64,000 bases of DNA from Patescibacteria group bacterium. GTDB lineage: Bacteria; Patescibacteriota; Saccharimonadia; Saccharimonadales; JAZKJC01. This document shows positions 1 to 64,000 of this stretch, one piece after another. Numbering within the stretch: position 1 is the first letter of the stretch; every line of letters starts with the position of its first letter. The stretch lies in NCBI GenBank assembly GCA_040384565.1, contig JAZKJC010000023.1, positions 1,481 through 65,480 on the forward strand, in the 5' to 3' direction. The position numbers and the translations under genes were made by a program. Below the pieces are notes generated by a model. That model worked only from the letters and a program-made list of their open reading frames with translations, ran no database searches and was not told the origin of the DNA.

Positions 1-98
1 GATAGAAAGATAGGGTTAGCAAGGTCATCGCGGCAATACCTAAAGCCCAGAACAACATAACCCAGCGTTTTTCGTATAGAGTTTTCGTGAATATGTTC

Positions 99-995
99 TT
101 AAACATTATCTTTGCCCTCGTAATATTTCATGAATATCGCCTCCAGATCGGCTTCCTGAATAACCAAATGTTTCATGTGGTGCTTACTTAACACGTTAAG
201 TATTATATTTATGTCCCCACTGTACGTGCATACAATTTTATCGCCTGAACTTGGCGATAAGCTCACTCCTTTGAGTTTTTGCAGGGCCGGCAATAGGCTT
301 TTATCAGAAGTTGCTAGCTTTACCTGCTTGGGTGACTTGGCAGATAAGGCCGCCATATTCTCGACGGCTACAATTTTACTTTCACGTATAAAGGCAACTT
401 GGTCACAAATCTCCTCAACTTCACCGAGAGCGTGAGAAGAAATAAATACTGTTTTGCCAGCGGTCTTATACTCTCGCACAATTTTATTGAATTCACCTTG
501 AATCAATGGGTCCAAGCCGCTAGTAGGCTCATCAAACACTAACAGCTCTGGCTCATTCATGAGCGCGGATATGAGCCCGACCTTTTGGCGATTGCCACGT
601 GACAAAGTTTTGATAACCCGGCTTAGATCACAAGACAACCGTTCGGCTAATTGGTTGATCATAGGTATATTCGCTCCGCCCTGTAAATTACCCATATATG
701 TCAGCTGCTGTAACCCTGTAAGCCTTGCGTCAAGCGCGAAATCTCCAGCCAAAAAACCTAATCGGCGTCGAATCGCCACACCGTCCTTTTGGCAATCCAG
801 ACCAAATATACTGGCCTGTCCGCTAGTTGGCCGAATCAGATCTATCAATATACTAATAGTTGTGGTCTTGCCCGCCCCATTCGGGCCCAAGAAGCCAAAT
901 ACTGAGCCTTTCATCACCCGCAAGTTAACATCATCTACGCCTCGAACAGAGCCATATTGCTTGGTGACGTTAGTAAGTTCAATTACGGGCTTCAT
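99..995 (-). CDS. ABC transporter ATP-binding protein
   Basis: 298 aa; Walker A GPNGAGKTT, ABC signature LSRGNRQKV, Walker B LLVFDEPTSGLD; 4-nt overlap with upstream ORF. Confidence 0.9.
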   Translation of the reverse strand: MKPVIELTNVTKQYGSVRGVDDVNLRVMKGSVFGFLGPNGAGKTTTISILIDLIRPTSGQASIFGLDCQKDGVAIRRRLGFLAGDFALDARLTGLQQLTYMGNLQGGANIPMINQLAERLSCDLSRVIKTLSRGNRQKVGLISALMNEPELLVFDEPTSGLDPLIQGEFNKIVREYKTAGKTVFISSHALGEVEEICDQVAFIRESKIVAVENMAALSAKSPKQVKLATSDKSLLPALQKLKGVSLSPSSGDKIVCTYSGDINIILNVLSKHHMKHLVIQEADLEAIFMKYYEGKDNV

Positions 996-1444
996 GATAT
1001 ACGTTTCTTTAGTTCGCTCAGTCTAGGTATAAATGATTGGGCGGCAGCTTCTAATCCCAGAACCCTCAGCGCACCAATTAGTACATACAGGCTGTCGAGC
1101 TCACCATCCGTAAGTTGAGATTTTTGTTCGGCGGCCACAAAACTAAACTCAATTTTCTCTACCAGCCATTTTTCTTCGCTTGGTTTGACTTCGTTGGTTT
1201 GGAACTTAGAAGATTCATCAGACTGAACAACTTCTAGGGAGCGGGCTGAATTTTCACGCTTTCGGATATGTCCTCTTTTTATCAAATTATTAACATGCAG
1301 AGCCACAGTCGCAACTGACGTGTAGCTGCAGCCAGCCATGATTTCCCGGTAGCTCGGGCTATAACCATGCTCAGCAATAAAAGCTTCAATAAAGGTCAGT
1401 AGTTCCCGCTGTTTTTTAGTAGGCCGGATGGGATCATTTACCAT
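992..1444 (-). CDS. LexA-type winged-helix DNA-binding protein lacking the S24 peptidase domain
   Basis: N-terminus KKQRELLTFIEAFIAEHGYSPSYREIMAGCSYTSVATVALHVNNLIKRGHIRK matches the LexA DNA-binding domain pattern. The C-terminal 70 aa has no Ser/Lys autocleavage motifs. Confidence 0.6.
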   Translation of the reverse strand: MVNDPIRPTKKQRELLTFIEAFIAEHGYSPSYREIMAGCSYTSVATVALHVNNLIKRGHIRKRENSARSLEVVQSDESSKFQTNEVKPSEEKWLVEKIEFSFVAAEQKSQLTDGELDSLYVLIGALRVLGLEAAAQSFIPRLSELKKRIS

Positions 1445-1473
1445 TGTTCATTTACCATTTTCCAATTATTTGC

Positions 1474-1719
1474 CTATTTTTCATTTTCATAAACTTTGCA
1501 GATTATCAAACTTGGGTTAAGGAGCCGCCCTGCAATAACCTCATCATCTGACCAGCCCTTTACGTCTAAAACTACTTCTGACTCAGCCCGACGTACCGAA
1601 AGTACGCCTCCCTCCTCAGAAGCAATTTTAGCTCGCAAATCATCTGGCCATATTGAGGAGGTTATTGCAGGACGGCTCCTGATGGGTTCTTGTTGTAGTT
1701 GGTTCTGGTAAATGGTCAT
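1474..1719 (-). pseudogene. Degenerate four-helix-bundle cassette: 10 codons of the gene, then hairpin element A
   Basis: The ORF starts MTIYQNQLQQ, as the intact gene at 7742 starts MTIYQTKLQQ. The remaining 'protein' is the translation of an inverted-repeat element, so it is not a credible CDS. Confidence 0.6.
1521..1679 (-). repeat. ORF-less long hairpin element A
   Basis: GGAGCCGCCCTGCAATAACCTC (1521-1542) is the reverse complement of GAGGTTATTGCAGGACGGCTCC (1658-1679) with one mismatch. That mismatch is C.A on the plus strand and G.U on the minus-strand RNA. The interior is imperfectly self-complementary around a CGTAC-CGAAA-GTACG tip. Confidence 0.7.
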
Positions 1720-1757
1720 TGGTAAATAATTGTGAATTGAAAATTGATAAATGTAAA
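1702..1757 (-). repeat. Cassette 5' flank, copy c (about 55 bp repeat family)
   Basis: The reverse complement reads TTTACATTTATCAATTTTCAATTCACAATTATTTACCAATGACCATTTACCAGAAC, near-identical to 6731-6785 and 7704-7758. Confidence 0.85.
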
Positions 1758-2249
1758 CTATGTCCTATAAGCGCTATGGCCATGTGCTCGGTGAGCCACA
1801 ATGCGGGGCACAGTAACAGTTGCATATTTACGCTTAAATTTGTCTGGAAACACCCAAAACTTGTACCACAGGTAATTCCACACCGTGAAGAACCCACTTG
1901 AGATAAATTGGCCAATGTATGGAGTAATACCAATGTTTTTAAGCCAAAGTACCAGGAAGTAATCGATTATAAAGTCTACGATGGTAATTACAGCATAACG
2001 GCCCGTCACCTCAGTCTGATGTTTTTTAAGCTTGGGATTATTAAATACCCAGTAACGCTGTAGTATAAAGTTAACCGTCCAGCCGGCAAGTGTAGAAACT
2101 GATTTCGCCCAGAAAAAACTGCCTTGGAGCCCCTTGTCTATCAGGAAAAACGTTAGATAGCCGGTCCAAAAATACGCTCCGCCACTGATCATATACTCAG
2201 TCATACGTTTAGCTTCTCGTTGTTGTTTTTTTCGTAGATGAAATATCAT
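1758..2249 (-). CDS. GtrA-family membrane protein
   Basis: 163 aa, four hydrophobic segments, GtrA-like WVF motifs (QRYWVFNNP, YKFWVFPDK). Confidence 0.7.
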   Translation of the reverse strand: MIFHLRKKQQREAKRMTEYMISGGAYFWTGYLTFFLIDKGLQGSFFWAKSVSTLAGWTVNFILQRYWVFNNPKLKKHQTEVTGRYAVITIVDFIIDYFLVLWLKNIGITPYIGQFISSGFFTVWNYLWYKFWVFPDKFKRKYATVTVPRIVAHRAHGHSAYRT

Positions 2250-2283
2250 GACGCTATTGCTTTAGCCTAGTATAGCAGTTCTG

Positions 2284-3738
2284 ATGCCTGAGAAGTGTTA
2301 CAATAAATCTAATAATATGAAGAATAATGCCTCACTCGCCTACGCTTTCTTGCTCGTTGTTGGTGATTTTGTGGCTCTTTTAGCAGCTTTTACCGCCGCG
2401 TATATTCTGCGGGTCAAATATGACCCTCGTCCGCTCATAGATCAGATTGCTGCCATTCCATATTTTTACGCCGTTGCCACCGTTCTGCCACTATGGATTC
2501 TGGTCCATGGTTTTATTGGCCTGTATAGCCATAATACCTATGAAAAGCGCTTTTCGGAACTTGGACGCTTACTGGTTGGTTCCATTATTGGCATCCTGGT
2601 AGTTATTGGCTACGATTTTAGCACTGACGCCAAATTATTTCCGGCCCGTCTGGTGCCGGTTTACGGTTTTCTGCTCGGTTTTGGCTTTCTGGTGCTATTT
2701 AGGGCTTTCGCACGACTGGTCCGCCAGTCTCTCTATTCTTACGGAATAGGCGTCAATAATGTGCTGATACTCGGTGACACTGTGGTGAGCAGCGAGATTG
2801 CCAACAGCATTGCCAATACGGTCAAAACAGGCCACCGAGTGGTGGGAATGATTGGGCGGGAGGACAGGGATTTCCGGATATTTGCCAGCTTTGAAGAAGC
2901 CCTGCAGAAACTCAAAAAACCCTTTGACAGTATCATCCAGACAGAGCTGTACCGTGATCAGGAAAAAAACAACACCATACTTCTTTACGCCCAGCAGCAT
3001 CATGTATCATACCGGTTCGTGCCGGGCAACACTGATCTTTTTGTCGGTAATATTACGGTTGAGCTATTTGGCGGATTGCCTATGATAGCCGTTCATCAAA
3101 CTGCCCTAACTGGCTGGGGGCGCATAGCCAAGCGTCTGTTTGATTTTGCGGCCAGTTTAGTGCTAGTTGTTTTGCTTAGTCCGATAATGCTGATTATTGC
3201 CGCCTTAGAGAAGCTAACAGATCCGCGTGGCCCGGTTTTTCTGCGCCAAACTCGCCTAACCCGCTTTAATCGTGAGTTCACTGTTTTCAAGTTCCGTACA
3301 CATAAGTCAGCTATTAGTGGAATTAGTGATAAAGAGGCGTTTGCAAAGCTCGGTAAGCCTGAGCTATATGAAAAGTACAAAGCCAATGGTTACTCGCTCA
3401 AGAATGACCCTCGCATTACCAGACTAGGGCGCTTTCTTAGGGCTTCCAGCCTAGACGAGCTGGCTCAGCTATTTAATGTGCTAAGAGGAGATATCAGCCT
3501 GGTTGGGCCACGTGCTCTTATCCCAACCGAGCTAAACACTTACGAGAAAAAACACGCTATTTTAAGCGTCAAGTCCGGCATGACAGGGCTAGCTCAAATA
3601 TCTGGACGGGAGGATCTTAGCTTCGATGAACGCAGAAGATTAGACGTATATTACGTGCAGAATTGGAGCTTCTGGGGTGACATAGTAATTCTGTTAAAAA
3701 CTTTGCGGGCCGTTCTAAGCGGCGTGGGCGCTAGGTAA
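2284..3738 (+). CDS. Polyprenyl glycosylphosphotransferase (WbaP/EpsL-type initiating sugar transferase)
   Basis: 484 aa; N-terminal TM segments. C-terminal bacterial sugar-transferase domain (KRLFDFAASLVLVVLLSPIML, FKFRT, LDELAQLFNVLRGDISLVGPRA, GMTGLAQISGR). Confidence 0.85.
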   Translation: MPEKCYNKSNNMKNNASLAYAFLLVVGDFVALLAAFTAAYILRVKYDPRPLIDQIAAIPYFYAVATVLPLWILVHGFIGLYSHNTYEKRFSELGRLLVGSIIGILVVIGYDFSTDAKLFPARLVPVYGFLLGFGFLVLFRAFARLVRQSLYSYGIGVNNVLILGDTVVSSEIANSIANTVKTGHRVVGMIGREDRDFRIFASFEEALQKLKKPFDSIIQTELYRDQEKNNTILLYAQQHHVSYRFVPGNTDLFVGNITVELFGGLPMIAVHQTALTGWGRIAKRLFDFAASLVLVVLLSPIMLIIAALEKLTDPRGPVFLRQTRLTRFNREFTVFKFRTHKSAISGISDKEAFAKLGKPELYEKYKANGYSLKNDPRITRLGRFLRASSLDELAQLFNVLRGDISLVGPRALIPTELNTYEKKHAILSVKSGMTGLAQISGREDLSFDERRRLDVYYVQNWSFWGDIVILLKTLRAVLSGVGAR

Positions 3739-4144
3739 GATTGCGGTCTTCCTTAGAATTTTCTGAAAAAACAAACATCTTCAAAATCAGGTAATTCCAC
3801 CCAGCTATAAATATCATAGTTGTTAGCTTACTAAGCATGCCCTCAACACCTAATAACCGTAGATATCCTATTAAGGCGTTACTAAACATAAGGTTAATTG
3901 CTGCCAAGCCGCTATAGAACCCCATCTGGGCTCGCAAACGTAGTCTATATTCTGAGCCCTTATTAAATGCCCACCATCGGTTTAGGCTGAAGCTGACAAC
4001 AAACCCCGCCAAAAAGCTGATTGAGTTGGCAACAATTAATGGCAGGCCTAGCTCTTTATATAAAACGTAAAACAATAGATAATCGGTTGCAGCCGCAGCC
4101 AAGCCAACCCGTAAAAACCTGGATAGAGATTTCCCGTGTCTCAT
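3731..4144 (-). CDS. GtrA-family membrane protein
   Basis: 137 aa; LNRWWAFNK and GWNYLILKMFVF motifs; abuts the GT2 gene. Confidence 0.7.
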   Translation of the reverse strand: MRHGKSLSRFLRVGLAAAATDYLLFYVLYKELGLPLIVANSISFLAGFVVSFSLNRWWAFNKGSEYRLRLRAQMGFYSGLAAINLMFSNALIGYLRLLGVEGMLSKLTTMIFIAGWNYLILKMFVFSENSKEDRNLT

Positions 4145-4145
4145 G

Positions 4146-4838
4146 CTAACTTTCCCTCATGACCCTAAACCGATACACCATCAGTTCTCTCAGGATGTTA
4201 AAGGCGTTAAACACCGACTGGCCTTTAGCCTTAGAATAAGCTGTATAGATTATGGTCACTGGCCGTTCAGCGTACCTGAACTGGTTTTCGGCAATGCGGT
4301 AAATTATCTCGGAAGCGTGCGCCATGCCAGAGCAATACAAACGCATTTTTGCCGCCACATCTCTGTCAAAAACTCGCAGTCCATTATGCGTATCAGTCAT
4401 TTTAAGCCCAGTAGTTACGTTAGAGAACCATATAGCCGCCTTAAGCACTACCCGTTTAATTGCAGGCATATCAATGGCACTTCCCAAAAACCGGGAGCCC
4501 AGCACTATATCCACGTCATTCCTGCGCAAATATTTAAGCATTGATGCGGCATCACTTGCCCTATGTTGCCCATCCGCATCAAATGTTATAAAATACTTGT
4601 TTTTTGGATCGCTCAAAGCCTGCTGTATCCCTGTACGCAGTGCAGCCCCAGAACCTTTATTCTTGGCATGCTGAACCAGCTTTACGCCACTTTTCAGAAT
4701 CAAATCGGCTGATTCGTCATCACTACCGTCGTCCACACAAAGAATATTAGCAAATTCCTTTTTAACACTCCTAAGCACATCCTCAATAACCTCGGCTTCG
4801 TTGTAAACCGGAATAATAACACAGGTATCGTGGTTCAC
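4146..4838 (-). CDS. Family-2 glycosyltransferase (polyprenol-phosphate sugar synthase-like)
   Basis: 230 aa; VIIPVYNEAEVI, CVDDGSDDES, FDADGQH (DxD) motifs. Confidence 0.85.
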   Translation of the reverse strand: MNHDTCVIIPVYNEAEVIEDVLRSVKKEFANILCVDDGSDDESADLILKSGVKLVQHAKNKGSGAALRTGIQQALSDPKNKYFITFDADGQHRASDAASMLKYLRRNDVDIVLGSRFLGSAIDMPAIKRVVLKAAIWFSNVTTGLKMTDTHNGLRVFDRDVAAKMRLYCSGMAHASEIIYRIAENQFRYAERPVTIIYTAYSKAKGQSVFNAFNILRELMVYRFRVMRES

Positions 4839-5255
4839 CGGTATCCCTCCTCTTAACTTAAGAACTGAGAATAACTATACCTCTAATTGACCTCATCTGG
4901 CAGTAAGCTATCTAACATTCAATAGACTCGCCTTGATCTAAAAATTAGATGCCAAACTTGATGATTCTTCATTGATAAACCCAATATATTGCTGCCAACG
5001 GCGAAGCCGGTGATTTTTGTTCAAAACTGACAAGCCGTAACAAAGCGTATTTTTGTATGGAGCGAAGCGGGTTGATCGGTTTTGGGGCAAAAATGGCATG
5101 TTTGGGGCTAATTTCTTATATTAAAGTGAGTCTAATAAAAGTCACATTTTTCGGCACCTAACGAATAATGTGACTGCTCTTTACTGGCGTCAACTGTCCG
5201 CAGACTTGGTATACCCAACAGAAATTGGTCTTTGCATCGTGAATACTATCCGTTT

Positions 5256-6692
5256 TTACAGGCGGCTGAGCGCTAATACGGTACTGGCAAACCCTGCCAG
5301 CATAACTATTGCAATAAATCCTGCGCTATATGTACGTATAAACCGGGCTGCGGGCCCTGGTAGCTCCGGTCTCAGCGCAATCAGTAGTGGCGCTAGCGGT
5401 AACAAGTATCTACCCTGAAAGCCTTCAATAACCGGGTTTCCAACTTTGGTAAAGGCAATATACAACGCCAGGTTTGAAAGAATAAATGTCCCTATCAGCA
5501 CTCCTGCGCTGCACCACTCCAGCCGGTAACCCTCTTTAGCAAGCAGCTTGCTGCGCTTAAAGTTAAGCAAGGCCACTCCAAGCGCCACGTACAATAGCAC
5601 AATGACCGCAATCGGCAGATACAGCAGCTTATTGGTCAGCACCCCGACTAGCCCCGCGTAAACTCCTGCGTAAGCCACTGTCAACGGCGTTATTAAAATA
5701 GTCAGGAGCACCTCAAAGGGATTAGTTAAAATGTATGCAATCTGGTCCAGGCTATCGACATGCAGCCCAGGACGCTGGACAAAGTGCAGGATCGAGGCAA
5801 TTGGTCCCGTGACAGATATATACCACATAGTGATTAAAGCTAAGGCCAAGCTAAACCCTACTCTAACTTTGAGCGCTTTGCGGCCAGAATATGGATAAAA
5901 ACTCGCAGGGATGATCAGTGGAAACGCCGCAATCAGTAAGTAGCCCTGCTTGGTAGTAGCCAGGAAAAAGGCCAGAAATACCATCAGCCCAAAAAGTCCC
6001 TTTGTAAATTTAATCGTTCTAGCCAAAACGGCAATAGTTAGCGCGATAATGAGCCAGGAAACACCATTGACCACCCCATCCATGCCAATCGTAGAAGCCT
6101 GCACATAAGCGGGGGGCAGCAATGCTAGCGAAGCCATGAATAGCTTACCGGTAGGCAGTATCCTAAGCACTCCGTATGTTAGCATTAGCCAAAATATAAA
6201 ACAGCTGAGCCGCGACAAATAAACGTACCAAATAATTGGCAGATCAGCTATCCTGGCAATCAACATTCCAAATGCAGCCGGGAAGTATGACCAAGGCGAA
6301 TACGGCCCCGCAGACGTAAACGAAAGCCTGGTATCATCCGGTGTTTCCAGTTTTTGCTTAGAATATTGCTGTCTTAATTCTTTAAGGCGGTTCGGGTCAG
6401 GATTATTATTTTGGACTTGTTCTCTAAAACCATCATTAAACTCTTTCAATTCCCTTGGGACATATCCACCATAATCATGATCACTAAACTTCTGCGTCCA
6501 AAACGTTCCACGGCTTACTTGATAAGCCCTTGGAAAGTGTACAATCTCATCATTACCATATATCGGCGGTATCATAAAAATCGCCGTCAAGCCACAGATA
6601 AATACAGCCACAAGCCACACATTTAGCGCATTAGCCCTAATCCAATTACCTGCCAGTTTTAGCCAAGAACTGCTTTTGCTTTTCATATACAC
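5256..6692 (-). CDS. Polytopic membrane protein, DUF2142-like (putative glycan-modifying)
   Basis: 478 aa, more than 10 hydrophobic segments. N-terminal loop NDEIVHFPRAYQVSRGTF resembles the DUF2142 signature. Confidence 0.5.
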   Translation of the reverse strand: MYMKSKSSSWLKLAGNWIRANALNVWLVAVFICGLTAIFMIPPIYGNDEIVHFPRAYQVSRGTFWTQKFSDHDYGGYVPRELKEFNDGFREQVQNNNPDPNRLKELRQQYSKQKLETPDDTRLSFTSAGPYSPWSYFPAAFGMLIARIADLPIIWYVYLSRLSCFIFWLMLTYGVLRILPTGKLFMASLALLPPAYVQASTIGMDGVVNGVSWLIIALTIAVLARTIKFTKGLFGLMVFLAFFLATTKQGYLLIAAFPLIIPASFYPYSGRKALKVRVGFSLALALITMWYISVTGPIASILHFVQRPGLHVDSLDQIAYILTNPFEVLLTILITPLTVAYAGVYAGLVGVLTNKLLYLPIAVIVLLYVALGVALLNFKRSKLLAKEGYRLEWCSAGVLIGTFILSNLALYIAFTKVGNPVIEGFQGRYLLPLAPLLIALRPELPGPAARFIRTYSAGFIAIVMLAGFASTVLALSRL

Positions 6693-6730
6693 TCATAATA
6701 CCTTAACCAGAAGCTGGAAGCTGAAAATAT

Positions 6731-6785
6731 TTTACATTTACCATTTTTCAGTTCACAATTATTTACCAATGACCATTTACCAAAC
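6731..6785 (+). repeat. Cassette 5' flank, copy a
   Basis: 51/55 identical to 7704-7758. Contains ATG at 6771 opening a truncated ORF MTIYQTKKTS... that stops at 6855, inside the left arm of hairpin B. Confidence 0.85.
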
Positions 6786-6849
6786 TAAAAAAACTTCAAT
6801 AGCACAATTAACTACACTCAATTCACGGCTTTTACAAATGGTAATTATC

Positions 6850-7018
6850 CTATAGCAACCCCAAAACAAAACCTGTCTTTTTTGGGGTGATGGATCAGTG
6901 AGTCAAAAACTTTCATTTCCGACTAAAACATATCTGTTGATACGTTGCAGGAGGAATGGAAGTTTTTGGCCACTGAGGCGCAACCCAAAATGCAGGTTTT
7001 GTTTTGGGGTTACTATAG
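6850..7018. repeat. ORF-less long hairpin element B
   Basis: A 26-nt terminal inverted repeat: CTATAGCAACCCCAAAACAAAACCTG (6850-6875) pairs with CAGGTTTTGTTTTGGGGTTACTATAG (6993-7018). It has one mismatch, which is G.U on the minus-strand RNA. There is a second inner stem (GTGAGTCAAAAACTTTCATTTCC / GGAATGGAAGTTTTTGGCCACTGAG). The element ends 1 nt from the vapC stop codon. Confidence 0.75.
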
Positions 7019-7408
7019 CTACTGACGGGCATCGATCAGCTTAACCCCGGAGTATTTCAGAATATCACTGTCGCCTGTTATGAGCGTCAAATTCTCGCTC
7101 ATAGCCTGGGCAATCAGCATGCGGCCAAACGGATCCCTATGAATTAGTTCTAGTCCCCTCAACCCTTTGGCATGCTCAGCCTGAATAGGCAGCAGAGGTA
7201 ATTTTTGTGCTGTAACCTTTTGCTGAATATCCTCTGCCCCTTTTAGCTTACCAACTGCCAACTTTATCTCAATCTCTACAAAAGCGATAACGGATATAGC
7301 AACCTCTCCCTGTCCCGAATTTGTAAGCATACGTCGAGTGCTATGGCCCAGCTTTGAATCGTTTAGCATAAACCATATGAGTGTATGTGTATCTAATAGG
7401 TACTTCAT
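7019..7408 (-). CDS. vapC: PIN-domain toxin VapC
   Basis: 129 aa; MKYLLDTHTLIW start and C-terminal LITGDSDI are typical of PIN; 4-nt overlap with the antitoxin gene. Confidence 0.85.
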   Translation of the reverse strand: MKYLLDTHTLIWFMLNDSKLGHSTRRMLTNSGQGEVAISVIAFVEIEIKLAVGKLKGAEDIQQKVTAQKLPLLPIQAEHAKGLRGLELIHRDPFGRMLIAQAMSENLTLITGDSDILKYSGVKLIDARQ

Positions 7409-7659
7409 TCTTTAGGCTCAATTGGCCCATAAAAAAGCTCTTCAATTTCTTCATCAGTCCATTCAAAGTTATCAGGAACCTCAATTTCATCTTTCAATGC
7501 ACCAAGCAATGCACTCAGAGGTTTTGTATTATTCGATGGCTTTGTAAGCTCCGCTACCGGAGTGCCGCGGTTAGTTATAACCACACGCTCACCCTCGGCT
7601 ACTTTGGCAAGCAGCTTGGATAAGTTAGTTTTAGCATCGTGTACATTAGCTGTAATCAT
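7405..7659 (-). CDS. Phd/YefM-type antitoxin
   Basis: 84 aa; HDAKTNLSKLLAKVAEGERVVITNRGTPVAEL matches the Phd/YefM N-terminal pattern. Confidence 0.75.
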   Translation of the reverse strand: MITANVHDAKTNLSKLLAKVAEGERVVITNRGTPVAELTKPSNNTKPLSALLGALKDEIEVPDNFEWTDEEIEELFYGPIEPKE

Positions 7660-7703
7660 AATGTCATTATAGCTAACTTAGCTAAGTATGTCAATATAAA
7701 AAT

Positions 7704-7758
7704 TTTACATTTATCATTTTTCAATTCACAATTACTTATCAATGACCATTTACCAAAC
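7704..7758 (+). repeat. Cassette 5' flank, copy b
   Basis: TTTACATTTATCATTTTTCAATTCACAATTACTTATCAATGACCATTTACCAAAC; includes the start codon of the gene at 7742. Confidence 0.85.
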
Positions 7759-8104
7759 CAAACTACAGCAGCTTGAGCAGCGAACAATCAATTTTAGTGT
7801 CAATATCATAAAAACGTGTGGGAAATATTCGGGCGATGTTACTTTACGTTCACTCATTGATCAGTTAGTACGTGCTTCTACTAGTATTGGGGCTAATTAC
7901 GCGGAGGCAAACAATGCTAGCTCAAAGGCAGATTTCAAAAACAAAATATTCATCGCCAAGAAAGAAGCAGCCGAAACTCGCTACTGGCTAAGAGTATTAT
8001 CAGAACTGCTACCAAACGAGGATTTTAACGAATTATCCCAAGAAGCTCTAGAGCTTAACTTAATTCTACAAAAGATCGTAACTACAATGAACGCAGGCAA
8101 ATAA
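7742..8104 (+). CDS. Four-helix-bundle protein (23S rRNA intervening-sequence protein / Avd-like family)
   Basis: 120 aa; family hallmarks QLVRASTSIGANYAEANNASSKADFKNKIFIAKKEAAETRYWLRVL. Confidence 0.85.
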   Translation: MTIYQTKLQQLEQRTINFSVNIIKTCGKYSGDVTLRSLIDQLVRASTSIGANYAEANNASSKADFKNKIFIAKKEAAETRYWLRVLSELLPNEDFNELSQEALELNLILQKIVTTMNAGK

Positions 8105-8128
8105 TGTTCTCTATTTGGTAAATTTGAA

Positions 8129-9262
8129 ATGGCAAATAATTTGGTAAATCGGCTAATGGTAAATGGTAAATCTTTAAAGGTCGCTCTAGTCTGTGACTGG
8201 TTAACTGGCATTGGTGGCGCGGAGCGGGTTTTGCTGGAACTGCACAAAATGTTTCCAGAAGCCCCAATCTACACCTCCCAATACAACCCCAAAAAAATCG
8301 ATTGGTTCAACGAAGCCGATGTGCGTACTTCGTGGCTACAAAAGCTACCCGTAAGCCTCAAGAAATTTTTGCCCGTATTACGCTTTTGGTACTTCTGGCG
8401 GCTGGACTTGAGCGAGTACGACTTGGTCATATCGGAGACTGGAGCCGAAGCCAAGGCGATCAAATTTGGCTCCTCCACTACTCACATATGCGTCTGTAAC
8501 GCACCGACACATTATTACTGGAGCCGTTACGATGATTATATGAAGCACCCAGGCTTTGGCCCACTTGATCCCCTGGCTCGCCTGGGCCTGCGTTTACTAG
8601 CAGGCCCCTTACGTCGCTGGGACAAAAAAGCCGCTCAGCGCCCAACGCACCTGGTCGCTATTTCTACCCACATCCAAACCGAAATCCAGAAATACTATGG
8701 CCGGGAATCTGCCGTTATCCATCCTCCAGTAGACATAGAACGCTTCCAGCTAACAGCTACCAGCCATGAGCTACCAGCTAAGCGAGGCTTCGCAACCGCA
8801 GGCCGTCAAACCCCCTACAAACGCATAGATTTAGCCGTAGCTGCTTGCACGGAGCTAGAACTGCCACTCACAGTCATAGGGGACGGTCCGGAACACGCCA
8901 AACTTGTTAAAATGGCCGGCCCCACCATCACATTTGTCACTAGTGCTACGGACGAGCAAGTTGCCCAGCATTTCGCCTCCGCCAATGCTTTCATTTTCCC
9001 CGGCCTAGACGATTTTGGAATCGTTGCCGTAGAAGCTTTGGCCGCTGGCACTCCCGTAATAGCTTATCAAGCTGGTGGCGTATTGGATTACCTGGTTGAT
9101 GGAGAAACTGGCGCATTTTTCAGCAAACAAAGTTCGAGGAGCCTTATGCAAGCACTACATAACTTCAACCCAACAAAATATGATTCTGAAAAAATCAAAC
9201 AACATGCCCAAAAATTTTCAGCAGAACAGTTTAGGAATAATTTTGAAAAATTGATTAAGTAA
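8129..9262 (+). CDS. Family-4 (GT-B) glycosyltransferase
   Basis: 377 aa; C-terminal EDFGIVAVEALAAGTPVIA motif. The true start is probably ATG 8156 (MVNGKSLKV), because 8129-8155 is cassette flank low-complexity sequence. Confidence 0.8.
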   Translation: MANNLVNRLMVNGKSLKVALVCDWLTGIGGAERVLLELHKMFPEAPIYTSQYNPKKIDWFNEADVRTSWLQKLPVSLKKFLPVLRFWYFWRLDLSEYDLVISETGAEAKAIKFGSSTTHICVCNAPTHYYWSRYDDYMKHPGFGPLDPLARLGLRLLAGPLRRWDKKAAQRPTHLVAISTHIQTEIQKYYGRESAVIHPPVDIERFQLTATSHELPAKRGFATAGRQTPYKRIDLAVAACTELELPLTVIGDGPEHAKLVKMAGPTITFVTSATDEQVAQHFASANAFIFPGLDDFGIVAVEALAAGTPVIAYQAGGVLDYLVDGETGAFFSKQSSRSLMQALHNFNPTKYDSEKIKQHAQKFSAEQFRNNFEKLIK

Positions 9263-10028
9263 CTTTGGTAATGGTTTCAATAACCAGGGCAGTATCTTGC
9301 CATTTTTCAACGGCAATCGTCTCGGCACCCATTGCCTTAACGGGGTAGTCATTGCCACCCTCAGATAATCTATCTCCCACAAAAAGCAGCTCATCTAGAC
9401 CAAACTCCAACATTTCCAGAAGTTTTCTCATCCCATAGGCTTTATCAATATCCAGTTTAGTAACGTCAATGGAGGTAAGGCCACCTACCCGTACCTCGAA
9501 CCCAGGCATCATAGGGGCAATATAGTCCCGCAATTTATTCTTTTTAGAATTATTCGGATCCCATGCCTCTTTTATATCTACGCCTTTAGGGCCAAGTGCG
9601 GTCACAATATCTTGTCCCAGTGCCGAGAATGTAATTTGGCTGCCTCTATCTTCTAATATTTCACCGTATACTTTCTTTTCCCGGAAACCCAAATCATCCA
9701 AGCCCTTATTAAATGCCTTGATGATTTTTTCTTTTTCAGCGGGTGTAAAATCTTCTGCGTATTGCATTTCCCACTTGCCGCTAGCAATGTCAAACAGATA
9801 ATAGCGGGTGCCGCAGGTTGGCATAATGTGTAGCCGCTGCAGTTCAGTCGGGGATGCCTCTAGATTACCTAATAGCTGCATCTCGAACTGGCCAAACTTA
9901 CCACCTGATATAACACATACTTCGTAGAGTTGCAGAAGCCGTTTTATAAGTCCTGACATTTTACCGGGTAGTGGTGATTTGCTGGGCGCTAATGTTCCAT
10001 CTAAATCAAAGGCTATAACTTTCTTCAT
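9255..10028 (-). CDS. HAD-IIB hydrolase, eukaryotic-type phosphomannomutase-like
   Basis: 257 aa; motif I AFDLDGTL; GGLTSIDVTKLDIDKAY and FVGDRLSEGGNDYPV match the PMM pattern GGxISxDV...DK / GDxxxxGGNDY. Confidence 0.7.
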   Translation of the reverse strand: MKKVIAFDLDGTLAPSKSPLPGKMSGLIKRLLQLYEVCVISGGKFGQFEMQLLGNLEASPTELQRLHIMPTCGTRYYLFDIASGKWEMQYAEDFTPAEKEKIIKAFNKGLDDLGFREKKVYGEILEDRGSQITFSALGQDIVTALGPKGVDIKEAWDPNNSKKNKLRDYIAPMMPGFEVRVGGLTSIDVTKLDIDKAYGMRKLLEMLEFGLDELLFVGDRLSEGGNDYPVKAMGAETIAVEKWQDTALVIETITKVT

Positions 10029-10040
10029 TCTACTCCTCGT

Positions 10041-11252
10041 CTATTTTTTAAATCGTTTGCTACTCTCCGACTCGGCGCTGCCACCAACAAAAGCTAGAAA
10101 TCTCTCTGGAGTTATCAGTTCCCACTCAACTTGATCGCCATAATTTGCCAGCCATTCCTTTGGAGCCAAAACCGCTTTTTTGGTGTTCCATTTCATTTCA
10201 TAACCAAAATACTTTCCGTCACGCTCCTCCACCAGATCAATCTCGCTGCCTTTCCAGGTTCGCCAAAAGTACTGGTTGGCGTGCGGGCCATAATATGATC
10301 TTTTTTTAAGTCGCTCCACAACCGCGAAATTTTCCCATAACTGCCCAATATCATTTCTTATTTCTAGAGGGTTGAAGTTGCCAATTACCGCATTACGCAC
10401 ACCGAGATCATAGAAATAGTATTTAGGCTTTCGCGTGACCTCGCTACGCATATTACGGCTTAACCCTCCAAGCCTGAATATAATAAACGCTTTTTCCAAC
10501 AGATCCAGGTAACGCTCAACTGTTTTACGGTCTATCCTCAAATTGCCTCCAATCTCGGTAGCCGAAACTTCACCCCCAACCTGATATGCCAACAAATTTA
10601 GTAGCTGCAATAATATTCTAGAGCCTTTGACTTGTTGGAATTCCAAAATATCTTTTAGCAAATACGAATCTACCAATTCCTGCAAAAACTCCCGCTTTTG
10701 ATCATCGTTTTTGGCAGTAACTGATGAGGGGTACATTCCATAAACCAGTAGATTCGGTAGCGCTTTTGATAAGTCATGCTCGGGTGTACGGCTCTCTCCA
10801 ACTAGCTCACTAACGCTCATTGGCAAAATATAACTTGTCCGCTTACGGCCCGTCAATGGCTCACCTATCTGTCCGGATAGCTCAAAAGCAGATGAGCCCG
10901 TCACTACAACCGTGACCTCTGGCATAACATCTACAAGTAACTTCAGGCTACGCCCAATATTGGGTATCATCTGGGCTTCATCGATAATCAAAACCTGGTT
11001 ATCCCCAACCAGCTTGCGCAAATTATCGGTTTCAGTGTAGGCAAAGTCATTTTGCACACTCAGACTATCCCCAACGTAGTGGACGAATTTGGTCTTTGTG
11101 GTCGCCATAAAGCTTTTTAGTAGAGTAGTCTTGCCGCTACGCCTGGGTCCAAGCAGCACCAAGGCCTTGCCTGGCATTAGTTCTTTTTCGATATCAATAT
11201 ATCTTTGTAGCTGCATAGGCAACATCTTAGCACGAATGCCTCCAAATTGCAA
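10041..11252 (-). CDS. AAA ATPase with DUF4143-like C-terminal region
   Basis: 403 aa; Walker A GPRRSGKTTLL, Walker B VLIIDEAQ; the real start is probably an internal Met (MLPMQLQRY). Confidence 0.7.
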   Translation of the reverse strand: MQFGGIRAKMLPMQLQRYIDIEKELMPGKALVLLGPRRSGKTTLLKSFMATTKTKFVHYVGDSLSVQNDFAYTETDNLRKLVGDNQVLIIDEAQMIPNIGRSLKLLVDVMPEVTVVVTGSSAFELSGQIGEPLTGRKRTSYILPMSVSELVGESRTPEHDLSKALPNLLVYGMYPSSVTAKNDDQKREFLQELVDSYLLKDILEFQQVKGSRILLQLLNLLAYQVGGEVSATEIGGNLRIDRKTVERYLDLLEKAFIIFRLGGLSRNMRSEVTRKPKYYFYDLGVRNAVIGNFNPLEIRNDIGQLWENFAVVERLKKRSYYGPHANQYFWRTWKGSEIDLVEERDGKYFGYEMKWNTKKAVLAPKEWLANYGDQVEWELITPERFLAFVGGSAESESSKRFKK

Positions 11253-11334
11253 TACTTAGGGGACTACTACTCCCCCAAATATCAATATTTAGGTCATTAA
11301 TGCTGGCTCAAACCGATGTACACTACCGGTCTGA

Positions 11335-12372
11335 CTATTTTTTAAACCGCTTACTGACTTCACCCACCTGTTGGGCCAAATCTTTTCTGGTTACTAGCAA
11401 GCCATGTGGTGTGTTAATAACCGCCACGTTATTCAGGCCAATCACTGCCAATGGCTTGTCCTCATGATTTTGTATGAAAGAGTTTTCCACGCCCTCCAGC
11501 TCTACTTTTTCACCGTGCACATGATTGCGCTGCTCATCGCTTTCCACAGCTTTATGAATATCATTAAATGACCCTACGTCCATCCAGTCAAACGCCGCCG
11601 GAATCACAAGCAGGTCTTTTACCTTTTCCATTAACGCATAGTCAATAGAATTATTCTCTAGCGCCAGATAAACTTCTTCAAATGCTTCAGGAGTTTTGGT
11701 AGCCAGAAGCTCCTCATAACCTTTCGCCATATTTGGGGCGTACTCTTTTAAGCTGTGCAAGAACGTATCCAGTGAGCCAATAAAATAGCTGCAGTTCCAC
11801 AAATAGTTACCACTTTTTAGGTATTTCTGGGCAAGCTTATGGTCGGGCTTTTCCTTAAAGGAATGCACGTTATAAACAAATTTTTCATCGTCAAATATCG
11901 CATCCTTTTGTATATACCCAAAGCCCGTAGCCGGATAATCAGGTTCAACCCCGATAAGCACAATTCTTCCCTGTTGTGCGGAAACGTCTGCAGCAATACT
12001 AAACGTCGCTACAAAACCATCGCTATCACGGATATAGTGATCGGCAGAGATGAACGCAATAGGCTCTTTGCTATCATGCCTGGAAGCCACATACATCAAC
12101 GCTGCAATTACACAGCTCGCCGTACCGCGCCGAGCTGGTTCAACTATAAATGCCTCGTCAGGTAGCTCAGAAAGCTGCTCACGGACATGATGGGCATGCC
12201 CAATTTCTGGTACAACGTAGATCTTGTCAGTCAAAAGCTTAGCTCTATCATAAGTATTTTGTAACAAAGAGCGCTCATCGCCATTAATTTTTAACAGGTG
12301 TTTGGGGTAATCAGGCGTAGACAGCGGCCACAGGCGTGTCCCAGAACCCCCCGCAATAATGACAATAATCAT
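11335..12372 (-). CDS. manC: Mannose-1-phosphate guanylyltransferase
   Basis: 345 aa; N-terminal IIAGGSGTRLWPLS nucleotidyltransferase motif; no C-terminal isomerase/cupin part. Confidence 0.8.
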   Translation of the reverse strand: MIIVIIAGGSGTRLWPLSTPDYPKHLLKINGDERSLLQNTYDRAKLLTDKIYVVPEIGHAHHVREQLSELPDEAFIVEPARRGTASCVIAALMYVASRHDSKEPIAFISADHYIRDSDGFVATFSIAADVSAQQGRIVLIGVEPDYPATGFGYIQKDAIFDDEKFVYNVHSFKEKPDHKLAQKYLKSGNYLWNCSYFIGSLDTFLHSLKEYAPNMAKGYEELLATKTPEAFEEVYLALENNSIDYALMEKVKDLLVIPAAFDWMDVGSFNDIHKAVESDEQRNHVHGEKVELEGVENSFIQNHEDKPLAVIGLNNVAVINTPHGLLVTRKDLAQQVGEVSKRFKK

Positions 12373-12533
12373 ATAGCTCCTATATTACCAGAGACATGGA
12401 CTTACTCCGAGGACATTCCGAACATAAGTACCTATTGAAAGCCTTCATATAAAAGCGTACAATTGACAACCTATTATGTTTATATTTAGGTATTGCAATA
12501 AAATAAACATTGTGTTATCATAGTAAGTGAAAT

Positions 12534-13106
12534 ATGAAAAATAAAAACTCAAAAAACAATACAGTTTCAAGCCGCAACAAAAAGTTAATGCTAGTAGCCT
12601 TTGCTGCCGTTTTATTAATTAGCGCTGCTCTATTGTACACACGCAAACAGTCCCAAAACACCGCTGGTACAGCTGAAACGCCCCAGCCAACAGAAACAAT
12701 CAATCTAGAACCAGCAACCGAGGAAGACAAGTTGCGAGCAGAGCAAAACAAACAGGCCATTGTTGAGCGTGAACGGCAGCTAGAAGAACAGCCACCTACT
12801 TCAGGCAAAAAAGAAGTTAAGCCAGTTATTACTTATGCGGGGCAATATGGCCCACGCGTTGAAGTGGGCGGGTATATACCAGGCATCTTTGAGGACGGTG
12901 GTACATGTACTGCTACATTTAGCCAAGGTTCTGCAACATTCAGCAAGTCTGTGAACGCCATCAAGGGGGCTAGTTCGGTAGATTGCCCGGTTATAGAAGC
13001 AACTACTGGAGAGTTCTCAACAAAAGGCACCTGGACAGTCATACTGGCTTACAACTCAGCTTCTGCAGCCGGATCATCAGAGCCTAAACAGGTTGAAGTA
13101 AAGTAA
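12534..13106 (+). CDS. Membrane-anchored hypothetical protein
   Basis: 190 aa; basic N-terminus, one TM segment (LMLVAFAAVLLISAALL), low-complexity linker, Cys-containing C-terminal domain. Confidence 0.5.
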   Translation: MKNKNSKNNTVSSRNKKLMLVAFAAVLLISAALLYTRKQSQNTAGTAETPQPTETINLEPATEEDKLRAEQNKQAIVERERQLEEQPPTSGKKEVKPVITYAGQYGPRVEVGGYIPGIFEDGGTCTATFSQGSATFSKSVNAIKGASSVDCPVIEATTGEFSTKGTWTVILAYNSASAAGSSEPKQVEVK

Positions 13107-13108
13107 TT

Positions 13109-15229
13109 ATGAAACGCTTTATATTCGCACTAAGTTTACTGGCAGGACTGGGTGTTTTTGCTTCATCTGGGATCCAAGTATCAGCTGCGAATAGTTCTGA
13201 TTTCCAAGCTGGACGCATTATGGATGACAGCGTTTTTTTCAATCCAAATACTATTTTGCCTATAACAATCCAAAGTTTTCTAGATAGCAAAGTACCAATT
13301 TGCGATACCTGGCATGCCGGTAGTGGCAGCAACCAACCACCCTTTACCTGTCTCAAAGATTATCGCCAGGAAACTCCTAATAAATGGGCAGAGCCAGGTT
13401 TATGCGGCGACTTCCAGGGAGGCAATAAATCATCCGCAGAAATTATCTATTACGTAGCCCAAAGCTGTGGGATCAATCCAAAAGTTTTGATTGTTATGCT
13501 TGAGAAAGAACAGTCTTTGATAACAGACAGCTGGCCATGGAATATTCAGTATAGGAGTGCTATGGGCTTTGGATGCCCTGACACTGCCCCTTGTGACGCA
13601 GAATATTATGGCTTCTTTAATCAAGTTTACAACGCTGCTCGCCAGTTTAAGCGCTATGCCAGAGACTCTGCATCTTTTAGGTACCGTGCCTACCGCGATA
13701 ATTACGTTCAGTACAACCCCAACCCAGGCTGCGGCGGGACTAACCTCTACATACGAAACCAGGCAACTGCGGGTTTATATAATTACACCCCTTATCAGCC
13801 TAATGCCTCTGCCTTAAACAACTTATATGGCGGCGGCGATAGTTGTGGAGCCTATGGCAATCGTAACTTTTGGAGGCTTTACACTGATTGGTTTGGAGGT
13901 ACATTTGGAGATCCGTACTATGCTCAACATCAATCTCAAAGTGGCTATCCAACTTTATACACCGGACAAAATACAACCGCATTCATTCAGTACAGAAACA
14001 TGGGCAACGCCCGTTGGTATGACGATACTAACGTTCCTAGTGGCGGCAGTCCAACACACCTTGCGGCTACTACGCCAATTAATCGTTCCAGCGTTTTCTC
14101 TGCCACATGGCCATCACCAGGCAGACCCAATGTTACTTTTTCTAAGGTTTTTGAAGCCGATGGTACGACACTTGCGGTTAATCAACATGCGGTTGAGCCA
14201 GGTCAAATTGCACGTTTTGAGTTTACTATTAGCGCTTCTGCTAACTTGGCTCCTGGTGTTTACCGCGAACACTTCCAGCCTGTCCTGGAGGGTTCTTCCA
14301 GTTGGTCAATGGGCGGTATGTCATGGTTAGACGTTACCGTTCTTAACCCCTATAAAGCAACTTTCCACTCACAAAGTGGCTATCCAACCCTTGTTCAAAA
14401 TACGACTACGCAAAGCTATATACAATATAAAAACACTGGGGTGAAAGATTGGTATGATGATCTTACCTCACCTACTAATAACAATGCGCCGCCTATTCGT
14501 TTGGCTACCACCGCCCCCATTAACAGAGCGAGTGGTTTTGGCAGCACATGGCCAACTACTAATCGTCTAAGCACGCTGTTCAGTATGGTATACGAAGCTG
14601 ATGGCATAACTCCCAGCAACGTGCAACACCTAGTACAACCCGGCCAAATCGCTCGTTTTGAGTTTAAATTTACTGCAGGAGCAGATCTAGCTCCAGGGGT
14701 TTACAGAGAACAATTTCAACCTTTAGTTGAAGGTTCATCAAACTGGAATATTGGCGGAGTTGCTTGGTACGATGTAGGTGTAGCCCCACGTGCCGGTAAA
14801 GCACAATATTTCTTACAAAGTGCCTACCCCACCACTGCTCGTGGGCAGGCTAACCCAAGCTTCATAAGCTACAAGAATGCGACTAATTTTCCTTGGTATG
14901 ATAGTGCGAGCAAGCCTGTTGGTATTTTGCCAGTTCACTTAGCATCCACATTTAATATCAATAGGTTGAGCGTCTTTAGCTGGGGATGGATAACTCAGAA
15001 TCGGCCTAATATTACTTTTTCAAAAGTTTATGAAGCTGACGGCACAACTCTTGCTTCAAACCAGAATATTGTTCAACCTGGGCAGATTGGTAAATTTGAG
15101 TTCAAACTGACACCACCGTGGAATATAAATTCTGGTACACACCGTGAGTACTTTCAGCCTCTTGTTGAGGGCGCGCAAGTCTGGGGCATTAGCGGGCTTG
15201 CGTGGCTCGATGTGACAGTCACACCCTAA
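13109..15229 (+). CDS. Secreted protein: Cys-rich N-terminal domain plus 4 Ig-like (NBR1-like) repeats
   Basis: 706 aa; signal peptide. Four repeats of about 120-135 aa share GYPT...W(Y/F)D...L(A/S)(T/S)..PINR.S.F...W....RP...S.V(F/Y)EADG(T/I)(T/P)......V.PGQI.(R/K)FEF......PG..RE.FQP(L/V).EG. The N-terminal domain is not assigned. Confidence 0.6.
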   Translation: MKRFIFALSLLAGLGVFASSGIQVSAANSSDFQAGRIMDDSVFFNPNTILPITIQSFLDSKVPICDTWHAGSGSNQPPFTCLKDYRQETPNKWAEPGLCGDFQGGNKSSAEIIYYVAQSCGINPKVLIVMLEKEQSLITDSWPWNIQYRSAMGFGCPDTAPCDAEYYGFFNQVYNAARQFKRYARDSASFRYRAYRDNYVQYNPNPGCGGTNLYIRNQATAGLYNYTPYQPNASALNNLYGGGDSCGAYGNRNFWRLYTDWFGGTFGDPYYAQHQSQSGYPTLYTGQNTTAFIQYRNMGNARWYDDTNVPSGGSPTHLAATTPINRSSVFSATWPSPGRPNVTFSKVFEADGTTLAVNQHAVEPGQIARFEFTISASANLAPGVYREHFQPVLEGSSSWSMGGMSWLDVTVLNPYKATFHSQSGYPTLVQNTTTQSYIQYKNTGVKDWYDDLTSPTNNNAPPIRLATTAPINRASGFGSTWPTTNRLSTLFSMVYEADGITPSNVQHLVQPGQIARFEFKFTAGADLAPGVYREQFQPLVEGSSNWNIGGVAWYDVGVAPRAGKAQYFLQSAYPTTARGQANPSFISYKNATNFPWYDSASKPVGILPVHLASTFNINRLSVFSWGWITQNRPNITFSKVYEADGTTLASNQNIVQPGQIGKFEFKLTPPWNINSGTHREYFQPLVEGAQVWGISGLAWLDVTVTP

Positions 15230-15266
15230 GCCTGCTACAATCATTACTGAATTATCGAGGGAAATC

Positions 15267-16652
15267 ATGTTAAAAAGCCACGCTCTTGTTTTTAGTGACT
15301 TCGAATCAAGCTGGTACAAACATTGGACACGAAAATTAAAACAAACACCCGCAGGCAAGGGAAAATTCGCTTTAAAAGCTAATAAGTTTTGGCAAAATGC
15401 CGTTATCACGCAAGCGCTTTACGAGAGAGGTGCATTGTCAAAAGGTCGTACAGGCATTGGATTTGGCGTTGGTATGGAGAGATTGCCGGCGCTTTTTGCG
15501 AGCATGGGTGTCAATGTAACAGCAACCGACCAAGAGTTCACTAAAGATCAAGCAAAAGACTGGGACAATGATCAGCTTGCATATGGTGCACAGTCTCTTA
15601 ATACGGAAGGTATATGCCCAGCCAATCTCTTCAAAAACAACGTTAGTTATCGTGCCGTCGATATGAAAAAAATCCCGAAAGATCTTGCAGGATCTTATGA
15701 TTTTCTATGGTCAAACTGTGCGCTAGGTCATCTTGGTTCAATAGAAGCGAGTCTGGACTTTATACAAAAGAGTCTGGATTGCCTAAAACCTGGTGGTTGG
15801 GCAGTTAGCACCACGGAAGTAAATTTCTTGTCAAATACCGAAACTCTGGATCAGAGCAGTACGGTATTTTTTAGGCAAAAGGATTTCCTGAACCTCTTCA
15901 CTAAATTGAGCAGGCAGGGTTACATCGTCAATCCACTTACCTTTGGCTTGGGAGAAAGTCAGGAAGACAAGCGATTTACTCTGGAGCCTTTGTGGGGAAA
16001 TGATTATTCCAAAATCTTATTTAACGGTTATATGGCTACGCAGGTAGTACTTATAGTTCACAAGCCACGGCGGCAACTAAGCCATGCCTTACGTAGTTTC
16101 CAGGTCGCCAAGCACAAACAGCAATATGTCAGAAATCTGTTGAAAATGCGCAAACACATTCGAAAAAATAAAGCGCTAGCTCAGGCCATTGCGGCCAATC
16201 TAGCAGCAAAGTCTCTTACAGCTGCAGACACTGCTGTACGCAAGCAAAAACAGCAACTAAAAGTCCGCCTGAAACGTGGTGAAAGTAAAGCGGTGCAGCT
16301 TGGTTATACTAATGCTTCTCAAGCTGGGCTATTCAAAATCCACCATTGTTTTGAAGGCACTAATCCAGTCACCGTAGCCACAGCCCATCCAATAAATCGT
16401 GTTTCACAGTTTAGGGACATGAACTGGTATGAGCCAAACCGGCCAGGCCTGCGATACCTAGAGACAGCTTCCAATTTTACAAATCCTCTAGAGGTTGAGT
16501 ATGTTAGGCCTATGCGGTCATTTTTTGCGGAGATAAACGTATCAGCCAAAAACGTAAAGCCAGGGCATTACGAAGAATGGTTTTGTTTGGTCAAAGAGCG
16601 GGATGACATGATACCCGACACTGAAGTTAAGCTGCTGGTAGAAGTGGTGTGA
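15267..16652 (+). CDS. Class I SAM-dependent methyltransferase fused to a C-terminal Ig-like (NBR1-like) domain
   Basis: 461 aa; motif I GIGFGVGMERL, DFLWSNCALGHL, LKPGGWAV. A basic coiled linker precedes a C-terminal module (PINRVSQF..W..PNRP...VKPGHYEEWF) related to the repeats of 13109-15229. No signal peptide seen. Confidence 0.6.
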   Translation: MLKSHALVFSDFESSWYKHWTRKLKQTPAGKGKFALKANKFWQNAVITQALYERGALSKGRTGIGFGVGMERLPALFASMGVNVTATDQEFTKDQAKDWDNDQLAYGAQSLNTEGICPANLFKNNVSYRAVDMKKIPKDLAGSYDFLWSNCALGHLGSIEASLDFIQKSLDCLKPGGWAVSTTEVNFLSNTETLDQSSTVFFRQKDFLNLFTKLSRQGYIVNPLTFGLGESQEDKRFTLEPLWGNDYSKILFNGYMATQVVLIVHKPRRQLSHALRSFQVAKHKQQYVRNLLKMRKHIRKNKALAQAIAANLAAKSLTAADTAVRKQKQQLKVRLKRGESKAVQLGYTNASQAGLFKIHHCFEGTNPVTVATAHPINRVSQFRDMNWYEPNRPGLRYLETASNFTNPLEVEYVRPMRSFFAEINVSAKNVKPGHYEEWFCLVKERDDMIPDTEVKLLVEVV

Positions 16653-16662
16653 TAAGCCGAAT

Positions 16663-19032
16663 CTAGAGGCTGGCTAGAATTTTTTTGAGTGGGGCTCCGC
16701 TCTTAATTAATGCCGCTACCTCCCCATTCTTTGTGTTGCTGCTAGTATTGCCAATTATATCTTTGAGTGTCTGCGCGTAGAGTTCATGCGAGTACTTACG
16801 TCTTACCAAAGCCACGCCAGCAGAGCTCATAACACTGCGTTTAGCCGGATGGGTGATTAAATCTTCCAGAACCCTTACTACGTCATCGAGATTATCTACT
16901 CTTGCGAGAGCGCTCTCTGGCATTTCCCGGTACCATCCAACGTTTCTGACAATTGGTACGACTCCGTAGCGCATTGCTTCTAACACTGTCAGTGATGTCT
17001 CTCCCCTGTATTCCAGACGGAAATTAACCAGAATGTCCTGCTGCGACAAGAGCGTTTGGAATTCAAAATCAGATGGGTTTGTAATGAGATTAACCCGTGG
17101 CAACTTACTAAGCTGATTTATTGATTCCGGTTTGAGAAAATCATAACCAAAGAGGTTGATAGTACACTGCTCAAACCGGACATCATGCGCAATATGGTTG
17201 ATAATTTCCAAGCCTTTGACGTCAGCAAGTATGCCAGCAAAACCGATTTTGATACCTTCTTTTGAGCGATCAACAAAACTTTTGAACGGCGCGGCAAGTG
17301 GAAGGTCAATAGTTTTAACTATAGTTTCCGGATTAGCTAGGACTTGCTTAGCGGCCTTTTCGGCATATTCTGAATGGCACAATACACCCAAGGAAGCATT
17401 GAGGAGGGTTGTCAGGAAGCTACTGGTTGGTGGATCTATCCTGTCACTCAGTTGCCTTTCCAGCTCAACCCGCTTTTCAGTCATATAGCCATCTACCTGA
17501 GTACGTGAATAAGCGCCGTGCAAGAATGTATCATGCAAAATCAGAAAACCCGGCAAGTGCAAAGCATTCTTAATTGTCTCAAGATGGTAATCACTGTTGC
17601 CAATATGGTAAACAACTGCATCATAATCAGCATAGCGCTTGGCATTGAACTCAATTGCATCGTAACAGCGCGCCACGGCCGACAAATATTCCGGCCGGAC
17701 TTCTTTATGGTACAGGCCGTAGTCAAAATAGTACTCCACCTCAAACTCTTCTGTCATAGCAGCGTGGCTTTCTGCAACAACTTTGCCGATGGCAGAATAT
17801 CCAGCGGGGTGTGGAGTAAAAATTGCTATTTTGGGCTTTTGTTTTTCTTCTAACTGGGGCGATAAGGTATCGACAGCATCGAGAAACAAACTGGCTGTGC
17901 GTGGCCATGTGTACTTTTTGAGGATACGTTTGTATGTTTCTTTTCTTTTTTGGCTAAGACTGTCACCAACGGCAATAGTCATAACCTCTGCGATATTTTC
18001 AGGTTCAAGATGGTTGAAGTAGTAGAAAGCACTTGTAGAAATTTCCCTGAAAACTGGGATGTCGGAACAGGCAATTTTTTTACCCACCGTCATAGCTTCG
18101 AGTACCGGCAAACCCAAGCCTTCGTATTCAGTAGCAAATAGGACAAGTTCGGCATATTTGTAGAGCCAAAGTAGTTCAGCCTCTGAAACATTTCCTGTAA
18201 AAACCAAGTTATCTGAATAGTGGTTTAACTCTTCAATGGTCTTCGGACTGAAAAAAGATGTCAAAACAAGCTTATACTCACCTTTATTGGCAGCACTGAA
18301 TCTATCAAATGATTTAACTGCTCGGAGATTATTTTTACGTAGCTCATCACCAGAGGGCATCAATATAAACTTGGTGCCAACGTCTATGTCAGGTTTGACA
18401 GCTTTTAAGTTTTTCCGATTAATTGGCGCGCCATCAATGCTGACAAGTTTGCGTTCCGGAATACCCAAGTAAACCGCCATGTCATTAGCAACAGTCTGTG
18501 AAATAGTCAGAATAAGGTCGGCCTCAAAGATTGCTTCAAAATTTGCCAAATAGTCTTCATAGACAATGCGCGGAATATAGCGTTCGCTATAAAGCAGAGG
18601 GATAAGGTCATAGAATAATAGAATATTACGGGTATTTTTTGGAAACACAACACACGTGGCTTCGCCCAAAAATAAAGATAGTACAAGGTAGTCAATATTA
18701 GTGTTGTTATTGAATGTTTTTTCAAGATACTGACTTATTAGATCTTTATTGTGCTGTAAGTAGCGTGTAATTCGTTTGTTGTGAACGTCAGCCAGTGGCA
18801 AATAAGAGAACTCCCCAGTTTTGCAAATCTCTTTTAGGGCTGCTTTGCAATCATCAGGCATTGCCAAATTTTTGTTAAAGACAAACACGACTCGCTGGTA
18901 TTTTTCAATCTTCTGATTGCGAAACACAGCAGTCAAAAAACTCAGCGAGTATTTGCCCATGCCGCGATGCCAGGCATCAGTCTGAAATAACTGACAATCT
19001 ATTATTAATACATGCTCAGATGACTTAGCCAC
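16663..19032 (-). CDS. Dual-domain GT-B glycosyltransferase (two GT4-like modules)
   Basis: 789 aa; two separate E(G/T)..L..LEAM motifs (EYEGLGLPVLEAM, GETSLTVLEAMRYG). Confidence 0.7.
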   Translation of the reverse strand: MAKSSEHVLIIDCQLFQTDAWHRGMGKYSLSFLTAVFRNQKIEKYQRVVFVFNKNLAMPDDCKAALKEICKTGEFSYLPLADVHNKRITRYLQHNKDLISQYLEKTFNNNTNIDYLVLSLFLGEATCVVFPKNTRNILLFYDLIPLLYSERYIPRIVYEDYLANFEAIFEADLILTISQTVANDMAVYLGIPERKLVSIDGAPINRKNLKAVKPDIDVGTKFILMPSGDELRKNNLRAVKSFDRFSAANKGEYKLVLTSFFSPKTIEELNHYSDNLVFTGNVSEAELLWLYKYAELVLFATEYEGLGLPVLEAMTVGKKIACSDIPVFREISTSAFYYFNHLEPENIAEVMTIAVGDSLSQKRKETYKRILKKYTWPRTASLFLDAVDTLSPQLEEKQKPKIAIFTPHPAGYSAIGKVVAESHAAMTEEFEVEYYFDYGLYHKEVRPEYLSAVARCYDAIEFNAKRYADYDAVVYHIGNSDYHLETIKNALHLPGFLILHDTFLHGAYSRTQVDGYMTEKRVELERQLSDRIDPPTSSFLTTLLNASLGVLCHSEYAEKAAKQVLANPETIVKTIDLPLAAPFKSFVDRSKEGIKIGFAGILADVKGLEIINHIAHDVRFEQCTINLFGYDFLKPESINQLSKLPRVNLITNPSDFEFQTLLSQQDILVNFRLEYRGETSLTVLEAMRYGVVPIVRNVGWYREMPESALARVDNLDDVVRVLEDLITHPAKRSVMSSAGVALVRRKYSHELYAQTLKDIIGNTSSNTKNGEVAALIKSGAPLKKILASL

Positions 19033-20188
19033 GTTTTCTCCCCATCCGTCTTAATGTTTGTAAAGTCCGAAAGCCAAATTTGAGTGGTAGTTTGATGGCC
19101 TTTTTGGCAAGCTTGTAGCTAAACAGCACGGTATTGTACGCATACTGACCCTTGAACGAACCGCTGGCTTTACCGAAAGTATAATAATTTTGTAGGTCAA
19201 CTTTCCGAGCGGTTATGAGCAATTCTTCGTCGGAAAGTTTTGCTATATCTGTGTCAATTTCTATGTTTCGGCTAGCGTGTTTGCGTTTGGGATGACTAAA
19301 ACGACTAATCTGAATCATGAAAATTTTATCGACTGCCTGGGTTAAGTTTTTAAACGCAATACGGAACCGTTTGGTCTCCGCCAATAAAGCATCACGATGA
19401 ACAATTTCGCGCCTTAGTTCAAACTCTCGGGCTTCTTGTAAGCCGATATCCTGCTTCAGACTTCTGACAGTGTTTTTGTAGGTCATGATCTGTTCATGAT
19501 CTTTATAAAAGATAACGTTCTCGCCAAGAGCAAACTTGACATAAGAAAAGGCTGCAGTTCTGTGCTTGGATGATGAGTAATACTCGTTCAAACCATCAAA
19601 AAAAATTAGCTCATAGCCAGCTTTGGTAAGGATGGGCCGCCAGTCATGAACGACATGATTGGCTTCAATGCAAATCACCTCCGGGCGATATTTAACCCAG
19701 TCGTTTCCTCGTAATGCATTGTATTCGTAGCCTTCTATGTCAATTTTAAGAAAATGTATTATGTATGGCTTGTGTTTTTCAAAGAGCTCTTGAAGCGTAA
19801 TGACTTCAACTACGTCGTCATGGAATTTAGTGGTTACTGCATTACTCTTTGTACTATATTCTTTTTTCATTTCTTCAGAGAATGTCGACAAGCCGTCACC
19901 CTCTTCATATACCCGAAGTTTTAATGTTCCTTGTTTGTCGGCAATACCAACATTGACATTCGTGTCGTCAAGCCTTTCCTCAGAAAGCAAACGGTACATT
20001 TCTTTGTTGGGCTCAACATTGATACCACGCCATCCGCGATTATAAAAGTATTTTGTAACAGAATCCTCAGTTGGGTGATGGGCGCCAATATCCACATAAA
20101 AACCATGCTCAATATCCGGGAAAAAGGCTGCGAGAATCACATCTTCCCTGTTTTGTGCAAACGATATTATTTTGTGCTCTGCGTTCAT
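19025..20188 (-). CDS. FkbM-family methyltransferase with C-terminal extension
   Basis: 387 aa; FYVDIGAHHPTEDSVTKYF and LKIDIEGYEYNAL motifs. Confidence 0.7.
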   Translation of the reverse strand: MNAEHKIISFAQNREDVILAAFFPDIEHGFYVDIGAHHPTEDSVTKYFYNRGWRGINVEPNKEMYRLLSEERLDDTNVNVGIADKQGTLKLRVYEEGDGLSTFSEEMKKEYSTKSNAVTTKFHDDVVEVITLQELFEKHKPYIIHFLKIDIEGYEYNALRGNDWVKYRPEVICIEANHVVHDWRPILTKAGYELIFFDGLNEYYSSSKHRTAAFSYVKFALGENVIFYKDHEQIMTYKNTVRSLKQDIGLQEAREFELRREIVHRDALLAETKRFRIAFKNLTQAVDKIFMIQISRFSHPKRKHASRNIEIDTDIAKLSDEELLITARKVDLQNYYTFGKASGSFKGQYAYNTVLFSYKLAKKAIKLPLKFGFRTLQTLRRMGRKRG

Positions 20189-21366
20189 TATTTTATACCC
20201 AGTTCATCAACAAGCAGTTGGGCAGATGCATCCCATGTATATTTCCGCGCCTGCTGCTTTCCTTTATCGGATAACTCTTTGCGAAGCCAAAAATCTTCGA
20301 GAAGTTTTCTTATTTTATCAGAAATGTCCTGTTCACTGTCTGCATCCACCAAGAGCGCAGCATCACCCACAACCTCTGGTAAAGCAGAGTTGTTAGCGAC
20401 GATTACCGGTGTCCCACATGCCATAGCCTGGAGTGGGGATAAACCAAAACCTTCATATAATGCCGGATGTACGAGTAGCGTAGCTCCACTATGTAAAGCG
20501 GGCAGGTCCTTGTCTGCGACATATTTATCAGGTTTGATAATGTCATAGCCCTCAGCTTGCGCGGCAGCTATTTCCTCTAATATAGGCTCGTTCAGCCAAC
20601 CACCGCCGCCCACTAACAGCAGGCTGTATTGACTGCGCAGATTCTCGGGCAACAGTTTGTAAGCAGCAATAAGCCGGGAAATATTTTTACGGGGTTCTAT
20701 ATTACCAAGATACAAAATATATTTTTTGCTTATGCCTAGGCTTTTTTTAAGTTGGGCAACTTTGTCCTCGGCACGCTTGTAAAAGATACTTGTGTCAACG
20801 CCACACGGCACTAATAAGGTTTTTGCCGGATCAACCACCAAGTTCTCAATTATCTCTGTTTGAGAGTTCTTGGAAATAGCCAGGACTTTATCAGTTCTTT
20901 TTACCCATTTATTGATGTTTTTTGCCAGGAATTTTTGGTTTTTTGGGCTAACAAATTGTGGATATAGCAGATAACTAATATCACAAACAAACGTCATGGA
21001 TTTGGAAAACATCAACCGCCAGTTTTTATAATTAGGGAAGATGTATATCCCCTTGCCAACCCAAATGTCCACTGGGGGCAAAAGATCAAACTTCCATATG
21101 ATATTAAAAAGCCGCATAGGGATTGGGATGGATTTGTAGCGGACTGCCTGAAACCCCCAACGCTTAAGACTTTTTTTTCTGTCCCACGCTACGGTTAGAA
21201 TAATTTCAAATTTTTTTTGGTTATCAGGGTGTTTTTCGAGCGCCCTGATGAGCTCCAAAGTCATATGCCCAATGCCACTAATGTGCGCTTCTGTGAGACA
21301 TGACACTTCGATGAAAACTTTACGAACTTCCATTGGCTTTTTCCCGCAACTCTTCGTAAGCGGCAA
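20188..21366 (-). CDS. Family-4 glycosyltransferase
   Basis: 392 aa; LYEGFGLSPLQAMACGTPVIV motif; the start is probably the internal MEVRKVF. Confidence 0.8.
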   Translation of the reverse strand: MPLTKSCGKKPMEVRKVFIEVSCLTEAHISGIGHMTLELIRALEKHPDNQKKFEIILTVAWDRKKSLKRWGFQAVRYKSIPIPMRLFNIIWKFDLLPPVDIWVGKGIYIFPNYKNWRLMFSKSMTFVCDISYLLYPQFVSPKNQKFLAKNINKWVKRTDKVLAISKNSQTEIIENLVVDPAKTLLVPCGVDTSIFYKRAEDKVAQLKKSLGISKKYILYLGNIEPRKNISRLIAAYKLLPENLRSQYSLLLVGGGGWLNEPILEEIAAAQAEGYDIIKPDKYVADKDLPALHSGATLLVHPALYEGFGLSPLQAMACGTPVIVANNSALPEVVGDAALLVDADSEQDISDKIRKLLEDFWLRKELSDKGKQQARKYTWDASAQLLVDELGIK

Positions 21367-22363
21367 TCAAGATTGACATATCCTTGTTGTAAGACCTAAA
21401 TAAGCTGTCTTGCATCCGGTTTTCGCTGACGTCTAGATGAAAGCCTTTGTCTTCTTCAAAGAAAGATGCTACAACCAAGCCATCACCACTAAAAGACTCA
21501 TGAATCGCATGCTCAACAATGATGTGCCCGCCTAATTCTTTGATTTTTTCTATACATTTTTCGTGCGTCAAAACATCGTTAGAAATAAGGTAGTGGTGTG
21601 TTGAGACTATGAGGAACCGAACCTTACCTTGTTTAATAGACTGTTCAGCGCCTTCTATGGTATCTAGCTCGACACCCTGGATATCCATGTGGATTATATC
21701 GAGCCTTGGGATTTTGTATTCAGCAACAATACCGTCAACAGACCTGATTGCCACGTCAACGGGTTCAAAATCACCCTCTTGAGGCTTAAAGCTTATAATT
21801 TTGCCGTCTTCCTTACCCGCAGCGGCGTTAATGAAAGTAATATTTTCCAATTTATTTATCTTTACGTTCCTTTGCCCGAGGGCAAGGTTCTTAGGGTCTG
21901 GTTCGCAGCAGTAGTTTGTGCTCCTTTTTATTTCTTTGTTAAACCACATGGAATAGTAAGCCCAGTAAGACCCCAGCTCTATCATGGTGGCTTTTGCTGG
22001 TAGAAGTTTTAGAAGTTCGTAAAATACCTTTTCTTCTTGAGGTTCGTGGTGGCCTTTCAGCGTAGTGATTGTTTCGGACATCCAGTCACCAAAGTACCCA
22101 CCATGTTCTACCAATAGCCCGTTATGCATAATCTGGTATTCATTTCCATCTACGGTGATTATTTTGCCGGCATTTTTTACTTTAGGTATGTGGTCACTAT
22201 CACGGCACGAAGTTGTCATGTGTATTCGAAATGCTGAATCTTTCCCAATCCCGCTTGGGTGGTTAACCAAAAGGCTTACCCATGGTTCATAGTGTTTCTC
22301 CTCCGTAACATTTTTTCTCCTGGAAACTAGCGGAGTTATGAGTTTTTTAATACGCTTTTTCAA
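21320..22363 (-). CDS. FkbM-family methyltransferase (second copy)
   Basis: 347 aa; MIELGSYWAYYSMWF and IIHMDIQGVELD motifs. Confidence 0.6.
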   Translation of the reverse strand: MKKRIKKLITPLVSRRKNVTEEKHYEPWVSLLVNHPSGIGKDSAFRIHMTTSCRDSDHIPKVKNAGKIITVDGNEYQIMHNGLLVEHGGYFGDWMSETITTLKGHHEPQEEKVFYELLKLLPAKATMIELGSYWAYYSMWFNKEIKRSTNYCCEPDPKNLALGQRNVKINKLENITFINAAAGKEDGKIISFKPQEGDFEPVDVAIRSVDGIVAEYKIPRLDIIHMDIQGVELDTIEGAEQSIKQGKVRFLIVSTHHYLISNDVLTHEKCIEKIKELGGHIIVEHAIHESFSGDGLVVASFFEEDKGFHLDVSENRMQDSLFRSYNKDMSILIAAYEELREKANGSS

Positions 22364-23574
22364 CTATGAACCTCCCAGCTAAACTCAACAGGCAGGTCGA
22401 TCACATAAGGAATATGTTGAGCTTTTTTTATGGTTAACTCCGCCGCATCAACCCACCAATCAGCAATTACTGACCCATTGTTTCTGAGCGCCGCTATGGT
22501 GACCTTGTAGTCACCGTCGTTAAAAACATTAATCATGTCGAATGTTATTTTATACTCCTTTCCTTTCACGTAAGGCCCTATGAAACTGCCCAGTATCTGA
22601 GTATTAGTCCCGCATATTTGTTTATCCAAGCTATCAGTAAAATAGTATCCGACTATTGGATCTTGGATATCTTGTTTTGCTTTTAGTATGAACTCCAGGC
22701 GAAGTTTATCTTTATCCGTTTTGATAATCTTTGGGGATAAAATCTCTGCTGAAGCATCTCCCCAGCGCTCCAGCTTTTTCTTTCCATTTTCTGATAGTTT
22801 TTGTTTGCCCTCGTCATCTTTAGCCAAAAAAAGCTTGGAGTACTCACCGGCAACTTTTGCTGCTGTGCCAATGGTTACAAGATGGCTTTTTTCGATTAAG
22901 GCTGCCCCATCACAGTATTCCCTGACGGCGTTCATATCATGGGTCACAAATATAACCGTTGTCTCACTGCCTTTCAATTTTTTGAAATAATCAAAACACT
23001 TTCGTTGGAAGTCTGCATCACCAACTGCAAGAACTTCATCAATCAATAGTATGTCGGCCTTGGCCGTGGTTGCTACAGAAAAAGCCAGGCGGACTTGCAT
23101 ACCAGAGGAATAGTTCTTGAGCTTTTGGTCCATAAAATCTTTCAGCTCTGCAAAGGCAACAATATGATCATATTGCCCGTCTATTTGCTTTTTTGTAAAA
23201 CCCATTAATGCGCCGTTCAGATAGACATTTTCCCGCCCGGTCAGTTCCGGATTAAAGCCAACACCTAGCTCAATGAATGGCACCAGTTTCCCGACTGTCG
23301 TAATCCTACCTGAGTTTGGTTGGTAGACGCCTGCAAGCATTTTGAGGAGCGTGCTTTTGCCACTGCCATTGCGCCCAACAATGCCAAAGAATTCACCTTT
23401 TTTTACTTCAAATGAAATGTCTTGTAGGGCGTGTTGAACCTTATAGCCATGTCGGTTTTTCCGAAATAGTTTATTGGTAAATAGCCCTTTCACCGTAGAA
23501 ATATTTTCGTGGGGTAATTTGAAGTCTTTGGAAACGTGGTTGACCCTAACGGCAAACTCATCTGCTTGTTTCAT
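22360..23574 (-). CDS. wzt: Polysaccharide ABC exporter ATP-binding protein with C-terminal glycan-binding-type domain (Wzt/TagH-like)
   Basis: 404 aa; Walker A GRNGSGKST, signature YSSGMQVRL, Walker B ILLIDEVLAVGD; about 150-aa C-terminal beta-rich extension. Confidence 0.8.
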   Translation of the reverse strand: MKQADEFAVRVNHVSKDFKLPHENISTVKGLFTNKLFRKNRHGYKVQHALQDISFEVKKGEFFGIVGRNGSGKSTLLKMLAGVYQPNSGRITTVGKLVPFIELGVGFNPELTGRENVYLNGALMGFTKKQIDGQYDHIVAFAELKDFMDQKLKNYSSGMQVRLAFSVATTAKADILLIDEVLAVGDADFQRKCFDYFKKLKGSETTVIFVTHDMNAVREYCDGAALIEKSHLVTIGTAAKVAGEYSKLFLAKDDEGKQKLSENGKKKLERWGDASAEILSPKIIKTDKDKLRLEFILKAKQDIQDPIVGYYFTDSLDKQICGTNTQILGSFIGPYVKGKEYKITFDMINVFNDGDYKVTIAALRNNGSVIADWWVDAAELTIKKAQHIPYVIDLPVEFSWEVHS

Positions 23575-24378
23575 CTAGAGCTCCTCCGCAAAATACTTTG
23601 AACGGCGTCTAAAAAACGAAGTGGACAATACAAGAATTATGATAATTATTCCTACCGGCATCACTCGTATAAAATGCGTGCCATACAAATCATCTATGGT
23701 TGTTGTCTGCTGCGTCACGACTAGATAACGCATGTCCTGGATAATTTGCGCCATGGGATTAAGCATTAATATTTTGGCTGCTTTTGGTGGCACCAGTGAA
23801 AGCGGGTATAAAATAGGCGTCGCATAAAAAGCTCCTTGTATCACTACTTCCCAAATATGGGCAATATCGCGAAATCGAACGTACAAGGCGCTCAAGAAAA
23901 ATGCCAAGGCAAGTGCAAGCACAAAAAGTTCTATAAGTAGTAGGGGGACTAATATGGCGAGCGGGGAAACCTCCACCTTGCTTATAACCATAAAAAACCC
24001 TATAACCAGTGTGTTGATACCAAGGTTGATAAGGGCAGAAAAAGAGCCTGACAAGACAATGACATATTTGGGGAAGTTAAGCTTCCTCAGCAGGTCGCCG
24101 CGCCCTACGATAGAGCCAACACTACTGCTGGTAACTTCTGTGAAATAACTCCACAACACAATACCCAGGAGCAAATAAACTGGGTAGTCGGGTATGGCCT
24201 CACCGATTTTCAGAAATTTGGCAAAAACTATATACAAAATGAGAAAAAGTGCTAGCGGCCTGAGCAATGACCACAAATAGCCAAGTACTGAGCCTTGATA
24301 GCGTAATTTGAAATCAGTTTTGACAAGTTCTTTCAGCAGGATTACTGCGTAGGAATACCTCTGTTTTAGTTGCTCCAT
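23575..24378 (-). CDS. wzm: ABC-2 type polysaccharide exporter permease (Wzm/TagG-like)
   Basis: 267 aa, six hydrophobic segments, directly upstream of and abutting the ATPase gene. Confidence 0.8.
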   Translation of the reverse strand: MEQLKQRYSYAVILLKELVKTDFKLRYQGSVLGYLWSLLRPLALFLILYIVFAKFLKIGEAIPDYPVYLLLGIVLWSYFTEVTSSSVGSIVGRGDLLRKLNFPKYVIVLSGSFSALINLGINTLVIGFFMVISKVEVSPLAILVPLLLIELFVLALALAFFLSALYVRFRDIAHIWEVVIQGAFYATPILYPLSLVPPKAAKILMLNPMAQIIQDMRYLVVTQQTTTIDDLYGTHFIRVMPVGIIIIILVLSTSFFRRRSKYFAEEL

Positions 24379-24445
24379 ATTTGTACTATTTTAACTCTTT
24401 TGAACAGATAGAGCAAAGGTGATTTAGGGCTAAGACTGTACGGCG

Positions 24446-25051
24446 CTATTTATTTGATTGCAAGCTATCAAAGGATGTATTAAATACGTTGAAGGTAGCA
24501 TTGTCTTTGTCGTCGTCACAAGGCATCCCGTTGCCATGCCTGAACAAGTAGCCATAACCATCAATAACCTTGAATTCTTGCGGGTTACTTTTGGCTGCCT
24601 CCTCGAAGCTAACTAGGGTGTAGCCACCGTTGACAGGTATCTGTTCATCAGCAGTGAAACGTTGAATGTTCTGAAAAGAAAGAGTGCTGGGACCATAGTA
24701 TTTTTGGCAAGCTAACGAACTATCGAGCCTGCTTGTGGACAGGAAAGCGTTTGAGCCCCCATATATGCTGTTAGTGGTAATTTTATACGTAGGTTTTCCT
24801 GATAAACCAATGACATCCATTTTTACGCCCCATTCAGTAATTTCCAGTTGTTGAATTTGAGCAGTTTGGTTGGGTTGTTGTGCTATTGTCTCTGAATTTG
24901 CTACTCCCTGCGAAGTGTTGGGTATAGCCTGCCTGCTTTGGTACCGGCTTCGCCAGACCATCCAACCCGTTCCAGCAACAGCAATTATTAAAACTAGAGC
25001 AAGGATGACTGCTAATACCCCAAAGCCTTGTTGATATGTTTTAGTTTTCAT
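24446..25051 (-). CDS. Membrane-anchored protein with degenerate pilin-like N-terminus
   Basis: 201 aa. QQGFGVLAVILALVLIIAVAGTGWMVWRS resembles the N-terminus of 33335-34027 but lacks Glu at +5. Confidence 0.4.
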   Translation of the reverse strand: MKTKTYQQGFGVLAVILALVLIIAVAGTGWMVWRSRYQSRQAIPNTSQGVANSETIAQQPNQTAQIQQLEITEWGVKMDVIGLSGKPTYKITTNSIYGGSNAFLSTSRLDSSLACQKYYGPSTLSFQNIQRFTADEQIPVNGGYTLVSFEEAAKSNPQEFKVIDGYGYLFRHGNGMPCDDDKDNATFNVFNTSFDSLQSNK

Positions 25052-25075
25052 AATTTATAGTATACAAAAAATAAT

Positions 25076-27367
25076 TTAATTGCCGCCAACGGCTGCAATG
25101 CCGACAATTGGCTGGAATAGAGGTAAGCCACCTAATGAACCGTAGTTAATAGCTCCGTAGCTGAAGCTACCGCCATCGGCTGCAGCCATGGTGTAACCGC
25201 CGGTTGGGAATCTGGCCATGCCTTTAATGGGCTGAACGAGTGGTAAGTTCCCAGCCGAGCCATATCCTACTGCGTCACCAAAGGGGAATATGCCTCCATC
25301 AGCGGCAACTAACCAGTAACCGTTGCCACTGGCGGTACGCTCCATGCCTACAATAGGTTTAGCAAGATTAATATTACCCGTAGAACCGTAGCCAACTGCG
25401 TCACCAAAGGGGAATATGCCTCCATCAGCGGCAACTAACCAGTAACCGTTGCCTGACGCAGTACGTGCCATACCAACTACCGGTTGCCTAAGATTAATAT
25501 TACCTGTTGAGCCTCTTCCGACTGCGTCACCAAATGGGAAGATACCGCCATCGGCTGCGACTAGCCAGTAACCGTTGCCACTAGGAGATGCTTCCATGCC
25601 TACAATAGGTTTAAAGAGTCTCACATTCCCGGTTGAGCCTAAGCCGCCTTTTGCATTTCCAAATGGGAAGATGCCACCGTCTGCTGCGACAAGCCAATAC
25701 CCTCCACCGTTAGGAGTACTGGCCATTCCTACCATAGGCTGGTTCAAGCGGATATTGCCGGTTGAACCGTAACCCCTGGCTTCTCCGAATGGGAAGATAC
25801 CACCGTCACTTGCTACCATCCAATATCCTTTACCCGCTTCACCTGTTGGACCATCCAGCAGGTCTGTCGCTGCCCATGATCCTGTCTGTCTGGGGTCCTT
25901 GCGGTTCATATGCCAGCCTTTTGCTCCCAGAACGGCATTGTCCGCAGCCTCAAACTCGTAACGACGCAAAACCCCTATATGCCCTGAAGGCTTTTCACCC
26001 GCAACCACAATATCAATCAGGCCATCGCTATCCAGATCTGTAACCAGAGGAGAATTTCTAAATACTACTCCGTCACCTCCATAACTCAGGGTGTATAGCT
26101 CGTTGCCATTTTTGCCATCAAAAATATGAATGCCATTAGCCGTGGGGACTAGGGCATCTTGGCCGCCATCGTTATTTACATCCGCGGTTACAATCTGACC
26201 AATAACTAATGATCCTCCTGAAGCCCGAGGATAACCAGGCAGAGGTTCTCCTGTTACTCCATCCAAAATCCATACTCGTCCGTCATTGGTGTCTGCGGGA
26301 GGATTACAAGGCCGTTGCCAACCACCTATTGCCACATCAAGCCGGCCATCACCATTAAAGTCCGCCATAGTTGGCGACGCCATGGTTTGCGCGCCAATGT
26401 CCTTAGACCATATTAAAGTTCCATTCCGCCTAACCGCAAAGATTTTTGAGCAATCCGTAGCACCACCGGGTTGTCTTGCCCAGTAATTTCCGGTACCAAA
26501 CACAATTTCTATATCACCATCTCCAGTAATATCTCCGATACTGGGCGATGAACGCACAATCTCGTTGGTGTGGAATGCCCATAGCTGTTGGTTTTTGCCG
26601 GTAAGTGCCCGCACCATACCACCACGGTGATCAACAGGGGGCCCTGGTGATGAATCCCCTGGCATAATTATTTCTGTCTGGCCATCACCAGTAATATCAG
26701 CCAGTGCCGGAGAACCATATATTGTGTCATCCCAATAAAGCGGCCAGTTATAGTTCGTCCCGCCATTGCTGGCATTAAGTGACCACGCCCTTAGCCCAAG
26801 CACGCCAAAACTGGCATCGGCAACACCGTCTTTGTTCACATCTCCAAGTGCGGGTGAAGCAAACACTGAGGGTCGGCCACACTGACTACCCTCAAAAGGA
26901 GCATCGTCTGGGAGAATCCTTGGGCTAAAACGCCACGGGCCCCAGGCTGCAAATGAGTACAAACCGCCGTCCCCTTGGCATTCTACTTCTGAGCCACCAG
27001 CCCCAAGGAAAATATCATCATTACCATCCTGGTCAACATCACCAACAGACACGCTATTGGTTGGCGCACTAAGCGTCTCCAGTGTCCAGCCATCATCACC
27101 ATTAAATATACGCGCATCACTTGGTGTCAAACTATTGCCATAAGGTACTGCGGAGCCCAGCACAATATCCAACGAGCCACCGTTTGATTGCATGGGGATT
27201 GGAGAAGAATAGGTAAACGGATTATTGGGAAATTCTTTGGTCCACACAAGTTGTGGCGTAGCAAAGGCTTTAGCGGGACTATTAATGAATAGAAACGTAT
27301 AGCTAGGAGCCATCAAAATAACCAAAAACAGAATTTTTCTCAAAGTTTGTCTAAAAAGCATAGACAT
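25076..27367 (-). CDS. Secreted FG-GAP/VCBS-repeat protein with six C-terminal 42-aa GYWLVAADGGIFPFGDA repeats
   Basis: 763 aa; signal peptide; D.DGDG/ADVNNDG calcium-loop-like FG-GAP motifs. The C-terminal 250 aa is a 42-aa tandem repeat (126-bp DNA period). Confidence 0.7.
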   Translation of the reverse strand: MSMLFRQTLRKILFLVILMAPSYTFLFINSPAKAFATPQLVWTKEFPNNPFTYSSPIPMQSNGGSLDIVLGSAVPYGNSLTPSDARIFNGDDGWTLETLSAPTNSVSVGDVDQDGNDDIFLGAGGSEVECQGDGGLYSFAAWGPWRFSPRILPDDAPFEGSQCGRPSVFASPALGDVNKDGVADASFGVLGLRAWSLNASNGGTNYNWPLYWDDTIYGSPALADITGDGQTEIIMPGDSSPGPPVDHRGGMVRALTGKNQQLWAFHTNEIVRSSPSIGDITGDGDIEIVFGTGNYWARQPGGATDCSKIFAVRRNGTLIWSKDIGAQTMASPTMADFNGDGRLDVAIGGWQRPCNPPADTNDGRVWILDGVTGEPLPGYPRASGGSLVIGQIVTADVNNDGGQDALVPTANGIHIFDGKNGNELYTLSYGGDGVVFRNSPLVTDLDSDGLIDIVVAGEKPSGHIGVLRRYEFEAADNAVLGAKGWHMNRKDPRQTGSWAATDLLDGPTGEAGKGYWMVASDGGIFPFGEARGYGSTGNIRLNQPMVGMASTPNGGGYWLVAADGGIFPFGNAKGGLGSTGNVRLFKPIVGMEASPSGNGYWLVAADGGIFPFGDAVGRGSTGNINLRQPVVGMARTASGNGYWLVAADGGIFPFGDAVGYGSTGNINLAKPIVGMERTASGNGYWLVAADGGIFPFGDAVGYGSAGNLPLVQPIKGMARFPTGGYTMAAADGGSFSYGAINYGSLGGLPLFQPIVGIAAVGGN

Positions 27368-27427
27368 TATTATATAGGATAGCTACATTTCTGCAGTTAT
27401 TAACCCAAGTTGAGTATTAAAGTTGCA

Positions 27428-29632
27428 TCAGTTTGCGATACCGACCATTGGCTGGCTTAACTGTAAATCTCCAGTCGAACCATAATACCTAGCGTCACCA
27501 TAGGTGAAAATCCCCCCATCGGCACCAACTAACCAATAGCCGTTGCCTAAGGCGGTCTTGGCCATGCCAACAATAGGACGTGCCAATGATAAATTACCTG
27601 CCGAACCGTAGCCAACTGCGTCACCGAACGGGAAGATTCCGCCATCGGCTGCTACTAACCAGTAACCGTTACCTGAGGCTGTCCGCGCCATTCCAACAAC
27701 TGGCGAACGTAACTTAATATTGCCCGTGGAGCCATAGCCTACGGCGTCACCGAACGGGAAGATTCCGCCATCGGCTGCTACTAACCAGTAACCGTTACCT
27801 GAAACTGTTCGCTCCATCCCAACTACCGGCTGAGCTAGACGAATGTTGCCAGTAGATCCATACCCTCCGGCATTACCGAATGGGAAGATGCCCCCATCAG
27901 CGGCAACCAGCCAATAGCCTTGGCCATTAAGTGTGCTTGCCATTCCAACCATGGGTTTGGCCAAATTAATATTTCCAGTTGAGCCCTTGCCTGGGGCGTC
28001 CCCGAATGGGAAGATTCCGCCATCGGCTGCTACGAGCCAATAACCCTCCCGAGTTGGAGTCGCTGAAACCCCCACCATGGGCTTGGTAAGCTTAATGTTT
28101 CCGGTTGAACCGTATCCCCCGGCATCACCAAATGGAAAGATGCCTCCATCCGCGGCTGCTAAAACATAGCCTCCATCCGCTTGGGAAAGAGGAGCACCAT
28201 TGAAGTTAAAAGTTTGCTGAGGGGTAGTCCCCGGCATGGGGTATATATCTAGCTGAATAGTCTCATCTAAGCTAACCCCGCCATCTGTGAGCCGATAAAG
28301 TTCGGTCACAAAATTATCCACAAGGTTACTGCCTTGGTAAGCAAGCACCATTTCGCCGTCAGCAAACCATATGCCGGCATACTCGCATGATTCGCCGGAG
28401 TTTATGGTCCATAGCTCTTGGTGATCAGACCCACGGTAAGCTTTGAGACCTTTAGAAGTAGGTACCAAAATATCATTGCTTGTATGAGAACCAGACAACT
28501 TTACGCTTATCATGCTCGAACGTATAACAGTATTGCTTATTATAAAAGGATATCCCGCTAAGACTGTGCCGTTACTACCATTAACAATGCCTATAGTTGC
28601 ATCCGAAGGGTTAACACTGTTGGTGTGATAAATAATTTCGAGTTCAGGGTCTGCATCCATATTACTTACAATCAAAGAGTAACATGGTGTATTGCTTTGC
28701 CATTTTATGGTGCCATTATAATTAAAAACTCGTAGTTTTTGATTTGTACAGACGACCAACTCATCAGTACCATCACCATCAACATCAGCAGCCAAAGGTT
28801 GTGCAGGTGTTTCCGTACCAAGAGAAGCTTGCCATAATATGGATCCGTTATAGTTAAGGGTGACTACATAGTATTGATCACTACTACCACTCGTTACTCT
28901 GAACTGGCCAATTGTCATTACGTCAGAAAAACCATCACCACTGTAATCGGCAATAACGGAATTATGCAAAAAATGACTATCGCTATAAGGTACGATTGAG
29001 TAGGCTGAGATAGTTTGTGCTAATGCTCCGCTTTTATTCATTCGGTATAAGTTACAGCCTGCTCCTCCAAGCACATCCGGTTGACCATCATGGTCAATAT
29101 CGGCTATTGCTGGTGAGCGCATCTTTGACGCCCCAGAATTTCCGGGGTTACAGTATTCACTGTCACCATACGGTGTTAAGTATTTATCGCCAGAAGAGTA
29201 TTCTATTGCTGTTTTGTAGCTTCTTGGATCGTCACCTGCTTTATGAAAAAGAGATAGACCCAAATCCTCTGTTCCGTCACCATTTAAATCAGCTGCCGAA
29301 TATCCAGACTCATTAACAGCACTTGATGGGTTAGCTACATAGTCTCCTGTTAAGGCTGGTTCTCCAAAGCTATAACCACCAGCTCCATCAGGGTATATGA
29401 TATTCCAGTAAGACCTTAATGAATTTGGAGAGTAGGTGCTGAATAAAACATTATTGTTATAAAATTGGGGGTAGCTTAAAGGCGTAAGACCATTCGTACC
29501 ACTCTGCGGACGATTCGAAGCTAAGAGCTGAACTGCAGAAAGTGCACTAACCTTGGGAAGATATATAGTATTGAGCCCTGTAATGAAAAGGGCACTGATT
29601 ATTAAAAACTTTATTGTTCTATAGAGTGACAT
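27428..29632 (-). CDS. Secreted FG-GAP-repeat protein, tandem paralogue with the same six 42-aa repeats
   Basis: 734 aa; same architecture as 25076-27367. The C-terminal repeat region is nearly identical at protein level, while the N-terminal halves are diverged. Confidence 0.7.
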   Translation of the reverse strand: MSLYRTIKFLIISALFITGLNTIYLPKVSALSAVQLLASNRPQSGTNGLTPLSYPQFYNNNVLFSTYSPNSLRSYWNIIYPDGAGGYSFGEPALTGDYVANPSSAVNESGYSAADLNGDGTEDLGLSLFHKAGDDPRSYKTAIEYSSGDKYLTPYGDSEYCNPGNSGASKMRSPAIADIDHDGQPDVLGGAGCNLYRMNKSGALAQTISAYSIVPYSDSHFLHNSVIADYSGDGFSDVMTIGQFRVTSGSSDQYYVVTLNYNGSILWQASLGTETPAQPLAADVDGDGTDELVVCTNQKLRVFNYNGTIKWQSNTPCYSLIVSNMDADPELEIIYHTNSVNPSDATIGIVNGSNGTVLAGYPFIISNTVIRSSMISVKLSGSHTSNDILVPTSKGLKAYRGSDHQELWTINSGESCEYAGIWFADGEMVLAYQGSNLVDNFVTELYRLTDGGVSLDETIQLDIYPMPGTTPQQTFNFNGAPLSQADGGYVLAAADGGIFPFGDAGGYGSTGNIKLTKPMVGVSATPTREGYWLVAADGGIFPFGDAPGKGSTGNINLAKPMVGMASTLNGQGYWLVAADGGIFPFGNAGGYGSTGNIRLAQPVVGMERTVSGNGYWLVAADGGIFPFGDAVGYGSTGNIKLRSPVVGMARTASGNGYWLVAADGGIFPFGDAVGYGSAGNLSLARPIVGMAKTALGNGYWLVGADGGIFTYGDARYYGSTGDLQLSQPMVGIAN

Positions 29633-29839
29633 TGTTTAGGCTTTTACTCCGACTATTGTAAGCCTATGTATTCTCTAATTACAATGTTTCGAGCGATAAT
29701 ATCTTGGCTACTGCACATATTGCTCGAGCGGCTTCGCCAATTAGTGGCATATGTCACACTTCGCAAAGGGAATGTAATGGTTCCGAATCTAGTAAAGTTT
29801 ACACTTCGGCTTTATGTCCCTGTGGTGTAATCTAAAAAG

Positions 29840-30781
29840 ATGGCTAAAATTCTAGTGACCGGAGTTAATGGATTTGTTGGACACCACTTGGTGCGTGAAT
29901 TAAAATCTCAGGGCTTTTCTGTTGTGGGAGCGGGGCGCGAGCCTGAAGTATCAGTTGAGATAAAAGAGTTACTGGAACAGTATTTTGTATGTGAACTAAC
30001 CGAAAAGGCTGATGTTCAGAAGCTACCTTTAGGTGAAATTGCGGGCATAATAAATCTAGCCGGTCTGGCGGCAGTAGGCCCGTCTTTTGATAACCCTGAC
30101 TTATATATGAGGATTAATACTGCGGTTCTTTCTGTTATATGCGAGGAAATTCTAGCACGTGGTCTGGAAAGTAATATTCGTATTGTGGCAGTAAGTAGTG
30201 GCGCCGTATATGACTCCAACCAACAAATGCCTTTAACGGAAATCTCAAAAGTCAATCCTAGCTCCTCGCCTTATACCGCCAGCAAACTGGCTATGGAAGA
30301 CGTTGCAAAAGATTACCGTTCTAAAGGGCTTGATTGCATCGTCGCACGGCCACTTAATCATATTGGCCCCGGACAAGGTGAAGGATTTTTGCTACCAGAT
30401 CTGTACGCCAAAATTAGCTCATCAATAGCTTCCGGGCAACCTTTGCGTGTGGGCAAACTTACCACTAAACGTGACTATACAGATGTGCGCGATGTTACCA
30501 AAGCTTATGTAGCCCTAATGATGGCAGATAATTTGGTTAGCACTACCTACAATATTTGCAGCGGTGTCGCCCGTTCAGGAGAAGAAGTACTGGGAGCACT
30601 AAAGTCAGCCCTAGAACAGCCTAATGTGGAAACAATAGTAGACGAAAGCCTGTTCCGCCCCTCTGACGCCCCAGAGCTTTATGGCAGCAATGAACGTATC
30701 AACAAAGAAACAGGCTGGAAACCTATGATTCCTTTTGGAAAAACAGTTCAGGATTTTGTAGCCTGGAAAAAACTTAGCTAA
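29840..30781 (+). CDS. NAD(P)-dependent SDR epimerase/reductase (GDP-4-keto-6-deoxymannose reductase-like)
   Basis: 313 aa; Rossmann VTGVNGFVGHHL, catalytic YTASK. The specific substrate is inferred only from the neighbouring gmd/manC genes. Confidence 0.7.
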   Translation: MAKILVTGVNGFVGHHLVRELKSQGFSVVGAGREPEVSVEIKELLEQYFVCELTEKADVQKLPLGEIAGIINLAGLAAVGPSFDNPDLYMRINTAVLSVICEEILARGLESNIRIVAVSSGAVYDSNQQMPLTEISKVNPSSSPYTASKLAMEDVAKDYRSKGLDCIVARPLNHIGPGQGEGFLLPDLYAKISSSIASGQPLRVGKLTTKRDYTDVRDVTKAYVALMMADNLVSTTYNICSGVARSGEEVLGALKSALEQPNVETIVDESLFRPSDAPELYGSNERINKETGWKPMIPFGKTVQDFVAWKKLS

Positions 30782-30939
30782 CGCCAAACATAATGTATGT
30801 CAGATATGTCATTTGCAATACTTACTTAAGCATTATAATGTAAGAACCCTTAGGGTTTTTATCATGGTTGTAGTTAGGAGTACTACTTCTGTTTAGAGTA
30901 AAGAAATTATACCTAGTCCTTTTTTTAGCACTCTGCATC

Positions 30940-32979
30940 GTGCTCTTTGGTATGTTTGCTGGCAATAATAAACCCAAGCCAGTTCCTGTTGAAATTAAAA
31001 CAAGCACGCTAAATAACGTTTCAGACAACGGGCGTATTGCTGAAGGCGAGAACATTAGGCCTGAACCCAAAACTATACAAACTGAGTCTAAGCTTGTATT
31101 TGAATCCAAAGAAATCGTGACTCAATCTGAAACAGCAAACTCGGCTGTTCTTAAATGGGATCAGATTACACCCCCTGCTCAAACAGATTCAGAAAGTCAC
31201 TCTACTTCTTATGCCTTAGTCCAGTTCAGAACTTTCAATGGCAAAGAATGGTCAGATTGGGTGGACGCGCCAAGCCCAGAAGATCGTAAAGATGGCACAG
31301 AGGCACCGCATAATGCGTTGGTGCTAGCAGACGTTATTAAGGGTATACAGTACCGTTTTGTTTTAGAAGGAAAGGCCCAGCAACCGTCGCCTGAGATCAA
31401 TCTAGATAGCACCTCGATTGAGCTTATAGACACTACCCAAGGACCATCACTAAACGAACAAAATAAACAAAGTCTACTGCAAAAAGTTCATAAATATTTA
31501 GGTTCGGGCAGTACTCAAGCTAAATCCGACAGTCCGTATATATATAACCGGGCACAGTGGGGTAGCCCAGAGCCATATAACTCTCCAGCCTGGGACCCAG
31601 AATATGAACCACTCCACAGAGTAACAATTCACCACACCGCCACAACATTTACTCCTGATTCATTTGCTGCCATGCGTTCTATTTGGCAGTTTCACACATA
31701 CACTAACGGCTGGGGTGACATTGGCTATAACTACGTGGTTGATTCCAGGGGCAATATGTTCCAAGGACGTTTTTACGATTACGCAGAAGCGGCGCGTCTA
31801 AAGGGGGAGGTAGTAGGTGCGCACGCTTACGAGCACAATCGTGGAACTAGTGGTATCGCCGTAATAGGTAACTTCACTTCATCGGACCCATCAAATGATG
31901 TTTTTTACTCTGTTGCCCGTCTAGCCGCATTCAAGGCTGCTCCTTATGATTTTAATCCGGCGGGCAGCAGCTGGTTTGGGCAACATTTAATTGGCCATAG
32001 AGACGTCAACAGCACGTCTTGCCCTGGGCAGAAACTTTATGACCGCTTGCAAGAAGTACGAAATTTGGCAAGCACGTACTATCCTACCTATAACAGCATG
32101 GAACATCTGGACACTGTCTATAAGGGCCAAGGGTTCAATGATATCCAGAGATCGCAAGTACTTATATGGCCTGGTACCACTGGAACCGCCTTTATAGATA
32201 TACAAAATAATGGCACTGAGACATGGAATAATAATGGTTTTGGAGCAATTATGCTGGGTACCGATGCGCCACGTGATCGGGCAAGCCTGTTTTGCGACAG
32301 TTCATGGCTAGGTTCGAATTGTGACCGTCCATCCACATTTAAGAATAAGGTTCTGACTGATGCGAATGGCGTACGGACATTACAGCCTACGAACACTATT
32401 GCACCCGGAGAAATAGCTCGCTTTCAATTCCAAGTACGGGCTCCCATGCAAAGCCAAACATATAGAGAGCAGTTCCATTTATTATCCGCTAACCGCACAT
32501 GGTTCTTGCGCAATAGAGGCATCTACTTCGACTTTATAGTCCCGCCGCCGTTTTACGCCTGGGAATGGCAAACTCAGGGCATCTATACAGACCAAACCAC
32601 TAGTGTGCCGGTAGATATAAATAATGTCCGGGCAGGCCAACGAGTATATTTCCAGCTTAAGGGAGAAAATACTGGTAACCAACCATGGCTACGGGATGGT
32701 CCGAATCCTACACGGCTGGCAACAAATAGACCTCAGGATAAATATAGTTGGTTATGCGATCCTACATGGGTAAATAGTACTCACTGTAATCGAGCCGCTG
32801 CGCTTACGGAAACTCGCGTGGAGCCTGGCCAAATTGGTACTTTTGGCTTCTGGGGAAGAATTCCTTATGGCGGTCCTGGTGATGCAGTATTGCGAGAATA
32901 CTTTAATCTGACACTTGAGAGCAAAGCGTGGTTAAATGATGTGGGCCAATACTGGGAATTCACCGTTCGAAACCCATAG
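30940..32979 (+). CDS. N-acetylmuramoyl-L-alanine amidase (Amidase_2/PGRP type) with two C-terminal Ig-like repeats
   Basis: 679 aa; VTIHHTAT, WGDIGYNYVVD, GAHA..HNRGTSGIAVIGNF, IGHRDVNSTSCPG. The in-frame upstream sequence encodes a hydrophobic anchor but has no ATG/GTG/TTG (see findings). Confidence 0.8.
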   Translation: MLFGMFAGNNKPKPVPVEIKTSTLNNVSDNGRIAEGENIRPEPKTIQTESKLVFESKEIVTQSETANSAVLKWDQITPPAQTDSESHSTSYALVQFRTFNGKEWSDWVDAPSPEDRKDGTEAPHNALVLADVIKGIQYRFVLEGKAQQPSPEINLDSTSIELIDTTQGPSLNEQNKQSLLQKVHKYLGSGSTQAKSDSPYIYNRAQWGSPEPYNSPAWDPEYEPLHRVTIHHTATTFTPDSFAAMRSIWQFHTYTNGWGDIGYNYVVDSRGNMFQGRFYDYAEAARLKGEVVGAHAYEHNRGTSGIAVIGNFTSSDPSNDVFYSVARLAAFKAAPYDFNPAGSSWFGQHLIGHRDVNSTSCPGQKLYDRLQEVRNLASTYYPTYNSMEHLDTVYKGQGFNDIQRSQVLIWPGTTGTAFIDIQNNGTETWNNNGFGAIMLGTDAPRDRASLFCDSSWLGSNCDRPSTFKNKVLTDANGVRTLQPTNTIAPGEIARFQFQVRAPMQSQTYREQFHLLSANRTWFLRNRGIYFDFIVPPPFYAWEWQTQGIYTDQTTSVPVDINNVRAGQRVYFQLKGENTGNQPWLRDGPNPTRLATNRPQDKYSWLCDPTWVNSTHCNRAAALTETRVEPGQIGTFGFWGRIPYGGPGDAVLREYFNLTLESKAWLNDVGQYWEFTVRNP

Positions 32980-33003
32980 CTAACTTCAGCTCGCTAGTTT
33001 ATC

Positions 33004-33201
33004 TTAAGCTTCGAGTTTAAGGTCGTTTTCTACCATCATTTTGACTAAGCCTGGGAAGTCGACTTGGCGCTTCCAGCCTAGTTTTTGTTCGGCTTTGGTT
33101 GGATCGCCTAGAAGTAGATCTACTTCTGCGGGGCGCATGAACTCGGGGTCTTGGCGGACGTATGGCTTCCAATCATCTATGCCCTCTCCTGATCTGGCCA
33201 A
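33004..33201 (-). pseudogene. Duplicated 3' fragment of gmd
   Basis: 33020-33183 is 159/164 identical (counted by eye) to 34066-34229. It encodes WKPYVRQDPEFMRPAEVDLLLGDPTKAEQKLGW, the same as the gmd C-terminus. Confidence 0.85.
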
Positions 33202-33334
33202 GTAACCCCAAGGATTTATACGGCAGCAGCCAGCGCTTGCATAACCAAACCGGCTAGCAGCCCACTATATCAATTAAGCAAACAATTAGTGATTTCGTAA
33301 TCCAAACTATATAATCGATAATCAGGAGTCTAAG

Positions 33335-34027
33335 ATGCATAAAAAAGAGTCTGGCTTTAGTGCTATAGAGGGTTTGCTAATAATAATTATTCTTGGGATG
33401 TTAGGACTAGTCAGCTGGTATGTATATAGGTCTACACACGCCACAAAGTCTACTTCTAATACTTCTGTTACAGATGCCCCCAGTCAAACCAATTTGCCAA
33501 GCGCTCCAAAATATGAAACTAAAACTTTCACTGACAGCAGCGGTAACTACAGTGTAGCTTACCCGGCCACTTGGGCAATTGCAGAATTACCAGAGCAGAG
33601 TGCCGGCTTTGCCCCACCTGTGGATGAAATTAAAGGCATCAGAATTGTGCCGCCTGACGCATCAACTCTTAATATCAATAGCCCCTTAGGTTTAATGAAT
33701 AAGAATGGCGTGAGTGTGTCTGCATTAAAGGGGTCTCTACAGGACCTTAAACAGCGCCTCACAAATGCAGAGCTGGGCGTCAGCCCTGACACTGAACCGT
33801 ATCCAAGCCAAGACTTAACTATTAACGGCTACAGCGCATCATTCTACCAAATCGAGAAAGCTGGCTACGCTGACCAATTCTATTTAATTAATCATGGCGG
33901 CATAACAGTTAAGGTGGACTTTAGATTAAAGCAAGCAGCAGGTCTGGCAGGAGTAACTGAATTCGATGAATCTAAAAATATCCCTTACTTTCAAGAGATC
34001 GCTAAATCAATAAAGTTTCTAAAATAA
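33335..34027 (+). CDS. Type IV pilin-like protein (prepilin-type N-terminal motif)
   Basis: 230 aa; KKESGFSAIEGLLIIIILGML has G/F at the cleavage site, Glu at +5 and a hydrophobic helix. Confidence 0.65.
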   Translation: MHKKESGFSAIEGLLIIIILGMLGLVSWYVYRSTHATKSTSNTSVTDAPSQTNLPSAPKYETKTFTDSSGNYSVAYPATWAIAELPEQSAGFAPPVDEIKGIRIVPPDASTLNINSPLGLMNKNGVSVSALKGSLQDLKQRLTNAELGVSPDTEPYPSQDLTINGYSASFYQIEKAGYADQFYLINHGGITVKVDFRLKQAAGLAGVTEFDESKNIPYFQEIAKSIKFLK

Positions 34028-34037
34028 TTAAGCCTTT

Positions 34038-35030
34038 TTAGTCTTTGCTGGGAGCTTCTAGGCCGAGGTCGTTTTCTACCATCATTTTGACTAGGCCTGG
34101 GAAGTCAACTTGGCGCTCCCAGCCTAGTTTTTGTTCGGCTTTGGTTGGATCGCCTAGAAGTAGATCTACTTCTGCGGGGCGCATGAACTCGGGGTCTTGG
34201 CGGACGTACGGCTTCCAATTATCTATGCCGATTTCTTTGAAAGCAAGATTCAGAAATTCCTGTATAGAATGCGTTTCGCCAGTTGCCAAGACATAATCCT
34301 CCGGCTTGTCCTGCTGCAGCATCCGCCACATACCCTCTACATAGTCTCCGGCGTAGCCCCAGTCCCGCTTGGGATCTAGGCTGCCTAGGACAATTTCTTT
34401 CTGCTTACCCAGCTTGATTCGGGCAACAGAGTTGCTGATTTTACGTGTCACAAATTCCAAGCCGCGGCGCGGACCCTCGTGGTTAAACAATATGCCGCTG
34501 CAGGCAAACATGTCATAGCTTTCACGGTAGTTAACGGTAATCCAGTGTCCGTATAGTTTGGCAACACCGTAGGGGCTGCGCGGGTGAAAGGCAGACTCTT
34601 CGTTGTAGCCTTTTTCTGGCCGGTTATAATCGAGCCCGCCAAACATTTCTGAAGTGGATGCTTGGTAAAACCTGATTGTTTTTTCACCACCGCTCAACCG
34701 GACCGCTTCCAGCATATTTAGCACGCCCTTGCCGGTGATTTCTGCCGTCAGAATTGGGTCTTTAAAAGAGTAGCCAACATGGCTAACAGCACCTAAGTTA
34801 TACACTTCATCCGGCTTAGACACTTCTATGGCTCTGATGAGTGAGGACAAATCTGTAAGGTCGGCTTCAATAAGTTTGACAAAGGGCAGCAGTTCTTCTG
34901 TCAGCCGCCGGCGCGGATTTTGTTGCCCCCGCATGATTCCGTATACTTCGTAACCTTTTTGGTGCAGTAATTCTGCTAGGTGTGAACCATCCTGACCTGT
35001 AATACCTGTGACTAGAGCGCTTTTAGCCAT
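34038..35030 (-). CDS. gmd: GDP-mannose 4,6-dehydratase
   Basis: The track ORF runs to 35063, but the likely start is MAKSALVTGITGQDGSHLAELL at 35030. The protein is a strong Gmd pattern throughout (YGVAKLYGHW, LFNHEGPRRG). Confidence 0.9.
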   Translation of the reverse strand: MAKSALVTGITGQDGSHLAELLHQKGYEVYGIMRGQQNPRRRLTEELLPFVKLIEADLTDLSSLIRAIEVSKPDEVYNLGAVSHVGYSFKDPILTAEITGKGVLNMLEAVRLSGGEKTIRFYQASTSEMFGGLDYNRPEKGYNEESAFHPRSPYGVAKLYGHWITVNYRESYDMFACSGILFNHEGPRRGLEFVTRKISNSVARIKLGKQKEIVLGSLDPKRDWGYAGDYVEGMWRMLQQDKPEDYVLATGETHSIQEFLNLAFKEIGIDNWKPYVRQDPEFMRPAEVDLLLGDPTKAEQKLGWERQVDFPGLVKMMVENDLGLEAPSKD

Positions 35031-36390
35031 TAAATCCCCTTTTAGTTTGCTTTCGTTCTGCAATTATACCGGGTTGCATGGCTTTTTGCACCTTGCCGGA
35101 TCTTGTTATTGTAGATGCGCCTAGGCAAAAACCTGCCAGTAACCACCATTGTGCCGCTACGGCCTCGTTAGTCCAAAGATGCATGAGCAATGCCATCAAA
35201 GCATAAGCTATCGACGTAGCCAGTAGGGCAACTTCCAATATGCCAGGTTCTTTGCGGTAAAGCGTCCATAGCACTATAGCCAACAAAGCCATAAACAAAA
35301 CTAGGCCTGCTATCCCAACTTCATGGGCAATCTGAACGTAATAATTCTCGGTCAAATAACTCCCGTTTTTGTTTTGGATAGAAACAATACCGGCGGTACC
35401 TGGCCCATGCCCTAATGGTTTGTTCTGGATGCCTCCTACACCTTTTTTTATGAACTCTACATGCAGATCGTTTGAATCCAGTTGAGCGGTAGTTGTTTCG
35501 TCACTATGAAAAATCACATTCTGAATAAAGTACTGGTCTCTGAGCAAGAAAGCCCCCGCAATAATAGTTACTAGGCCAAGCGCCAGGAATGGCCAAAAAC
35601 GACGCGTTGTTTTAATGATTTGGGACTTAAACTTTAACCCCAGAGCAAGGCTAAGGGCAATAATTGCGCCTGCCCAAGCCGCTCTGGAAAAGGTCAGCAG
35701 TAACGTCAAAATGTGCAAACCAAACAGACCCAACAATAACGTCCTGGCATTTTTGTTTTGCCATTTCTGCAATAGAAAAAGGGTAATAATAGTTAGCGGC
35801 ACTAACAAAAACGCGCCAAGAGAATTGGGATCACGAAGCGTTGACATGACACGCGGCAAATCAGGCTTATCATCAATAAAGAAGATCGGCTTAACCCCAC
35901 GTTCCACCGAATACCCAAAATGCGTCAGCAAATCTTTGGGCAATAAATACTGGGCAACCCCAAACACGCACACGATAGTACTAACAACCAATACTATTTT
36001 CATTAGTTTTGTCTGGTCAATTTGTTTTGGCATCAGATACGCCACAGCCATGCCAATCAACAAAAACCAAAACAGCCGGGTATTATATACGGTCGCCAAC
36101 CCCGCAACCTGCCAAGTAGTATCGCGGTTAAGGGAATAAACCAGCAGATGCAATAAGCCGTAAGTTATTGCCAGTAAAAGCAGCTTTACGTAAAGGGGCG
36201 GCTTTTGGCGGCGTGACATCAGCCCAAGGGAGATTATTAGCACCAAAAAAGCAAAGATGTCTTTGGCTATTTTCCACCCGCTTAAGCCCCCGGTTGCCAG
36301 GCTCAGCCACTGCGACCAAAAAATATGGAAAGGCATGTAGGCAAGTAAAGCTATCATGCCGTAGTACGGAATTCTGCGTAAAGTTATCAT
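35023..36390 (-). CDS. O-antigen ligase/polymerase-family (Wzy_C-like) membrane protein
   Basis: 455 aa, more than 10 TM segments; LLTFSRAAWAGAIIAL loop motif typical of the family. Confidence 0.6.
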   Translation of the reverse strand: MITLRRIPYYGMIALLAYMPFHIFWSQWLSLATGGLSGWKIAKDIFAFLVLIISLGLMSRRQKPPLYVKLLLLAITYGLLHLLVYSLNRDTTWQVAGLATVYNTRLFWFLLIGMAVAYLMPKQIDQTKLMKIVLVVSTIVCVFGVAQYLLPKDLLTHFGYSVERGVKPIFFIDDKPDLPRVMSTLRDPNSLGAFLLVPLTIITLFLLQKWQNKNARTLLLGLFGLHILTLLLTFSRAAWAGAIIALSLALGLKFKSQIIKTTRRFWPFLALGLVTIIAGAFLLRDQYFIQNVIFHSDETTTAQLDSNDLHVEFIKKGVGGIQNKPLGHGPGTAGIVSIQNKNGSYLTENYYVQIAHEVGIAGLVLFMALLAIVLWTLYRKEPGILEVALLATSIAYALMALLMHLWTNEAVAAQWWLLAGFCLGASTITRSGKVQKAMQPGIIAERKQTKRGFNG

Positions 36391-36401
36391 TGTCTATATA
36401 A

Positions 36402-37532
36402 TTGTACGGTATGAGCAACCACATTGTTATTGATGCGCGCATCCGCCGTTCCAGCACTGGCCGGTACGTTGACCGTCTAGTGGAGCACTTGCAGGCAATT
36501 GATCACGAAAACCGTTATACCGTCCTTGCTCAACCTGACGACCCATGGCAGCCAGTTGCCAAAAACTTTGCCCGTGAGGACTGTGGGTTTGCCCAGTTTT
36601 CTTTTAATCCTATGGACCAAATTAAGTTTCCGCGTCAACTGCGCAAGTTACAGCCCGATCTGATACATTTTCCTATGAACCAACAACCAGTCTTTTATGC
36701 CGGCAAAGTAGTAACATCTACGCTAGATCTCACCATGCTGAGCTTCACCCGTGCAGGCAAAACACCACTGCCAATATTTTGGCTCAAGATGCTGGGTTAT
36801 CGTTTTTTGTTTGCCCGCAGCAATAAAAAATCAAAAGCAGTTATTACTATATCTAACTACGTCAAAGATGCCTTGGCCAAAAAATATCCGTTCACGATTG
36901 GCAAAACTTTTACGACATATTGCGCAAGCGAACCGCCGCTGCTTGTGAAAGCCGTCGAGCCCGCCATTGCTCAAAACTCATTGCTCAAAACTCAAGGGTT
37001 TTTGCTATATGTGGGCGCCGCTTTCCCGCACAAGAATCTGGAAACGCTTATCAAAGCCTTTGAAATCGCTAATGCGGCGCATCCTGAACTAAATTTGATT
37101 CTGGTAGGGAAGAGGGAATACTACTATGAAAAGCTGGAACAGTTCGCGGAAGACTCCCCCGCCCGGGCTTCAATTATATTTACCGGCTTTATTCCAGACG
37201 AAGAACTCAAATGGTTGTACGAAAACGCCGAGATGTATGTGTTCCCTTCCTTGAGCGAGGGTTTTGGATTACCTGGGCTGGAAGCTATGGTGCACGGCTG
37301 CCCTGTTATCAGCAGCAATGCCACTTGCCTGCCAGAGGTATATGAAGACGCTGCCCTATATTTCGACCCGCATAACACTGAAGATATGGCAGAAAAGATT
37401 CAGATCGTCTTGTCAGACAAAAATATCCGCCAAAACTTAATAGAAGCCGGCCACATCCAAGCTGCTAAATTCTCCTGGCGCCGCATGGCCGAACAAACCC
37501 TGGAAATCTACCAAAAAGTCCTCGCTGATTAG
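36402..37532 (+). CDS. Family-4 glycosyltransferase
   Basis: 376 aa; PSLSEGFGLPGLEAMVHGCPVISS motif. Confidence 0.8.
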   Translation: MYGMSNHIVIDARIRRSSTGRYVDRLVEHLQAIDHENRYTVLAQPDDPWQPVAKNFAREDCGFAQFSFNPMDQIKFPRQLRKLQPDLIHFPMNQQPVFYAGKVVTSTLDLTMLSFTRAGKTPLPIFWLKMLGYRFLFARSNKKSKAVITISNYVKDALAKKYPFTIGKTFTTYCASEPPLLVKAVEPAIAQNSLLKTQGFLLYVGAAFPHKNLETLIKAFEIANAAHPELNLILVGKREYYYEKLEQFAEDSPARASIIFTGFIPDEELKWLYENAEMYVFPSLSEGFGLPGLEAMVHGCPVISSNATCLPEVYEDAALYFDPHNTEDMAEKIQIVLSDKNIRQNLIEAGHIQAAKFSWRRMAEQTLEIYQKVLAD

Positions 37533-38542
37533 CGTTTTAGTTTTCGCCAGTATTGCATTATAAGGCGGCCAACTTCCGCACCGTCATGGCGGATGAATGT
37601 TCGCCGTACGGCCACGTCGTTGACTGGTGCCGGGAATACGTGGCCGGCAACCACATTACCCCCTATTGACCGGGCTTTAATCTCCTTGAACCTTTCATCA
37701 TCAAAAGCCACCGGGAACTCGCCAGCGGCAGCGTATTTTTTTAATAAATAAGTGCTGGGTGGACGGTTGTTATACAGCACCATGTCTATAGTGCCCTTGC
37801 CCAACTCCCGTTCAAACCTATGAATATAGTCCACCGCATGCCAACCATCAGTCTGGCCGGGTTTTGTCACCAGATTAGAAACTACAATTTTTGGGGCTTT
37901 GGCAGCGCGTATTGCTTCTGGCACACCATTGACTGCCAGTAGCGAAAGCAGCGATCCATACAAACTGCCTGGGGCCAGCACAATTAGATCGGCTGCTGCC
38001 AGTGCGGCGGCTGCGTCAGGATTCATCACAGCCGCTGGCTCTAGTTCAAGCTTGGGATCAGCCGTACGCAAGACGCTTTGGTCAATTTCAAATTGCCCCC
38101 GGATGGTACGCCTGCCGTCATGCAGCACAAGCGTGTGCTTGTCTGTGGTAATAGGTATAACCTGCCCGGTAATGTTTAGGACTGAGCTAGCGACTTTAAT
38201 GGCCTTTCTAAAATCATACTGCAGCTCCAACCCCGCCAATATGATGTTGCCAAGTGACTGCCCCGCCAACGAGCCCTCCCCAAAACGATAGCCAAAAATA
38301 TCCCGTATTTCCGGCGCATTACTTAGCGCCACCAGGCATTGCCGCACATCGCCGGCTGGCAATACGCCCAGCTCGTCCCTTAACCTGCCAGTTGAGCCCC
38401 CATCATCGCACATAGTAATCAGCGCAGTTATGTGCGGAGTAATGCGCTTTAAGTCCTGAAGCAAAGTAAAGCTGCCGGTTCCACCACCGCAGACAACAAT
38501 TTTAGGAGGCTCAAGGAGCCTTTTTTTACCGATTTTCAACAT
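37529..38542 (-). CDS. YvcK/CofD-family protein (UPF0052, gluconeogenesis factor-like)
   Basis: 337 aa; VVCGGGTGSFTLL, DDGGSTGRLR, LGNIILAG motifs. Confidence 0.8.
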   Translation of the reverse strand: MLKIGKKRLLEPPKIVVCGGGTGSFTLLQDLKRITPHITALITMCDDGGSTGRLRDELGVLPAGDVRQCLVALSNAPEIRDIFGYRFGEGSLAGQSLGNIILAGLELQYDFRKAIKVASSVLNITGQVIPITTDKHTLVLHDGRRTIRGQFEIDQSVLRTADPKLELEPAAVMNPDAAAALAAADLIVLAPGSLYGSLLSLLAVNGVPEAIRAAKAPKIVVSNLVTKPGQTDGWHAVDYIHRFERELGKGTIDMVLYNNRPPSTYLLKKYAAAGEFPVAFDDERFKEIKARSIGGNVVAGHVFPAPVNDVAVRRTFIRHDGAEVGRLIMQYWRKLKR

Positions 38543-38597
38543 GCAAGGTTTAATATAAGCTTCGAATTTTTTGTGTCAATGCCATTAGGCTAACTAT

Positions 38598-39353
38598 TCA
38601 ACGTGTTTGGGCCGCAGCTACAAACGCCGCAAATAACTTCTGCCATAATGGCTCAATCGTCGCTTCCAGGGCTTCAGGATGGCATTGCACACCGCACACA
38701 AACGCTTTGCCGGGCAGTTCCAACGCTTCTATCATGCCGTCTTCTGACCAGGCTGTCGCCCGGAGCTTGCTTGCCAGTGTTTTGACAGCTTGGTGGTGGT
38801 TAGCATTGGCTTTGATGGTTGCGGAACTTAACATGGCTGCCAGCTTAGATTCCGGCGCAATACGCAATACATGGGCGATATGCCCCAAGTCTTTAACTTC
38901 ATTAGCCCCCCGGTGGCCCTGCCCATGTGGCACATCCCGGGCAATATCCTGGTACAGCGTGCCGCCACAAGCTACATTTATAACCTGCATGCCCCGGCAA
39001 ATCCCCAAGACTGGTTTTTGGTCTTTTAGTGCCAGACTCAGCAGCAGCAATTCCACGTCATCGCGCATGTCAGAAATTTTCATATTCCCACGTCTGGGCT
39101 TTTCGCCGTAAAGCTTGGGGTTAATATCTGTCCCGCCAGCAAACATCAGCCCATCCAGCTTGGTGTATATATCTTTTATGGCTTGTTCATCAGTTGTAAG
39201 CGGAATTATGACGGGCAAACCGCCGGCACTGACAATAGCGTCTGTGTACGTATGTGGCTGGCCGTAAGCAATTGGGTACCAGGGTATGTGTTTGTTCTGT
39301 ATCTCGCCAGCAATTACGCCGATCAAAGGCTTCATCCTCTTAAATCTTACCAC
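38598..39353 (-). CDS. Class I glutamine amidotransferase-like hydrolase (peptidase C26 / PuuD-like)
   Basis: 251 aa; nucleophile elbow GICRGMQ, HHQAV, GVQCHPE. Confidence 0.8.
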   Translation of the reverse strand: MVRFKRMKPLIGVIAGEIQNKHIPWYPIAYGQPHTYTDAIVSAGGLPVIIPLTTDEQAIKDIYTKLDGLMFAGGTDINPKLYGEKPRRGNMKISDMRDDVELLLLSLALKDQKPVLGICRGMQVINVACGGTLYQDIARDVPHGQGHRGANEVKDLGHIAHVLRIAPESKLAAMLSSATIKANANHHQAVKTLASKLRATAWSEDGMIEALELPGKAFVCGVQCHPEALEATIEPLWQKLFAAFVAAAQTR

Positions 39354-39372
39354 ATGGGCTCAGCTACAATGC

Positions 39373-40092
39373 CTAAAACTTGGTGTAGGGTTGTGTGTGT
39401 ACAACTCCTACCGGATTTAATATTACGGCTGTTGATAGCAGGTCGGCAGTCAGTTGTCCAATAGGTACGTCGTGAATATCCCCCTCCCTAATACTTAAAT
39501 TGCACAGTATGGCACCAACTATAGGAACCGTGCCAGGTGTGAGAGTGGGCGCTATAGAGGTTTCACCGTTAGCTTCCCATATAGCCGCCCGTTCATCGAA
39601 CATTAAATAGCGCGGCCCACGGTCATCTGGTTTGGTGGGCGCCCGTACATCCGCAAAGTTTGCCCGCAAATTAAACGTCCCATCGCCCATTTTTTTCAGT
39701 TCCAGATATTTCAGGAATGTGGGCGGAGACGGTTCTTTGGACTCCTCGCCCAGTACGCCAGTATTGTACAACAATGCTAAAGCAGCCTTTAGCGAAGCTT
39801 CGCGATCTGATCCTCCTGATGGCCTATGCAAGAGCTTATACCCAGGCAATTTTTTGATACCAGAGGGTGGAGCATGTACCACTCCAGGATCTTTACGCAT
39901 TTGGGCCGTAACAGTTTCCGGCACATGCTCCCTAAATATTCTCATGAATTTTGTTTGCCACTCTATCCCAATGGTTCGGCCCAAAGCAATCATGCTTAAA
40001 GCCTTTGCCCCGCCATTAATTTTACCTTTCCGAGCGCTTTCAGCTTGCTGCATATCTGCAAGTTCCATTGCTAACCTATCAAATCGTGACAT
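39373..40092 (-). CDS. Hypothetical protein
   Basis: 239 aa, no TM segment or motif recognised; called on ORF length and spacing only. Confidence 0.4.
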   Translation of the reverse strand: MSRFDRLAMELADMQQAESARKGKINGGAKALSMIALGRTIGIEWQTKFMRIFREHVPETVTAQMRKDPGVVHAPPSGIKKLPGYKLLHRPSGGSDREASLKAALALLYNTGVLGEESKEPSPPTFLKYLELKKMGDGTFNLRANFADVRAPTKPDDRGPRYLMFDERAAIWEANGETSIAPTLTPGTVPIVGAILCNLSIREGDIHDVPIGQLTADLLSTAVILNPVGVVHTQPYTKF

Positions 40093-40153
40093 AGAAGTAT
40101 ATTATACCATATTCCTTAACAGATGTATGTGGCTCTACTGGTAAATACCTCCA

Positions 40154-40759
40154 TTGCTGGTTACAATAACCATTATGGCCCGAACAAAAAAACAGAAAAT
40201 ATTGCGCTATGTGATACTTCCATTAGTGACAATAAGCACGCTAGGCGTATTGTCATATGTTTTAATAGTCCGCCCTATGCAAATACGCAACCAAAAACAA
40301 CAGTTTGAAAAGGCAGAAGCCAGCCTAGACACTCTAGCCGCCCAAATAGAACAAACCATCGGCAAACCTGACGAAACCAAGAAAGAAAAAACCTGCGGTA
40401 GAGCAAACCTGAAATCTAGCCAGGGGCCACTTATTTGCAGCATTAGATCATACTTACTTTTTAGATCAAAAACCGCAGATTCAGCCTCTAGTCTTATGGC
40501 ACAACTATCAACACTGAGCAATAAAGAATTGAGAATTGGTTCTGGTGCAGCACGAGGAACATCATTTACATCATCGTCACCCCAAAAGGGTGAGCAAACT
40601 TTTTACCAAGATTTTAGTCTAGACTCAGAGCCAAGCTGCTCGTTCAGCTATAGCTATCCAGCAACCGATAGAGAATTTACGGTTGAAGGTGAAAACTTTG
40701 AATTAGGTCTTGTTTGCGGAGGCAAATCACTTTCCCAACTTTACCCCATAAAAGACTAA
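40154..40759 (+). CDS. Membrane-anchored hypothetical protein
   Basis: 201 aa; basic N-terminus plus a single TM segment (YVILPLVTISTLGVLSYVLIV). Confidence 0.45.
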   Translation: MLVTITIMARTKKQKILRYVILPLVTISTLGVLSYVLIVRPMQIRNQKQQFEKAEASLDTLAAQIEQTIGKPDETKKEKTCGRANLKSSQGPLICSIRSYLLFRSKTADSASSLMAQLSTLSNKELRIGSGAARGTSFTSSSPQKGEQTFYQDFSLDSEPSCSFSYSYPATDREFTVEGENFELGLVCGGKSLSQLYPIKD

Positions 40760-40842
40760 TCACAGTATAGTAAGCTGAGTTAAATTTGCTTTTTAAGGCT
40801 TTCGACCATAAAGTGTAGCTTAACAGTTACCAAAGGTGGCAT

Positions 40843-43833
40843 ATGAGCCCTATACAGTTACGGCGGAGTTGGATTATAGAAGTTGCATGTCTGCTGACAG
40901 GCTTTATGTTGTTTTTTGCCTACTCCCAGTTGGTTAGAGCAGAAGCTACGATTTCCCCATGGTTAACAACAGCTGCTCCAACCCTGGATAAATTGGCAGA
41001 TGTTACAGAAGCTAATCTGCCCACCGCTATAGCTAATGGCAATCAGCCTTGCGAAAAGCGAGATGTAATAACACGCCCACAAAGATTTGTGCCGATACCG
41101 CAGACAAAGCAAAGCCACAGCAGCTGCGTAATCAATACTGCCTACGGTGCAGTTTCCAGCAGTGGCTTTTTGCAACGCCCAGGCAGCACAGTGTCTGGCG
41201 CAGTCAGGAGCAGTGTTGGTGGTTCGACTACACTCTTGCCCATACCTCGCTCCTCGACTGGTTTAGTGCTGAGTGGAGGTGGTTTTGATGGCTCAAATCT
41301 CTACTTCTTTGACAACTTGGATATGTACATTAGCAGTGTTGCCATCAACAATGGCGAGGTTACTCATAAGCTGCCACCGCTTTCCGCAGCAACAGTCTTG
41401 CGTGACAGAAGTGGCAACCTTATCACCGCTACCTATGAGTCTATGAGCTTCTCCGCCAACGGCGACTGGCTGGTAATATATGTTCCGTCGACTGGCATGA
41501 TTAGGGTAAATACTAAAACGCGTGAAATTTTACCGTTTGGGGCAGCCGTCAACACCGGTTCATTAGGGCCATCTTTCCGTACAGCAATTAGCCCTGATGG
41601 CAAATACGCAGTCGTGGCCTCCAAAGTATTTGACATACTAAAACTGTACGATCTGTCTACATGCGCCGCTGTGCCTAACTCGATTACCGCGCCAGTTGCG
41701 TGTAGCTCACGCGATCTACGCCAATTGATCAAAGGCAATATACCCGGCTTTGCCAGCATGATTACAGTGAGGTTCCGCAGCAATTACACATTGGATTTTT
41801 ATAACAGCACTCAACCTGGTTCCCCAACTCCATTTTCTCATCATGTATTAGTAGCCGCTGGGCAGCAAGCTAGTGGTTTCCAGTACTTGGCATTGGGCGA
41901 TTCCTTCGCGGCTGGCGAGGGTGCCTACGCTTACAAAGCCCTGACAGACACAAACGATAACAAATGCCACCTATCACAAGTCTCGTATCCCTACCTCATT
42001 TCAAGTGCTTTAGGATACGGGGAATACGAATCGGTGGCATGCTCCGGAGCTGTTATTGATGATATAGTTCGAAAGGACGATGAGTATGAGGGGCAGGTTA
42101 AAGATGGGAAAACAAGACTAGATAGGAATATTGATAATGTTTTGAAAAGTTTTAGCTCAGGATACTTGGGGCAAAAGGAGTTTCTTGAAAAACATAGTCC
42201 CAAGCTCATAACCATATCTACAATCGGCAATGATATAGGTTTCGCGGATAAAATAAAACGCTGCCTAGGCAGTGACACCTGCTATGAAACGTATGAAGAC
42301 CGGTTAGAAATCGTCCAAGAAATCAACCAACAGTTTGACCGGCTAACCGATATGTACAGTCAAATCAAAGGTGCTGGCGACCCCAGAGCAAAAATCTACA
42401 TCATTGGCTACCCGCAAATTGGTGACCCAAGCGGCAACTGCGCGCTAAACGTTCATCTCAATCAACAAGAGCTCCAATTTGCCAACGATTTGGTTAGCTA
42501 TCTAAACTCTGTCATTAAAATCGCGGCCACCAAAATCGGAGTTGCCTACGTTGATGTGGAAAATGCTTTTGCCGGCCACCGGCTATGCGAAACCGATAGC
42601 TGGAACGTAGCCGTCAACGGCCTAACCAATGGCAACGATATCGTGGATATCCCTTTTGTCCACGGCCCGATAGCTAACGAGAGCTACCACCCAACTGCCT
42701 TTGGCCAATATCTACTCAAGACTGCTATTCTGGACAAAACTGCCAACCTAAGCCTGCCCATGCCCTCTCCAAACTCCGCTATCATACTTCCTGACATCCA
42801 GAGCACACTCCCTATCCTGAATGCTCCCAAAAGCACGCCTACACGCCCTGTTCACATTATTCAAAGCTATACCGGCAATGAAGCGGACATTCTGGAATTT
42901 GGCAAAACCTGGGCATACGAGTACACAGGGTTATCGGACGTAGTCCAAGTAGGTAGCTCAGTTAAAGCAGTGCTCAACTCCGCACCTGTTAACCTTGGTG
43001 AATTCCCGGTAGATGCCTCGGGCAACGTGACAATAACCACAAATATCCCCAACTCTGTCCCTACTGGGTTTCACACCCTACATCTATACGGCAAAAACTC
43101 CAGCGGAGAAGAAGTAGACATCTACAAAACGGTATACGTAAGTAATGGTACCCCGGCCAACTCCTGCACAGTGGTTGAACCTAGCAATATCGACACGGAC
43201 AAAGACAACCAGGACGATGCCTGCGACCGTTTTATAGATCAGACCCCAATTGTAGCTCCACCCAGTCTTGAGCTATCTGATGATACCCCTAACGTTGAAG
43301 TCATCCCAATAACTCCCCCTACTTTGCCCCCCATAAACGAGGACTTACCATCGCTGATAGTAACTCCAACACCAATAGTTACCTTGCCACCAATCAACAC
43401 TCCCGTTAACCTGCCGGTTACTGACCCCCAGATCCCAACTGAAAACCCTCAAACAACTGCACCGCCAGACACAACCAATAACCCCCAAGACACAAAACCT
43501 CCAGAAAACAACCCAGAAACCGTAGCCGGCCACGAAGAGCTAGTTAACCCATCTAGCGAAACCGCATCAAGCACCCCTATTCAGCTAGTAGTGGCAACCC
43601 ACAGAAGCTTCCCGCCGCCGCTTACAGACACTTCTTCACCTGCCTCTCCGCAGGAGGTTGCGGCCGCGACCACCACGGCTGAAGAAAAGCCACTTTCATA
43701 TGACCAGGAAATTACTGAGCTGGCAACCCAAACGCCAAGAAAAGAATACAACAAATGGCTTTTAATACCTGTGGCACTACTAATCCTGGCAACCTTGTCA
43801 GTATTAATAATGGTCATACGCCGCCCCAAATAA
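40843..43833 (+). CDS. Large surface protein with SGNH/GDSL hydrolase domain, Pro-rich stalk and C-terminal TM anchor
   Basis: 996 aa; signal/anchor. SGNH blocks: LALGDSFAAGEG, ACSGA, TIGNDIGF, SYHPT. The Pro/Thr-rich region covers aa 800-900, with a terminal LLIPVALLILATLSVLIMVIRRPK. Confidence 0.7.
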   Translation: MSPIQLRRSWIIEVACLLTGFMLFFAYSQLVRAEATISPWLTTAAPTLDKLADVTEANLPTAIANGNQPCEKRDVITRPQRFVPIPQTKQSHSSCVINTAYGAVSSSGFLQRPGSTVSGAVRSSVGGSTTLLPIPRSSTGLVLSGGGFDGSNLYFFDNLDMYISSVAINNGEVTHKLPPLSAATVLRDRSGNLITATYESMSFSANGDWLVIYVPSTGMIRVNTKTREILPFGAAVNTGSLGPSFRTAISPDGKYAVVASKVFDILKLYDLSTCAAVPNSITAPVACSSRDLRQLIKGNIPGFASMITVRFRSNYTLDFYNSTQPGSPTPFSHHVLVAAGQQASGFQYLALGDSFAAGEGAYAYKALTDTNDNKCHLSQVSYPYLISSALGYGEYESVACSGAVIDDIVRKDDEYEGQVKDGKTRLDRNIDNVLKSFSSGYLGQKEFLEKHSPKLITISTIGNDIGFADKIKRCLGSDTCYETYEDRLEIVQEINQQFDRLTDMYSQIKGAGDPRAKIYIIGYPQIGDPSGNCALNVHLNQQELQFANDLVSYLNSVIKIAATKIGVAYVDVENAFAGHRLCETDSWNVAVNGLTNGNDIVDIPFVHGPIANESYHPTAFGQYLLKTAILDKTANLSLPMPSPNSAIILPDIQSTLPILNAPKSTPTRPVHIIQSYTGNEADILEFGKTWAYEYTGLSDVVQVGSSVKAVLNSAPVNLGEFPVDASGNVTITTNIPNSVPTGFHTLHLYGKNSSGEEVDIYKTVYVSNGTPANSCTVVEPSNIDTDKDNQDDACDRFIDQTPIVAPPSLELSDDTPNVEVIPITPPTLPPINEDLPSLIVTPTPIVTLPPINTPVNLPVTDPQIPTENPQTTAPPDTTNNPQDTKPPENNPETVAGHEELVNPSSETASSTPIQLVVATHRSFPPPLTDTSSPASPQEVAAATTTAEEKPLSYDQEITELATQTPRKEYNKWLLIPVALLILATLSVLIMVIRRPK

Positions 43834-43837
43834 CCCC

Positions 43838-44579
43838 TACTGTACAAGGTTGAACCTTGTACAGTATGATTAAGGCATGCCTAGCAGGAATGTAGTTAAG
43901 CAGTTTGAGGCTGATGCTATGTATCATGTCTATAACCGCGGAGTTGATAAGAGGATTATTTTTGCTGATGAACGTGATTACGCTGTTTTTCTGAGTTTTC
44001 TAAAATATGCGCTTTTATCTGATTCAGAAAAATCTAAGAAAGATGAATTTGACCCCTCCCTCCTCACTGAAGCCCAACGATTTAACCTAAGGCGAGAAGG
44101 TTTGGCAGAAAAAGTTGACCTGGTTAGTTTTTGTCTCATGCCCAACCACTTCCATCTTTTGTTGTTTCAGCATTCGCCTGATGGTATCACCAAGCTAATG
44201 CGCTCGATCATAACCGGTTACTCAATGTACTTTAATAAACGCCATAAGCGGGTTGGAAGTTTATTCCAAGGTGTTTATAAGGCTAGCCGTATTAATTCTG
44301 ATGCATATTGGTGGCACGTAAGCCGATACATACACCTTAACCCCATAGATTTGGGTACTGATTATAAGATGTATCCCTACTCTAGTTACCGGTTCTTTAC
44401 TAATAACGCCAAGGCAGAATGGGTAAAGCCAGATAGGGTATTGGGTATTTTCAAGAACATAGCCGAATATGAAAAATTTGTAACTGAATATATACCCCAC
44501 AGAAACGAACTTTTAGAAATCAAAGATGTTTTGGCCAACTCTAAAGAACTTACTGTACAAGGTTGAACCTTGTACAGTA
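43838..44579 (+). mobile_element. IS200/RAYT-like unit: Y1 transposase gene bracketed by two identical 29-nt palindromes
   Basis: TACTGTACAAGGTTGAACCTTGTACAGTA occurs at 43838-43866 and 44551-44579 (14-bp stem). Total length is 742 bp. Confidence 0.75.
43877..44566 (+). CDS. HUH Y1 transposase (IS200/IS605 TnpA / REP-associated RAYT-like)
   Basis: 229 aa; YHVYNRG, HUH motif MPNHFHLLL, Tyr motif SRYIHLNP. The stop codon TGA sits at the centre of the downstream palindrome. Confidence 0.75.
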   Translation: MPSRNVVKQFEADAMYHVYNRGVDKRIIFADERDYAVFLSFLKYALLSDSEKSKKDEFDPSLLTEAQRFNLRREGLAEKVDLVSFCLMPNHFHLLLFQHSPDGITKLMRSIITGYSMYFNKRHKRVGSLFQGVYKASRINSDAYWWHVSRYIHLNPIDLGTDYKMYPYSSYRFFTNNAKAEWVKPDRVLGIFKNIAEYEKFVTEYIPHRNELLEIKDVLANSKELTVQG

Positions 44580-44630
44580 GTAAGGCAGGTTTGTTTGTTG
44601 TAAGTTTAAGTTTGGTAGGGGCTGGGTTTG

Positions 44631-45158
44631 TTATTTTGAGGGTTTTAGGACTATGTGGCGGTCACGACCTTCGCCTACTGATTCTGTGGTTAGGCCGGCT
44701 TCTCCGGCTACTTTGTGGACTATGCGGCGATCGGCTGCATTCATGGGGTTTAGCTCCATGGGCTCCTTGGTATCCTGGACTTTTTTGATCCAATCTTCGG
44801 CGCGTTCGGCTAGTTGCCCAGCCCTGGCCTTTTTATAATCTGCCACATCCACGTTGACTCTAGTGTGGGCGTAACGGTTGCTTCTGAGGGCGCTAGATAC
44901 AAGGAACTGAAGCGCACGCATGGTATCGCCCTGTTGGCCGATTAAAAAGCCATTTAGATGCGTGCTGGGGACATTAAGCTCAATAACTTCGTTGTCTTCT
45001 GTTGTGGCGTACACATCGGTATTTAGACCAAAGAAAGACAGCAGGTCTTCTAGGTACTTTTTAGCATATTGGATGGCTTCTTCCACGTCTTCAATAACAT
45101 CACCGGCTGGGGATGAATCAGCTGCTAAGTCGGTGTTTTCGAGCTCGTTATCGCTCAT
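44631..45158 (-). CDS. jag: Jag/KhpB-type RNA-binding protein (KH + R3H)
   Basis: 175 aa; R3H-type MNAADRRIVHKVA...GLTTESVGEG..R.IVL; conserved position after yidC. Confidence 0.8.
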   Translation of the reverse strand: MSDNELENTDLAADSSPAGDVIEDVEEAIQYAKKYLEDLLSFFGLNTDVYATTEDNEVIELNVPSTHLNGFLIGQQGDTMRALQFLVSSALRSNRYAHTRVNVDVADYKKARAGQLAERAEDWIKKVQDTKEPMELNPMNAADRRIVHKVAGEAGLTTESVGEGRDRHIVLKPSK

Positions 45159-46078
45159 TTTTTCCTCCGTTTTTTGCCGTTGGAGGATTTCTTTTTGTCT
45201 GATTTTGGTTTTTTAGGCTTTTCAACGACTTCGCCCTCTATGATGGGTTTTTCGTCTGCTAGTTTTTCCATCTCTGTTTCATCCTGGCCCAAAATACGAG
45301 CTTGTTGAATATAGGCCACGATGCCAGTTGTGAGCCAGTATAGCGATAACGCGGAAGCTAGGTTGATAGTAAATATAATAATCACAAACGGCAACAAGTA
45401 TCTTGTGCTTTTGCCAACAGCCGCATTGACCTCGGCTTGTTCGGCTTTTTTGCCGGTACCGGCTTCCTTTAAGATTGACCGAAGCCCCCGCCCGTCTTTA
45501 GGATTAGGCATGAGCTGCTTGCTCTGATAATACTGCGCAACTGCACTGGCCAGCACCAGAAATAGGGCTGGATAATAAAAACCGCCGGCCTTATTTATTG
45601 CTGGTCGGGTCAGATCAATAAAACCCAGCAAAGTTGCATCGAAATCACCAATATTTCCAGCTATCGCCTTGAGCCCAGGCAGGCTGTGTAGGGCATTGTA
45701 CGAAAAGTCAAAAATGGTCTGCGGGTTAACTACCAGCCGGTTTAGGCCAGAATACAAGCCAATCAAGATTATAAGTTGCACGACTAGGATACCGATTGAG
45801 CCAAACGGGCTGATACCGCGCTCTTTGTATAGCTCCATTAGCATCATTGATTCTTGTTGGCGGTTACCCTTGGTGCTTTGCTTGATTTTTTTCAGCTCTG
45901 GTTGGAGCTCCCGCATGGCTTTGGCCTGGTGCAACTGTTTTTTGACAAGTGGCCACATCAGTAAACGTACAACAATAGTAAACAAGATTATGCTGACGCC
46001 AAAGTTGTACCCCGGGACAAGCCCGTAGATCAACACCAAAAGATTGAATATAGGCTTTACTATCAACACCTCAAACAT
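45155..46078 (-). CDS. yidC: Membrane protein insertase YidC (short form)
   Basis: 307 aa; PLVKKQ...MRELQPELKKI...YKERGISPF pattern; synteny rnpA-yidC-jag. Confidence 0.85.
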   Translation of the reverse strand: MFEVLIVKPIFNLLVLIYGLVPGYNFGVSIILFTIVVRLLMWPLVKKQLHQAKAMRELQPELKKIKQSTKGNRQQESMMLMELYKERGISPFGSIGILVVQLIILIGLYSGLNRLVVNPQTIFDFSYNALHSLPGLKAIAGNIGDFDATLLGFIDLTRPAINKAGGFYYPALFLVLASAVAQYYQSKQLMPNPKDGRGLRSILKEAGTGKKAEQAEVNAAVGKSTRYLLPFVIIIFTINLASALSLYWLTTGIVAYIQQARILGQDETEMEKLADEKPIIEGEVVEKPKKPKSDKKKSSNGKKRRKK

Positions 46079-46475
46079 CCGAGGCCTCCTTACTTGACTC
46101 TATCTTACCATGGGGCGGGTCAGATGTGGGCTTCAAAAGCCCGCCTTGACGGAGCTGGGCACGCATTAGGCGCTGCAATTGATCTGCCGGAATTGTGGCA
46201 AGACTATCGCTAAAAACGGTAATAACGATATCGTACGGACCACTCAGCAACGGTTCGTAGGCCCGGAAAGCCTCGTACAAGCGGCGACGGATTCGGTTAC
46301 GCTTGACAGCGGATTTGCTAATTTTTTTGCTTACCACAACCGCCAGCCGGTAGCTTGGACGTTTTTTATTAAGCGAGTACTTAAGGGCTGTCATGGGCCC
46401 GCGAACGGTTTGGCCGTGCTGGTACACAAAACGGAGTGAACCATGGCCATGAAAACGGTGGACTCGGCTAATCAT
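46071..46475 (-). CDS. rnpA: Ribonuclease P protein component
   Basis: 134 aa; RLAVVVSKKISKSAVKRNRIRRRLYEAF matches the RnpA basic motif. Confidence 0.8.
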   Translation of the reverse strand: MISRVHRFHGHGSLRFVYQHGQTVRGPMTALKYSLNKKRPSYRLAVVVSKKISKSAVKRNRIRRRLYEAFRAYEPLLSGPYDIVITVFSDSLATIPADQLQRLMRAQLRQGGLLKPTSDPPHGKIESSKEASDV

Positions 46476-46480
46476 ACTTC

Positions 46481-46599
46481 GTAGTCTAATAGTCGCTAGT
46501 CATATAGTCCAACTTCTTAGTCAAATAGCTGGCCAAGAACTATAGAGTCCTTGGCTTTAGACCAGACAATCAGACCATTAGACAATTTGACAATTCTGA
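46481..46599. repeat. Cargo-less cassette-flank remnant in the rpmH-rnpA spacer
   Basis: GTAGTCTAATAGTCGCTAGTCATATAGTCC resembles the left flank at 49907 (GTAGTCCAATAGTAGGATAGCC..TAGTCC). GACCATTAGACA lies on the other side as an imperfect inverted partner. Confidence 0.45.
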
Positions 46600-46737
46600 C
46601 TAAGCTGAAAGCTTGCTGCGGCCTTTGAGACGGCGACGCTTAAGTACAGCTTGGCCGGCTTTACTAGCCATTCGCTTCATGAATCCATGTTCACGAGCCC
46701 GGCGACGGGTTTTGGGTTGAAATGTTCGCTTTGGCAT
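46600..46737 (-). CDS. rpmH: 50S ribosomal protein L34
   Basis: Not in the ORF track (45 aa). My translation is [45 protein letters not shown]; canonical position upstream of rnpA. Confidence 0.9.
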
Positions 46738-47108
46738 AGAGCCCTATTCTACAGGTGTTACCCCAAGTGGTCAAACTATTATACAATAACCACTTTATTG
46801 ACAGGCTTAAAAAGTAGGTTCAATCAATAGTTTTTAGCCATATTGTTAATTATCAATTAGAACTGCTTGTTTGTGCTAAAAATTTTAATACGGCGTGATT
46901 TTGACAATGTTTACCCACGAAATCAATCAAGTTGTCCCCATATCATCAAGCTTTTTCCACAGATTAACAGATGAGGCTTGTGCTTGGGTATAACCCCTGC
47001 TCTGTTTGGGACAAATTGTTAATATATTGTTGTGAGTTATAGAAACTTGTGGAAAACCCCTCAGTGCAAGGGTATAGTTAGATAACAAATAAATATTAAG
47101 GGAGTAAG
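46738..47108. promoter_or_regulatory. rpmH-dnaA divergent spacer with DnaA-box-like 9-mers
   Basis: TTTTCCACA at 46953-46961 and its reverse complement TGTGGAAAA at 47048-47056 fit TT(A/T)TNCACA. A weaker TTACCCACG lies at 46911; there are AT-rich tracts. Confidence 0.6.
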
Positions 47109-48479
47109 GTGCAAGAGGACCTGTGGCAAGCGGTCTTGGGTGAAATAGAGCTCACAGTTTCTAGGGGCAGTTTTGTCACGTGGTTTAAGAACACTCACTT
47201 AGTTCGCCAAAAGGACAATGTGCTAGTTATTGGCGTTCCCAATGTTTTCATCAAACAACAGATGGAACGCAAGTATAACGACTTAGTCCTGGAAACACTT
47301 GCCAAGAATGGGGTTAAGCCAGAACGAGTTGAATATAAGATCCACGCGGGGATATCGCCACGGAAAACTGAGGAAGAACCAATGATTTTGGGCGCCCAAG
47401 CTAAAACTCAGTCCGATTATCAGGCGTCCAATCAGTTGACTGATGCTCTTGCCCACAGTTATCGCCAAGGACTAAACGAACGCTACACTTTTGACACGTT
47501 CATTGTAGGCTCTGGTAATGAGTTGGCTTATGCCGCCTGCCAAGCTATTGCCCAAAGTCCTGGTACCAAATATAACCCAATGTTCGTTTATGGTGGCGTA
47601 GGGATTGGCAAGACTCATCTAATACAAGCTGTTGGCAACGCGATTTTAGCCAAAAACCCAGCTGCCCGCATTGTCTACGCGTCGACTGAGCAGTTTGTCC
47701 AAGAGTTCGTGGATGCGCTCAGGTTTAAAAAAACGACTGATTTTGCCAAGCACTATCGCAGCGCCGATGTGCTCATTGTTGATGATATGCAGTTCATTGC
47801 TGGCAAAGAAAAAATGCAGGAAGAGTTCTTCCACACCTTTAATGCTTTGCATCAAGCCAACAAACAAATTATTATCAGCAGCGATAAGCAACCTAAAGAA
47901 ATTCCAACCCTGGAAGAGCGATTACGATCACGCTTTGCTTGGGGTATGACCATTGATATGCAGAACCCAGACTTTGAAACACGCTGCGCTATTATTCAAA
48001 CCAAGGCCCAAAATCATGACGTTGTCTTGCCTCAACCGGTGGTGGAGTACCTTTCTAACCTTGTACAATCCAACATCCGCGAGCTGGAGGGCGCACTTAA
48101 CCAGCTGCTAGCTTTCTGTGAAATGCGCTCACTCGCCCCTGATCTCCATTTAGCCATGAGCTTGCTTGGTAATAGTAAGGCTCGGCCTAAGCACATCAGC
48201 GCTAAACAGATAATTGAGCGAACAGCCAAGTATTTTCAGCTACCGATGGAAGATATATTAGGCCCTAAGCGAGACAAAGACATTGTGGTACCACGCCAAA
48301 TAGCTATGTACATATTACGTAGCGAGCTGCACCTTAGTTTCCCTAAAATCGCCAGAGAACTGGGCCGCAAAGACCATACCACAGCCATACACTCGGTTGA
48401 GAAAATCGAAAAAGAATCCGGATATGATATTGACATCAAAGCCGCAATAACCGAAATTAAAGAGCGACTTTATGCATAG
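47109..48479 (+). CDS. dnaA: Chromosomal replication initiator DnaA
   Basis: 456 aa, GTG start; Walker A GGVGIGKTHL, Walker B VLIVDDMQF, C-terminal DNA-binding HTTAIHSVEKI. Confidence 0.95.
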   Translation: MQEDLWQAVLGEIELTVSRGSFVTWFKNTHLVRQKDNVLVIGVPNVFIKQQMERKYNDLVLETLAKNGVKPERVEYKIHAGISPRKTEEEPMILGAQAKTQSDYQASNQLTDALAHSYRQGLNERYTFDTFIVGSGNELAYAACQAIAQSPGTKYNPMFVYGGVGIGKTHLIQAVGNAILAKNPAARIVYASTEQFVQEFVDALRFKKTTDFAKHYRSADVLIVDDMQFIAGKEKMQEEFFHTFNALHQANKQIIISSDKQPKEIPTLEERLRSRFAWGMTIDMQNPDFETRCAIIQTKAQNHDVVLPQPVVEYLSNLVQSNIRELEGALNQLLAFCEMRSLAPDLHLAMSLLGNSKARPKHISAKQIIERTAKYFQLPMEDILGPKRDKDIVVPRQIAMYILRSELHLSFPKIARELGRKDHTTAIHSVEKIEKESGYDIDIKAAITEIKERLYA

Positions 48480-48801
48480 AAAAGCAGCGAGCAATGAGCA
48501 GCGAGCAATGAGCAGCGAAAATACTTTAATGGCGCTTATTTTGGTTTTTGGTGTTTGTGCAGATCGTGTTCACATTGTTGGTAAAGCATTTGTACAAACT
48601 GTGTACATCTGCAGTGGTTATGCTCAGGTAGTTTTTGCAACAAAGGTATTGTGTACAAAGCCGGGCATTGTGCGCAGCTTGTCCGAGCGGCTAGCACAGG
48701 CTTTTACACACGTAAATTTGGCATTTAACAGGTTTGTGTTGGTAGTTATACACATTGTCCCCAGCCCTAATAATGATTACTACAAAGGAGTTTAATATAT
48801 T
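48480..48801. promoter_or_regulatory. dnaA-dnaN spacer, candidate oriC module
   Basis: TTATACACA at 48746-48754 and TTTTACACA at 48702-48710. TGTGTACAA at 48650-48658 is the reverse complement of TTGTACACA. An AT-rich tract precedes dnaN. Tandem AGCAGCGAGCAATG x2 lies at 48484-48511. Confidence 0.6.
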
Positions 48802-49893
48802 ATGAAATTACAGGTCACCCAGGAAAATCTCCACAAAGCACTTAGTAGTGTTGGCCGAGTTGCAAGTGGTAAGGGTACTTTACCGATTCTATCCAACCTT
48901 TTAATTAAAACTATCGGCAATCGACTAAGTGTCGCAGCCACAAATCTAGACATAGCAATTACTCATTTTATTGGTTCTAAGGTTAGTGATGAGGGGGCAA
49001 TCACAGTGCCAGCAAGGCTCATGGTTGATTTTGTTGCTAGCCTGCCCTCTGGGACAATTACGCTCGAACTTGATGAGACTAAATTAAAAATCACAACCGA
49101 CCAGTACGAATCAATTATTAACGGCACCAACGCGGAAGAATATCCGGTGATGCCAACAATTGCTGACGGCACCAACTGGACTGTACCGTCAAATGTGCTT
49201 AGAGCTGGGCTACAACAAGGCTTAATAGCAGCTTCGTCGGACGAGAGCCGACCAGTATTAACAGGCGTATACATGCACACACACGATAAAAAGCTTTTTC
49301 TTGTAGCTACTGACAGCTATCGATTAGCAGAAAAAACCCTTATGAAAGCCTCGGAAGATGTAAATTTATTGATTCCAGCCGGTGCATTACAGGATTTGCT
49401 AAGAATACTTACGGATGTTGAAGATGAGGTTCAGGTTACCCATAACGATCAACAAGTACTTTTTCGGGTTGGTGATGTTGAACTTGTAGCCAGGTTAATT
49501 GAGGGGAACTACCCTGATTATCGTAAGCTTATCCCAAAAACATTTGCCCATAACGCAATCCTAAAAAAGCAAGAATTTATGAACATCACAAAGGTTTCTA
49601 GCTTGTTTGCACGTGAGAGCGCTGGTAGCGTAACAATCCACTTAGACAAAGCAAAGCAGTTGGTTAGTATTAGATCAATTGCCTCGCAACTGGGCGAAAA
49701 CACCGCTTCCGCTAATGCCGTGATAGAGGGAGAGGGCGTAATTACGCTTAATTCACGCTACATCATGGATGCTTTACATGCGCTGAATGGTGACGAAGTA
49801 AAAATAGCCTTTAACGGTAAGCTAGAAGCTTGTCTACTTACCAGCCCCAAACACACAGACTACCTCCATGTAATCATGCCCCTCAAAAGCTAG
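48802..49893 (+). CDS. dnaN: DNA polymerase III beta sliding clamp
   Basis: 363 aa; three-domain clamp pattern (ATDSYRLA, EGNYPDYRKLIP), position after dnaA. Confidence 0.9.
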   Translation: MKLQVTQENLHKALSSVGRVASGKGTLPILSNLLIKTIGNRLSVAATNLDIAITHFIGSKVSDEGAITVPARLMVDFVASLPSGTITLELDETKLKITTDQYESIINGTNAEEYPVMPTIADGTNWTVPSNVLRAGLQQGLIAASSDESRPVLTGVYMHTHDKKLFLVATDSYRLAEKTLMKASEDVNLLIPAGALQDLLRILTDVEDEVQVTHNDQQVLFRVGDVELVARLIEGNYPDYRKLIPKTFAHNAILKKQEFMNITKVSSLFARESAGSVTIHLDKAKQLVSIRSIASQLGENTASANAVIEGEGVITLNSRYIMDALHALNGDEVKIAFNGKLEACLLTSPKHTDYLHVIMPLKS

Positions 49894-49936
49894 CTTTTGA
49901 ATCCGGGTAGTCCAATAGTAGGATAGCCTGATAGTC

Positions 49937-50109
49937 CTTAGAGCCTGACCCATTCCCCCTGTTCAAAGGGAAAACACCAGCAGGCAGGGAGTTTTTAGCG
50001 GTTTTTTGGCTAAAAGCATACCTAAACGGTATGGTTTTAGTTGAAAAAATGGTAAAAAGCCCTGGACCTGGTGTTTTAGCCGGACGGGGGGAATGGGTCA
50101 GGCTCTTAG
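49937..50109. repeat. ORF-less long hairpin element C
   Basis: A 23-nt terminal inverted repeat: CTTAGAGCCTGACCCATTCCCCC (49937-49959) pairs with GGGGGAATGGGTCAGGCTCTTAG (50087-50109), with one mismatch. An internal loop of about 10x9 nt follows. An imperfect inner stem of about 50 bp (AAACACCAG/CTGGTGTTT, GCATACC/GGTATGG) closes on loop TAAAC. Confidence 0.75.
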
Positions 50110-50124
50110 GGGGCGTGAGATAAT

Positions 50125-50475
50125 GTGCGTATGACGATAAAAAAGTTTGAGGATATAATTGCTTGGCAAAAAGTCAGAGAACTTAATAAAGAGTTAAATT
50201 ACTCATTTGTAGATTTGAGAAATTTTACTTTTAAGGATCAAATTCTGCGCGCCGGTCTATCAATTAACAATAATATCGCAGAAGGTTTTGAAAGAAGTGG
50301 GGATAAAGAACTTAAATATTTTCTGCATGTTGCCCGAGGTTCTGCCGCAGAGGTTCGGTCTATGCTTTATATGGCTTTGGATATGAAGTACATAGAAGAA
50401 GCCCGCTTCCAGGAACTTTACGGCCTTACAGTGGAGGTTGGTCGCTTGATTACGGGTTTTATAAAGAAGTTATGA
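50125..50475 (+). CDS. Four-helix-bundle protein (23S rRNA IVS protein / Avd-like family)
   Basis: 116 aa (likely ATG at 50131: MTIKKFEDIIAWQK). Shows the AWQKVRELNKEL, INNNIAEGFERSGDKE and ARGSAAEVRSMLY hallmarks. Confidence 0.85.
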   Translation: MRMTIKKFEDIIAWQKVRELNKELNYSFVDLRNFTFKDQILRAGLSINNNIAEGFERSGDKELKYFLHVARGSAAEVRSMLYMALDMKYIEEARFQELYGLTVEVGRLITGFIKKL

Positions 50476-50514
50476 CAATCCAACTATCCGACAATAAGAC
50501 TATTGGACTAAACC

Positions 50515-51579
50515 GTGATTTCTGATATAAGGTTACGGAACTTCCGTTCATATACGGACACGACCATTGAGTTCGGAATGGGCGTGAATATTATTGTCGG
50601 GCCTAACGCCAGCGGCAAAACAAATTTGCTGGAAGCCATCCTGGTGTTATGTCGAGGCAGTTCCTATCGGGCAAATGACCAAGAGCTTATAGCCCACAAA
50701 CAGGACTGGGGCCGATTAGATGGGCAAAACAATGGCCAACAACGTACCGTAAAATTACTAAAAAAAGGAGAATTAATACAGAAAGAATACCAAGTAGGAG
50801 GCACCACCCTTAAGCGCCTGCCCTTGCAACGTACGGTGCCAGCTGTTGTGTTTGAGCCAAATCATTTGCAGCTATTAACACAGTCACCAGACTTGCGACG
50901 TAATTTTTTAGATGATATTTTAGAACAAACAGTACCAACTTTTGGAGATATCAGGCGGCGCTACAAACGCACCTTGGCCCAACGCAACTCATTGCTAAAA
51001 CAGGAGTTTGCACCCGACCAATTGTTTGTATGGAACGTGCGGCTGAGCGAACTAGGTGACCAAATTGCCGAGCACAGGCTTAACTATATATCTCAACATA
51101 AAGCTGAGCTCACAAAACTCTACAACAAACTTGCCGGAAAAAGATACAAAATAGATATGGTTTATGAAACCAAGCATAATACCGATGCTTATGGCAGCTC
51201 CCTGTTAAAAGCCCTAGAAGCTAGAACTGCGGTCGACCGCGAACGCGGCTTTACAACCGTTGGGCCACACCGAGACGATATGGGCATCATATTAGGAGGC
51301 CACTCGCTGTCATCAGCCGCCTCGCGCGGCGAAACTCGCACAATGTTGTTGGCACTAAAGCTGCTAGAAGTCCGTAGTCTAGAAAAAGCCCGCGGCATTA
51401 AACCCATACTGTTGCTAGATGACGTTTTTAGCGAACTAGACGGCAAACGCCGCCAAGCCCTAACTGCCCATTTGCAAGGCCATCAAGCTTTCATAACCAC
51501 CACCGACGCCGACATAGTAATCCAACACTTCCTAGACAACTGCACCGTCATTCCCACAGTAAAAGAATATAAGACATAA
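50515..51579 (+). CDS. recF: DNA replication and repair protein RecF
   Basis: 354 aa, GTG start; Walker A GPNASGKTNLLEAI, signature SRGETRT, Walker B ILLLDDVFSELD. Confidence 0.9.
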   Translation: MISDIRLRNFRSYTDTTIEFGMGVNIIVGPNASGKTNLLEAILVLCRGSSYRANDQELIAHKQDWGRLDGQNNGQQRTVKLLKKGELIQKEYQVGGTTLKRLPLQRTVPAVVFEPNHLQLLTQSPDLRRNFLDDILEQTVPTFGDIRRRYKRTLAQRNSLLKQEFAPDQLFVWNVRLSELGDQIAEHRLNYISQHKAELTKLYNKLAGKRYKIDMVYETKHNTDAYGSSLLKALEARTAVDRERGFTTVGPHRDDMGIILGGHSLSSAASRGETRTMLLALKLLEVRSLEKARGIKPILLLDDVFSELDGKRRQALTAHLQGHQAFITTTDADIVIQHFLDNCTVIPTVKEYKT

Positions 51580-51629
51580 TCAAAATATTAATTCCGAACA
51601 AACCCAGCCACTATCATTAAACTAAATAT

Positions 51630-52925
51630 CTAGGTTGTCGGGTTAACTCGATCGTCACTATACCACTTGATAAAAAGCTGGTTTGGGTCAACGCCTTGGC
51701 TTTTAATGAAGTCCAATGCTTTTTGAGCGTTGGCTTTGTAGGGTTCCTGGGTAATATAGATATTATATTGGTTAAGGTTGGGGAAATAAGCAATATAAAA
51801 GCCCTGCCGATAAACAGTTTTCTCATTTGCTAAAAAGTTTATATTGGCTTTTGGTAATGAATCAAATTCTTTTTTATCCCCCGAAGCCAAATAAGCCAAA
51901 TTATTGTTATCAATAAGTAGAAAGCGGTTTTTCTTGGGGGCACCTATTTTAAAAACAAAGCTAGGAGTCGCTGAACTGTCTTTAATGGCAAATTTATGTT
52001 TTTTGTCTTTTATAGCATCAAAGCCGACTATTGCCAGGTTCTCTGCTTCTTGTAATGGTACGTAAAAAGTTGGCTGACTAGTTGACCATATTGGCTGGGC
52101 GATAATCCCTTTGCTTACCAATTTCTTTTTAGCCTTATTTAAATCAAAGTGATATAAATCCTTGCTAGCCCCATCTTCTCCGCCATTTTTAGCATCACTT
52201 TGGCTATATATTATATGTTGCCCATTCTCGGATGCCATAACGCGTTTTGGCATATCGTCTGTTATTTTTTCTGAACTTAGTGCCGGCAATTGTAACCGAT
52301 CCAAATCTAGAGTTTCGCCATTGGGCTTAGCAATAATGAGGGAGGACTGGTTGGCCCAAAGTATGGCAGAGGCAGGCTTTATGCTCCCAACCAGAGCTGG
52401 AGCCGAGCCCAAATCTGCACGGTAGAGGCCTTGTGCGTCATCATTTTCGAACTGTAAGTACATGTACTGTTTGCTGTTTTCCAGCCACACCACATCAGTA
52501 ATATTGTGTTCAATATCGGGGCTACCTACTAGCGATATAACACCAGTTTCAAAATTAGCAAGCCACCAATATTGTGAATCAGGGGCAAGGCCACGCTGAT
52601 TCAACTGAGGCTCCAGCTGGTCAACAGGGCTGTAGCCCGATGCCTTAAATAGTGCGCCTCCAGTTCCCCATTTCACATCGTATACATTAGGTAATGCATA
52701 ATTTGGGGTTAATGATTTTGTTTTATGACTAGAAAGGTCATATTCGGCGAATCCTGAACCTGTGAAATACTTAATGGAGCTCTCATTAACACGGGGGAAC
52801 TGGATATTGGCAGCAAATGCATCAGATATAAATAACTGACCATTTTGACTAGGCCACAACGCCACAACAATGAGTAATAATATAATAATTATTGCAGCCA
52901 AGATTAAAATTAAACGCTTATTCAT
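51630..52925 (-). CDS. Membrane-anchored extracytoplasmic hypothetical protein
   Basis: 431 aa; N-terminal anchor LILILAAIIIILLLIVVAL; no catalytic motif recognised. Confidence 0.45.
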   Translation of the reverse strand: MNKRLILILAAIIIILLLIVVALWPSQNGQLFISDAFAANIQFPRVNESSIKYFTGSGFAEYDLSSHKTKSLTPNYALPNVYDVKWGTGGALFKASGYSPVDQLEPQLNQRGLAPDSQYWWLANFETGVISLVGSPDIEHNITDVVWLENSKQYMYLQFENDDAQGLYRADLGSAPALVGSIKPASAILWANQSSLIIAKPNGETLDLDRLQLPALSSEKITDDMPKRVMASENGQHIIYSQSDAKNGGEDGASKDLYHFDLNKAKKKLVSKGIIAQPIWSTSQPTFYVPLQEAENLAIVGFDAIKDKKHKFAIKDSSATPSFVFKIGAPKKNRFLLIDNNNLAYLASGDKKEFDSLPKANINFLANEKTVYRQGFYIAYFPNLNQYNIYITQEPYKANAQKALDFIKSQGVDPNQLFIKWYSDDRVNPTT

Positions 52926-52958
52926 CCGGGTATCTCCTATTATAGTAGTCGAGTTTCA

Positions 52959-54245
52959 TTATTGGTTAACCGCTAGATGAATATGGTCTTCGTGACCGCC
53001 CAGACAGTTCCTTGCACCATCCTTACCATCTATAGTTATTTTGTCGAATGTAAAGGCTTTGCCGTTATCCAGAGTGGTAGTGCCGGCAGGTGGGTATGCG
53101 TAAATTAACTCGTTTACTTTCAAAACAGCGCGGTTTTCATACAAAAACTTAAAAAGCTTGTCTTGCTCAGGGCCTTTGCATGCACCAGCTACTAAGTCAG
53201 CCCCAAGGCCCTGTTCATGGAAAGTCCCCGGGTAATGATCACACTTAAGCGCCGTGGTAGTGACCTTTATTTTGGCTTGTTCTACAATTGCCACCAAAGC
53301 TAAAATGGTAGAGCTTTTGACAGCCCCGCTTTGTATTTCAATGCGTTGGCAAGCAGCCCCAAGTACCAATAAGGGATTGTTTAGAAGCCTTGTCCTGAGC
53401 TCTTGGTCAGTCCCTGTCGGTAGGGTTGCGTTGGTAGTAGTTCCCCCCCCTGGGCAGTTGGGTGTGCTTTCACTAACCGTGCCGGCAGCGTTGGTGGGGC
53501 CAGGCACTGCATTTTGGTCCGGAGCCCAGGAATATTGCAAGTCATCCCCACTGCCATCAGACATTCTTTGTGTAGCGCCAATGGCCTGGAATGCAACTGG
53601 TGGTAGTCCCGCAACCCTTCCGCGATAATTGGGTGGTGTTCCGTCTTGCGGGTTGGTCCAGCCTTGCTTTGGTGAATTATTAGAGCTTCTATCAACTCCG
53701 GTCCAAGGCGCAGGTCCTGATTCCATTACGACTGTAATAATACTTTTACCCGTGCGAGGGTTGGTTACAAGTACTCGCGGCGCTTTAGAATAAAAATCTG
53801 CACTTTCAGGCCCTTTTGCCGAAGTCCCATTCCAGTTCCAGACTGCATACCGCCAGCGCATCGTTATGTAAAAATCCCGAAATTCTTGGCCAAGCTTGGC
53901 GTTGTTAGCAAACGTTACCTTGCCTCCTGTGCTAAGTACCCGTCCTTCGGCATCAATAACTTCCTCTAGACCTACCCCTCCATTAGTTGCTGGTAGATTG
54001 TGGCCCTCGATTGAGCCTCCCCCAACTGTCGCCCCAGTTGCTGCAGCTTCCCCACAACCGGTACTTTCTTGGACATCAAAGTAACGAATATTAGATTCAA
54101 AAGCACGCCGCTGTTCGTCGGATAGTTGAGCTGATACAATAATTGGCTTAAATACCCCAATACCTAAAGACAAAATTATTAAAATCGGAAACAGCACCCT
54201 TATTTTTGATGATTCACTTCCTCTAAGCTGGAATAATTTCTTCAT
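52959..54245 (-). CDS. Secreted protein with C-terminal LAS/M15-like (VanY-type) metallopeptidase motifs
   Basis: 428 aa; signal anchor. The C-terminal TFHEQGLGADL and GGHEDHIHLAV fit SxHxxGxAxD ... HxH zinc ligands. Confidence 0.5.
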   Translation of the reverse strand: MKKLFQLRGSESSKIRVLFPILIILSLGIGVFKPIIVSAQLSDEQRRAFESNIRYFDVQESTGCGEAAATGATVGGGSIEGHNLPATNGGVGLEEVIDAEGRVLSTGGKVTFANNAKLGQEFRDFYITMRWRYAVWNWNGTSAKGPESADFYSKAPRVLVTNPRTGKSIITVVMESGPAPWTGVDRSSNNSPKQGWTNPQDGTPPNYRGRVAGLPPVAFQAIGATQRMSDGSGDDLQYSWAPDQNAVPGPTNAAGTVSESTPNCPGGGTTTNATLPTGTDQELRTRLLNNPLLVLGAACQRIEIQSGAVKSSTILALVAIVEQAKIKVTTTALKCDHYPGTFHEQGLGADLVAGACKGPEQDKLFKFLYENRAVLKVNELIYAYPPAGTTTLDNGKAFTFDKITIDGKDGARNCLGGHEDHIHLAVNQ

Positions 54246-54249
54246 ATGC

Positions 54250-57129
54250 TTATTGGCTTACCGTAAAGTCAAAGTGATGATGGTTAGTTTCAGAGTTTTT
54301 CTTGCCGCCATATTTAGTTGCAATTGGTATTATGATGCTTAATGGGCCGGATTGAAGATCAAGGTCTACAGCCATTCCTATGTAATGCTTGGAGCCATCG
54401 GTGTGGCACTTATCAGTAAGGGCATTTACCATGATGTTTGTTTGTTGTCCAGCATCGACCAAAAACTGCAGGATTTTGGGATTAACTTCAGTTGTTTTGT
54501 TGGTAGCGTTTGCGCATGTAGTATAGGCAGGCTTGCCTTCAGATAATGCCACTATCACATCGCGAGTATTGACACCCTTGTTGGTCCAGTAGGTCACCCT
54601 AGGGTTCGTTAATAATTGTTTGGCCAATTCTTGTACGTTTCCCGCAGGCTGCGTTGGTGGGATTGTGGGTGTGCTGGAGGTCTGGCCACCACCATTCGCG
54701 CCTACGCCAATTTCTTCACAGGCCTCATTATCGCCCTCATAACAGGCAGCTGTTATGTGTGTCATTAGATCACCCACATAAAAACGATAACGCACAAATG
54801 TTGGATCGGTGCTTCTGCATTCAGCGTAATCAGGGGCTTCTGCAATTTTCTTCATATTAACTAACTGGCTTAGTTGGAATTTTTCCTGATCATCAAATTT
54901 TAGACCAAAACACTTTTCGCTGTACTTATTGTGCAATTCAGGAATTTGGGCGTCAATAATGCTTGCGTTTACATAAGGATTGGAGAATGATTCGTCGGTA
55001 TCTGCCCTTTCAAGTTCGGAAGGCCGATAGGCAAATTTAGGTAGCCCATAGTCGTAATTTTGGGGTTGTTGAGCTAAAGCCCTGGCACCAAACAGTTTGG
55101 TAAGCGAGCCAAAGGCAGCCGGGATGTCGACCAATCTTGCCATTGTTTTTGTCGGGTTGGATATATTTATTCGCGCCAAACCGCTCATTAATGAGTCGGT
55201 ATTTGCTAGTGAAAAGTAACGTTCAGTCCAAGGAGCTTCATCGGCGTAATGTTTATGTTCAGCCTCGGTCTGGGACCGTAATACAGTTCTTTCACCCTCG
55301 GATAATGGGGTAGCTGCCATAGTTAAAAACTGTTGGTCTGCTAGGAAAAAAGCGCCTTGATTTGACACTGAGCCCAAGGTAGCACCAGCCAAGTCTTCAC
55401 TTATCTCCTCACCTGCTACGTATTTTGCCAAGTCGTTTAGCAGTGGCCCAGCCGCCATGCTAGCCCCAAAGCCGACTACGGCCGATGCAGGAGCCAAAAA
55501 TAAATCAATTCCGAAAGTAAAAGCCATTCCTATAGGGCTATTTACGACCCCGCAGCCTTTCGAAAGCAGCCATTGCCCCGTTTCTGGGGTATCCTCCTGG
55601 AGTTGGGTAAGTATGTTATTAGAGCCACCTAGCTTTGCGGAATTAGGTGTATCTGGCCCAATCGGGTTTTGACCGAGCTCTGTTTGTATGCTTCTAGCTT
55701 CAAAAAACGAACTGGGTTCAGTTGTTGGATCATTGTCGTTAGATTCATCATACATTTGGTCAGATTCAAAGCCTACTTGCACTGCCTGTAGCTCGCTTTT
55801 ATCAGTACTTTGCAGTTGGCCGCCAAGCCCAAGCTGGTACCCTCCAACCCTCTCAGAGGGTTGGACTACATTTTGATATTCGGCGTCGCTAGCAACTGTA
55901 GCGAGTGTGTAAACCATGCAAATTAAGCCCGTAACCATATTTACCGCACCTGCAGTCGCTAGTCCGCTCCTTACATTCGTTTTGACGCTTTCTACTCTGG
56001 GCCGGCCTGTTAAATCCGGGTCAACATTACCAGCGCCGTCTACCGTGCCCGCAGCATCAGCCCCAGGGTTGGGTTTCGGGTTGCCGTTTTCGTCTGTTGC
56101 ATTGGGGCTGCCCCGGATTCGTATTCGTTCATCACCGCTAATTATTGACCGTTTACGTTCTTTCCAGCGCGTATAGGCGTCACCTGTATTTCTTACAAGT
56201 TTTTCGTCAATTTTTTTTATAGGGTGGAACATAGAAGGACTAATACGGTTAGCAACAAGCCTAGTCTGAATAAACGAACCAAATCCTGTTAACCCCAATG
56301 ATCCACGCGTCCTATCAAATAAAGCCCTGGTTTGACGTGCATTAAAATTCTCTGGAACATCAATCTCTACCAACTTATTGGTGGCATCAACCGCACCGCG
56401 AACGTTGAAGTCCTGGCGTAATTTGGCTAGATCATCAGCCGGAAACTTGGTTGTATCAACGCGTATTTTCTTCATAAAACCCCTACCATCAAACTCCAAT
56501 TCCATACCAGCTTTGGCATATCTGGTTTCAATTTTATCGGCCAGATTATTGCCTATACGGCTCAAACGGCGATTTTGCGGTTTATCCTGCCATTTGTAGT
56601 AGCGGTATATCCTAGCGGTTCGACCTTCAATATATGATTCAACAGCCCCAAAATGGAACTTTTGTAACATCTGAGCCGCATGAATTAACTTCAGCGGTCC
56701 CATAACAATTAACGCTACAAAGAAAGCAACAGCAACAATAACGCTAGAAATACTACTCAGGATAAAAATTTTTTTGGCCCTACTAAGATCGCCATACTTG
56801 GCCCTTAGGCCCTTTTTAGCAAGTTGAGTTGCTAATGATAGGGCCAATGGGGATAATCCACCACCGGTATAGCCATTGCCTAGTTGATCTCCTTCTCGTT
56901 GAGCTGCGGCTGTCCCAGAATAGGAATCTGCCGATTGCTCGGCATTTTGCAATTGGCTGGCATCTAGCTCATTGTTCTGGCTATTTGGCCCGGGAGATGG
57001 TCGATTGTAGGCATTTTCTAGATTTGCAATTTCAGCTTGTCTATCCGCCGGGTTAACCCCTAGGTCATCGTGCTGGCCGTTATTTCCGGCTGATCTTTCT
57101 TTTTCGTCATAGTATACGGGTACAGGCAC
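54250..57129 (-). CDS. Large polytopic membrane protein of the T4SS-like cluster with C-terminal LAS/M15-like domain
   Basis: 959 aa; disordered Q/N-rich N-terminus and several TM segments. The C-terminal SKHYIGMAVDL ... ETNHHHFDF resembles the C-terminus of 52959-54245. A VirB6-like role is a guess. Confidence 0.45.
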   Translation of the reverse strand: MPVPVYYDEKERSAGNNGQHDDLGVNPADRQAEIANLENAYNRPSPGPNSQNNELDASQLQNAEQSADSYSGTAAAQREGDQLGNGYTGGGLSPLALSLATQLAKKGLRAKYGDLSRAKKIFILSSISSVIVAVAFFVALIVMGPLKLIHAAQMLQKFHFGAVESYIEGRTARIYRYYKWQDKPQNRRLSRIGNNLADKIETRYAKAGMELEFDGRGFMKKIRVDTTKFPADDLAKLRQDFNVRGAVDATNKLVEIDVPENFNARQTRALFDRTRGSLGLTGFGSFIQTRLVANRISPSMFHPIKKIDEKLVRNTGDAYTRWKERKRSIISGDERIRIRGSPNATDENGNPKPNPGADAAGTVDGAGNVDPDLTGRPRVESVKTNVRSGLATAGAVNMVTGLICMVYTLATVASDAEYQNVVQPSERVGGYQLGLGGQLQSTDKSELQAVQVGFESDQMYDESNDNDPTTEPSSFFEARSIQTELGQNPIGPDTPNSAKLGGSNNILTQLQEDTPETGQWLLSKGCGVVNSPIGMAFTFGIDLFLAPASAVVGFGASMAAGPLLNDLAKYVAGEEISEDLAGATLGSVSNQGAFFLADQQFLTMAATPLSEGERTVLRSQTEAEHKHYADEAPWTERYFSLANTDSLMSGLARINISNPTKTMARLVDIPAAFGSLTKLFGARALAQQPQNYDYGLPKFAYRPSELERADTDESFSNPYVNASIIDAQIPELHNKYSEKCFGLKFDDQEKFQLSQLVNMKKIAEAPDYAECRSTDPTFVRYRFYVGDLMTHITAACYEGDNEACEEIGVGANGGGQTSSTPTIPPTQPAGNVQELAKQLLTNPRVTYWTNKGVNTRDVIVALSEGKPAYTTCANATNKTTEVNPKILQFLVDAGQQTNIMVNALTDKCHTDGSKHYIGMAVDLDLQSGPLSIIIPIATKYGGKKNSETNHHHFDFTVSQ

Positions 57130-57147
57130 TTTATTTCCTCTTTGTGA

Positions 57148-59067
57148 TTATGCGCCGGGGTACAGACGATTCTGTAGGTCTATCGTTCCCTGCGGTTGGT
57201 TGAATTCACCAGATTGCTCCATGGCCTTAATTTGGTCCGGATTGGTGGTAATAAGTCCCGCCTCTGTTGGGCTGGCTGTTATCTGTATATGCACATGGTT
57301 TTGCCCGGCAAAGAACAGCCCCTGGCCTACCGGGAATTGGCTCAGCCGCTTCTTTTCCTCGCTAGTGAGCTTGAAAGTATCTGCCAAAACATCTACGGCT
57401 GAGGGAGATTGTTTAAGCAAAATTTGCATGCTTGCGTTAGCTACAATTGCCCGGCCCATGCGTGAACCCATAAAGTCTTCAACATCTTGTGTGATGGTGG
57501 TAATGCCAAGGTTATATTTACGAGCCCGCTTAGCCAAAGAAAATAAGAAATTAGCCGAATCCTCATATTTCATCAGCTGCCAGGCTTCGTCGACTATTAA
57601 GATGCGTTTTTTCTGGTCAGATTTAGTCTTATTCCAGATAAAATTCAACACTATATACATTGCTACGGGCCGCAGTTCATCCTCCAGGTCGCGAATATTA
57701 AACACCACCAACGGATTGTTGATGTCTATATTGCTTTGCTGGCTAAAGATGCCCGCGAATGTTCCAGTAGTGTATTTGCGCAGCCTTTGAGCCAACTGTG
57801 GGCCTGTGCCACCCATATGAAGCAGCGTATCGTACAAGTCCGCGATGGTAGGTGGCTGAGAATTGTGTGTTAGTGGGTCATTAGTAATGCCGGCTTTGGC
57901 GTAAGTTTCAATTAATGAAGCATCAAGGTCAGCCTCTTCTGTTGGTGTTAGGGCTGGCGCAATCATGCTGGCGCCGCCTGTTTGGCTAGCAGCCATTTGG
58001 GCTTGAGCACCACCCATCATTAGCCTAAGCAGCCCATGCAAAGTAATTAAGTTGCTTCTTAGCGCATTGTCAGCCTCCTCAGTATCAACTACCTTGGGTA
58101 GTTCAAAGGGGTTAATGCGCACCGTTGAGTTTAGGCTTAAGCGCACATAGGCGCCACCAACGGCTTCAGCCATACGTTCGTACTCATTCTCCGGATCAAT
58201 AATAAAAATTTCTGTGCCGTACATCATGCTGCGGATGGCCTCCAGCTTAACAGTAAAGCTCTTTCCCGCGCCAGACTTGGCAAACACTACTGAATTGCCG
58301 TTTTCCAGAGAAAACCGGTCAAATATAACTAGTCCGGAATTGTGCATATTGATTCCATAGAGAATACCGTTATCTTGTGTCAAATCGGCGCTGGTAAATG
58401 GAAATGTCGTGCTGAGAGCGCCGGTGCTAAAGTTACGCTTAATCTGCAACTGATCACTAAACTGTGGAATCGTGCTGTTGAAGCCCTGCTCCTGCTGGCT
58501 GGTTGCCGGCTTAGAGTAAACCAGTTGCTGGCCCAACACTGACTCCACTTTATGAGCCACAAATTCCAGCTCGTCCATTGAAGAAGCATAGATGGTAAAG
58601 TAAATGCTAAACCGGAAAAATCTTTCCTCACCCACTTGCAACTTGTCGCGCATTTCTTCGGCGTCAATAATAGCCGCTTGTTTGCCGGGGTCACGTACTC
58701 GGCCTTTCTCTGAATCTATCTGAATTCCGGCTTCTATTTGGCTCACTTTTTTGCGCAGATTTTCCAGAACAACCTGGCTTTCCACCGGGTAAACATACAT
58801 CGATAGATCAATAACTTCGTCCAGATTAACGATGCTGGATAGCCAACCCGTAAAGACCTGATGAGGAAAACCAAAAATATAGTACGTCCGGGCAATCCTG
58901 GTACCAATCTGGAAGTGGCTGGCAGAATATTCCAAGGAACTTGGCGCGATAAAATCACGCAGCGCTGTAATGCCCTTTTGGAAAGCAATCTGCACCTCCT
59001 GTTGCTCACGCATCTGCTGCTGCTGTGCCAAACTAACCGGATCCAAAGGTTGCTTACGCTTGCTCAT
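57148..59067 (-). CDS. VirB4/TrbE-family type IV secretion ATPase
   Basis: 639 aa; Walker A FAKSGAGKSFTVK, Walker B ILIVDEAWQLM. The N-terminal domain pattern is RTYYIFGFPHQVFTGWL. Confidence 0.75.
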   Translation of the reverse strand: MSKRKQPLDPVSLAQQQQMREQQEVQIAFQKGITALRDFIAPSSLEYSASHFQIGTRIARTYYIFGFPHQVFTGWLSSIVNLDEVIDLSMYVYPVESQVVLENLRKKVSQIEAGIQIDSEKGRVRDPGKQAAIIDAEEMRDKLQVGEERFFRFSIYFTIYASSMDELEFVAHKVESVLGQQLVYSKPATSQQEQGFNSTIPQFSDQLQIKRNFSTGALSTTFPFTSADLTQDNGILYGINMHNSGLVIFDRFSLENGNSVVFAKSGAGKSFTVKLEAIRSMMYGTEIFIIDPENEYERMAEAVGGAYVRLSLNSTVRINPFELPKVVDTEEADNALRSNLITLHGLLRLMMGGAQAQMAASQTGGASMIAPALTPTEEADLDASLIETYAKAGITNDPLTHNSQPPTIADLYDTLLHMGGTGPQLAQRLRKYTTGTFAGIFSQQSNIDINNPLVVFNIRDLEDELRPVAMYIVLNFIWNKTKSDQKKRILIVDEAWQLMKYEDSANFLFSLAKRARKYNLGITTITQDVEDFMGSRMGRAIVANASMQILLKQSPSAVDVLADTFKLTSEEKKRLSQFPVGQGLFFAGQNHVHIQITASPTEAGLITTNPDQIKAMEQSGEFNQPQGTIDLQNRLYPGA

Positions 59068-59086
59068 TGGTTAACCCCAATGAGTT

Positions 59087-59150
59087 CAAATCCGAAATCT
59101 GAAATCAGAAAACCGAAACAAATCCGAAATCTGAAATCAGAAAACCGAAA
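59087..59150. repeat. 2 x 32-bp tandem repeat (3' flank of cassette)
   Basis: CAAATCCGAAATCTGAAATCAGAAAACCGAAA occurs twice in perfect tandem. Confidence 0.9.
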
Positions 59151-59152
59151 CA

Positions 59153-59554
59153 TTACGCCGTGCTCCTAAGGATGGCGCCAAGAATTTTCATGATTTCAGT
59201 AGCTTCATTCAAGAGCTTCTGTTGAGCGGCTATGAACTCCGGTGGAGCAACCATAACTTCCAGCCACCAAATTGTTTCCCTAGCTTCTTTCTTTGCGATT
59301 TTTATACGCATAGCAAAGTCTTTCTTGCTAAGTGATTCATTAGCCTCAAGATAATTCGCGCCAACAGAACCCGAAGAACGAACCACTTGTTTCCCATCTT
59401 CTATGAATGCTGTTGTCTTAGGCAGCTTACTCACAAAAGAACGAACATCACGCGCAAATAATAACGCACGATCCTCCAGGTCAAACCGTTTCTGATTTCG
59501 TGCTTCGAGTTTCGTATTTGTTTCTGATTTCGTGCTTCGAGTTTCGTATTTCAT
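59153..59554 (-). CDS. Four-helix-bundle protein (23S rRNA IVS protein / Avd-like family)
   Basis: 133 aa; FDLEDRALLFARDV, SSGSVGANYLEANESLSKKDF, KKEARETIWWLEV. The first 22 aa are encoded by flank repeats. The start overlaps the upstream stop as TAATG. Confidence 0.85.
   Translation of the reverse strand: MKYETRSTKSETNTKLEARNQKRFDLEDRALLFARDVRSFVSKLPKTTAFIEDGKQVVRSSGSVGANYLEANESLSKKDFAMRIKIAKKEARETIWWLEVMVAPPEFIAAQQKLLNEATEIMKILGAILRSTA
59488..59551. repeat. 2 x 32-bp tandem repeat (5' flank of cassette, inside its N-terminal codons)
   Basis: GTTTCTGATTTCGTGCTTCGAGTTTCGTATTT occurs twice. It is an imperfect inverted counterpart of 59087-59150, sharing TTTCTGATTTC / GAAATCAGAAA. Confidence 0.9.
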
Positions 59555-60516
59555 TATTGTAGTTCTTTCTCAAGGTTTGGCTGGCGAGCCATACCTTGTC
59601 CCTTTTCTATGACAGGGGCTGATAAATCCGCGAAATTTTTGAGTGGTTGCCGTGTGGCTGTATCTGGGTTATAAGTATCATAATAAAGCTCAATCAACTC
59701 CTGGGTATCCAAGGGCAATCCCTGGATACTGCACTGTTGCAGCCCGCCCAATACGGCCTGTACTCGGTTACGTAATTCATCCTTGGCTTTATTCAAATCC
59801 GCCTCATGAATAGTGACATGTTGCTGCTTATTATTAAGCAAACCCTTAAGCCCGCTAAAAAAGTTTTTGCTTTGTGTCAGGGCTTTAGTGAGATCCGCTA
59901 TCGGGAAATACGGCACCACCACATAAAACTTCTTGTCCATGATGTTGGTTTGCTGTGACAAATCACTAATAAAGCCAATGTAATCCTCCATCAGCAACGA
60001 TAAAAGCATGTTGTCATGTTCTGAGCGGATTTTATCTAAACGGTCAATATAGGGGCGTAAATCTACTTTTTGCGAACGGACAAAAATTTGTACTGGGAAG
60101 TAAAGCGAGTTCAAAAAGCCCTGATAACTATACTCTACGGCTTCGCGTTCCTGTGGACTCATCAGATCAAAATTAATAGATTTAACCATAATCACAGATC
60201 TGAAACTGCCATCATTCATAATGACTATGCCGTCCCTTATCTCGGCGATTTGCAAGGTGTTCTGGGTACTGTTTGGGTTTGATTTGATTGGGGCTACAGC
60301 TGGAGCCAAGCCTTGCATGCCAACAGGCATAGCCGGTTGCATTGGCGTCCCTAGGCTATAACCCTGAGGTTGTTGATAGGCTGGTGGATAGGCTTGAGCT
60401 TGGCCAACTGGGCTTGGCGGTGGCGGTCCATAGGCAGCGTAAGGGTCTGTCGCGACAGGCTGGGGTGCCTGAGCTCCCATCTGCGGGTTATTCTGCGCTT
60501 GTGTATTTGGATCCAT
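59554..60516 (-). CDS. T4SS-cluster protein: Pro/Gln-rich N-terminus plus a domain resembling VirB4 N-terminal regions, no ATPase motifs
   Basis: 320 aa. RSVIMVKSINFDLMSPQEREAVEYSYQGFLNSLYFPVQIFVRSQKVDLRPYI is reminiscent of VirB4-type N-domains. This assignment is tentative. Confidence 0.4.
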   Translation of the reverse strand: MDPNTQAQNNPQMGAQAPQPVATDPYAAYGPPPPSPVGQAQAYPPAYQQPQGYSLGTPMQPAMPVGMQGLAPAVAPIKSNPNSTQNTLQIAEIRDGIVIMNDGSFRSVIMVKSINFDLMSPQEREAVEYSYQGFLNSLYFPVQIFVRSQKVDLRPYIDRLDKIRSEHDNMLLSLLMEDYIGFISDLSQQTNIMDKKFYVVVPYFPIADLTKALTQSKNFFSGLKGLLNNKQQHVTIHEADLNKAKDELRNRVQAVLGGLQQCSIQGLPLDTQELIELYYDTYNPDTATRQPLKNFADLSAPVIEKGQGMARQPNLEKELQ

Positions 60517-60838
60517 CTTTATTCTTTTCCCACCTAAGAAAGTTATAATTACATCTTATTATATCAAGACAGTGAGTTAAGTGCACAGAATAGCCCATTT
60601 ATTAATTTTCAATTTTCAATTTTTCAATTTTCAATCAAGGATCAATGACTCAAATAATCCAAAAATTCGACCTGGAGGAACGGACGGCTCGTTTCGGGGA
60701 AGACGTCATTAAACTTTGTCGAACCATTAAGCAAGATGCTATTACCCGTAGTTTGGTTGATCAAGTCATACGATCGGCGACAAGTATAGGAGCTAACTAT
60801 ATGGAAGCCAATGGCGCGAGTTCTAAAAAGGATTTTCG

Positions 60839-61932
60839 AGGTTATAGGAACTTTCGTGGAGGTTTTGGCTCCTCCGTTCGGCTGTAAAGATACCACTCAA
60901 CCAGCCGTCTTTGGTGTTCTTCGCTCATGCCCCGATGTAGCTTGAGCTTGGTTCTGAGCTGGGAGTTAATACCACCCTCTACATAGTTAGTAGTTCTGGG
61001 GATTGGTTCGGTAGTTAGCGCAGTATCCAGGTAAGTGAATAATTGGTTAGTTTGCACTAGTTTCTCCAGTTGTTTGTAGGCTGAGCGTAAGCCCCTATGG
61101 GTATACCACCAGCGTCTATGACCGCTGGTTGGACTGGCAAAGTAGGTTCGCTCCCGGATGAAGCTACCGTATTGTTCCTGCCATGCCTGGAGACGTTGTT
61201 GCCACTCCAGCGATTGTTGGCTGGTCTTGACCTGCCACAAATCTCTGGTGAGTTGGAGTAGCTCCTGTCCAGCAATGGTTTGCGGATGGAGCGTGAGCTT
61301 AACCCGGATGTTCTGCCAGACATGAAACACACAACGCTGAATCCTGGTCTTTGGCCAGCACCGAACAATAGCCAGCAGGACACCTTTCTGGCCATCACAA
61401 ACGATCACTAAGGGAGCTGGCAGCCTCCCAAGCAGCAGCGACCAGGTATTCCCAGATTCCCAACCGACCCACTGCCAGGCGATAACAGCAGTTGGGGTGC
61501 GGGCTATGAGGCAGACCATACTACCAACTCGGATACCGTCAATGAGGATGATGGGGTATAGCTCACCCGTAACCTCAGGCTTTGGAGCAATCTCCCAGCA
61601 CCAGGCTGTCTGAGACCGCCAGGCGCGGTCAGTTACGCCATGGCCGAGTTCGGTCTGCGATTGTTTACCTAGCAACCAGGATACGAAGCGTTCTAGTACA
61701 AATGCCTGGCTTAAGTCAGCTCGTGGCTTGGTAGCACTGCTGGTGCAGCGCGGGCAATACCATCGTTGAGTGCCAGCAGCCGTTAAGCCACGTTTTTGTA
61801 GTTTCTTGCTGCACGTGGGACAGGCATACTTATAGGCTCTTTTTTCATACCATTAATGTCTCACGACATTAATTAAACACAAATAACAGAGGGGAATTGG
61901 TTAAAAAACCTCCACGAAATTTCCGATTAGCC
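60839..61932 (-). mobile_element. IS element (IS256/Mutator-like transposase) with 8-bp target duplication
   Basis: 1094 bp. Direct repeat GATTTTCG lies at 60831-60838 and 61933-61940. The terminal inverted repeats of about 28 bp are imperfect (..GGAACTTTCGTGGAGGTTTT / AAAACCTCCACGAAATTTCC..). Confidence 0.8.
60842..61848 (-). CDS. DDE transposase (IS256/Mutator-like), N-terminal Zn-ribbon out of frame at an A6 run
   Basis: The main ORF carries VCDGQKGVLLAIVRCWPKTRIQRCVFHVWQN and TTNYVEGGINSQLR. Upstream, the same frame encodes YACPTCSKKL...WYCPRCT. The only ATG (61848) is one frame off, across AAAAAAG (61840-61845). Confidence 0.65.
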
Positions 61933-62167
61933 GATTTTCGTAACAAAGCACATATCTGCAAAAAAGAAGCTCAGGAAACCCAGCACTGGCTCCGTATGCT
62001 AAGTGCCGCTGTACCAGAACATAAAGACGCATTACGCGTCCTGTGGCAAGAGGACCATGAATTCGTACTAATCTTCCAGAAAATAATTTCGAGTTTGAAA
62101 CAATGAAAAATGGTATTTGAATGAAAATTGATAATTGTAAATTGGAAATTCCTTTGCGCTAACTCAC

Positions 62168-62191
62168 AAGCTAATAGCTGATGGCGTATAG
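62168..62191 (+). repeat. Cassette-flank word, copy 1 (AAGCTAATAGCTGATGGCGTATAG)
   Basis: Direct repeat of 62896-62926 (AAGCTAATAGCTTGTAGCTGATGGCTTATAG). The pair brackets the PIN/RHH module. Confidence 0.7.
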
Positions 62192-62197
62192 TTCTAA

Positions 62198-62611
62198 TTA
62201 GGCCTGGTTGGGGGCTACAGTTTGCAGTAGCGGGACATGATTGAAGTGCCTATCGTTGGTTGCCAAAGTGCAAGTGTATTGTAGGCTCAAGGTTGCGATC
62301 CAGAGGTCATTCGTAGGTATTGGAGTACCCTTAAGAGCCAATTCTGCCCAAAGTCGGGCGTATATTTCTAACGTTTCATGGTTTGGGAATAGAACGGTTA
62401 CTCTTTCTGAAGCTAGAAAAGCATCTAGTTTCGCATAATTTTTAGTCATACGATTGCCTTTTTGAAAGCCAGCCCTTAGCTCGGCTACCACAATAAAAGG
62501 CATCAATATCTCACAACCACCAACCACCATTTCTTTAAGTTTGGTTGCTTTGCCCTCTATGAATTTATCGTATGAGTTAGTGTCAATGCTAACTCTTAAA
62601 TCGTTGGCCAT
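62198..62611 (-). CDS. PIN-domain toxin (VapC-like)
   Basis: 137 aa; SIDTNSY, VVAELRAG, TNDLWIA, LATNDRHF acidic/PIN motifs; overlaps the antitoxin gene. Confidence 0.8.
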   Translation of the reverse strand: MANDLRVSIDTNSYDKFIEGKATKLKEMVVGGCEILMPFIVVAELRAGFQKGNRMTKNYAKLDAFLASERVTVLFPNHETLEIYARLWAELALKGTPIPTNDLWIATLSLQYTCTLATNDRHFNHVPLLQTVAPNQA

Positions 62612-62853
62612 AGCTCTTTGTCAATCTTGTGTTGGGCATCGAACGCCTTTCGTTCCTCGGTGCCAATACCGCCACTGCCATAAAACCAATCAAGGTCGTT
62701 ATAAGTCTTGTTTTTTTCTGCTTGGCCTGTGGCCTGCTGTAGCACTTCCACTATTGTCGCGTTAAAGCTTTGCCCCTGTTTCCGGGCACGCCGGCGCAAA
62801 ACCTTATCAACGGGCTCCGGAATATTACGAATGGTATATTGTATACTACTCAT
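62596..62853 (-). CDS. Ribbon-helix-helix antitoxin (VapB/FitA-like)
   Basis: The likely start is MSSIQYTIRNIPEPVDKVLRRRARKQGQSFNATIVEVL (the track ORF extends to 62892). The beta-strand plus two helices pattern fits RHH. Confidence 0.65.
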   Translation of the reverse strand: MSSIQYTIRNIPEPVDKVLRRRARKQGQSFNATIVEVLQQATGQAEKNKTYNDLDWFYGSGGIGTEERKAFDAQHKIDKELWPTI

Positions 62854-62895
62854 GTAGGCAGTATACATAATATGTATGCATAAGTCAAGCAAAAG

Positions 62896-62926
62896 AAGCT
62901 AATAGCTTGTAGCTGATGGCTTATAG
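62896..62926 (+). repeat. Cassette-flank word, copy 2
   Basis: See 62168-62191. It is followed by a 17-codon four-helix-bundle gene stub. Confidence 0.7.
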
Positions 62927-62943
62927 CAGTTAAAATAGAGGCA

Positions 62944-62997
62944 ATGGCGACAAACTCATTTAAAGACTTGTTTGTATGGCAAAAGTCCAGCCACTAA
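62944..62997 (+). pseudogene. N-terminal stub of a four-helix-bundle gene
   Basis: My translation is MATNSFKDLFVWQKSSH*. FKDL.VWQK is the family N-terminal signature. Confidence 0.6.
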
Positions 62998-63045
62998 GCA
63001 GTGCGTGTTGAGAGGTGAGCGGTGAGATAGGAAGAGAAAGGGCTA

Positions 63046-63423
63046 GTGCGGTACAATTGGCTTATGAAAGGACACTCATTTCGGGATATTATTGCGTGGC
63101 AAAAAGCGCATAGCCTTTGTGTCGATATTTATAAAATTTTAGCCAGTAATAAAGATTTTTCTTACAGGGATCAAATACAGCGTGCGGCTGTATCCATAAT
63201 GAATAATATTGCCGAAGGACATTCCAGAAGGAGCGACAAATCGTTCCGAAACCTTCTGCTCATAGCTAAGGGTTCGGCCGCAGAAGTTGAATCTATGCTT
63301 GAACTTGGGAAAAGCTTGGGGTACTTCACCTCAATTCAACACGAAGACCTCACCCAAAGAGTTGACGAAATTTCTCGTCTAATAACTGGCCTGGTTAAAT
63401 TCCTAGAAACCCGCCAGCCCTAG
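63046..63423 (+). CDS. Four-helix-bundle protein (23S rRNA IVS protein / Avd-like family)
   Basis: 125 aa; FRDIIAWQKAHSL, IMNNIAEGHSRRSDKSF, AKGSAAEVESML. Flanked by TGAGAGGTGAG (63009-63019) and CTCATCTCTCA (63442-63452). Confidence 0.85.
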   Translation: MRYNWLMKGHSFRDIIAWQKAHSLCVDIYKILASNKDFSYRDQIQRAAVSIMNNIAEGHSRRSDKSFRNLLLIAKGSAAEVESMLELGKSLGYFTSIQHEDLTQRVDEISRLITGLVKFLETRQP

Positions 63424-63457
63424 TTTTTTCATCTCTCACAACTCATCTCTCATGGCT

Positions 63458-63973
63458 CTATCGGAGCGATATAACTACTTCGTCATCCGGGGGTTTTTTG
63501 TTGTTTCGTTCCGCTTCTCTGGCTATCGTTGACACGTTCAGATCATCCCTGGCTGCTAGGCTCAGTAGAGCTGGGTCTACCGGTTTAGTGGCCTCAGCTG
63601 GTGGTTGGTGTTTGTCTGCTGAGCTTTTAGGCTTATGTTTTTTGTTTTGCCCGGTGTCTCGAGTCTTGCTGCCGTGTGGATCAACTACCCGCATGTGGCC
63701 GTAGGCAGGGTTCGGTCGCGCTTTGTCTTTATGTATTTGCTCCAAAAGTGCCTCTTCGGCTGCTCCTGTGTCTTGGGGGATGGTAGCAGGAGTTGTACCT
63801 GGCAGTACTGTCTGGGATTGCGAGAAAGTCGCATAACCTGGGGGGGTCAGTGCAGGGTCTGGTTGGTTCATGAACCAGTAATCGTCTTGAGGGGCTTGCG
63901 ATTGCTGCCCGCCGCTGCCCTGTGCCGCCGCGACAGCCGACTGGCGGTGCGCCTGCTCCGCCTGATTAATCAT
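63458..63973 (-). CDS. Low-complexity (Pro/Gln/Lys-rich) hypothetical protein
   Basis: 171 aa, predicted disordered; same strand as the T4SS-like genes; weak coding evidence. Confidence 0.35.
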   Translation of the reverse strand: MINQAEQAHRQSAVAAAQGSGGQQSQAPQDDYWFMNQPDPALTPPGYATFSQSQTVLPGTTPATIPQDTGAAEEALLEQIHKDKARPNPAYGHMRVVDPHGSKTRDTGQNKKHKPKSSADKHQPPAEATKPVDPALLSLAARDDLNVSTIAREAERNNKKPPDDEVVISLR

Positions 63974-64000
63974 TGTGTCTAGGTGTTGGGCAGTAGGGTT

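Follow-up and report, generated by a model that had tools for sequence, protein, structure and literature searches.

Five IVS-type four-helix-bundle genes, each between mirror-complementary short tandem word repeats, in a piece of a Saccharibacteria chromosome

Results

We show that a 64,000-nucleotide piece of a Saccharibacteria chromosome (the window) carries five genes of the four-helix-bundle (4HB) family known from ORF-bearing 23S rRNA intervening sequences (IVSs), each placed between short tandem word repeats that are complementary and in mirrored order on the two sides (Table 1). In profile searches, genes 1, 2, 3 and 5 exceed the curated cut-offs of both PF05635 and TIGR02436. The remaining member, gene 4, consists of two pieces, 60645-60841 and 61930-62106, parted by a Mutator/IS256-type insertion sequence (IS; 60844-61927) that encodes its transposase on the minus strand, is bounded by TIRs (60844-60866 and 61905-61927) and is accompanied by a duplication of 8 bp, GATTTTCG. 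All five genes proposed by an earlier reading of the letters alone (the sequence-only reading) therefore match the family, one of them being IS-split. The starts of genes 2 and 5 are likely the ATGs at 50131 and 63064. Cassettes follow one another every ~7-13 kb, compared with the ~7 kb first estimated, and the 4HB density of the window is ~10-16 times that of related genomes, in which 11 genes were counted in 1.27 Mb. The host contexts are as originally described, namely the dnaN-recF spacer, a VirB4/TraG-like T4SS cluster and the rpmH-rnpA spacer; in the second of these, gene 3 lies between the VirB4-like ATPase gene and a 320-aa ORF upstream of that gene.

Table 1. Coordinates of cassette parts and related elements in the window
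Feature	Position	Strand	Remarks
Cassette shell with cassette-1 arms	1425..1762	-	5' arm 1700-1762, 3' array 1430-1472; 1/500 shuffles
Remnant: cassette-1 5' arm copy and 28-codon stump	6731..6855	+	ATG at 6769, TAG ending at 6855
Cassette 1 5' arm	7706..7765	+	~55 nt kept at three window sites and in L162, L169, L171
4HB gene 1, subfamily A, 120 aa	7742..8104	+	PF05635 72 bits, TIGR02436 89.5 bits
Cassette 1 3' arm, (TGGTAAA)n array	8113..8171	+	word arrays, shuffle test
Word arrays in rpmH-rnpA spacer, no gene between	46481..46599	-	34/500 shuffles
Cassette 2 5' arm TAGTCCAATAGTAGGATAGCCTGATAGT, dnaN-recF spacer	49908..49935	+	1/500 shuffles; terminal stem in MFE fold
Nested, nearly perfect hairpin, 175 nt	49936..50110	+	27-nt arms, 93%
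4HB gene 2, subfamily B	50125..50475	+	PF05635 95.7 bits
Cassette 2 3' arm ACTATCCGACAATAAGACTATTGGACTA	50483..50510	+	shuffle test; MFE fold
Cassette 3 3' arm (gene sense)	59087..59150	-	two 32-nt units of ~7-nt words; 0/500 shuffles
4HB gene 3, subfamily A	59153..59554	-	family match starts at residue 28
Cassette 3 5' arm	59488..59551	-	two 32-nt units, within N-terminal 22 codons of annotated ORF
Cassette 4 5' arm, (AATTTTC)n array	60604..60638	+	0/500 shuffles
4HB gene 4, subfamily A	60645..62106	+	IS-split after codon 65
Cassette 4 3' arm, (TGAAAAT)n array	62117..62150	+	word arrays, shuffle test
Solo 5' array AAGCTAATAGCTTGTAGCTGATGGCTTATAGC and plausible 17-codon 4HB N-terminal stub	62896..62997	+	array 62896-62927, stub 62944-62997
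Cassette 5 5' arm, (TGAGAGG)n array	63009..63035	+	1/500 shuffles
4HB gene 5, subfamily B	63046..63423	+	PF05635 112.8 bits
Cassette 5 3' arm, TCATCTCTCA, two copies	63429..63452	+	shuffle test

The inverted word pairs that had suggested a cassette are all present where they had been placed, and they extend into imperfect arms of 24-32 nt that are 71-90% complementary in the five window copies and consist of degenerate tandem arrays with a period of 7-8. For hand-picked arm regions, the observed complementarity was reached by no more than 2 of 500 dinucleotide-preserving shuffles in each of the five, and the RNA duplex energies of the arms (-26 to -45 kcal/mol) were better than those of shuffles. 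The same holds across 83 cassettes, whose phylogenetic relatedness means that counts overstate independent events: the median arm score is 35, versus 16.8 for shuffles and 16 in direct orientation, and none of 100 shuffles reaches the observed score in 55 of them, while 24 have no significant arm match within fixed 110-nt flanks. Arm scores of at least 25 are found at 71% of 4HB genes, as against 0.6-2.2% of 1,400 non-4HB ORFs from those loci. Cognate arms score 34.1 and non-cognate arms 22.1 (permutation maximum 25.9 in 5,000), a difference that persists within the AAAGT type (41.0 versus 33.9). Some cassettes (L089, L154, Gemmatirosa) have direct instead of inverted arrays.

Some genomes commonly carry heptameric repeats between genes, independently of 4HB genes (PMC4692102, PMC4679880), and in some metagenome loci arrays occupy most spacers, as would be expected if there were no cassette and the arrays were AT-rich slippage repeats inverted by chance. 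We regard this explanation as extremely improbable: complementarity lies far above that of shuffled and non-cognate flanks, none of the shuffle, orientation, non-cognate and other-gene controls gives the signal, which refutes a chance low-complexity origin, and the word arrays of Saccharibacteria, with a background of 0.06 per kb, are enriched ~25-fold at distances of up to 200 nt from 4HB genes.

Individual cassettes vary in build. Cassette 1 has as its 5' arm a conserved promoter-like segment (TTTACA, 17 nt, CACAAT, 9 nt, ATG), not a copy-specific word; this arm reaches into the first codons (ATGACCATTTACCAAAC), holds ATTTACC-type heptamers and is complementary to the 3' array (2 of 500 shuffles reach the score), which itself overlaps the annotated glycosyltransferase ORF start at 8129. 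In several of its Saccharibacteria homologues this lineage keeps to one site, upstream of a GT4 glycosyltransferase gene; not every copy is demonstrably mobile. In cassette 2, the inserted 175-nt hairpin element separates the 5' arm from the ORF, the 3' arm stops 4 nt short of the recF start, and a terminal stem closes the cassette in the predicted MFE fold of the spacer.

The sequence-only reading had also listed several remnants, which fared differently. The one at 6731-6850 stands, with its extent corrected to 6731-6855, as a stump together with a further copy of cassette 1's 5' arm. At 1440-1760 the cassette-1 arms are present, but we rejected this element as a 4HB remnant, as the shell encloses an unrelated 81-aa ORF (1474-1719) that has no family match, together with a nested inverted repeat or hairpin. 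The segment 62944-62997 is plausibly a 4HB N-terminal stub (MATNSFKDLFVWQKSSH and a stop) behind its own 5' array, whose word type is shared with the L039/L041 cassettes and recurs as a direct copy at 62168-62192, across a PIN/RHH pair. The rpmH-rnpA spacer measures 123 nt in the window versus 29-32 nt in the two closest measurable relatives (16-138 nt overall); it does contain word arrays, but their complementarity is weak and they enclose no gene, and it might at most be an emptied cassette. The candidate at 48484-48511 was dismissed, being a tandem 14-mer that nothing ties to the cassettes.

Cassettes share their strand with the upstream gene in 59 of 62 cases and with the downstream gene in 50 of 60, with a median gap of ~60 nt, and on the sense strand the 5' arm is purine-rich in 74 of 82 and the 3' arm pyrimidine-rich in 56 of 77. 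This co-orientation and polarity lend indirect support to a role at the transcript level. As to the earlier proposal that an RNA stem joining the cassette ends is under selection, complementarity is kept, but selection is not established. Among sense-strand arm mismatches, G.U-type pairs (93) show no excess over A.C-type pairs (92), transversions being the commonest class (259); lacking a wobble signature, this spectrum does not demonstrate that the sense RNA is selected for pairing. The core word AAAGT/ACTTT recurs in 45 of the 83 cassettes, from genomes of 26-49% GC, at a spacing of 7-9 nt and typically in runs of 2-5 words, a dominance that suggests sequence-specific constraint or recognition, or shared descent, and not free drift of a stem. 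The coincidence of the 5' arm with a conserved promoter-like element in subfamily A also weighs against selection on a stem: should transcription start there, most of that arm would lie outside the RNA. The stems of the window are imperfect as well, at 71-79% over 24-32 nt. Moreover, recent inverted duplication or conversion of DNA would give the same picture as selection for RNA pairing.

Orthologous spacers proved polymorphic for the presence of cassettes. The dnaN-recF spacer measures 12-45 nt in ~60 relatives, among them the entire clade around the window, and is filled in the window and in eight scattered relatives, with three or four word types. Of 49 relatives in which the virB4 junction was measured, most have -7 to +28 nt and four of the five nearest have 5-11 nt, as against 486 nt in the window, and L028 carries the same gene there; in addition, eight of the 11 4HB genes of relatives lie in one spacer. 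Since both sites are empty, at 5-28 nt, in the closest relatives and related cassettes occur there in more distant ones, we conclude that insertion is polymorphic and has hot spots. Together, the arm controls and the empty sites uphold the idea of a cassette.

The clean empty sites, the presence/absence polymorphism and the reuse of one spacer would also fit arms that act as ends of a DNA-level mobile element, whether as TIRs, a cruciform or a single-strand hairpin, by analogy with MITEs, IS200/IS605 ends and integron attC sites, with any effects on RNA being incidental. Consistent with this, the arms of cassette 1 recur at three places in the window, with differing contents, the mismatch spectrum is strand-symmetric, hairpin-like empty inverted arrays and other palindromic inserts share the cassette spacers, and IVSs have long been hypothesised to be remnants of transposition (cited in PMC4990558). 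We nevertheless think this account unlikely: the arms differ within one genome, so that no single transposase could recognise them all, neither the cassettes nor their surroundings encode a recombinase, the dnaN-recF junctions show no target-site duplication, and a symmetric function of the ends leaves the orientation bias and the purine/pyrimidine polarity unexplained. Nor, to our knowledge, does the four-helix-bundle fold have a catalytic role.

Discussion

The kinship with ORF-bearing 23S rRNA IVSs, first suggested from the window itself, is borne out by both protein family and architecture. [quoted passage not shown] The window cassettes share with it the protein family, the word repeats before the ATG and the complementary ends.

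On this basis, we favor a reading whose chances seem to us evenly balanced, namely that these are IVS-type guest cassettes in operon spacers, with pairing arms that RNase III cuts. Such a cassette consists of a 4HB (S23p/IVP, Avd-like) gene of ~115-125 codons between two word arrays with a period of 7-9 nt, the 5' array ending at or in the start codon and the 3' array, its reverse complement, beginning at or in the stop codon. It enters very short spacers between host genes, along the direction of transcription and in certain spacers repeatedly, and would be transcribed within the host operon RNA. There the two arrays may pair in vivo into a long imperfect duplex, tolerant of shifts in register, that would seal off the insert in the manner of ORF-bearing 23S IVSs, and RNase III could cut this duplex in the mRNA, freeing the host RNA of the insert and releasing the cassette RNA. 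Slippage and arm-to-arm conversion of tandem words would keep the arms matched, which may be why words differ between lineages and yet remain complementary within a cassette. Both the way of insertion and the role of the protein are points on which we can only infer.

A different role for the arrays would be that of putative protein binding sites, foremost for the pentameric 4HB protein encoded between them. The 5' array, lying close to the start codon and bound as RNA or DNA, might then serve autoregulation of the gene or control of its neighbours, perhaps much as TRAP or Hfq rings read repeated short words, with the inverted 3' array serving as a second site or an anti-site, and complementarity arising as a by-product of one word being used on either side. 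This would suit the retention of the AAAGT core across deep protein divergence, the use of different words by cassette lineages in one genome, as separate specificities predict, and a mismatch spectrum free of RNA wobble bias. The proteins are mildly basic (pI ~9), the closest solved structures to genes 1 and 5 (2RLD and 2GSC, respectively) were each deposited with five chains, PMC4990558 describes XCC0516 as a homopentameric toroid, and a study of heptamer repeats in Nostoc postulates that an as yet unidentified protein binds them (bioRxiv 10.1101/2022.06.06.494920). However, independent sites require neither mirrored word order nor a cognate match beyond the core, inverted arrays without any enclosed gene also occur, and the Coxiella arms are demonstrably an RNase III substrate whose protein is apparently not made (PMC4990558). 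We therefore hold binding sites to be a possible but rather doubtful explanation.

Returning to guest cassettes of the IVS type, their occurrence in mRNA spacers is a known kind of element in a new setting, of which we found no description in the searchable literature. The same cassette design is present in Anabaena sp. 90 (cas6/cas4), Picosynechococcus (cas10/cmr3), Nostoc and Riemerella. With the design recurring in several bacterial phyla, the classic rRNA IVS looks like a special case of a widespread intergenic cassette.

Four-helix-bundle genes are bracketed by complementary word arrays

The window covers an origin region (rpmH-rnpA-yidC / dnaA-dnaN-recF) whose dnaN has its closest relatives, at 66-85% identity, in metagenome-assembled genomes of Candidatus Saccharibacteria (TM7). 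We show that it carries five genes of the four-helix-bundle (4HB) family PF05635/TIGR02436, four intact and one split by an insertion sequence (IS) with 23-nt terminal inverted repeats and an 8-bp duplication, as a reading of the sequence alone had claimed. Family membership was defined as a score above the curated cut-off across about 105 residues, and all five copies lie above both thresholds, with 37-113 bits for PF05635 (cut-off 33.8) and 47-111 bits for TIGR02436 (cut-off 24); one of the encoded proteins has an exact database match named "four helix bundle protein [Patescibacteria group bacterium]". The genes at 7742 and 59153 and the split copy form subfamily A, and those at 50125 and 63046 form subfamily B. 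Identity is 14-22% between the subfamilies and 42% between the two B copies; this makes the five copies old, separate lineages rather than the product of a recent burst. Among solved structures, sequence similarity places 2GSC (XCC0516) and 2RLD closest, with five deposited chains each, a likeness that makes the window proteins, which are mildly basic (pI ~9), candidate homopentamers. PADLOC returned no defence-system match, an Rfam scan found zero families in the window and only two tRNAs in 11 related loci, and a tRNA search of the window found none.

Each gene lies between a 5' and a 3' arm, which are reverse complements of each other; we refer to the gene with its two arms as a cassette. 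The arms are degenerate tandem arrays of short words with a period of 7-8 nt, detected with TRF beside every window copy, and the word pairs quoted in the sequence-only reading all lie where they had been placed, as the cores of these longer arms. Complementarity was scored by Smith-Waterman alignment against proper dinucleotide-preserving shuffles, with arm regions set by hand. The control against shuffled sequence proposed in that reading came out clearly for all five window copies: at most 2 of 500 shuffles match the observed score, and duplex energies of -26 to -45 kcal/mol are better than those of the shuffles. Chance low complexity is excluded as an explanation. In an earlier RNAduplex run with fixed flanks of 105/93 nt, shuffle energies were also very large and the arms of two copies fell outside the flanks, one copy having a nested hairpin and another an arm within the annotated ORF. 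The minimum-free-energy fold of the entire dnaN-recF spacer has a terminal stem that closes the cassette. Inside this cassette, the 5' arm is separated from the ORF by a nearly perfect 175-nt hairpin element (49936-50110), with 27-nt outer arms at 93% and more pairing nested within; its terminal 19-mer does not occur a second time in the window, and it has no Rfam match. In the 7742 lineage, the 5' arm is itself a conserved promoter-like segment of about 55 nt (TTTACA, 17 nt, CACAAT, 9 nt, ATG), and the 3' arrays are variable (GGTAAAT, GGCAAAT, GGAAAAT).

Features of the window and cassettes in named genomes (window positions unless a genome is named)
Feature	Coordinates	Strand	Description
4HB gene	7742-8104	+	intact, above curated cut-offs of PF05635 and TIGR02436
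4HB gene	50125-50475	+	intact, above curated cut-offs of PF05635 and TIGR02436
4HB gene	59153-59554	-	intact, above curated cut-offs of PF05635 and TIGR02436
4HB gene	63046-63423	+	intact, above curated cut-offs of PF05635 and TIGR02436
Split 4HB gene	60645-60841 plus 61930-62106		Mutator/IS256-type IS between the halves
Arms of cassette 1	7730-7757 / 8114-8141		
Arms of cassette 2	49908-49935 / 50483-50510		
Arms of cassette 3	59088-59111 / 59489-59512		inside two 32-nt units per side
Arms of cassette 4	60607-60638 / 62117-62148		
Arms of cassette 5	63009-63033 / 63429-63452		
Remnant	62896-62997		solo 5' array and 17-codon N-terminal stub
Remnant	6731-6855		repeat of cassette-1 5' arm and 28-codon stump
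Cassette-1-type arms around unrelated sequence	1425-1762	-	no family match
Word arrays	46481-46599		weak
Tandem repeat	48484-48511		unrelated to cassettes
Anabaena sp. 90 cassette	L173, pANA02, 1201-1569		between cas6 and cas4 (type I-D); arms GGTGACA / TGTCACC
Picosynechococcus PCC 7003 cassette	L178, 1201-1557		between cas10 and cmr3 (type III-B); arms GGAGATA / TATCTCC
Nostoc sp. ATCC 53789 cassette			between hypothetical-protein genes; arms GGGAAAA / CCCTTTT
Riemerella anatipestifer cassette			3' of iron-sulfur cluster assembly gene; arms GGTTTAA / AACCTTA

The remnants listed in the sequence-only reading fared unevenly. Those at 62896-62997 and 6731-6855 are plausible, the one at 46481-46599 is weak, and neither the minus-strand sequence at 1425-1762, as a 4HB remnant, nor the repeat at 48484-48511 could be upheld. 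In Pfam searches with E up to 5 the 81-aa ORF at 1474 had no match, and neither did a 107-aa ORF located between dnaA and dnaN nor a further two neighbouring ORFs. The 107-aa ORF (48472-48795) occupies the dnaA-dnaN spacer and starts with 2.6 copies of AGCAGCGAGCAATG (48483-48518); the spacer measures 240-420 nt in all relatives, and conservation of the ORF is weak (3 of 80). A PIN/RHH toxin-antitoxin pair (62198-62892) has direct copies of a AGCTAATAGCTGATGGC-type array on either side (62168-62192 and 62896-62927), as if it had been inserted in the 5' array of a decayed cassette, and a second pair, PIN/Phd (7019-7659), abuts cassette 1. Two large minus-strand ORFs next to each other (25076-27367 and 27428-29632) contain tandem repeats of 126 nt (25269-25613 and 27516-28045; 2.5-3.5 copies, 76-80% matches), which presumably represent repeated protein domains.

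Occupied spacers are empty in close relatives

In about 60 of 80 relatives, among them all members of the window's clade, the dnaN-recF spacer measures 12-45 nt; in that clade the empty spacer is about 20 nt long (TAAnnnnnTACAATAnnnnn-ATG). In the window it measures 624 nt, and in eight relatives, where it contains a 4HB gene of subfamily B, 396-517 nt. Relatives totalling 1.27 Mb yielded 11 4HB genes, eight of them in this spacer, and, judged from the adjacent coding ends, two metagenome loci (L083, L091) apparently represent it as well. The dnaN-recF spacer is a hot spot. In a dnaN+recF tree, genomes with an occupied spacer are scattered, and cassettes from host clades far apart have the same word type: the window shares ATAGT with L069, and among the other comparison loci AAAGT is shared by L028, L033 and L055/L063, and AGCTGATAG by L039 and L041. 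Since the window's dnaN ends resemble those of close relatives and not those of L069, the cassette was acquired rather than the region. At the virB4 junction, which measures -7 to +28 nt in most of 49 measured relatives and 5-11 nt in four of the five closest, the window has 486 nt, and L028 carries the same subfamily-A gene there. Presence/absence polymorphism, which the sequence-only reading had predicted for orthologous spacers, is thus evident at both junctions, empty in the closest relatives and patchily occupied. The 7742 lineage is an exception, with a GT4 glycosyltransferase gene directly downstream in three of four looked-up homologues and another context in the fourth.

The dnaN-recF spacer also takes up other sequence. 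One relative (L064) has an unrelated ORF of about 120 aa there, and several have hairpin inserts of 90-137 nt. Inserts of 64-137 nt other than 4HB cassettes lie in the spacers of L034, L050, L061, L072, L040, L036, L048 and L080 (~11090-11230 of the 21-kb loci); the long hairpins are perfect in L072 and form a related set in L034/L050/L061, and L048 has gene-less, "empty" complementary arrays (GAGTAGTGA / TCACTACTC). In occupied dnaN-recF spacers (window 49883-49900, L028, L033, L055, L069, L044, L091), the final 8-10 nt of dnaN are repeated in inverted orientation immediately after the stop codon, forming a hairpin with the stop codon in its loop that tracks the host's own dnaN (six sequences; one G.U pair, in L091) and is missing from empty dnaN-recF spacers. 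As a general cassette boundary, a hairpin around the upstream stop codon was rejected, being present in 9 of 55 metagenome cassettes vs 11% of controls, which is not significant; it is striking in the dnaN-recF cassettes of Saccharibacteria.

The design recurs across bacteria

Because the mixed-subfamily alignment (A1) was too divergent for a metagenome scan, we used a subfamily-B alignment (A2), and the 80 loci that it returned, with 26-61% GC, thus sample subfamily B only; subfamily A was sampled by one homologue search and four contig look-ups. By eye, nearly all 80 loci have a word array just 5' of the ATG and reverse-complement words after or overlapping the stop codon. Among the 83 cassettes with both flanks, the median arm-complementarity score is 35, vs 16.8 for shuffles and 16 for the direct orientation, and in 55 of them none of 100 shuffles matches the observed score. 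The complementarity is specific to the gene family: 71% of 4HB cassettes score at least 25, vs 0.6-2.2% of about 1,400 non-4HB ORFs in the same loci, and in Saccharibacteria loci arrays occur at about 1.5 per kb within 200 nt of a 4HB gene vs 0.06 elsewhere. It is also higher within than between copies, with a mean 5'/3' score of 34.1 for cognate and 22.1 for non-cognate arms (permutation maximum 25.9 in 5,000), the cognate arm ranking top in 17 of 83 (about 1 expected by chance) and keeping its advantage within the dominant AAAGT/ACTTT type (41.0 vs 33.9).

The cassette design generalises well beyond the window, into cyanobacteria and Riemerella among named genomes (see table). A Calothrix 4HB copy has no arms, and a GC-rich homologue on plasmid 1 of Gemmatirosa kalamazoonensis (L177, ~1070-1600) has CTGCCCTC-type arrays on both sides that are direct rather than inverted, an exception shared by the metagenome loci L089 and L154. 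In some genomes (L106, L120, L122, L136, L145, L089), arrays of period 7-8 occupy almost every intergenic spacer; such array-rich metagenome loci often have "empty" inverted pairs 20-100 nt apart (L106 5487-5574, L120 107-177), and L089 holds three 4HB genes with direct arrays of more than 20 words between them.

Polarity and co-orientation of the cassettes

Cassettes share their strand with the upstream neighbour in 59 of 62 cases and with the downstream one in 50 of 60, with a median gap to the neighbour of about 60 nt, roughly the length of an array. On the sense strand, the 60 nt 5' of the ATG are purine-rich in 74 of 82 cassettes and the 60 nt 3' of the stop codon pyrimidine-rich in 56 of 77. 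Within the AAAGT type, cores are spaced 7-9 nt apart in runs of typically 2-5 words, and the first 3' word often takes in the last codons and the stop (...AAA ACT TTA TAA). None of the examined cassettes (window, 11 Rfam-scanned loci, 80 metagenome loci) is located in rRNA, and each of the 80 metagenome cassettes is flanked, on one side or both, by a protein-coding ORF no more than about 125 nt away.

Of the readings considered, the best supported takes the cassettes to be elements of the type of 23S rRNA intervening sequences (IVSs), residing in operon spacers. They would be transcribed together with the host genes, the arms would pair in the transcript, and RNase III would process the duplex, thereby making the insertion tolerable and freeing the cassette RNA. 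Polarity and co-orientation are strand-specific and more in keeping with a transcript-level role than with a symmetric function at DNA ends. The main counter-evidence to an RNA stem is twofold: arm mismatches (93 of G.U type, 92 of A.C type, 259 transversions) show no sense-strand wobble bias under three scoring schemes, and one core word, of the AAAGT/ACTTT type, is dominant across very different genomes. Both observations fit concerted evolution of the arms at the DNA level, and we therefore keep a DNA-end model as a live rival. For the same reason we retain a model in which the words are recognised by a protein, which would also fit both the absent wobble bias and the single dominant word; the encoded ring, a pentamer as judged from homologues and mildly basic, would be the obvious candidate.

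Relation to known elements

The 23S rRNA IVS of Coxiella burnetii is a 428-nt element with an S23p ORF, preceded directly 5' of the ATG by two or three tandem GACAGAT heptamers in strain-variable number, and RNase III cuts it within its terminal stem where the first repeat begins (Warrier et al. 2016, PMC4990558); the same paper repeats older proposals of IVSs as mobile elements. Host site and stem perfection aside, the anatomy of this processed element is that of the window cassettes. ORF-bearing 23S IVSs (Leptospira, C. burnetii, Xanthomonas, Brucella) share with them the family PF05635/TIGR02436, an ORF that reads in the same sense as the host transcript, tandem heptamers directly 5' of the ATG, closure by terminal inverted repeats, a size of about 430-760 nt, and a sporadic distribution with signs of horizontal transfer. 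We find complementary closing termini (window and 83 cassettes), tandem repeats 5' of the ORF and empty sites in relatives. The cassettes differ in their location in spacers between protein-coding genes instead of helix 25/45 of 23S rRNA (Rfam finds no rRNA in the window and 11 loci), in stems that are less perfect and whose processing by RNase III is suggested by analogy, and in the presence of five different lineages within 64 kb. The earlier interpretation of the cassettes as IVS-like is thus borne out in architecture, gene family and polymorphism; we infer the pairing and RNase III cleavage of the arms in mRNA, as well as the manner of insertion and the role of the 4HB protein.

The arms have a second likeness, to intergenic heptamer repeats (cyanobacterial STRR, Xanthomonas GGGAATC, Nostoc GGGGAYT and TTTTGAA/TTCAAAA, Beggiatoaceae TAACTGA). 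In both, tandem words of about 7 nt lie in intergenic DNA and vary in copy number, and they often abut a start codon on its 5' side and often come in inverted pairs; the difference is that here the arrays are paired specifically around one gene family. Published accounts of such repeats cover Xanthomonas, whose genomes each contain 70-75 convergent inverted pairs, Nostoc and Beggiatoaceae (PMC4692102, PMC4679880, bioRxiv 10.1101/2022.06.06.494920), and the searched text of these three papers does not mention S23p or four-helix-bundle genes.

Avd, of diversity-generating retroelements (DGRs), has a homologous four-helix-bundle fold and is pentameric, basic and active with nucleic acid. None of the scanned cassette-adjacent ORFs is a reverse transcriptase, and a DGR reading was rejected, as scores are 17.9 for DivGenRetAVD (cut-off 80) and 17-20 for bAvd (cut-off 40).

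With MITEs, REP/REPINs and integron cassettes, the elements share small size, inverted-repeat structure, intergenic insertion, presence/absence polymorphism and a cassette-like gene with a structured boundary. They differ in tandem-word arms that are unlike between copies, and in lacking a shared terminal sequence, a target duplication and an associated transposase or integrase. A MITE or IS origin was rejected on the dissimilar arms of the five copies, the absence of duplication at the dnaN-recF junctions and the lack of a cognate transposase: the only transposases in the window are that of the unrelated IS256-type element interrupting copy 4 and a Y1 enzyme. The latter (IS200/RAYT-like, PF01797; window 43877-44566, L004 5116-5730, L039 5336-5950) has palindromic inverted repeats of its own on either side, CTACTGTACAAGGTTGAACCTTGTAC, which bear no relation to the word arrays. 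An integron reading was likewise rejected, as the structure spans the gene, whereas attC lies at one end, and no integrase is associated.

Implications

It has been known since 1993 that rRNA intervening sequences can carry an ORF, and we know of no explanation to date for the origin or mobility of these sequences or for the role of the conserved ORF. Likewise, to our knowledge, none of the thousands of genes annotated as TIGR02436 "four helix bundle protein" has an assigned function, and 30 years of cataloguing have brought no explanation for intergenic heptamer repeats. Our findings connect these three poorly understood phenomena. In the open-access full-text literature we found no four-helix-bundle or S23p genes described outside rRNA as repeat-bounded cassettes. 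The original observation is confirmed save for some remnants, and its interpretation is partly supported. In a figure legend of a large association survey (PMC10910872), "23S rRNA IVP" is among CRISPR-associated genes, a place that cassettes inside cas operons may account for.

It is tempting to join these threads, although we consider the resulting picture rather unlikely. The 4HB gene with its inverted arrays would form a class of mobile intercistronic elements spanning the bacteria, with rRNA IVSs as one niche of that class; the heptamer repeats (cyanobacterial STRR, the Xanthomonas GGGAATC pairs, Beggiatoa TAACTGA, the Nostoc repeats with their 'unidentified binding partner') would be solo arms or emptied shells; and the pentameric ring would be a word-reading factor, with its own word in each lineage, controlling processing, translation or spread of the cassette and its neighbours (recF, cas and T4SS genes). 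If the three phenomena are views of one element, the IVS would be no mere rRNA curiosity but a general cassette colonising operon spacers, among them those of T4SS genes, of cas operons and of dnaN-recF at the replication origin. Many polycistronic mRNAs would then be predicted to undergo RNase III-dependent cutting, and the pentameric ring protein would become a concrete candidate for the factor that binds heptamer repeats.

Follow-up and report, generated by a model that had tools for sequence, protein, structure and literature searches.

A probable pseudogenised PF05635 cassette with a nested palindromic element at a GtrA/LexA-like gene junction in a Saccharibacteria genome

What lies between the GtrA-family gene and the LexA-like gene in the 64,000-nucleotide stretch of DNA analysed here (the window), and how might it have come to be there? 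A sequence-only reading had described a cassette in which the four-helix-bundle ORF is replaced by a hairpin, and concluded that the cassette flanks can persist with a different cargo. We note that the replacement is true in effect. As for its origin, we consider it likely that positions 1428-1764 of the minus strand are a pseudogenised PF05635 cassette that carries a nested palindromic mobile element; the cassette itself would be a small selfish-looking gene unit encoding a PF05635 four-helix bundle (the “23S rRNA intervening-sequence protein”, S23p, Avd-like).

Read along the minus strand, the GtrA-family gene (1758-2249; Pfam PF04138, E 1.2e-17) ends in a TAG stop codon at 1760-1758 which, with the last GtrA codons, is situated at the left edge of the cassette. 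There follow, in the order and essentially at the positions that had been proposed (1764-1428), a 5' flank with the first codons of the ORF (1692-1764; nhmmer model positions 16-88, E 4.6e-15), a hairpin, and a 3' flank of GGTAAAT/GGAAAAT heptad-type repeats (1428-1488; nhmmer model positions 420-480, E 5e-4). The 5' flank holds a promoter-like TTTACA (1757-1752), a 17-nt spacer and CACAAT (1734-1729), and then the ATG (1719-1717) that opens the N-terminal codon remnant of the four-helix-bundle ORF, MTIYQNQLQQEP (1683-1719), whose following codon, I, overlaps a TCA triplet at 1682-1680. The ATG and the ten family codons MTIYQNQLQQ of the sequence-only reading are present, but the count was low, as about 13 N-terminal codons survive; the family N-terminus is MTIYQ(T/N/D)KLQQLEQRTI, with MTIYQ conserved in this PF05635 subfamily (698 matches).

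The core of the hairpin, a MITE-like palindrome that we call hairpin A (GGAGCC...GGCTCC; 65 pairs, 8 of them G·U), runs exactly from G1679 to C1521, just as had been claimed. By covariance-model alignment it is bordered on the left by TCA (1680-1682), an imperfect match to the TTA on its right (1518-1520), which is presumably a target-site copy. This TTA lies within CTTAAC, corresponding to ORF codons L-N (about codon 100), for which the reference ORF has GAGCTTAACTTAATT. Beyond it, DNA and protein similarity judged by eye mark 1474-1517 as a probable C-terminal ORF remnant with small indels, ..NPSLIICKVYENEK*. About 12 C-terminal codons may therefore survive as well; the comparison of LIICKVYENEK* with the family ending LILQKIISTMKNEK* is suggestive only, the segment gave no significant profile match, and the 3'-side match begins at the stop-codon region. 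The LexA-DNA-binding-domain gene (992-1444, minus strand, 150 aa; Pfam PF01726, E 8.4e-14) stands directly downstream, and its product has 7955 homologues, for the most part from Saccharibacteria. The right flank had been said to reach the start of this gene; it in fact contains the start codon, ATG 1444-1442, and the resulting N-terminus, MVND, is shared by no other of 120 homologues, which mostly start MPE, MSE or MTE.

Intact cassettes indicate what these flanks normally enclose. The reference cassette, whose flanks belong to the same family, lies at 7691-8189 on the plus strand and contains a 120-aa PF05635 ORF (7742-8104; E 5.3e-20). In the comparison of 1440-1760 with the 7690-8170 region that the sequence-only reading had suggested, the 5' flank claimed for copy c, as the present locus was named, found its match: 1691-1757 shows 90% complementarity to 7704-7770, and a second 5' flank copy, at 6727-6782, shows 93% to 1706-1761. 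A cassette DNA profile for nhmmer, made from nine intact cassettes, matched copy c at its ends only (profile positions 16-88 and 420-480), with positions 89-419 missing. The normal 5' side consists of TTTACA, 17 nt and CACAAT, followed nearly at once by ATG-ACC-ATT-TAC-CA, and the normal 3' side is built of GGTAAAT-type heptads; the promoter-like site was found in all three copies in the window and is conserved in metagenome cassettes. Every one of the nine intact cassettes has a terminal stem of 16-48 pairs between its 5' and 3' ends, with a consensus pairing of CCATTTAYC with GGYAAATGG. The flanks of copy c are also mutual inverted repeats (1433-1457 versus 1706-1730, 84% complementary; over the wider stretches 1433-1477 and 1706-1753, 72-84%), and in the MFE fold the two pair around the hairpin, with the LexA-like start codon inside the flank stem. 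Copy c has no PF05635 match, as profile positions 89-419 are absent and its 81-aa ORF matches nothing in Pfam; it is a remnant and not a functional member of the PF05635 cassettes.

The same junction in related genomes provides the history of the site. It is empty in L006, L007, L089 and the P0004 contig, with synteny unchanged, and there the GtrA and LexA-like genes either share 4 or 8 nt or lie 9 nt apart; an insertion thus had to bring a new GtrA stop and a new LexA-like start. The GtrA C-terminus reads ..SAYRT* in the window and ..SAYRTK* in the occupied L008, as compared to ..SAYHRVKHA* in the empty L006. Intact genes of the same flank type occupy the junction in L008 (123 aa) and L090 (120 aa, PF05635), and the L008 protein matches a PF05635-derived four-helix-bundle profile end to end. 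It follows from these intact genes at the same junction that copy c is a decayed orthologue. The flanks do persist, as had been claimed, but not as a modular frame for an alternative cargo, since copy c, with its surviving terminal codons, is an orthologue turned pseudogene. GtrA identity to the window is 89% for the empty L006, 74% for the empty L007 and 63% for the occupied L008. Because the occupied L008 is more distant than the empty L006 and L007, these sequences do not distinguish an ancient cassette that was lost repeatedly from site-specific insertion that recurred.

The hairpin has a history of its own. The whole of hairpin A (159-161 nt) forms a single fold; its arms (1520-1546 and 1654-1680, 27 nt each) are 93% complementary, and the folding energy of the 321-nt region is -121.2 kcal/mol as compared to -71.4 +/- 5.2 for shuffled sequences (z = -9.5). 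A second copy is present in a different context of the same MAG (P0001; V4702_02775, MES2971216.1), the chimeric, window-derived contig L088 also bears a copy, and a DNA homologue occurs at L037 399-563 in an ordinary intergenic region (80% identity over 117 nt, E 2.5e-19). A covariance model (R1) that combines hairpin A and the L037 homologue scored 188.8 bits for A, 75.8 for a second hairpin in the window (B), 41.7 for a third (C), 39.6 for L023 and 27.6 for L033, with unrelated long hairpins at 7-12 bits; run over the whole window with filters off, it found A, B and C only. Hairpin B (6852-7018, plus strand; E 5.6e-13, antisense 35 bits) is a diverged member placed at the 3' edge of a decayed cassette, b (5' flank 6723-6788; nhmmer E 1.7e-15). 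Hairpin C (49938-50110, plus strand; antisense 18.4 bits) is a more distant member; the PF05635 cassette whose outer stem encloses it is intact and lies between dnaN and recF.

Flanking triplets, read at positions set by the covariance model, are identical in four of six members (TTA/TTA in L037 and C, CTA/CTA in L023, GCA/GCA in L033), as a MITE would show; those of A (TCA/TTA) and B (ATA/TAT) are not, and copy 2 reads T?A/TAA. The contexts of copy 2, L037, B, C, L023 and L033 are unrelated, and copy 2 and the members in the three unrelated metagenome contigs (L037, L023, L033) lie outside any cassette. Hairpin A is a member of an independent, MITE-like element family that includes B, C, L037, L023 and L033. 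The “different cargo” reading finds no support here either, as the hairpin is transposable-element-like, a unit apart that also occurs outside cassettes, where apparent 3-bp target duplications flank it. The AACCCA on either side of hairpin A, considered as a target duplication, was ruled out by the fixed-position 3-bp duplications in the family alignment. An exact-pattern scan for the hairpin arm gave five loci in genome contigs, which is chance level (about 9 expected), and none in metagenome contigs; one of the five, a 286-nt hairpin from Kineothrix, shares 20 nt by coincidence.

Several other explanations deserve consideration. The flanks might be a modular cassette that holds either a four-helix-bundle ORF or a hairpin as legitimate cargo, a view to which the window lends some colour, since each of its three long hairpins is found within a PF05635 cassette or at its edge and in cassette orientation, C being enclosed by the outer stem of an intact one, and ORF-less metagenome hairpins occur between flank-type tandem repeats (L038 5277-5390, L037 4783-4895, L067 259-382). 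We nevertheless regard it as quite improbable: terminal ORF codons survive in copy c, the same junction has intact orthologous cassettes, the hairpins sit at three different places (one within the ORF, the others at the 3' and the 5' edge), and no cassette surrounds L037, L023, L033 or copy 2. Among 80 related loci, searched by self-BLAST and folding for long hairpins near PF05635 genes, not one intact PF05635 gene adjoined a long hairpin, and the 5' flank was never found without its ORF except in the window-derived chimera L088; an apparent hairpin beside the gene in L014/L015 turned out to be a pair of divergent tRNA genes. Alternatively, the threefold meeting of long palindromes with inverted-repeat-flanked cassettes might suggest that the hairpin was made locally, by inverted duplication (template switching) at the inverted-repeat flanks, and is not mobile. 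This is hardly credible, being already largely refuted by copy 2 and the L037 homologue, which place the same hairpin elsewhere in the genome and in other DNA with other flanks; in addition, neither arm is similar to cassette or neighbouring-gene sequence, and the relatives have 3-bp duplications. Nor do we give much weight to the 81-aa ORF annotated across the locus (1474-1719, minus strand; GenBank MES2971791.1, V4702_05715) as a real small protein with an in-frame palindromic insertion like the Rickettsia palindromic elements. The frame is open through the hairpin and is the same in both copies, the insert of 165 nt is a multiple of three, and the N- and C-terminal remnants are joined in frame; yet the opposite strand is likewise open, as expected of a palindrome, 13 + 13 four-helix-bundle residues are unable to form the fold, and all seven amino-acid differences between the copies appear to be single transitions compatible with stem pairs. 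The sequence-only reading had called this ORF an artefact and had named a homologue search as the possible refutation; no conserved protein family emerged. Among 5.8e9 proteins its sole relative is the second hairpin copy of the same genome, and a phmmer search of 1.84e9 representatives gave only this paralogue and one spurious repeat protein, while exact look-up of ORFs across hairpins B and C in the protein collection found none present. That it encodes a real protein is extremely unlikely, and we treat it as a read-through of remnant codons and hairpin.

In two further readings the hairpin acts as a single strand. It might be mainly a functional RNA, either a leader or processing site of the LexA-like mRNA or a captured or exapted stable small RNA. 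Its G·U pairs number 8 on the strand sense to the cassette and the LexA-like gene versus 0 on the other, the same one-stranded count being seen in L037, and the RNA fold is -99.3 kcal/mol for the minus strand versus -66.7 for the plus strand. Compared with L037, all 58 of 58 pairs are kept, 13 of them by compensatory change, and each of the seven one-sided changes is between Watson-Crick and G·U; the apex, with its GGA/GA internal loops, is conserved and has 21 of 24 nt in common with L033. The promoter-like site upstream and the flank stem around the LexA-like start would also suit such a role. Against it, the contexts of the members are unrelated, the favoured strand of L037 and L033 is antisense to the neighbouring genes, the 3-bp flanking duplications indicate transposition, and palindromic DNA repeats may retain pairing without selection on RNA. 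Rfam 15 has no matching family either: at gathering score the window yielded zero matches, rRNA included, and in E-value mode only far-sub-threshold generic ones (e.g., MIR7723, with 23 bits where the gathering score is 200). We judge a mainly functional RNA improbable. A bolder proposal, which is unlikely but merits mention, is that hairpins of about 165 nt constitute a new mobile structured family of Saccharibacteria, selected in single-stranded form (as RNA or as one DNA strand) and preferring or cooperating with IVS-type PF05635 cassettes. This proposal draws on the conserved apical module (GGA/GA internal loops, an 8-bp helix and a UUN loop), on basal stems that covary freely, and on the confinement of G·U pairs to one strand. 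As an example of such cooperation, the hairpins might be putative processing or protein-binding sites for Avd-like four-helix-bundle proteins.

For the decayed cassette with a nested element, which we prefer, the following history can be envisaged. The reverse-complement flanks would have let the cassette transcript close into a terminal stem. Hairpin A, as a miniature element of 159-161 bp, probably entered the TTA inside CTTAAC near ORF codon ~100, and a later deletion at the left end of the hairpin would have taken about 250 bp, roughly codons 14-99, so that between the 5' and 3' flanks only the hairpin would be left, with about 13 codons before it and about 12 after it. This adjacent deletion could account for the unequal triplets TCA and TTA, which is not proven. 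Transcription from the flank promoter may pass the hairpin and reach the LexA-like gene, the stems perhaps being processed by a double-strand-specific RNase, and the remnant was not cleanly lost probably because it supplies the GtrA stop and LexA-like start codons. The strictly one-stranded G·U pattern in A and L037 is not accounted for by a plain DNA transposon. The locus as a whole is ordinary genome decay.

The closest parallel is found in the intervening sequences (IVS) of 23S rRNA. In our search for literature on PF05635 or four-helix-bundle proteins in Saccharibacteria, the only relevant items were a paper on the Coxiella IVS and a survey of DGRs. In Coxiella burnetii the 23S rRNA IVS encodes S23p/PF05635 and has terminal inverted repeats with a 28-bp stem; its ORF is expendable, a 176-bp deletion being reported in one strain, and RNA end-mapping or in-vitro cleavage for RNase III excision has been done (PMC4990558). 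Further ORF-bearing 23S rRNA IVS are known from Leptospira, as cited in the same paper (PMC4990558). The intact relatives of the window cassette resemble these IVS in their PF05635 protein, their size of ~430-500 nt and their stem-closing inverted repeats, and the window cassette itself shares short tandem heptamer repeats beside the start codon and an ORF that is dispensable and decaying. It differs in its location, which is not helix 9, 25 or 45 of 23S rRNA (Rfam finds no rRNA in the window); instead it stands between two protein genes, to which it donates a stop and a start codon. It differs also in its nested hairpin, and RNase III excision would apply here only by analogy. With regard to DGRs, no window ORF of at least 150 aa has a YxDD motif of a DGR reverse transcriptase, and matches to bAvd in the window are weak and sub-threshold only.

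For the hairpin family, the nearest comparison is with MITEs that make 3-bp TNA/TTA target duplications, which include some IS5-family derivatives and the eukaryotic Tourist-type elements of PIF/Harbinger. The hairpin family is likewise small, non-coding and palindromic, with scattered, non-syntenic copies, short conserved termini (G-R-R-C-C ... G-G-Y-Y-C) and duplications that are mostly TTA, CTA or TAA. Unlike MITEs, it is paired over nearly its whole length, its apical half is more conserved than its termini, and its pairing is upheld strand-specifically. It also differs in the matter of a cognate transposase: no autonomous element sharing the hairpin termini was seen in the ~0.8 Mb of DNA compared (this MAG accounting for 64 kb), and the window's transposase genes, MULE/IS256-type (60842-61675) and Y1 (43877-44566), have ends unlike the hairpin's. 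Correia/NEMIS elements of Neisseria and ERIC elements of enterobacteria are imperfect palindromes of 100-170 bp in transcribed intergenic DNA; they are co-transcribed with their neighbours, double-strand-specific RNases can process the resulting hairpins, and Correia elements have the target duplication TA. The present family has no sequence relation to them, another target duplication and a low apparent copy number (3 in 64 kb). REP/REPIN sequences with their RAYT (Y1/HUH) are also hairpin-forming repeats, and the Y1 gene of the window is flanked by identical 29-nt palindromes (43838, 44551); a link to hairpins A-C was ruled out, as there is no common sequence. HUH-mediated insertion is not known to make flanking duplications, in which the hairpin family differs. 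As regards integrons and their attC sites, the window has no cassette array and no tyrosine-recombinase signature was noticed beside the hairpins, whose ends, by eye, are G-R-R-C-C and not the integron GTTRRRY, and whose positions relative to ORFs are of three kinds.

What this locus offers is one gene junction in three states, namely empty, with an intact cassette, and with a decayed cassette plus nested element. The series shows the Saccharibacteria genes annotated as PF05635 “rRNA intervening-sequence protein” to be IVS-like inverted-repeat cassettes between protein genes. Such cassettes rewrite the stop and start codons of their neighbours, and may stay trapped once their ORF is dead. The hairpins, for their part, are a previously undescribed element family that combines apparent 3-bp target duplications with unusually strong strand-specific structure conservation, and are a candidate MITE or RNA. 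As a matter of annotation, neither MES2971791.1 nor MES2971216.1 is a protein; both come from reading through a palindromic repeat, which also gave rise to the chimeric contig L088 in a public assembly.

We conclude that copy c (minus strand, 1428-1764) is a decayed intervening-sequence (IVS)-type PF05635 cassette which, on the history we infer, was interrupted by a hairpin MITE (miniature inverted-repeat transposable element) nested inside it and then lost adjoining sequence to a deletion. Its neighbors are a GtrA-family gene (1758-2249, minus strand, PF04138) on one side and, on the other, a gene (992-1444, minus strand, PF01726) whose 150-aa product has a LexA DNA-binding domain, and every part that the sequence-only reading listed for 1440-1760 was found. 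The 5' flank is 90% complementary to 7704-7770 (at 1691-1757) and 93% complementary to 6727-6782 (at 1706-1761), and runs on into ATG 1719 followed by MTIYQNQLQQ; the 27-nt arms of hairpin A (1521-1679; arms 1520-1546 versus 1654-1680) are 93% complementary, and the 321-nt region folds at -121.2 kcal/mol as compared to -71.4 +/- 5.2 for dinucleotide shuffles (z = -9.5). When nine intact cassettes of the same flank family were made into a DNA profile, it matched copy c at 1764-1692 (E 4.6e-15, model positions 16-88) and, in the 3' flank, at 1488-1428 (E 5e-4, model positions 420-480), with no match between 1692 and 1488. The two flanks are mutual inverted repeats, and the LexA-like gene has its start codon (1444-1442) within the 3' one.

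The conclusion that the 81-aa ORF annotated here (MES2971791.1, V4702_05715; its LexA-like neighbor is V4702_05710) is an artefact rather than a protein family was confirmed by sequence comparison. It has no Pfam match, and a single relative, P0001 (MES2971216.1, V4702_02775), was found among 5.8 billion clustered proteins and again by exhaustive phmmer over 1.84 billion representatives; the other phmmer match is an unrelated repeat protein that shares only a short GDEVIAGG motif. P0001 comes from the MAG of the window and resembles the ORF only in the hairpin-encoded part, the N- and C-termini being different, so this “homologue” is the hairpin itself, present again at another place in the genome (copy 2). 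A third cluster member, the 104-aa “protein” P0243, comes from a 2.9-kb contig, L088 (GCA_040384025.1, JAWVHG010054100.1, 1-2900). From GtrA through the last hairpin A bases, L088 shows 100% identity to the window; beyond them it carries the right flank of copy 2, with its small transmembrane ORF and ATP-grasp gene. It is thus either a recombinant or a chimera formed across the repeat, the likeliest case being a chimera of assembly.

The reference copy (7742-8104; PF05635, E 5.3e-20) belongs to a subfamily with 698 matches at E < 1e-8, nearly all of which start MTIYQ and end ..LILQKIISTMKNGK or ..KNEK. A conserved promoter-like site (TTTACA-17-CACAAT) lies in the 5' flank about 10 nt upstream of the ATG, both in the three window copies and in the metagenome cassettes. 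Heptads in the 3' flank (GGYAAATGG) are the pairing partners of the first codons (CCATTTAYC), and each of the nine intact cassettes examined folds with its 5' and 3' ends joined in a terminal stem of 16-48 pairs. This is the design of the ORF-bearing IVS of Coxiella 23S rRNA, a 428-nt element that is closed by a 28-bp stem of terminal inverted repeats, has heptamer repeats preceding the S23p start, is excised by RNase III, and carries a decaying ORF, with a 176-bp deletion in one strain (PMC4990558). In the window, elements of this kind lie between protein-coding genes. Six PF05635 cassettes or remnants are present in the window, and since no reverse transcriptase was found there, their identity as DGR loci was ruled out. 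The MTIYQ-type cassette at 7691-8189 sits directly upstream of the same glycosyltransferase gene as in at least ten metagenome loci (L012, L016, L018, L020-L025, L081 and L083), and the annotated start codon of that gene is inside the cassette 3' flank (MANNLVNRLMVNGK...). Synteny with cell-envelope glycosylation genes thus appears to have been kept for a long time.

Repeat-built inverted flanks take their own version in each cassette family. An intact PF05635 cassette at 49908-50510 (cassette C, plus strand, ORF 50125-50475) fills the dnaN-recF intergenic space, with a 28-nt outer stem (49908-49935 versus 50483-50510) and the recF start codon 5 nt past it. In each flank of the PF05635 ORF at 59153-59554 (minus strand), at 59087-59150 and 59488-59551, a 32-nt unit is repeated exactly in tandem, CAAATCCGAAATCTGAAATCAGAAAACCGAAA twice in one and GTTTCTGATTTCGTGCTTCGAGTTTCGTATTT twice in the other, and the two flanks are complementary to each other. 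Another PF05635 gene (60645-60838 plus 61930-62100, plus strand), with TTTTCAA-repeat flanks of its own, is split by an IS at 60842-61927 bounded by 23-nt inverted ends (60844-60866 and 61905-61927), the transposase of which is of the MULE/Mutator family (MULE/IS256-type; PF10551/PF00872). ORF-less hairpins on other contigs (L037 4783-4895; L038 13007-13098 and 5277-5390; L067 259-382) carry short tandem repeats such as TGAAATA in their arms or right beside them, like those around PF05635 cassettes, and may be “solo-stem” cassette remnants.

The LexA-like gene is widespread in Saccharibacteria (7955 matches), and its junction with GtrA may be empty, the two genes overlapping by 4 or 8 nt or abutting (L006, L007 with a 9-nt gap, L089 and the P0004 contig) in otherwise unchanged wider synteny; occupied by an intact PF05635 gene with a similar flank type (L008, 123 aa; L090, 120 aa); or, as in the window, occupied by a decayed cassette and hairpin. 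By these comparisons the cassette at this junction is an insertion that elsewhere bears an intact gene. In the window GtrA ends ..SAYRT*, akin to ..SAYRTK* in L008 and unlike ..SAYHRVKHA* in the empty L006, and the LexA-like protein starts MVND, unique among 120 homologues, which mostly start MPE, MSE or MTE. The cassette thus donates the stop codon of one neighbor and the start codon of the other, which would offer a simple reason for the retention of the remnant. GtrA identity to the window is lower in the occupied L008 (63%) than in the empty L007 (74%) and L006 (89%), and the junction may record either old presence with repeated loss or recurrent insertion.

The hairpin, for its part, is by sequence an independent element with homologues elsewhere. 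A blastn search with hairpin A found one at L037 399-563 (80% identity over 117 nt, E 2.5e-19), in an ordinary intergenic space, flanked by an AbrB-like and a pilin-like gene and away from any cassette. A covariance model built from these two scored hairpin B (6852-7018) at 75.8 bits sense and 35 antisense, hairpin C (49938-50110) at 41.7 and 18.4, L023 5635-5802 at 39.6 sense, and L033 1543-1672, in the rpsO/pnp interval, at 27.6 and 10.3, as compared to 7.1 and 11.9 bits for unrelated long hairpins in L003 and L038; by this model A, B and C are one family, and with filters off it found nothing else over the whole window. The 122-nt L033 hairpin (1548-1669; L034 1388-1509) begins 7 nt after rpsO and ends 147 nt before pnp, and its apex matches that of A at 21 of 24 nt with a shared loop architecture. 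In E. coli a known pnp leader hairpin that is processed by RNase III occupies this position. A 286-nt near-perfect hairpin in a Kineothrix (Firmicute) MAG (L003 7405-7690, -199 kcal/mol), with an exact 20 nt of the A arm in flipped orientation, was rejected as coincidental (7 bits, about nine chance occurrences of the pattern expected). An apparent 221-nt hairpin (L014 7883-8103; L015 11139-11359) is really two similar divergent tRNA genes, a false positive of hairpin scans.

Flanking triplets, read at positions set by the covariance-model alignment, are TTA/TTA in L037 and hairpin C, CTA/CTA in L023, GCA/GCA in L033, TCA/TTA in A, ATA/TAT in B (TATA/TATA over four bases) and T?A/TAA in copy 2. 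Identity in four of six, with a chance of 1/64 each, is far beyond chance, and the triplets look like target duplications; the cores begin with G and end with C without exception (GGAGCC, GAGCC, GACCCC, GAACTC, GCTGAGC, GCAACC). Together these are the marks of a MITE with 3-bp, mostly TNA, duplications. No autonomous partner with such termini was present in the DNA compared (about 0.8 Mb, 64 kb of it from this MAG), and the MULE/IS256-type and Y1/IS200-like transposase genes of the window have unrelated ends. The Y1/IS200-like (HUH) gene (43877-44566, plus strand, 229 aa, PF01797, E 3.7e-8) has an identical 29-nt perfect palindrome, TACTGTACAAGGTTGAACCTTGTACAGTA, on each side (43838-43866 and 44551-44579) with CTAC/GTAG adjoining, a RAYT/REP-like arrangement with no sequence link to hairpins A-C.

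Pairing is strikingly maintained when A is set against L037: none of the 58 predicted pairs is lost, 13 differ at both bases and seven at a single base, each of the seven from Watson-Crick to G·U, with 0-2 compensatory pairs in slid-partner controls. All G·U pairs in both hairpins fall on the same strand (8 versus 0), hairpin A RNA folds at -99.3 kcal/mol on the minus strand versus -66.7 kcal/mol on the plus strand, and the apical half of the family is better conserved than the termini. This pattern is unusual for a DNA transposon and suggests selection on a single-stranded form, whether RNA or one DNA strand, although the favored strand is antisense to the neighboring genes in both L037 and L033 (in the latter, to the rpsO/pnp operon).

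The sequence-only reading held that the flanks can persist with a different cargo, and we replace that view with one of nested insertion. The right triplet of A lies inside CTTAAC, which corresponds to codons for L-N around position 100 in the family ORF, where the reference copy reads GAGCTTAACTTAATT, and the N-terminal 13 or so codons stand to the left of the hairpin. Hairpin A would have inserted at this TTA. One deletion of about 250 bp adjoining its left end would account for the loss of codons 14-99, for the mismatch in the left triplet and for a frame that happens to stay open over 81 codons. In copy b (6723-6855), too, the inside of the cassette is deleted, and hairpin B lies at the 3' edge; cassette C is intact with its hairpin just inside the 5' arm. 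Three different positions fit insertions made independently into TTA-rich DNA that the genome, with its otherwise overlapping genes, can spare, and do not fit a designed cargo slot; nor, in the DNA surrounding 80 related PF05635 genes (about 0.7 Mb), was there a long hairpin adjoining an intact ORF or, save in the window-derived chimera L088, a 5' flank lacking an ORF. All three window hairpins nonetheless lie within cassettes and in cassette orientation, which could reflect target preference, safe-haven bias or something functional.

Copy c therefore belongs to known kinds, the MITE and the S23p/IVS-type element, and two side results merit further work: the occurrence outside rRNA of IVS-like cassettes, which rewrite the ends of neighboring genes, and an undescribed family of structured hairpin elements in Saccharibacteria. 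Elsewhere in the window, 126-nt (42-codon) tandem-repeat arrays at 25163-28171 lie in two large minus-strand ORFs (25079-27382 and 27431-29635) that probably encode repeat-domain surface proteins.

Follow-up and report, generated by a model that had tools for sequence, protein, structure and literature searches.

A toxin-antitoxin pair and a 169-nt hairpin flanked by duplicate 5′ arms of an IVS-like cassette in Saccharibacteria

A stretch of 64,000 nt of Saccharibacteria DNA (the whole of which is referred to as the window) contains a toxin-antitoxin (TA) pair and a long hairpin bracketed by two copies of one short sequence. The site immediately precedes a GT4 glycosyltransferase gene within a polysaccharide locus. 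A sequence-only reading took the repeat for a flank duplicated by the insertion. What is the repeated sequence, and does its presence on both sides tell how the locus arose?

Identity of the repeated flank

The direct repeat comprises 65 nt (6725–6789 and 7698–7762) with 91% identity. A recount of its core (6731–6785 and 7704–7758) gave four mismatches, the 51/55 identity counted before, or 52/56 matches when counted from one base earlier. When a 56-nt pattern was searched with up to three mismatches allowed, the number of occurrences expected from shuffled sequences was 0. The sequence ATGACCATTTACCAAAC matched exactly at 6769 and 7742, and the homology of the two copies extended about 50 nt into the coding part, to approximately 6822, with deletions of 5 and 2 nt.

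Copy 1 (6725–6789, plus strand) is an orphan arm that carries three ATTTACC heptamers (6761–6782), promoter-like hexamers (TTTACA-17-CACAAT, 6731–6759) and a start codon at 6769. The start codon opens a 28-codon stub, MTIYQTKKTSIAQLTTLNSRLLQMVIIL (6769–6855, plus strand), which is the decayed 5′ part of a four-helix-bundle (4HB) gene and terminates within the left arm of the hairpin (hairpin B). The stub is homologous to 7742 to ~7800 up to ~6822, the 27 nt beyond that point lie outside the homology with the 4HB gene, and it had no Pfam match. Copy 2 (7698–7762, plus strand), in which the heptamers are partly degraded, fronts the intact 4HB gene (7742–8104, plus strand). The layout described by the sequence-only reading, namely two flank copies enclosing hairpin B and an oppositely oriented vapC-phd pair (7019–7659), the first opening a 28-codon stub and the second an intact four-helix-bundle gene, was thus reproduced in each of its parts, and both TA genes are intact on the minus strand.

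The 4HB protein matched PF05635 (E = 5e-20) and TIGR02436 (E = 1.5e-25), the 'S23p' or 23S rRNA intervening sequence (IVS) protein family, with 589 close homologues; the nearest solved structure was PDB 2rld (E = 1e-15). Behind the gene lies a 3′ arm (8105–8175, plus strand) with four TGGTAAA heptamers (8142–8171) and the probable start codon of GT4 inside it (ATG at 8156). The 5′ arm, with its ATTTACC array, promoter-like hexamers and start codon, is complementary to the GGTAAAT array after the gene; the heptamer arrays were confirmed using TRF. The predicted duplex of the 3′ arm (8105–8180) had a free energy of −33.7 kcal/mol (z = −5.4) with copy 1 and −24.9 kcal/mol (z = −2.5) with copy 2, and the stronger pairing of copy 1 fits the view that the upstream copy is the orphaned original arm of a split cassette. 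The arm sequences of five cassette families in the window are unrelated, yet their 5′ and 3′ arms are complementary (z = −2.5 to −6.3). RNAalifold analysis of eight orthologous cassettes gave a weak long-range stem with little covariation. The repeated 55–65 nt are the 5′ arm of an IVS-like minigene cassette lying between protein-coding genes. A 'mini-cassette' of 5′ arm and remnant 3′ arm ahead of hairpin B (6722–6852) was considered and rejected, as this region folded no better than shuffled sequences (z = +0.98); the candidate 3′ arm remnant after the stub was a match of only 9 bp.

A third copy of the 5′ arm is located at 1699–1761 on the minus strand, which makes the repeat a three-member family within the window and not a simple pair. 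The three copies are mutually equidistant. Between Saccharibacteria species, the same 56 nt are 75–95% identical, and copy 1 shares 53/56 nt with the arm of lineage L046, more than it shares with copy 2. At third codon positions, the 4HB gene and the genes beside it are 29–52% identical between species, indicating saturated synonymous sites, and the 4HB protein of this subfamily keeps 75–82% amino acid identity. As judged from this conservation, the arm is a non-coding element under strong constraint, tighter than that on synonymous sites, and holds promoter-like hexamers as well; the protein is under strong purifying selection. Recent horizontal spread was rejected as the cause of arm conservation because the adjoining gene is saturated at its third-codon and four-fold sites.

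Since arms of different species are as similar as the two flanks, the 51/55 match is uninformative on the age of the event and is no evidence of a recent or insertion-made duplication. The two copies are not mutually closest, which is compatible with separate origins as well as with duplication in situ. A fresh target duplication was rejected because the repeat is the conserved arm of a cassette, and a transposase target-site duplication because 65–100 nt is far too long; the bracketed DNA has neither terminal inverted repeats of its own nor a transposase, as would a transposon that makes a target-site duplication of 2–14 bp. An IS1249 copy in the window (60840–61932) is, in contrast, flanked by an 8-bp duplication, GATTTTCG. 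More generally, when a regulatory or structural element is conserved, a close match of two of its copies cannot be read as a recent target duplication.

The TA module and the long hairpins

The toxin gene vapC (7019–7408, minus strand) encodes a PIN domain (PF01850, E = 1.5e-13) with intact D6, E45, D92 and D113, which are invariant among 10 homologues. It overlaps by 4 nt with the upstream phd/yefM-family antitoxin gene (7405–7659, minus strand; PhdYeFM, E = 4.6e-10), and both are preceded by a single operon promoter (7666–7694, minus strand), a perfect TTGACA-17-TATAAT with a 12/12 match to the consensus. The promoter spacer holds a palindrome, TAGCTAACTTAGCTA (7672–7686), which is kept in lineage L013. 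As the phd ATG is only 6 nt beyond the −10 hexamer, the TA mRNA looks leaderless. By its sequence features, the pair is an ordinary type II TA module: it shares domains, gene order, the 4-nt overlap and the acidic tetrad with known VapBC systems of the PIN and Phd/YefM type, as well as the palindrome in a strong promoter and the location in a variable region. The position differs, as the module sits between two cassette arm copies and flush against a 169-nt hairpin. Homology with the TA of L013 is 74% over 653 nt, stops exactly at the −35 hexamer and resumes within GT4; 479 nt separate the two homology blocks in the window and 31 nt in L013. The TA unit is thus most likely self-contained, from its own consensus promoter to the stop codon (7019–7694).

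Hairpin B (6850–7018) is a 169-nt imperfect full-length palindrome present in a single copy across the window and the relatives' loci compared. Its outer arms (6850–6881 and 6987–7018) are 32 nt long and 91% complementary, and the entire 169 nt were predicted to form one hairpin (−92 kcal/mol, z = −10.8). The hairpin lies directly against the vapC stop codon (7019–7021), with a spacer of 0 nt. Neither strand has a T-run after the hairpin, so it is not a canonical terminator. The suggestion that hairpin B is the 3′ structure of the TA operon agrees with this adjacency; its membership in the TA unit does not hold, because the hairpin is absent in L013. Being flush with the stop codon, hairpin B would most plausibly act as a 3′ stabiliser and bidirectional barrier, separating transcripts from the strong TA promoter, the downstream DUF2142 operon on the same strand and antisense transcription from the promoter-like site of copy 1. 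The vapBC pair itself would serve as an ordinary type II addiction and stress module.

Two further long hairpins lie in the window. Locus A (1433–1761, minus strand), between GtrA and LexA-like genes, is a degenerate cassette of the same family, consisting of 5′ arm copy 3, 12 codons of the 4HB start, hairpin A (1520–1680) and a 3′ arm (~1433–1500), with no 4HB gene body; lineages L044 and L045 have an intact 4HB cassette at this site. Hairpin C (49936–50110) is nested directly in the 5′ arm of an unrelated 4HB cassette (49908–50510, plus strand). The 64 kb contain at least six 4HB cassettes, and all three long hairpins, which are mutually unrelated in sequence and have terminal arms of 27–32 nt, are within them. 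A spacer of 417 nt (4839–5255) had no notable structure. Searches of Rfam with the whole window (gathering threshold) and with 1300–8300 (E-value mode) found nothing, for hairpin B included, so neither the hairpins nor the arms belong to a described RNA family.

Palindromic intergenic or MITE-like elements include Correia/NEMIS, ERIC, YPAL and RPE. Hairpins A, B and C could likewise be independent ORF-less mobile or IVS-like stem-loops that prefer the loops of 4HB cassettes, with B separate from the TA; the position of B at the vapC stop would then be incidental, and this could be combined with either insertion history discussed below. We regard this as possible, if doubtful. The resemblance lies in form, as the hairpins are imperfect intergenic palindromes of 100–175 nt with terminal inverted arms of about 30 nt. 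The occurrence of all three hairpins in cassettes has a chance of ~0.004 under a crude null, in which cassette non-coding DNA (~0.84 kb, our own estimate) makes up ~16% of ~5.2 kb of intergenic DNA (5,408 nt, hand-adjusted for the hairpins). Lineages L020 and L028 also have hairpins of 104–108 nt at the same ST-GT4 site, with a common 68-nt core in opposite orientation and unrelated outer stems, and L013 has the TA without a hairpin. However, hairpins A, B and C had no second copy in the window or in ~400 kb of relatives' loci, they show no clear target-site duplication, unlike a MITE family they are unrelated to one another and all nested in 4HB cassettes, 154 kb of DNA surrounding related cassettes yielded no hairpin, and the association may simply reflect the dispensability of cassette DNA.

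Other classes of element were also considered. The integron/attC reading was set aside, as the hairpins are 165–175 nt long, near full-length palindromes and unrelated to each other, and the annotated neighbours include no integrase. By eye, the hairpin ends are unlike the ends of IS1249 or the palindromes flanking RAYT. The RAYT palindrome was found only at its own two flanks. The tRNA scan of the window detected none, and a tRNA-linked island was rejected on this ground. VapC, 4HB and the hairpins had no relatives in viral, plasmid or phage collections, which gives no support to such an origin.

Alternative alleles and the origin of the locus

The closest relatives compared share 72–75% amino acid identity, none being above ~85%, and in one of them the contig breaks off 10 nt upstream of DUF2142. 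Among them, the closest (DUF2142 protein 75% identical) has an empty allele, in which a 63-nt spacer separates DUF2142 from GT4; its gene map, on which this is based, lacks the TA, the 4HB gene and the hairpin. In seven other Saccharibacteria lineages, GT4 is directly preceded by an orthologous 4HB cassette that has one flank copy and lacks a TA, with the order ST-4HB-GT4 found in L005, L035, L036, L042, L046 and L052. The single-flank, TA-free relatives that the sequence-only reading had proposed to look for therefore exist. In one lineage (L013–L015), a TA pair of this family, oriented as in the window, directly precedes GT4 without cassette or hairpin, and two lineages have only a hairpin there. 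The order GtrA-4HB-LexA occurs in L044 and L045, and both cassette sites (ST-GT4 and GtrA-LexA) have empty counterparts. The site upstream of GT4 is an insertion hot spot, and 6725–8175 is a mosaic.

No specific link between the TA and the 4HB gene was seen. The enrichment of PIN-type TA modules beside this 4HB family, raised earlier as a check, did not appear: a TA was adjacent in 0 of 7 distinct related cassette contexts, and a 4HB gene was a neighbour in 0 of 2 contexts of VapC relatives (L013 and L016). Both PIN-type TA pairs of the window adjoin 4HB cassettes, as would be expected if TA and 4HB protein formed a functional unit whose adjacency is selected, such as a three-component TA or a defence system. 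We consider this very improbable in view of these empty contexts and of the divergent transcription of TA and 4HB from separate promoters; moreover, with about six cassettes in 64 kb, two TA adjacencies are expected by chance at ~0.04 (an estimate from gene counts).

The history that we favour, with about an even chance of being right, is that a duplicative insertion associated with homology brought the self-contained TA module into a resident cassette and split it near its 5′ end. The order of events and the duplication mechanism are what we infer from the observed anatomy, domain identities, arm conservation and alternative alleles, and any RNA-level role of the arms or hairpin would be conjectural in the same way. 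The cassette would initially have resided between the DUF2142 gene and GT4 and have been split ~50 nt into its ORF, possibly by Campbell-type integration of a circular DNA sharing ~100 nt with it, or alternatively by a replication or recombination duplication. The outcome would be the vapBC unit (7019–7694) between two copies of the cassette 5′ end. Hairpin B may have arrived with the TA unit or separately, and the upstream copy would have retained its arm while its coding stub decayed. As in a Campbell-type or other duplicative insertion, the insert is bracketed by a ~65–100-nt direct repeat of the target with non-identical copies, whereas neither a circular donor nor an integrase or att site was found here, and the repeat is a conserved functional element, so that its divergence cannot date the event. 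The same signature is seen elsewhere in the window and counts for a split cassette: a 23-nt direct repeat (62169–62191 and 62904–62926) encloses a second PIN/FitA-like RHH TA pair (62198–62892, minus strand), which is located between two other 4HB cassettes, and a 177-nt direct repeat brackets a pilin-like gene. The earlier proposal that hairpin and TA were inserted into the 5′ end of a cassette accordingly survives for the layout and the TA-free alleles, and not for the flank match as a sign of insertion, the order of events or the unity of hairpin and TA.

The presence of the TA without cassette in L013–L015 makes the order of events ambiguous. The TA may have come first, upstream of GT4 as in L013, and two cassettes of one family may then have inserted beside it, one on each side and independently of each other. 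Of these, the downstream one would have remained intact, whereas the upstream one would have lost its gene and either gained a hairpin or come to lie next to one, as at locus A. This reading, which we judge rather unlikely, draws on the ST-TA-GT4 order in L013–L015, on the second decayed cassette with a hairpin in place of its gene in the same genome, on the equidistance of the three arms with copy 1 resembling that of another species, and on the alternative cassette sites in different relatives. It requires more events, however; the stub is not followed by a convincing remnant of a 3′ arm, the 3′ arm that exists pairs best with copy 1, and the orthologous cassettes of relatives are always immediately beside GT4, never upstream of another insert. 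An assembly artefact, such as a fold-back chimera or repeat mis-join in this metagenome-assembled genome, seems extremely improbable. An independent Logan assembly of the same sample does break 37 nt into hairpin B, but its contig independently gives the order TA, copy 2, 4HB and GT4; the palindrome and direct repeats are imperfect (77–91%), unlike assembly fold-backs, and the arm is conserved in dozens of independent assemblies.

Relationship to rRNA intervening sequences

How rRNA IVSs arose and move, and what their four-helix-bundle ORF does, have been questions since the 1990s. The Coxiella IVS contains an S23p ORF within a stem-loop, has heptameric repeats ahead of the start codon, and is cut out by RNase III (PMC4990558). 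The cassettes described here share with the ORF-bearing IVSs of 23S rRNA (Coxiella burnetii, Leptospira, Xanthomonas) a PF05635/TIGR02436 ORF in the loop between complementary flanks, whose predicted duplex energies beat shuffled sequences in five unrelated cassettes, and short heptameric direct repeats just upstream of or around the start codon. A decay-prone ORF and sporadic distribution, consistent with mobility, are also common to both (PMC4990558). In contrast to IVSs, which lie in helix 25 or 45 of 23S rRNA, the cassettes occupy spacers between the genes of protein-coding operons and directly precede a start codon; the window contains no rRNA, and the neighbours are protein-coding. Their arm contains promoter-like hexamers, and the protein of this subfamily is, by its conservation, strongly selected.

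The Avd accessory proteins of diversity-generating retroelements (PMC10053308) distantly share fold and family with the 4HB proteins, with weak matches to PF22296 (bAvd) for two paralogues. However, no reverse transcriptase or template/variable repeat was found beside any cassette examined: the neighbours here are DUF2142, the TA pair and GT4, and the flanks of the listed cassette contexts are free of reverse transcriptase.

The TA pair is ordinary; what makes the locus interesting is its cassettes, together with the three long hairpins that they enclose. We propose only tentatively, as a generalisation that we hold to be unlikely, that the PF05635 genes of Saccharibacteria ride autonomous stem-loop cassettes that are free-living counterparts of 23S IVSs, and that the cassette loops serve as landing pads for selfish DNA. 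If so, the loop guests would be TA modules, an IS and long ORF-less hairpins, which may be counterparts of short rRNA IVSs; the cassettes would be found at alternative sites, each flush with a host gene's start codon, and the TA between two arm copies would be one snapshot of stem-in-loop nesting. Cultivable Saccharibacteria exist. An IVS anatomy outside rRNA, present or absent at two defined sites, would provide a tractable comparative system for the roles of the arms and the protein.

A repeated arm of an IVS-like cassette

The two flanks described from sequence as near-identical 55-nt copies form a direct repeat of 65 nt with 91% identity (copy 1, 6725-6789; copy 2, 7698-7762). Their 55-nt core contains four mismatches, and no match of this type is expected by chance in the window. 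As the sequence-only reading had stated, copy 1 starts a 28-codon ORF whose stop falls within the left arm of a long hairpin, hairpin B, and copy 2 opens an intact four-helix-bundle (4HB) gene (7742-8104, plus strand; PF05635/TIGR02436 by domain search). Two features lie beyond that reading: the copies stay homologous, small deletions apart, over approximately 50 nt of coding sequence, and a third copy lies at 1699-1761 on the minus strand.

What is repeated is a conserved arm from an IVS-like 4HB cassette. It forms one side of an inverted repeat enclosing the 4HB gene, with an array of ATTTACC heptamers on the 5′ side (6761-6782) and a TGGTAAA array on the 3′ side (8142-8171). The arm carries promoter-like hexamers on both strands. 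Five 4HB cassette families are present in the window. The family studied here comprises the intact cassette between a sugar transferase gene (ST) and a GT4 glycosyltransferase gene (site i), a decayed cassette (locus A, 1433-1761) and the orphan arm at 6725; other 4HB cassettes are located near 50.1, 59.3, 60.6-62.1 and 63.2 kb. Each family has its own set of flanks, unrelated in sequence to the others and mutually complementary within the family, with duplex energies exceeding those of shuffles (z = -2.5 to -6.3). The anatomy, an ORF in a stem-loop with heptamer repeats, is that of the Coxiella 23S rRNA IVS, an element excised by RNase III in which the S23p ORF lies in a stem-loop and has heptameric direct repeats closely preceding its start codon (PMC4990558). 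Unlike the Coxiella IVS, the window cassettes are located in spacers of protein-coding operons, and an Rfam search of the window found neither rRNA nor any other Rfam family.

For both GT4 (8142-8175, ATGGTAAATGG...) and the LexA-like gene (1433-1460, ATGGTAAATGA...), the probable start codon falls within the heptamers of the 3′ arm. Where relatives have an empty site, these genes begin ATGGAAAA... or ATGAGCAATG...; therefore, the cassette ends flush with, or rewrites, the first codons of the host gene.

Across species, the 56-nt arm is 75-95% identical. In the 4HB gene, as in its neighbours, third-codon and four-fold sites have reached saturation (0.29-0.52 identity), indicating that the arm is under purifying selection; the constraint on it exceeds that on synonymous sites of the downstream gene. 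Copy 1 matched the arm of a relative, L046, at 53/56 positions, its fellow copy 2 at 52/56 and its fellow copy 3 at 50/56; in all three comparisons copy 1 is the reference, and the similarity of copies 1 and 2 cannot date the duplication. The coding stub of copy 1 has frameshifts and approximately 30% divergence while its arm is intact; this orphan arm is either still selected or homogenised with the other copies.

The toxin-antitoxin pair and hairpin B

Hairpin B is followed by an oppositely oriented vapC-phd pair (TA, 7019-7659), as had been proposed. Domain searches identified a PIN protein (vapC, 7019-7408) and a Phd/YefM antitoxin (7405-7659), both on the minus strand, with a promoter at 7694-7666 that fits TTGACA-17-TATAAT perfectly. 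Among homologues, the acidic residues of the PIN protein (D6, E45, D92 and D113) are invariant. All 169 nt of hairpin B (6850-7018; arms 6850-6881 and 6987-7018) fold into one stem-loop of -92 kcal/mol (z = -10.8 vs shuffles) that touches the vapC stop codon (7019-7021). A canonical terminator was rejected because no T-run follows the hairpin; for the TA operon, it is most plausibly a 3′ stabiliser and barrier. In an independent assembly of this sample, Logan contig SRR26324625_1862709 (L001/L002) stops after the first 37 nt of the hairpin B right arm, and the palindrome therefore breaks short-read assembly.

We searched for TA pairs next to the 4HB family and found none adjacent in seven distinct related cassette contexts (0/7). 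Neither of the two VapC relatives with context (L013, L016) had a 4HB neighbour, and in L042 a PIN pair lies 3 kb from the cassette, with two other genes between. Both PIN-type TA pairs of the window touch 4HB cassettes, which is only weakly unexpected (chance ~0.04 by our estimate, given some six cassettes among roughly 60 gene slots). A specific TA-4HB link is not supported, and the pair is a VapBC module of the ordinary kind that occupies a hot spot.

Alternative alleles and history of the locus

The window comes from a Saccharibacteria/Patescibacteria MAG. Close homologues of the 4HB subfamily number 589, and in the sampled contexts the subfamily occupies one of two sites: site i (L005, L035, L036-41, L042-43, L046-51, L052-59) or site ii, between the GtrA and LexA-like genes (L044, L045). 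Site i is empty in L044 and site ii in L042. In L052-L059 (2529-4001), a 403-407-aa minus-strand ORF of no Pfam family and a 260-nt spacer lie between ST and the cassette, another independent insertion at this junction.

TA-free alleles were found in the closest relative and at ST-GT4 in L044, L020 and others. The closest relative (DUF2142 protein 75% identical), known from its gene map only, has the full window gene order, but its DUF2142 and GT4 genes are only 63 nt apart and its GtrA and LexA genes overlap; each of the two cassette sites is empty, and there is no TA or hairpin. ST directly adjoins GT4 in L003, L017, L018 and L019, and only a 104-108-nt hairpin separates them in L020 and L028. 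The single lineage L013-L015 carries vapC/phd between ST and GT4 without cassette or hairpin (VapC 74% and Phd 84% identical to the window). Its nucleotide homology with the window (74% over 653 nt) ends exactly at the -35 hexamer (7694) and restarts in GT4 at 8174, leaving 479 nt in the window vs 31 nt in L013.

The sequence-only reading, whose observation is confirmed, proposed an insertion into the 5′ end of a cassette with duplication of the flank. This interpretation is partly supported: the layout agrees with it, and the similarity of the copies does not date the event. We favour a history in which a resident cassette adjoining GT4 would have been interrupted some 50 nt after the start of its ORF, when a duplicative event associated with homology introduced the TA as a self-contained unit, either together with hairpin B or without it. 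Pairing with the existing 3′ arm gives -33.7 kcal/mol for copy 1 (z = -5.4) and -24.9 kcal/mol for copy 2 (z = -2.5), orthologous cassettes are always flush with GT4, and the number of events required is the smallest. In two further cases in the window, an insert is bracketed by a long direct repeat of the target, a 177-nt repeat around a pilin-like gene (33007-34229) and a 23-nt repeat around the second TA pair. In a rival, less favoured history, the TA would have been the earlier resident, the state seen in L013; cassette copies would then have inserted on both of its sides, with decay of the upstream copy like that of locus A. The star-like relation among the three arms and the L013 allele, with TA at ST-GT4 and no cassette, keep this rival in play. 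A transposase target-site duplication was excluded, as the repeat (65-100 nt) is too long.

Other window features and nested hairpins

What the 177-nt repeat (33007-33183 and 34053-34229, 94%) duplicates is the 3′-terminal part of a minus-strand gene for GDP-mannose 4,6-dehydratase (34038-35063). Between the two copies lies an inserted ORF (33335-34027) with no Pfam match, whose N-terminus we read as type IV pilin/pseudopilin-like. In the region 62169-63110, the second TA pair, PIN/FitA-like, lies between the two copies of the 23-nt direct repeat and is followed by a 17-codon 4HB N-terminus stub (~62945-62998). The following 4HB gene has its real start 120 nt farther downstream; the stub is another duplicated or decayed cassette 5′ end. 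An IS1249/IS256-family element (~60840-61932, within 60645-62106) splits a 4HB gene; its terminal inverted repeats measure 23 nt, and its 8-bp target duplication, GATTTTCG, is intact; the reading frame is restored across the insertion, which thus looks recent. At 43838-44579, a RAYT-like Y1 (IS200-like) tyrosine transposase gene (43877-44566) has the same 29-nt palindrome on either side (CTGTACAAGGTTGAACCTTGTACAG core), with no other copy in the window. Minus-strand ORFs 25076-27367 and 27428-29632 hold arrays of a 126-nt (42-aa) repeat (25163-28171). The region 44631-48479 looks like a replication-origin neighbourhood. Minus-strand genes encoding a Jag/KhpB-like protein, YidC and the RNase P protein are followed there by a gap of 633 nt (46476-47108), beyond which the large ORF at 47109 on the plus strand is, from position alone, a putative dnaA.

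All three long hairpins of the window lie within 4HB cassettes (~0.004 by a crude null with computed intergenic total and our estimate of the cassette share). Hairpin A (1520-1680) replaces the gene body at locus A, hairpin B follows the stub, and hairpin C (49936-50110) stands immediately within the 5′ arm of the 50-kb cassette. Their sequences are unrelated to one another and they share an architecture, with a length of 165-175 nt, 27-32-nt arms at the ends and a z of about -10. No further copies were found in the window, the relatives' loci, the surroundings of related cassettes, or viral, plasmid and phage collections. The ST-GT4 hairpins of L020 (1917-2020) and L028 (5714-5821), at a site that holds the cassette in relatives, have a 68-nt core in common (91% identical), which is oppositely oriented in the two and enclosed by unrelated outer stems of 18-20 bp, a hairpin nested in a hairpin. 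The hairpins may be mobile stem-loop elements that lack an ORF, remnants of decayed cassettes, or products formed locally. The features worth following up are the cassettes and their nested hairpins.
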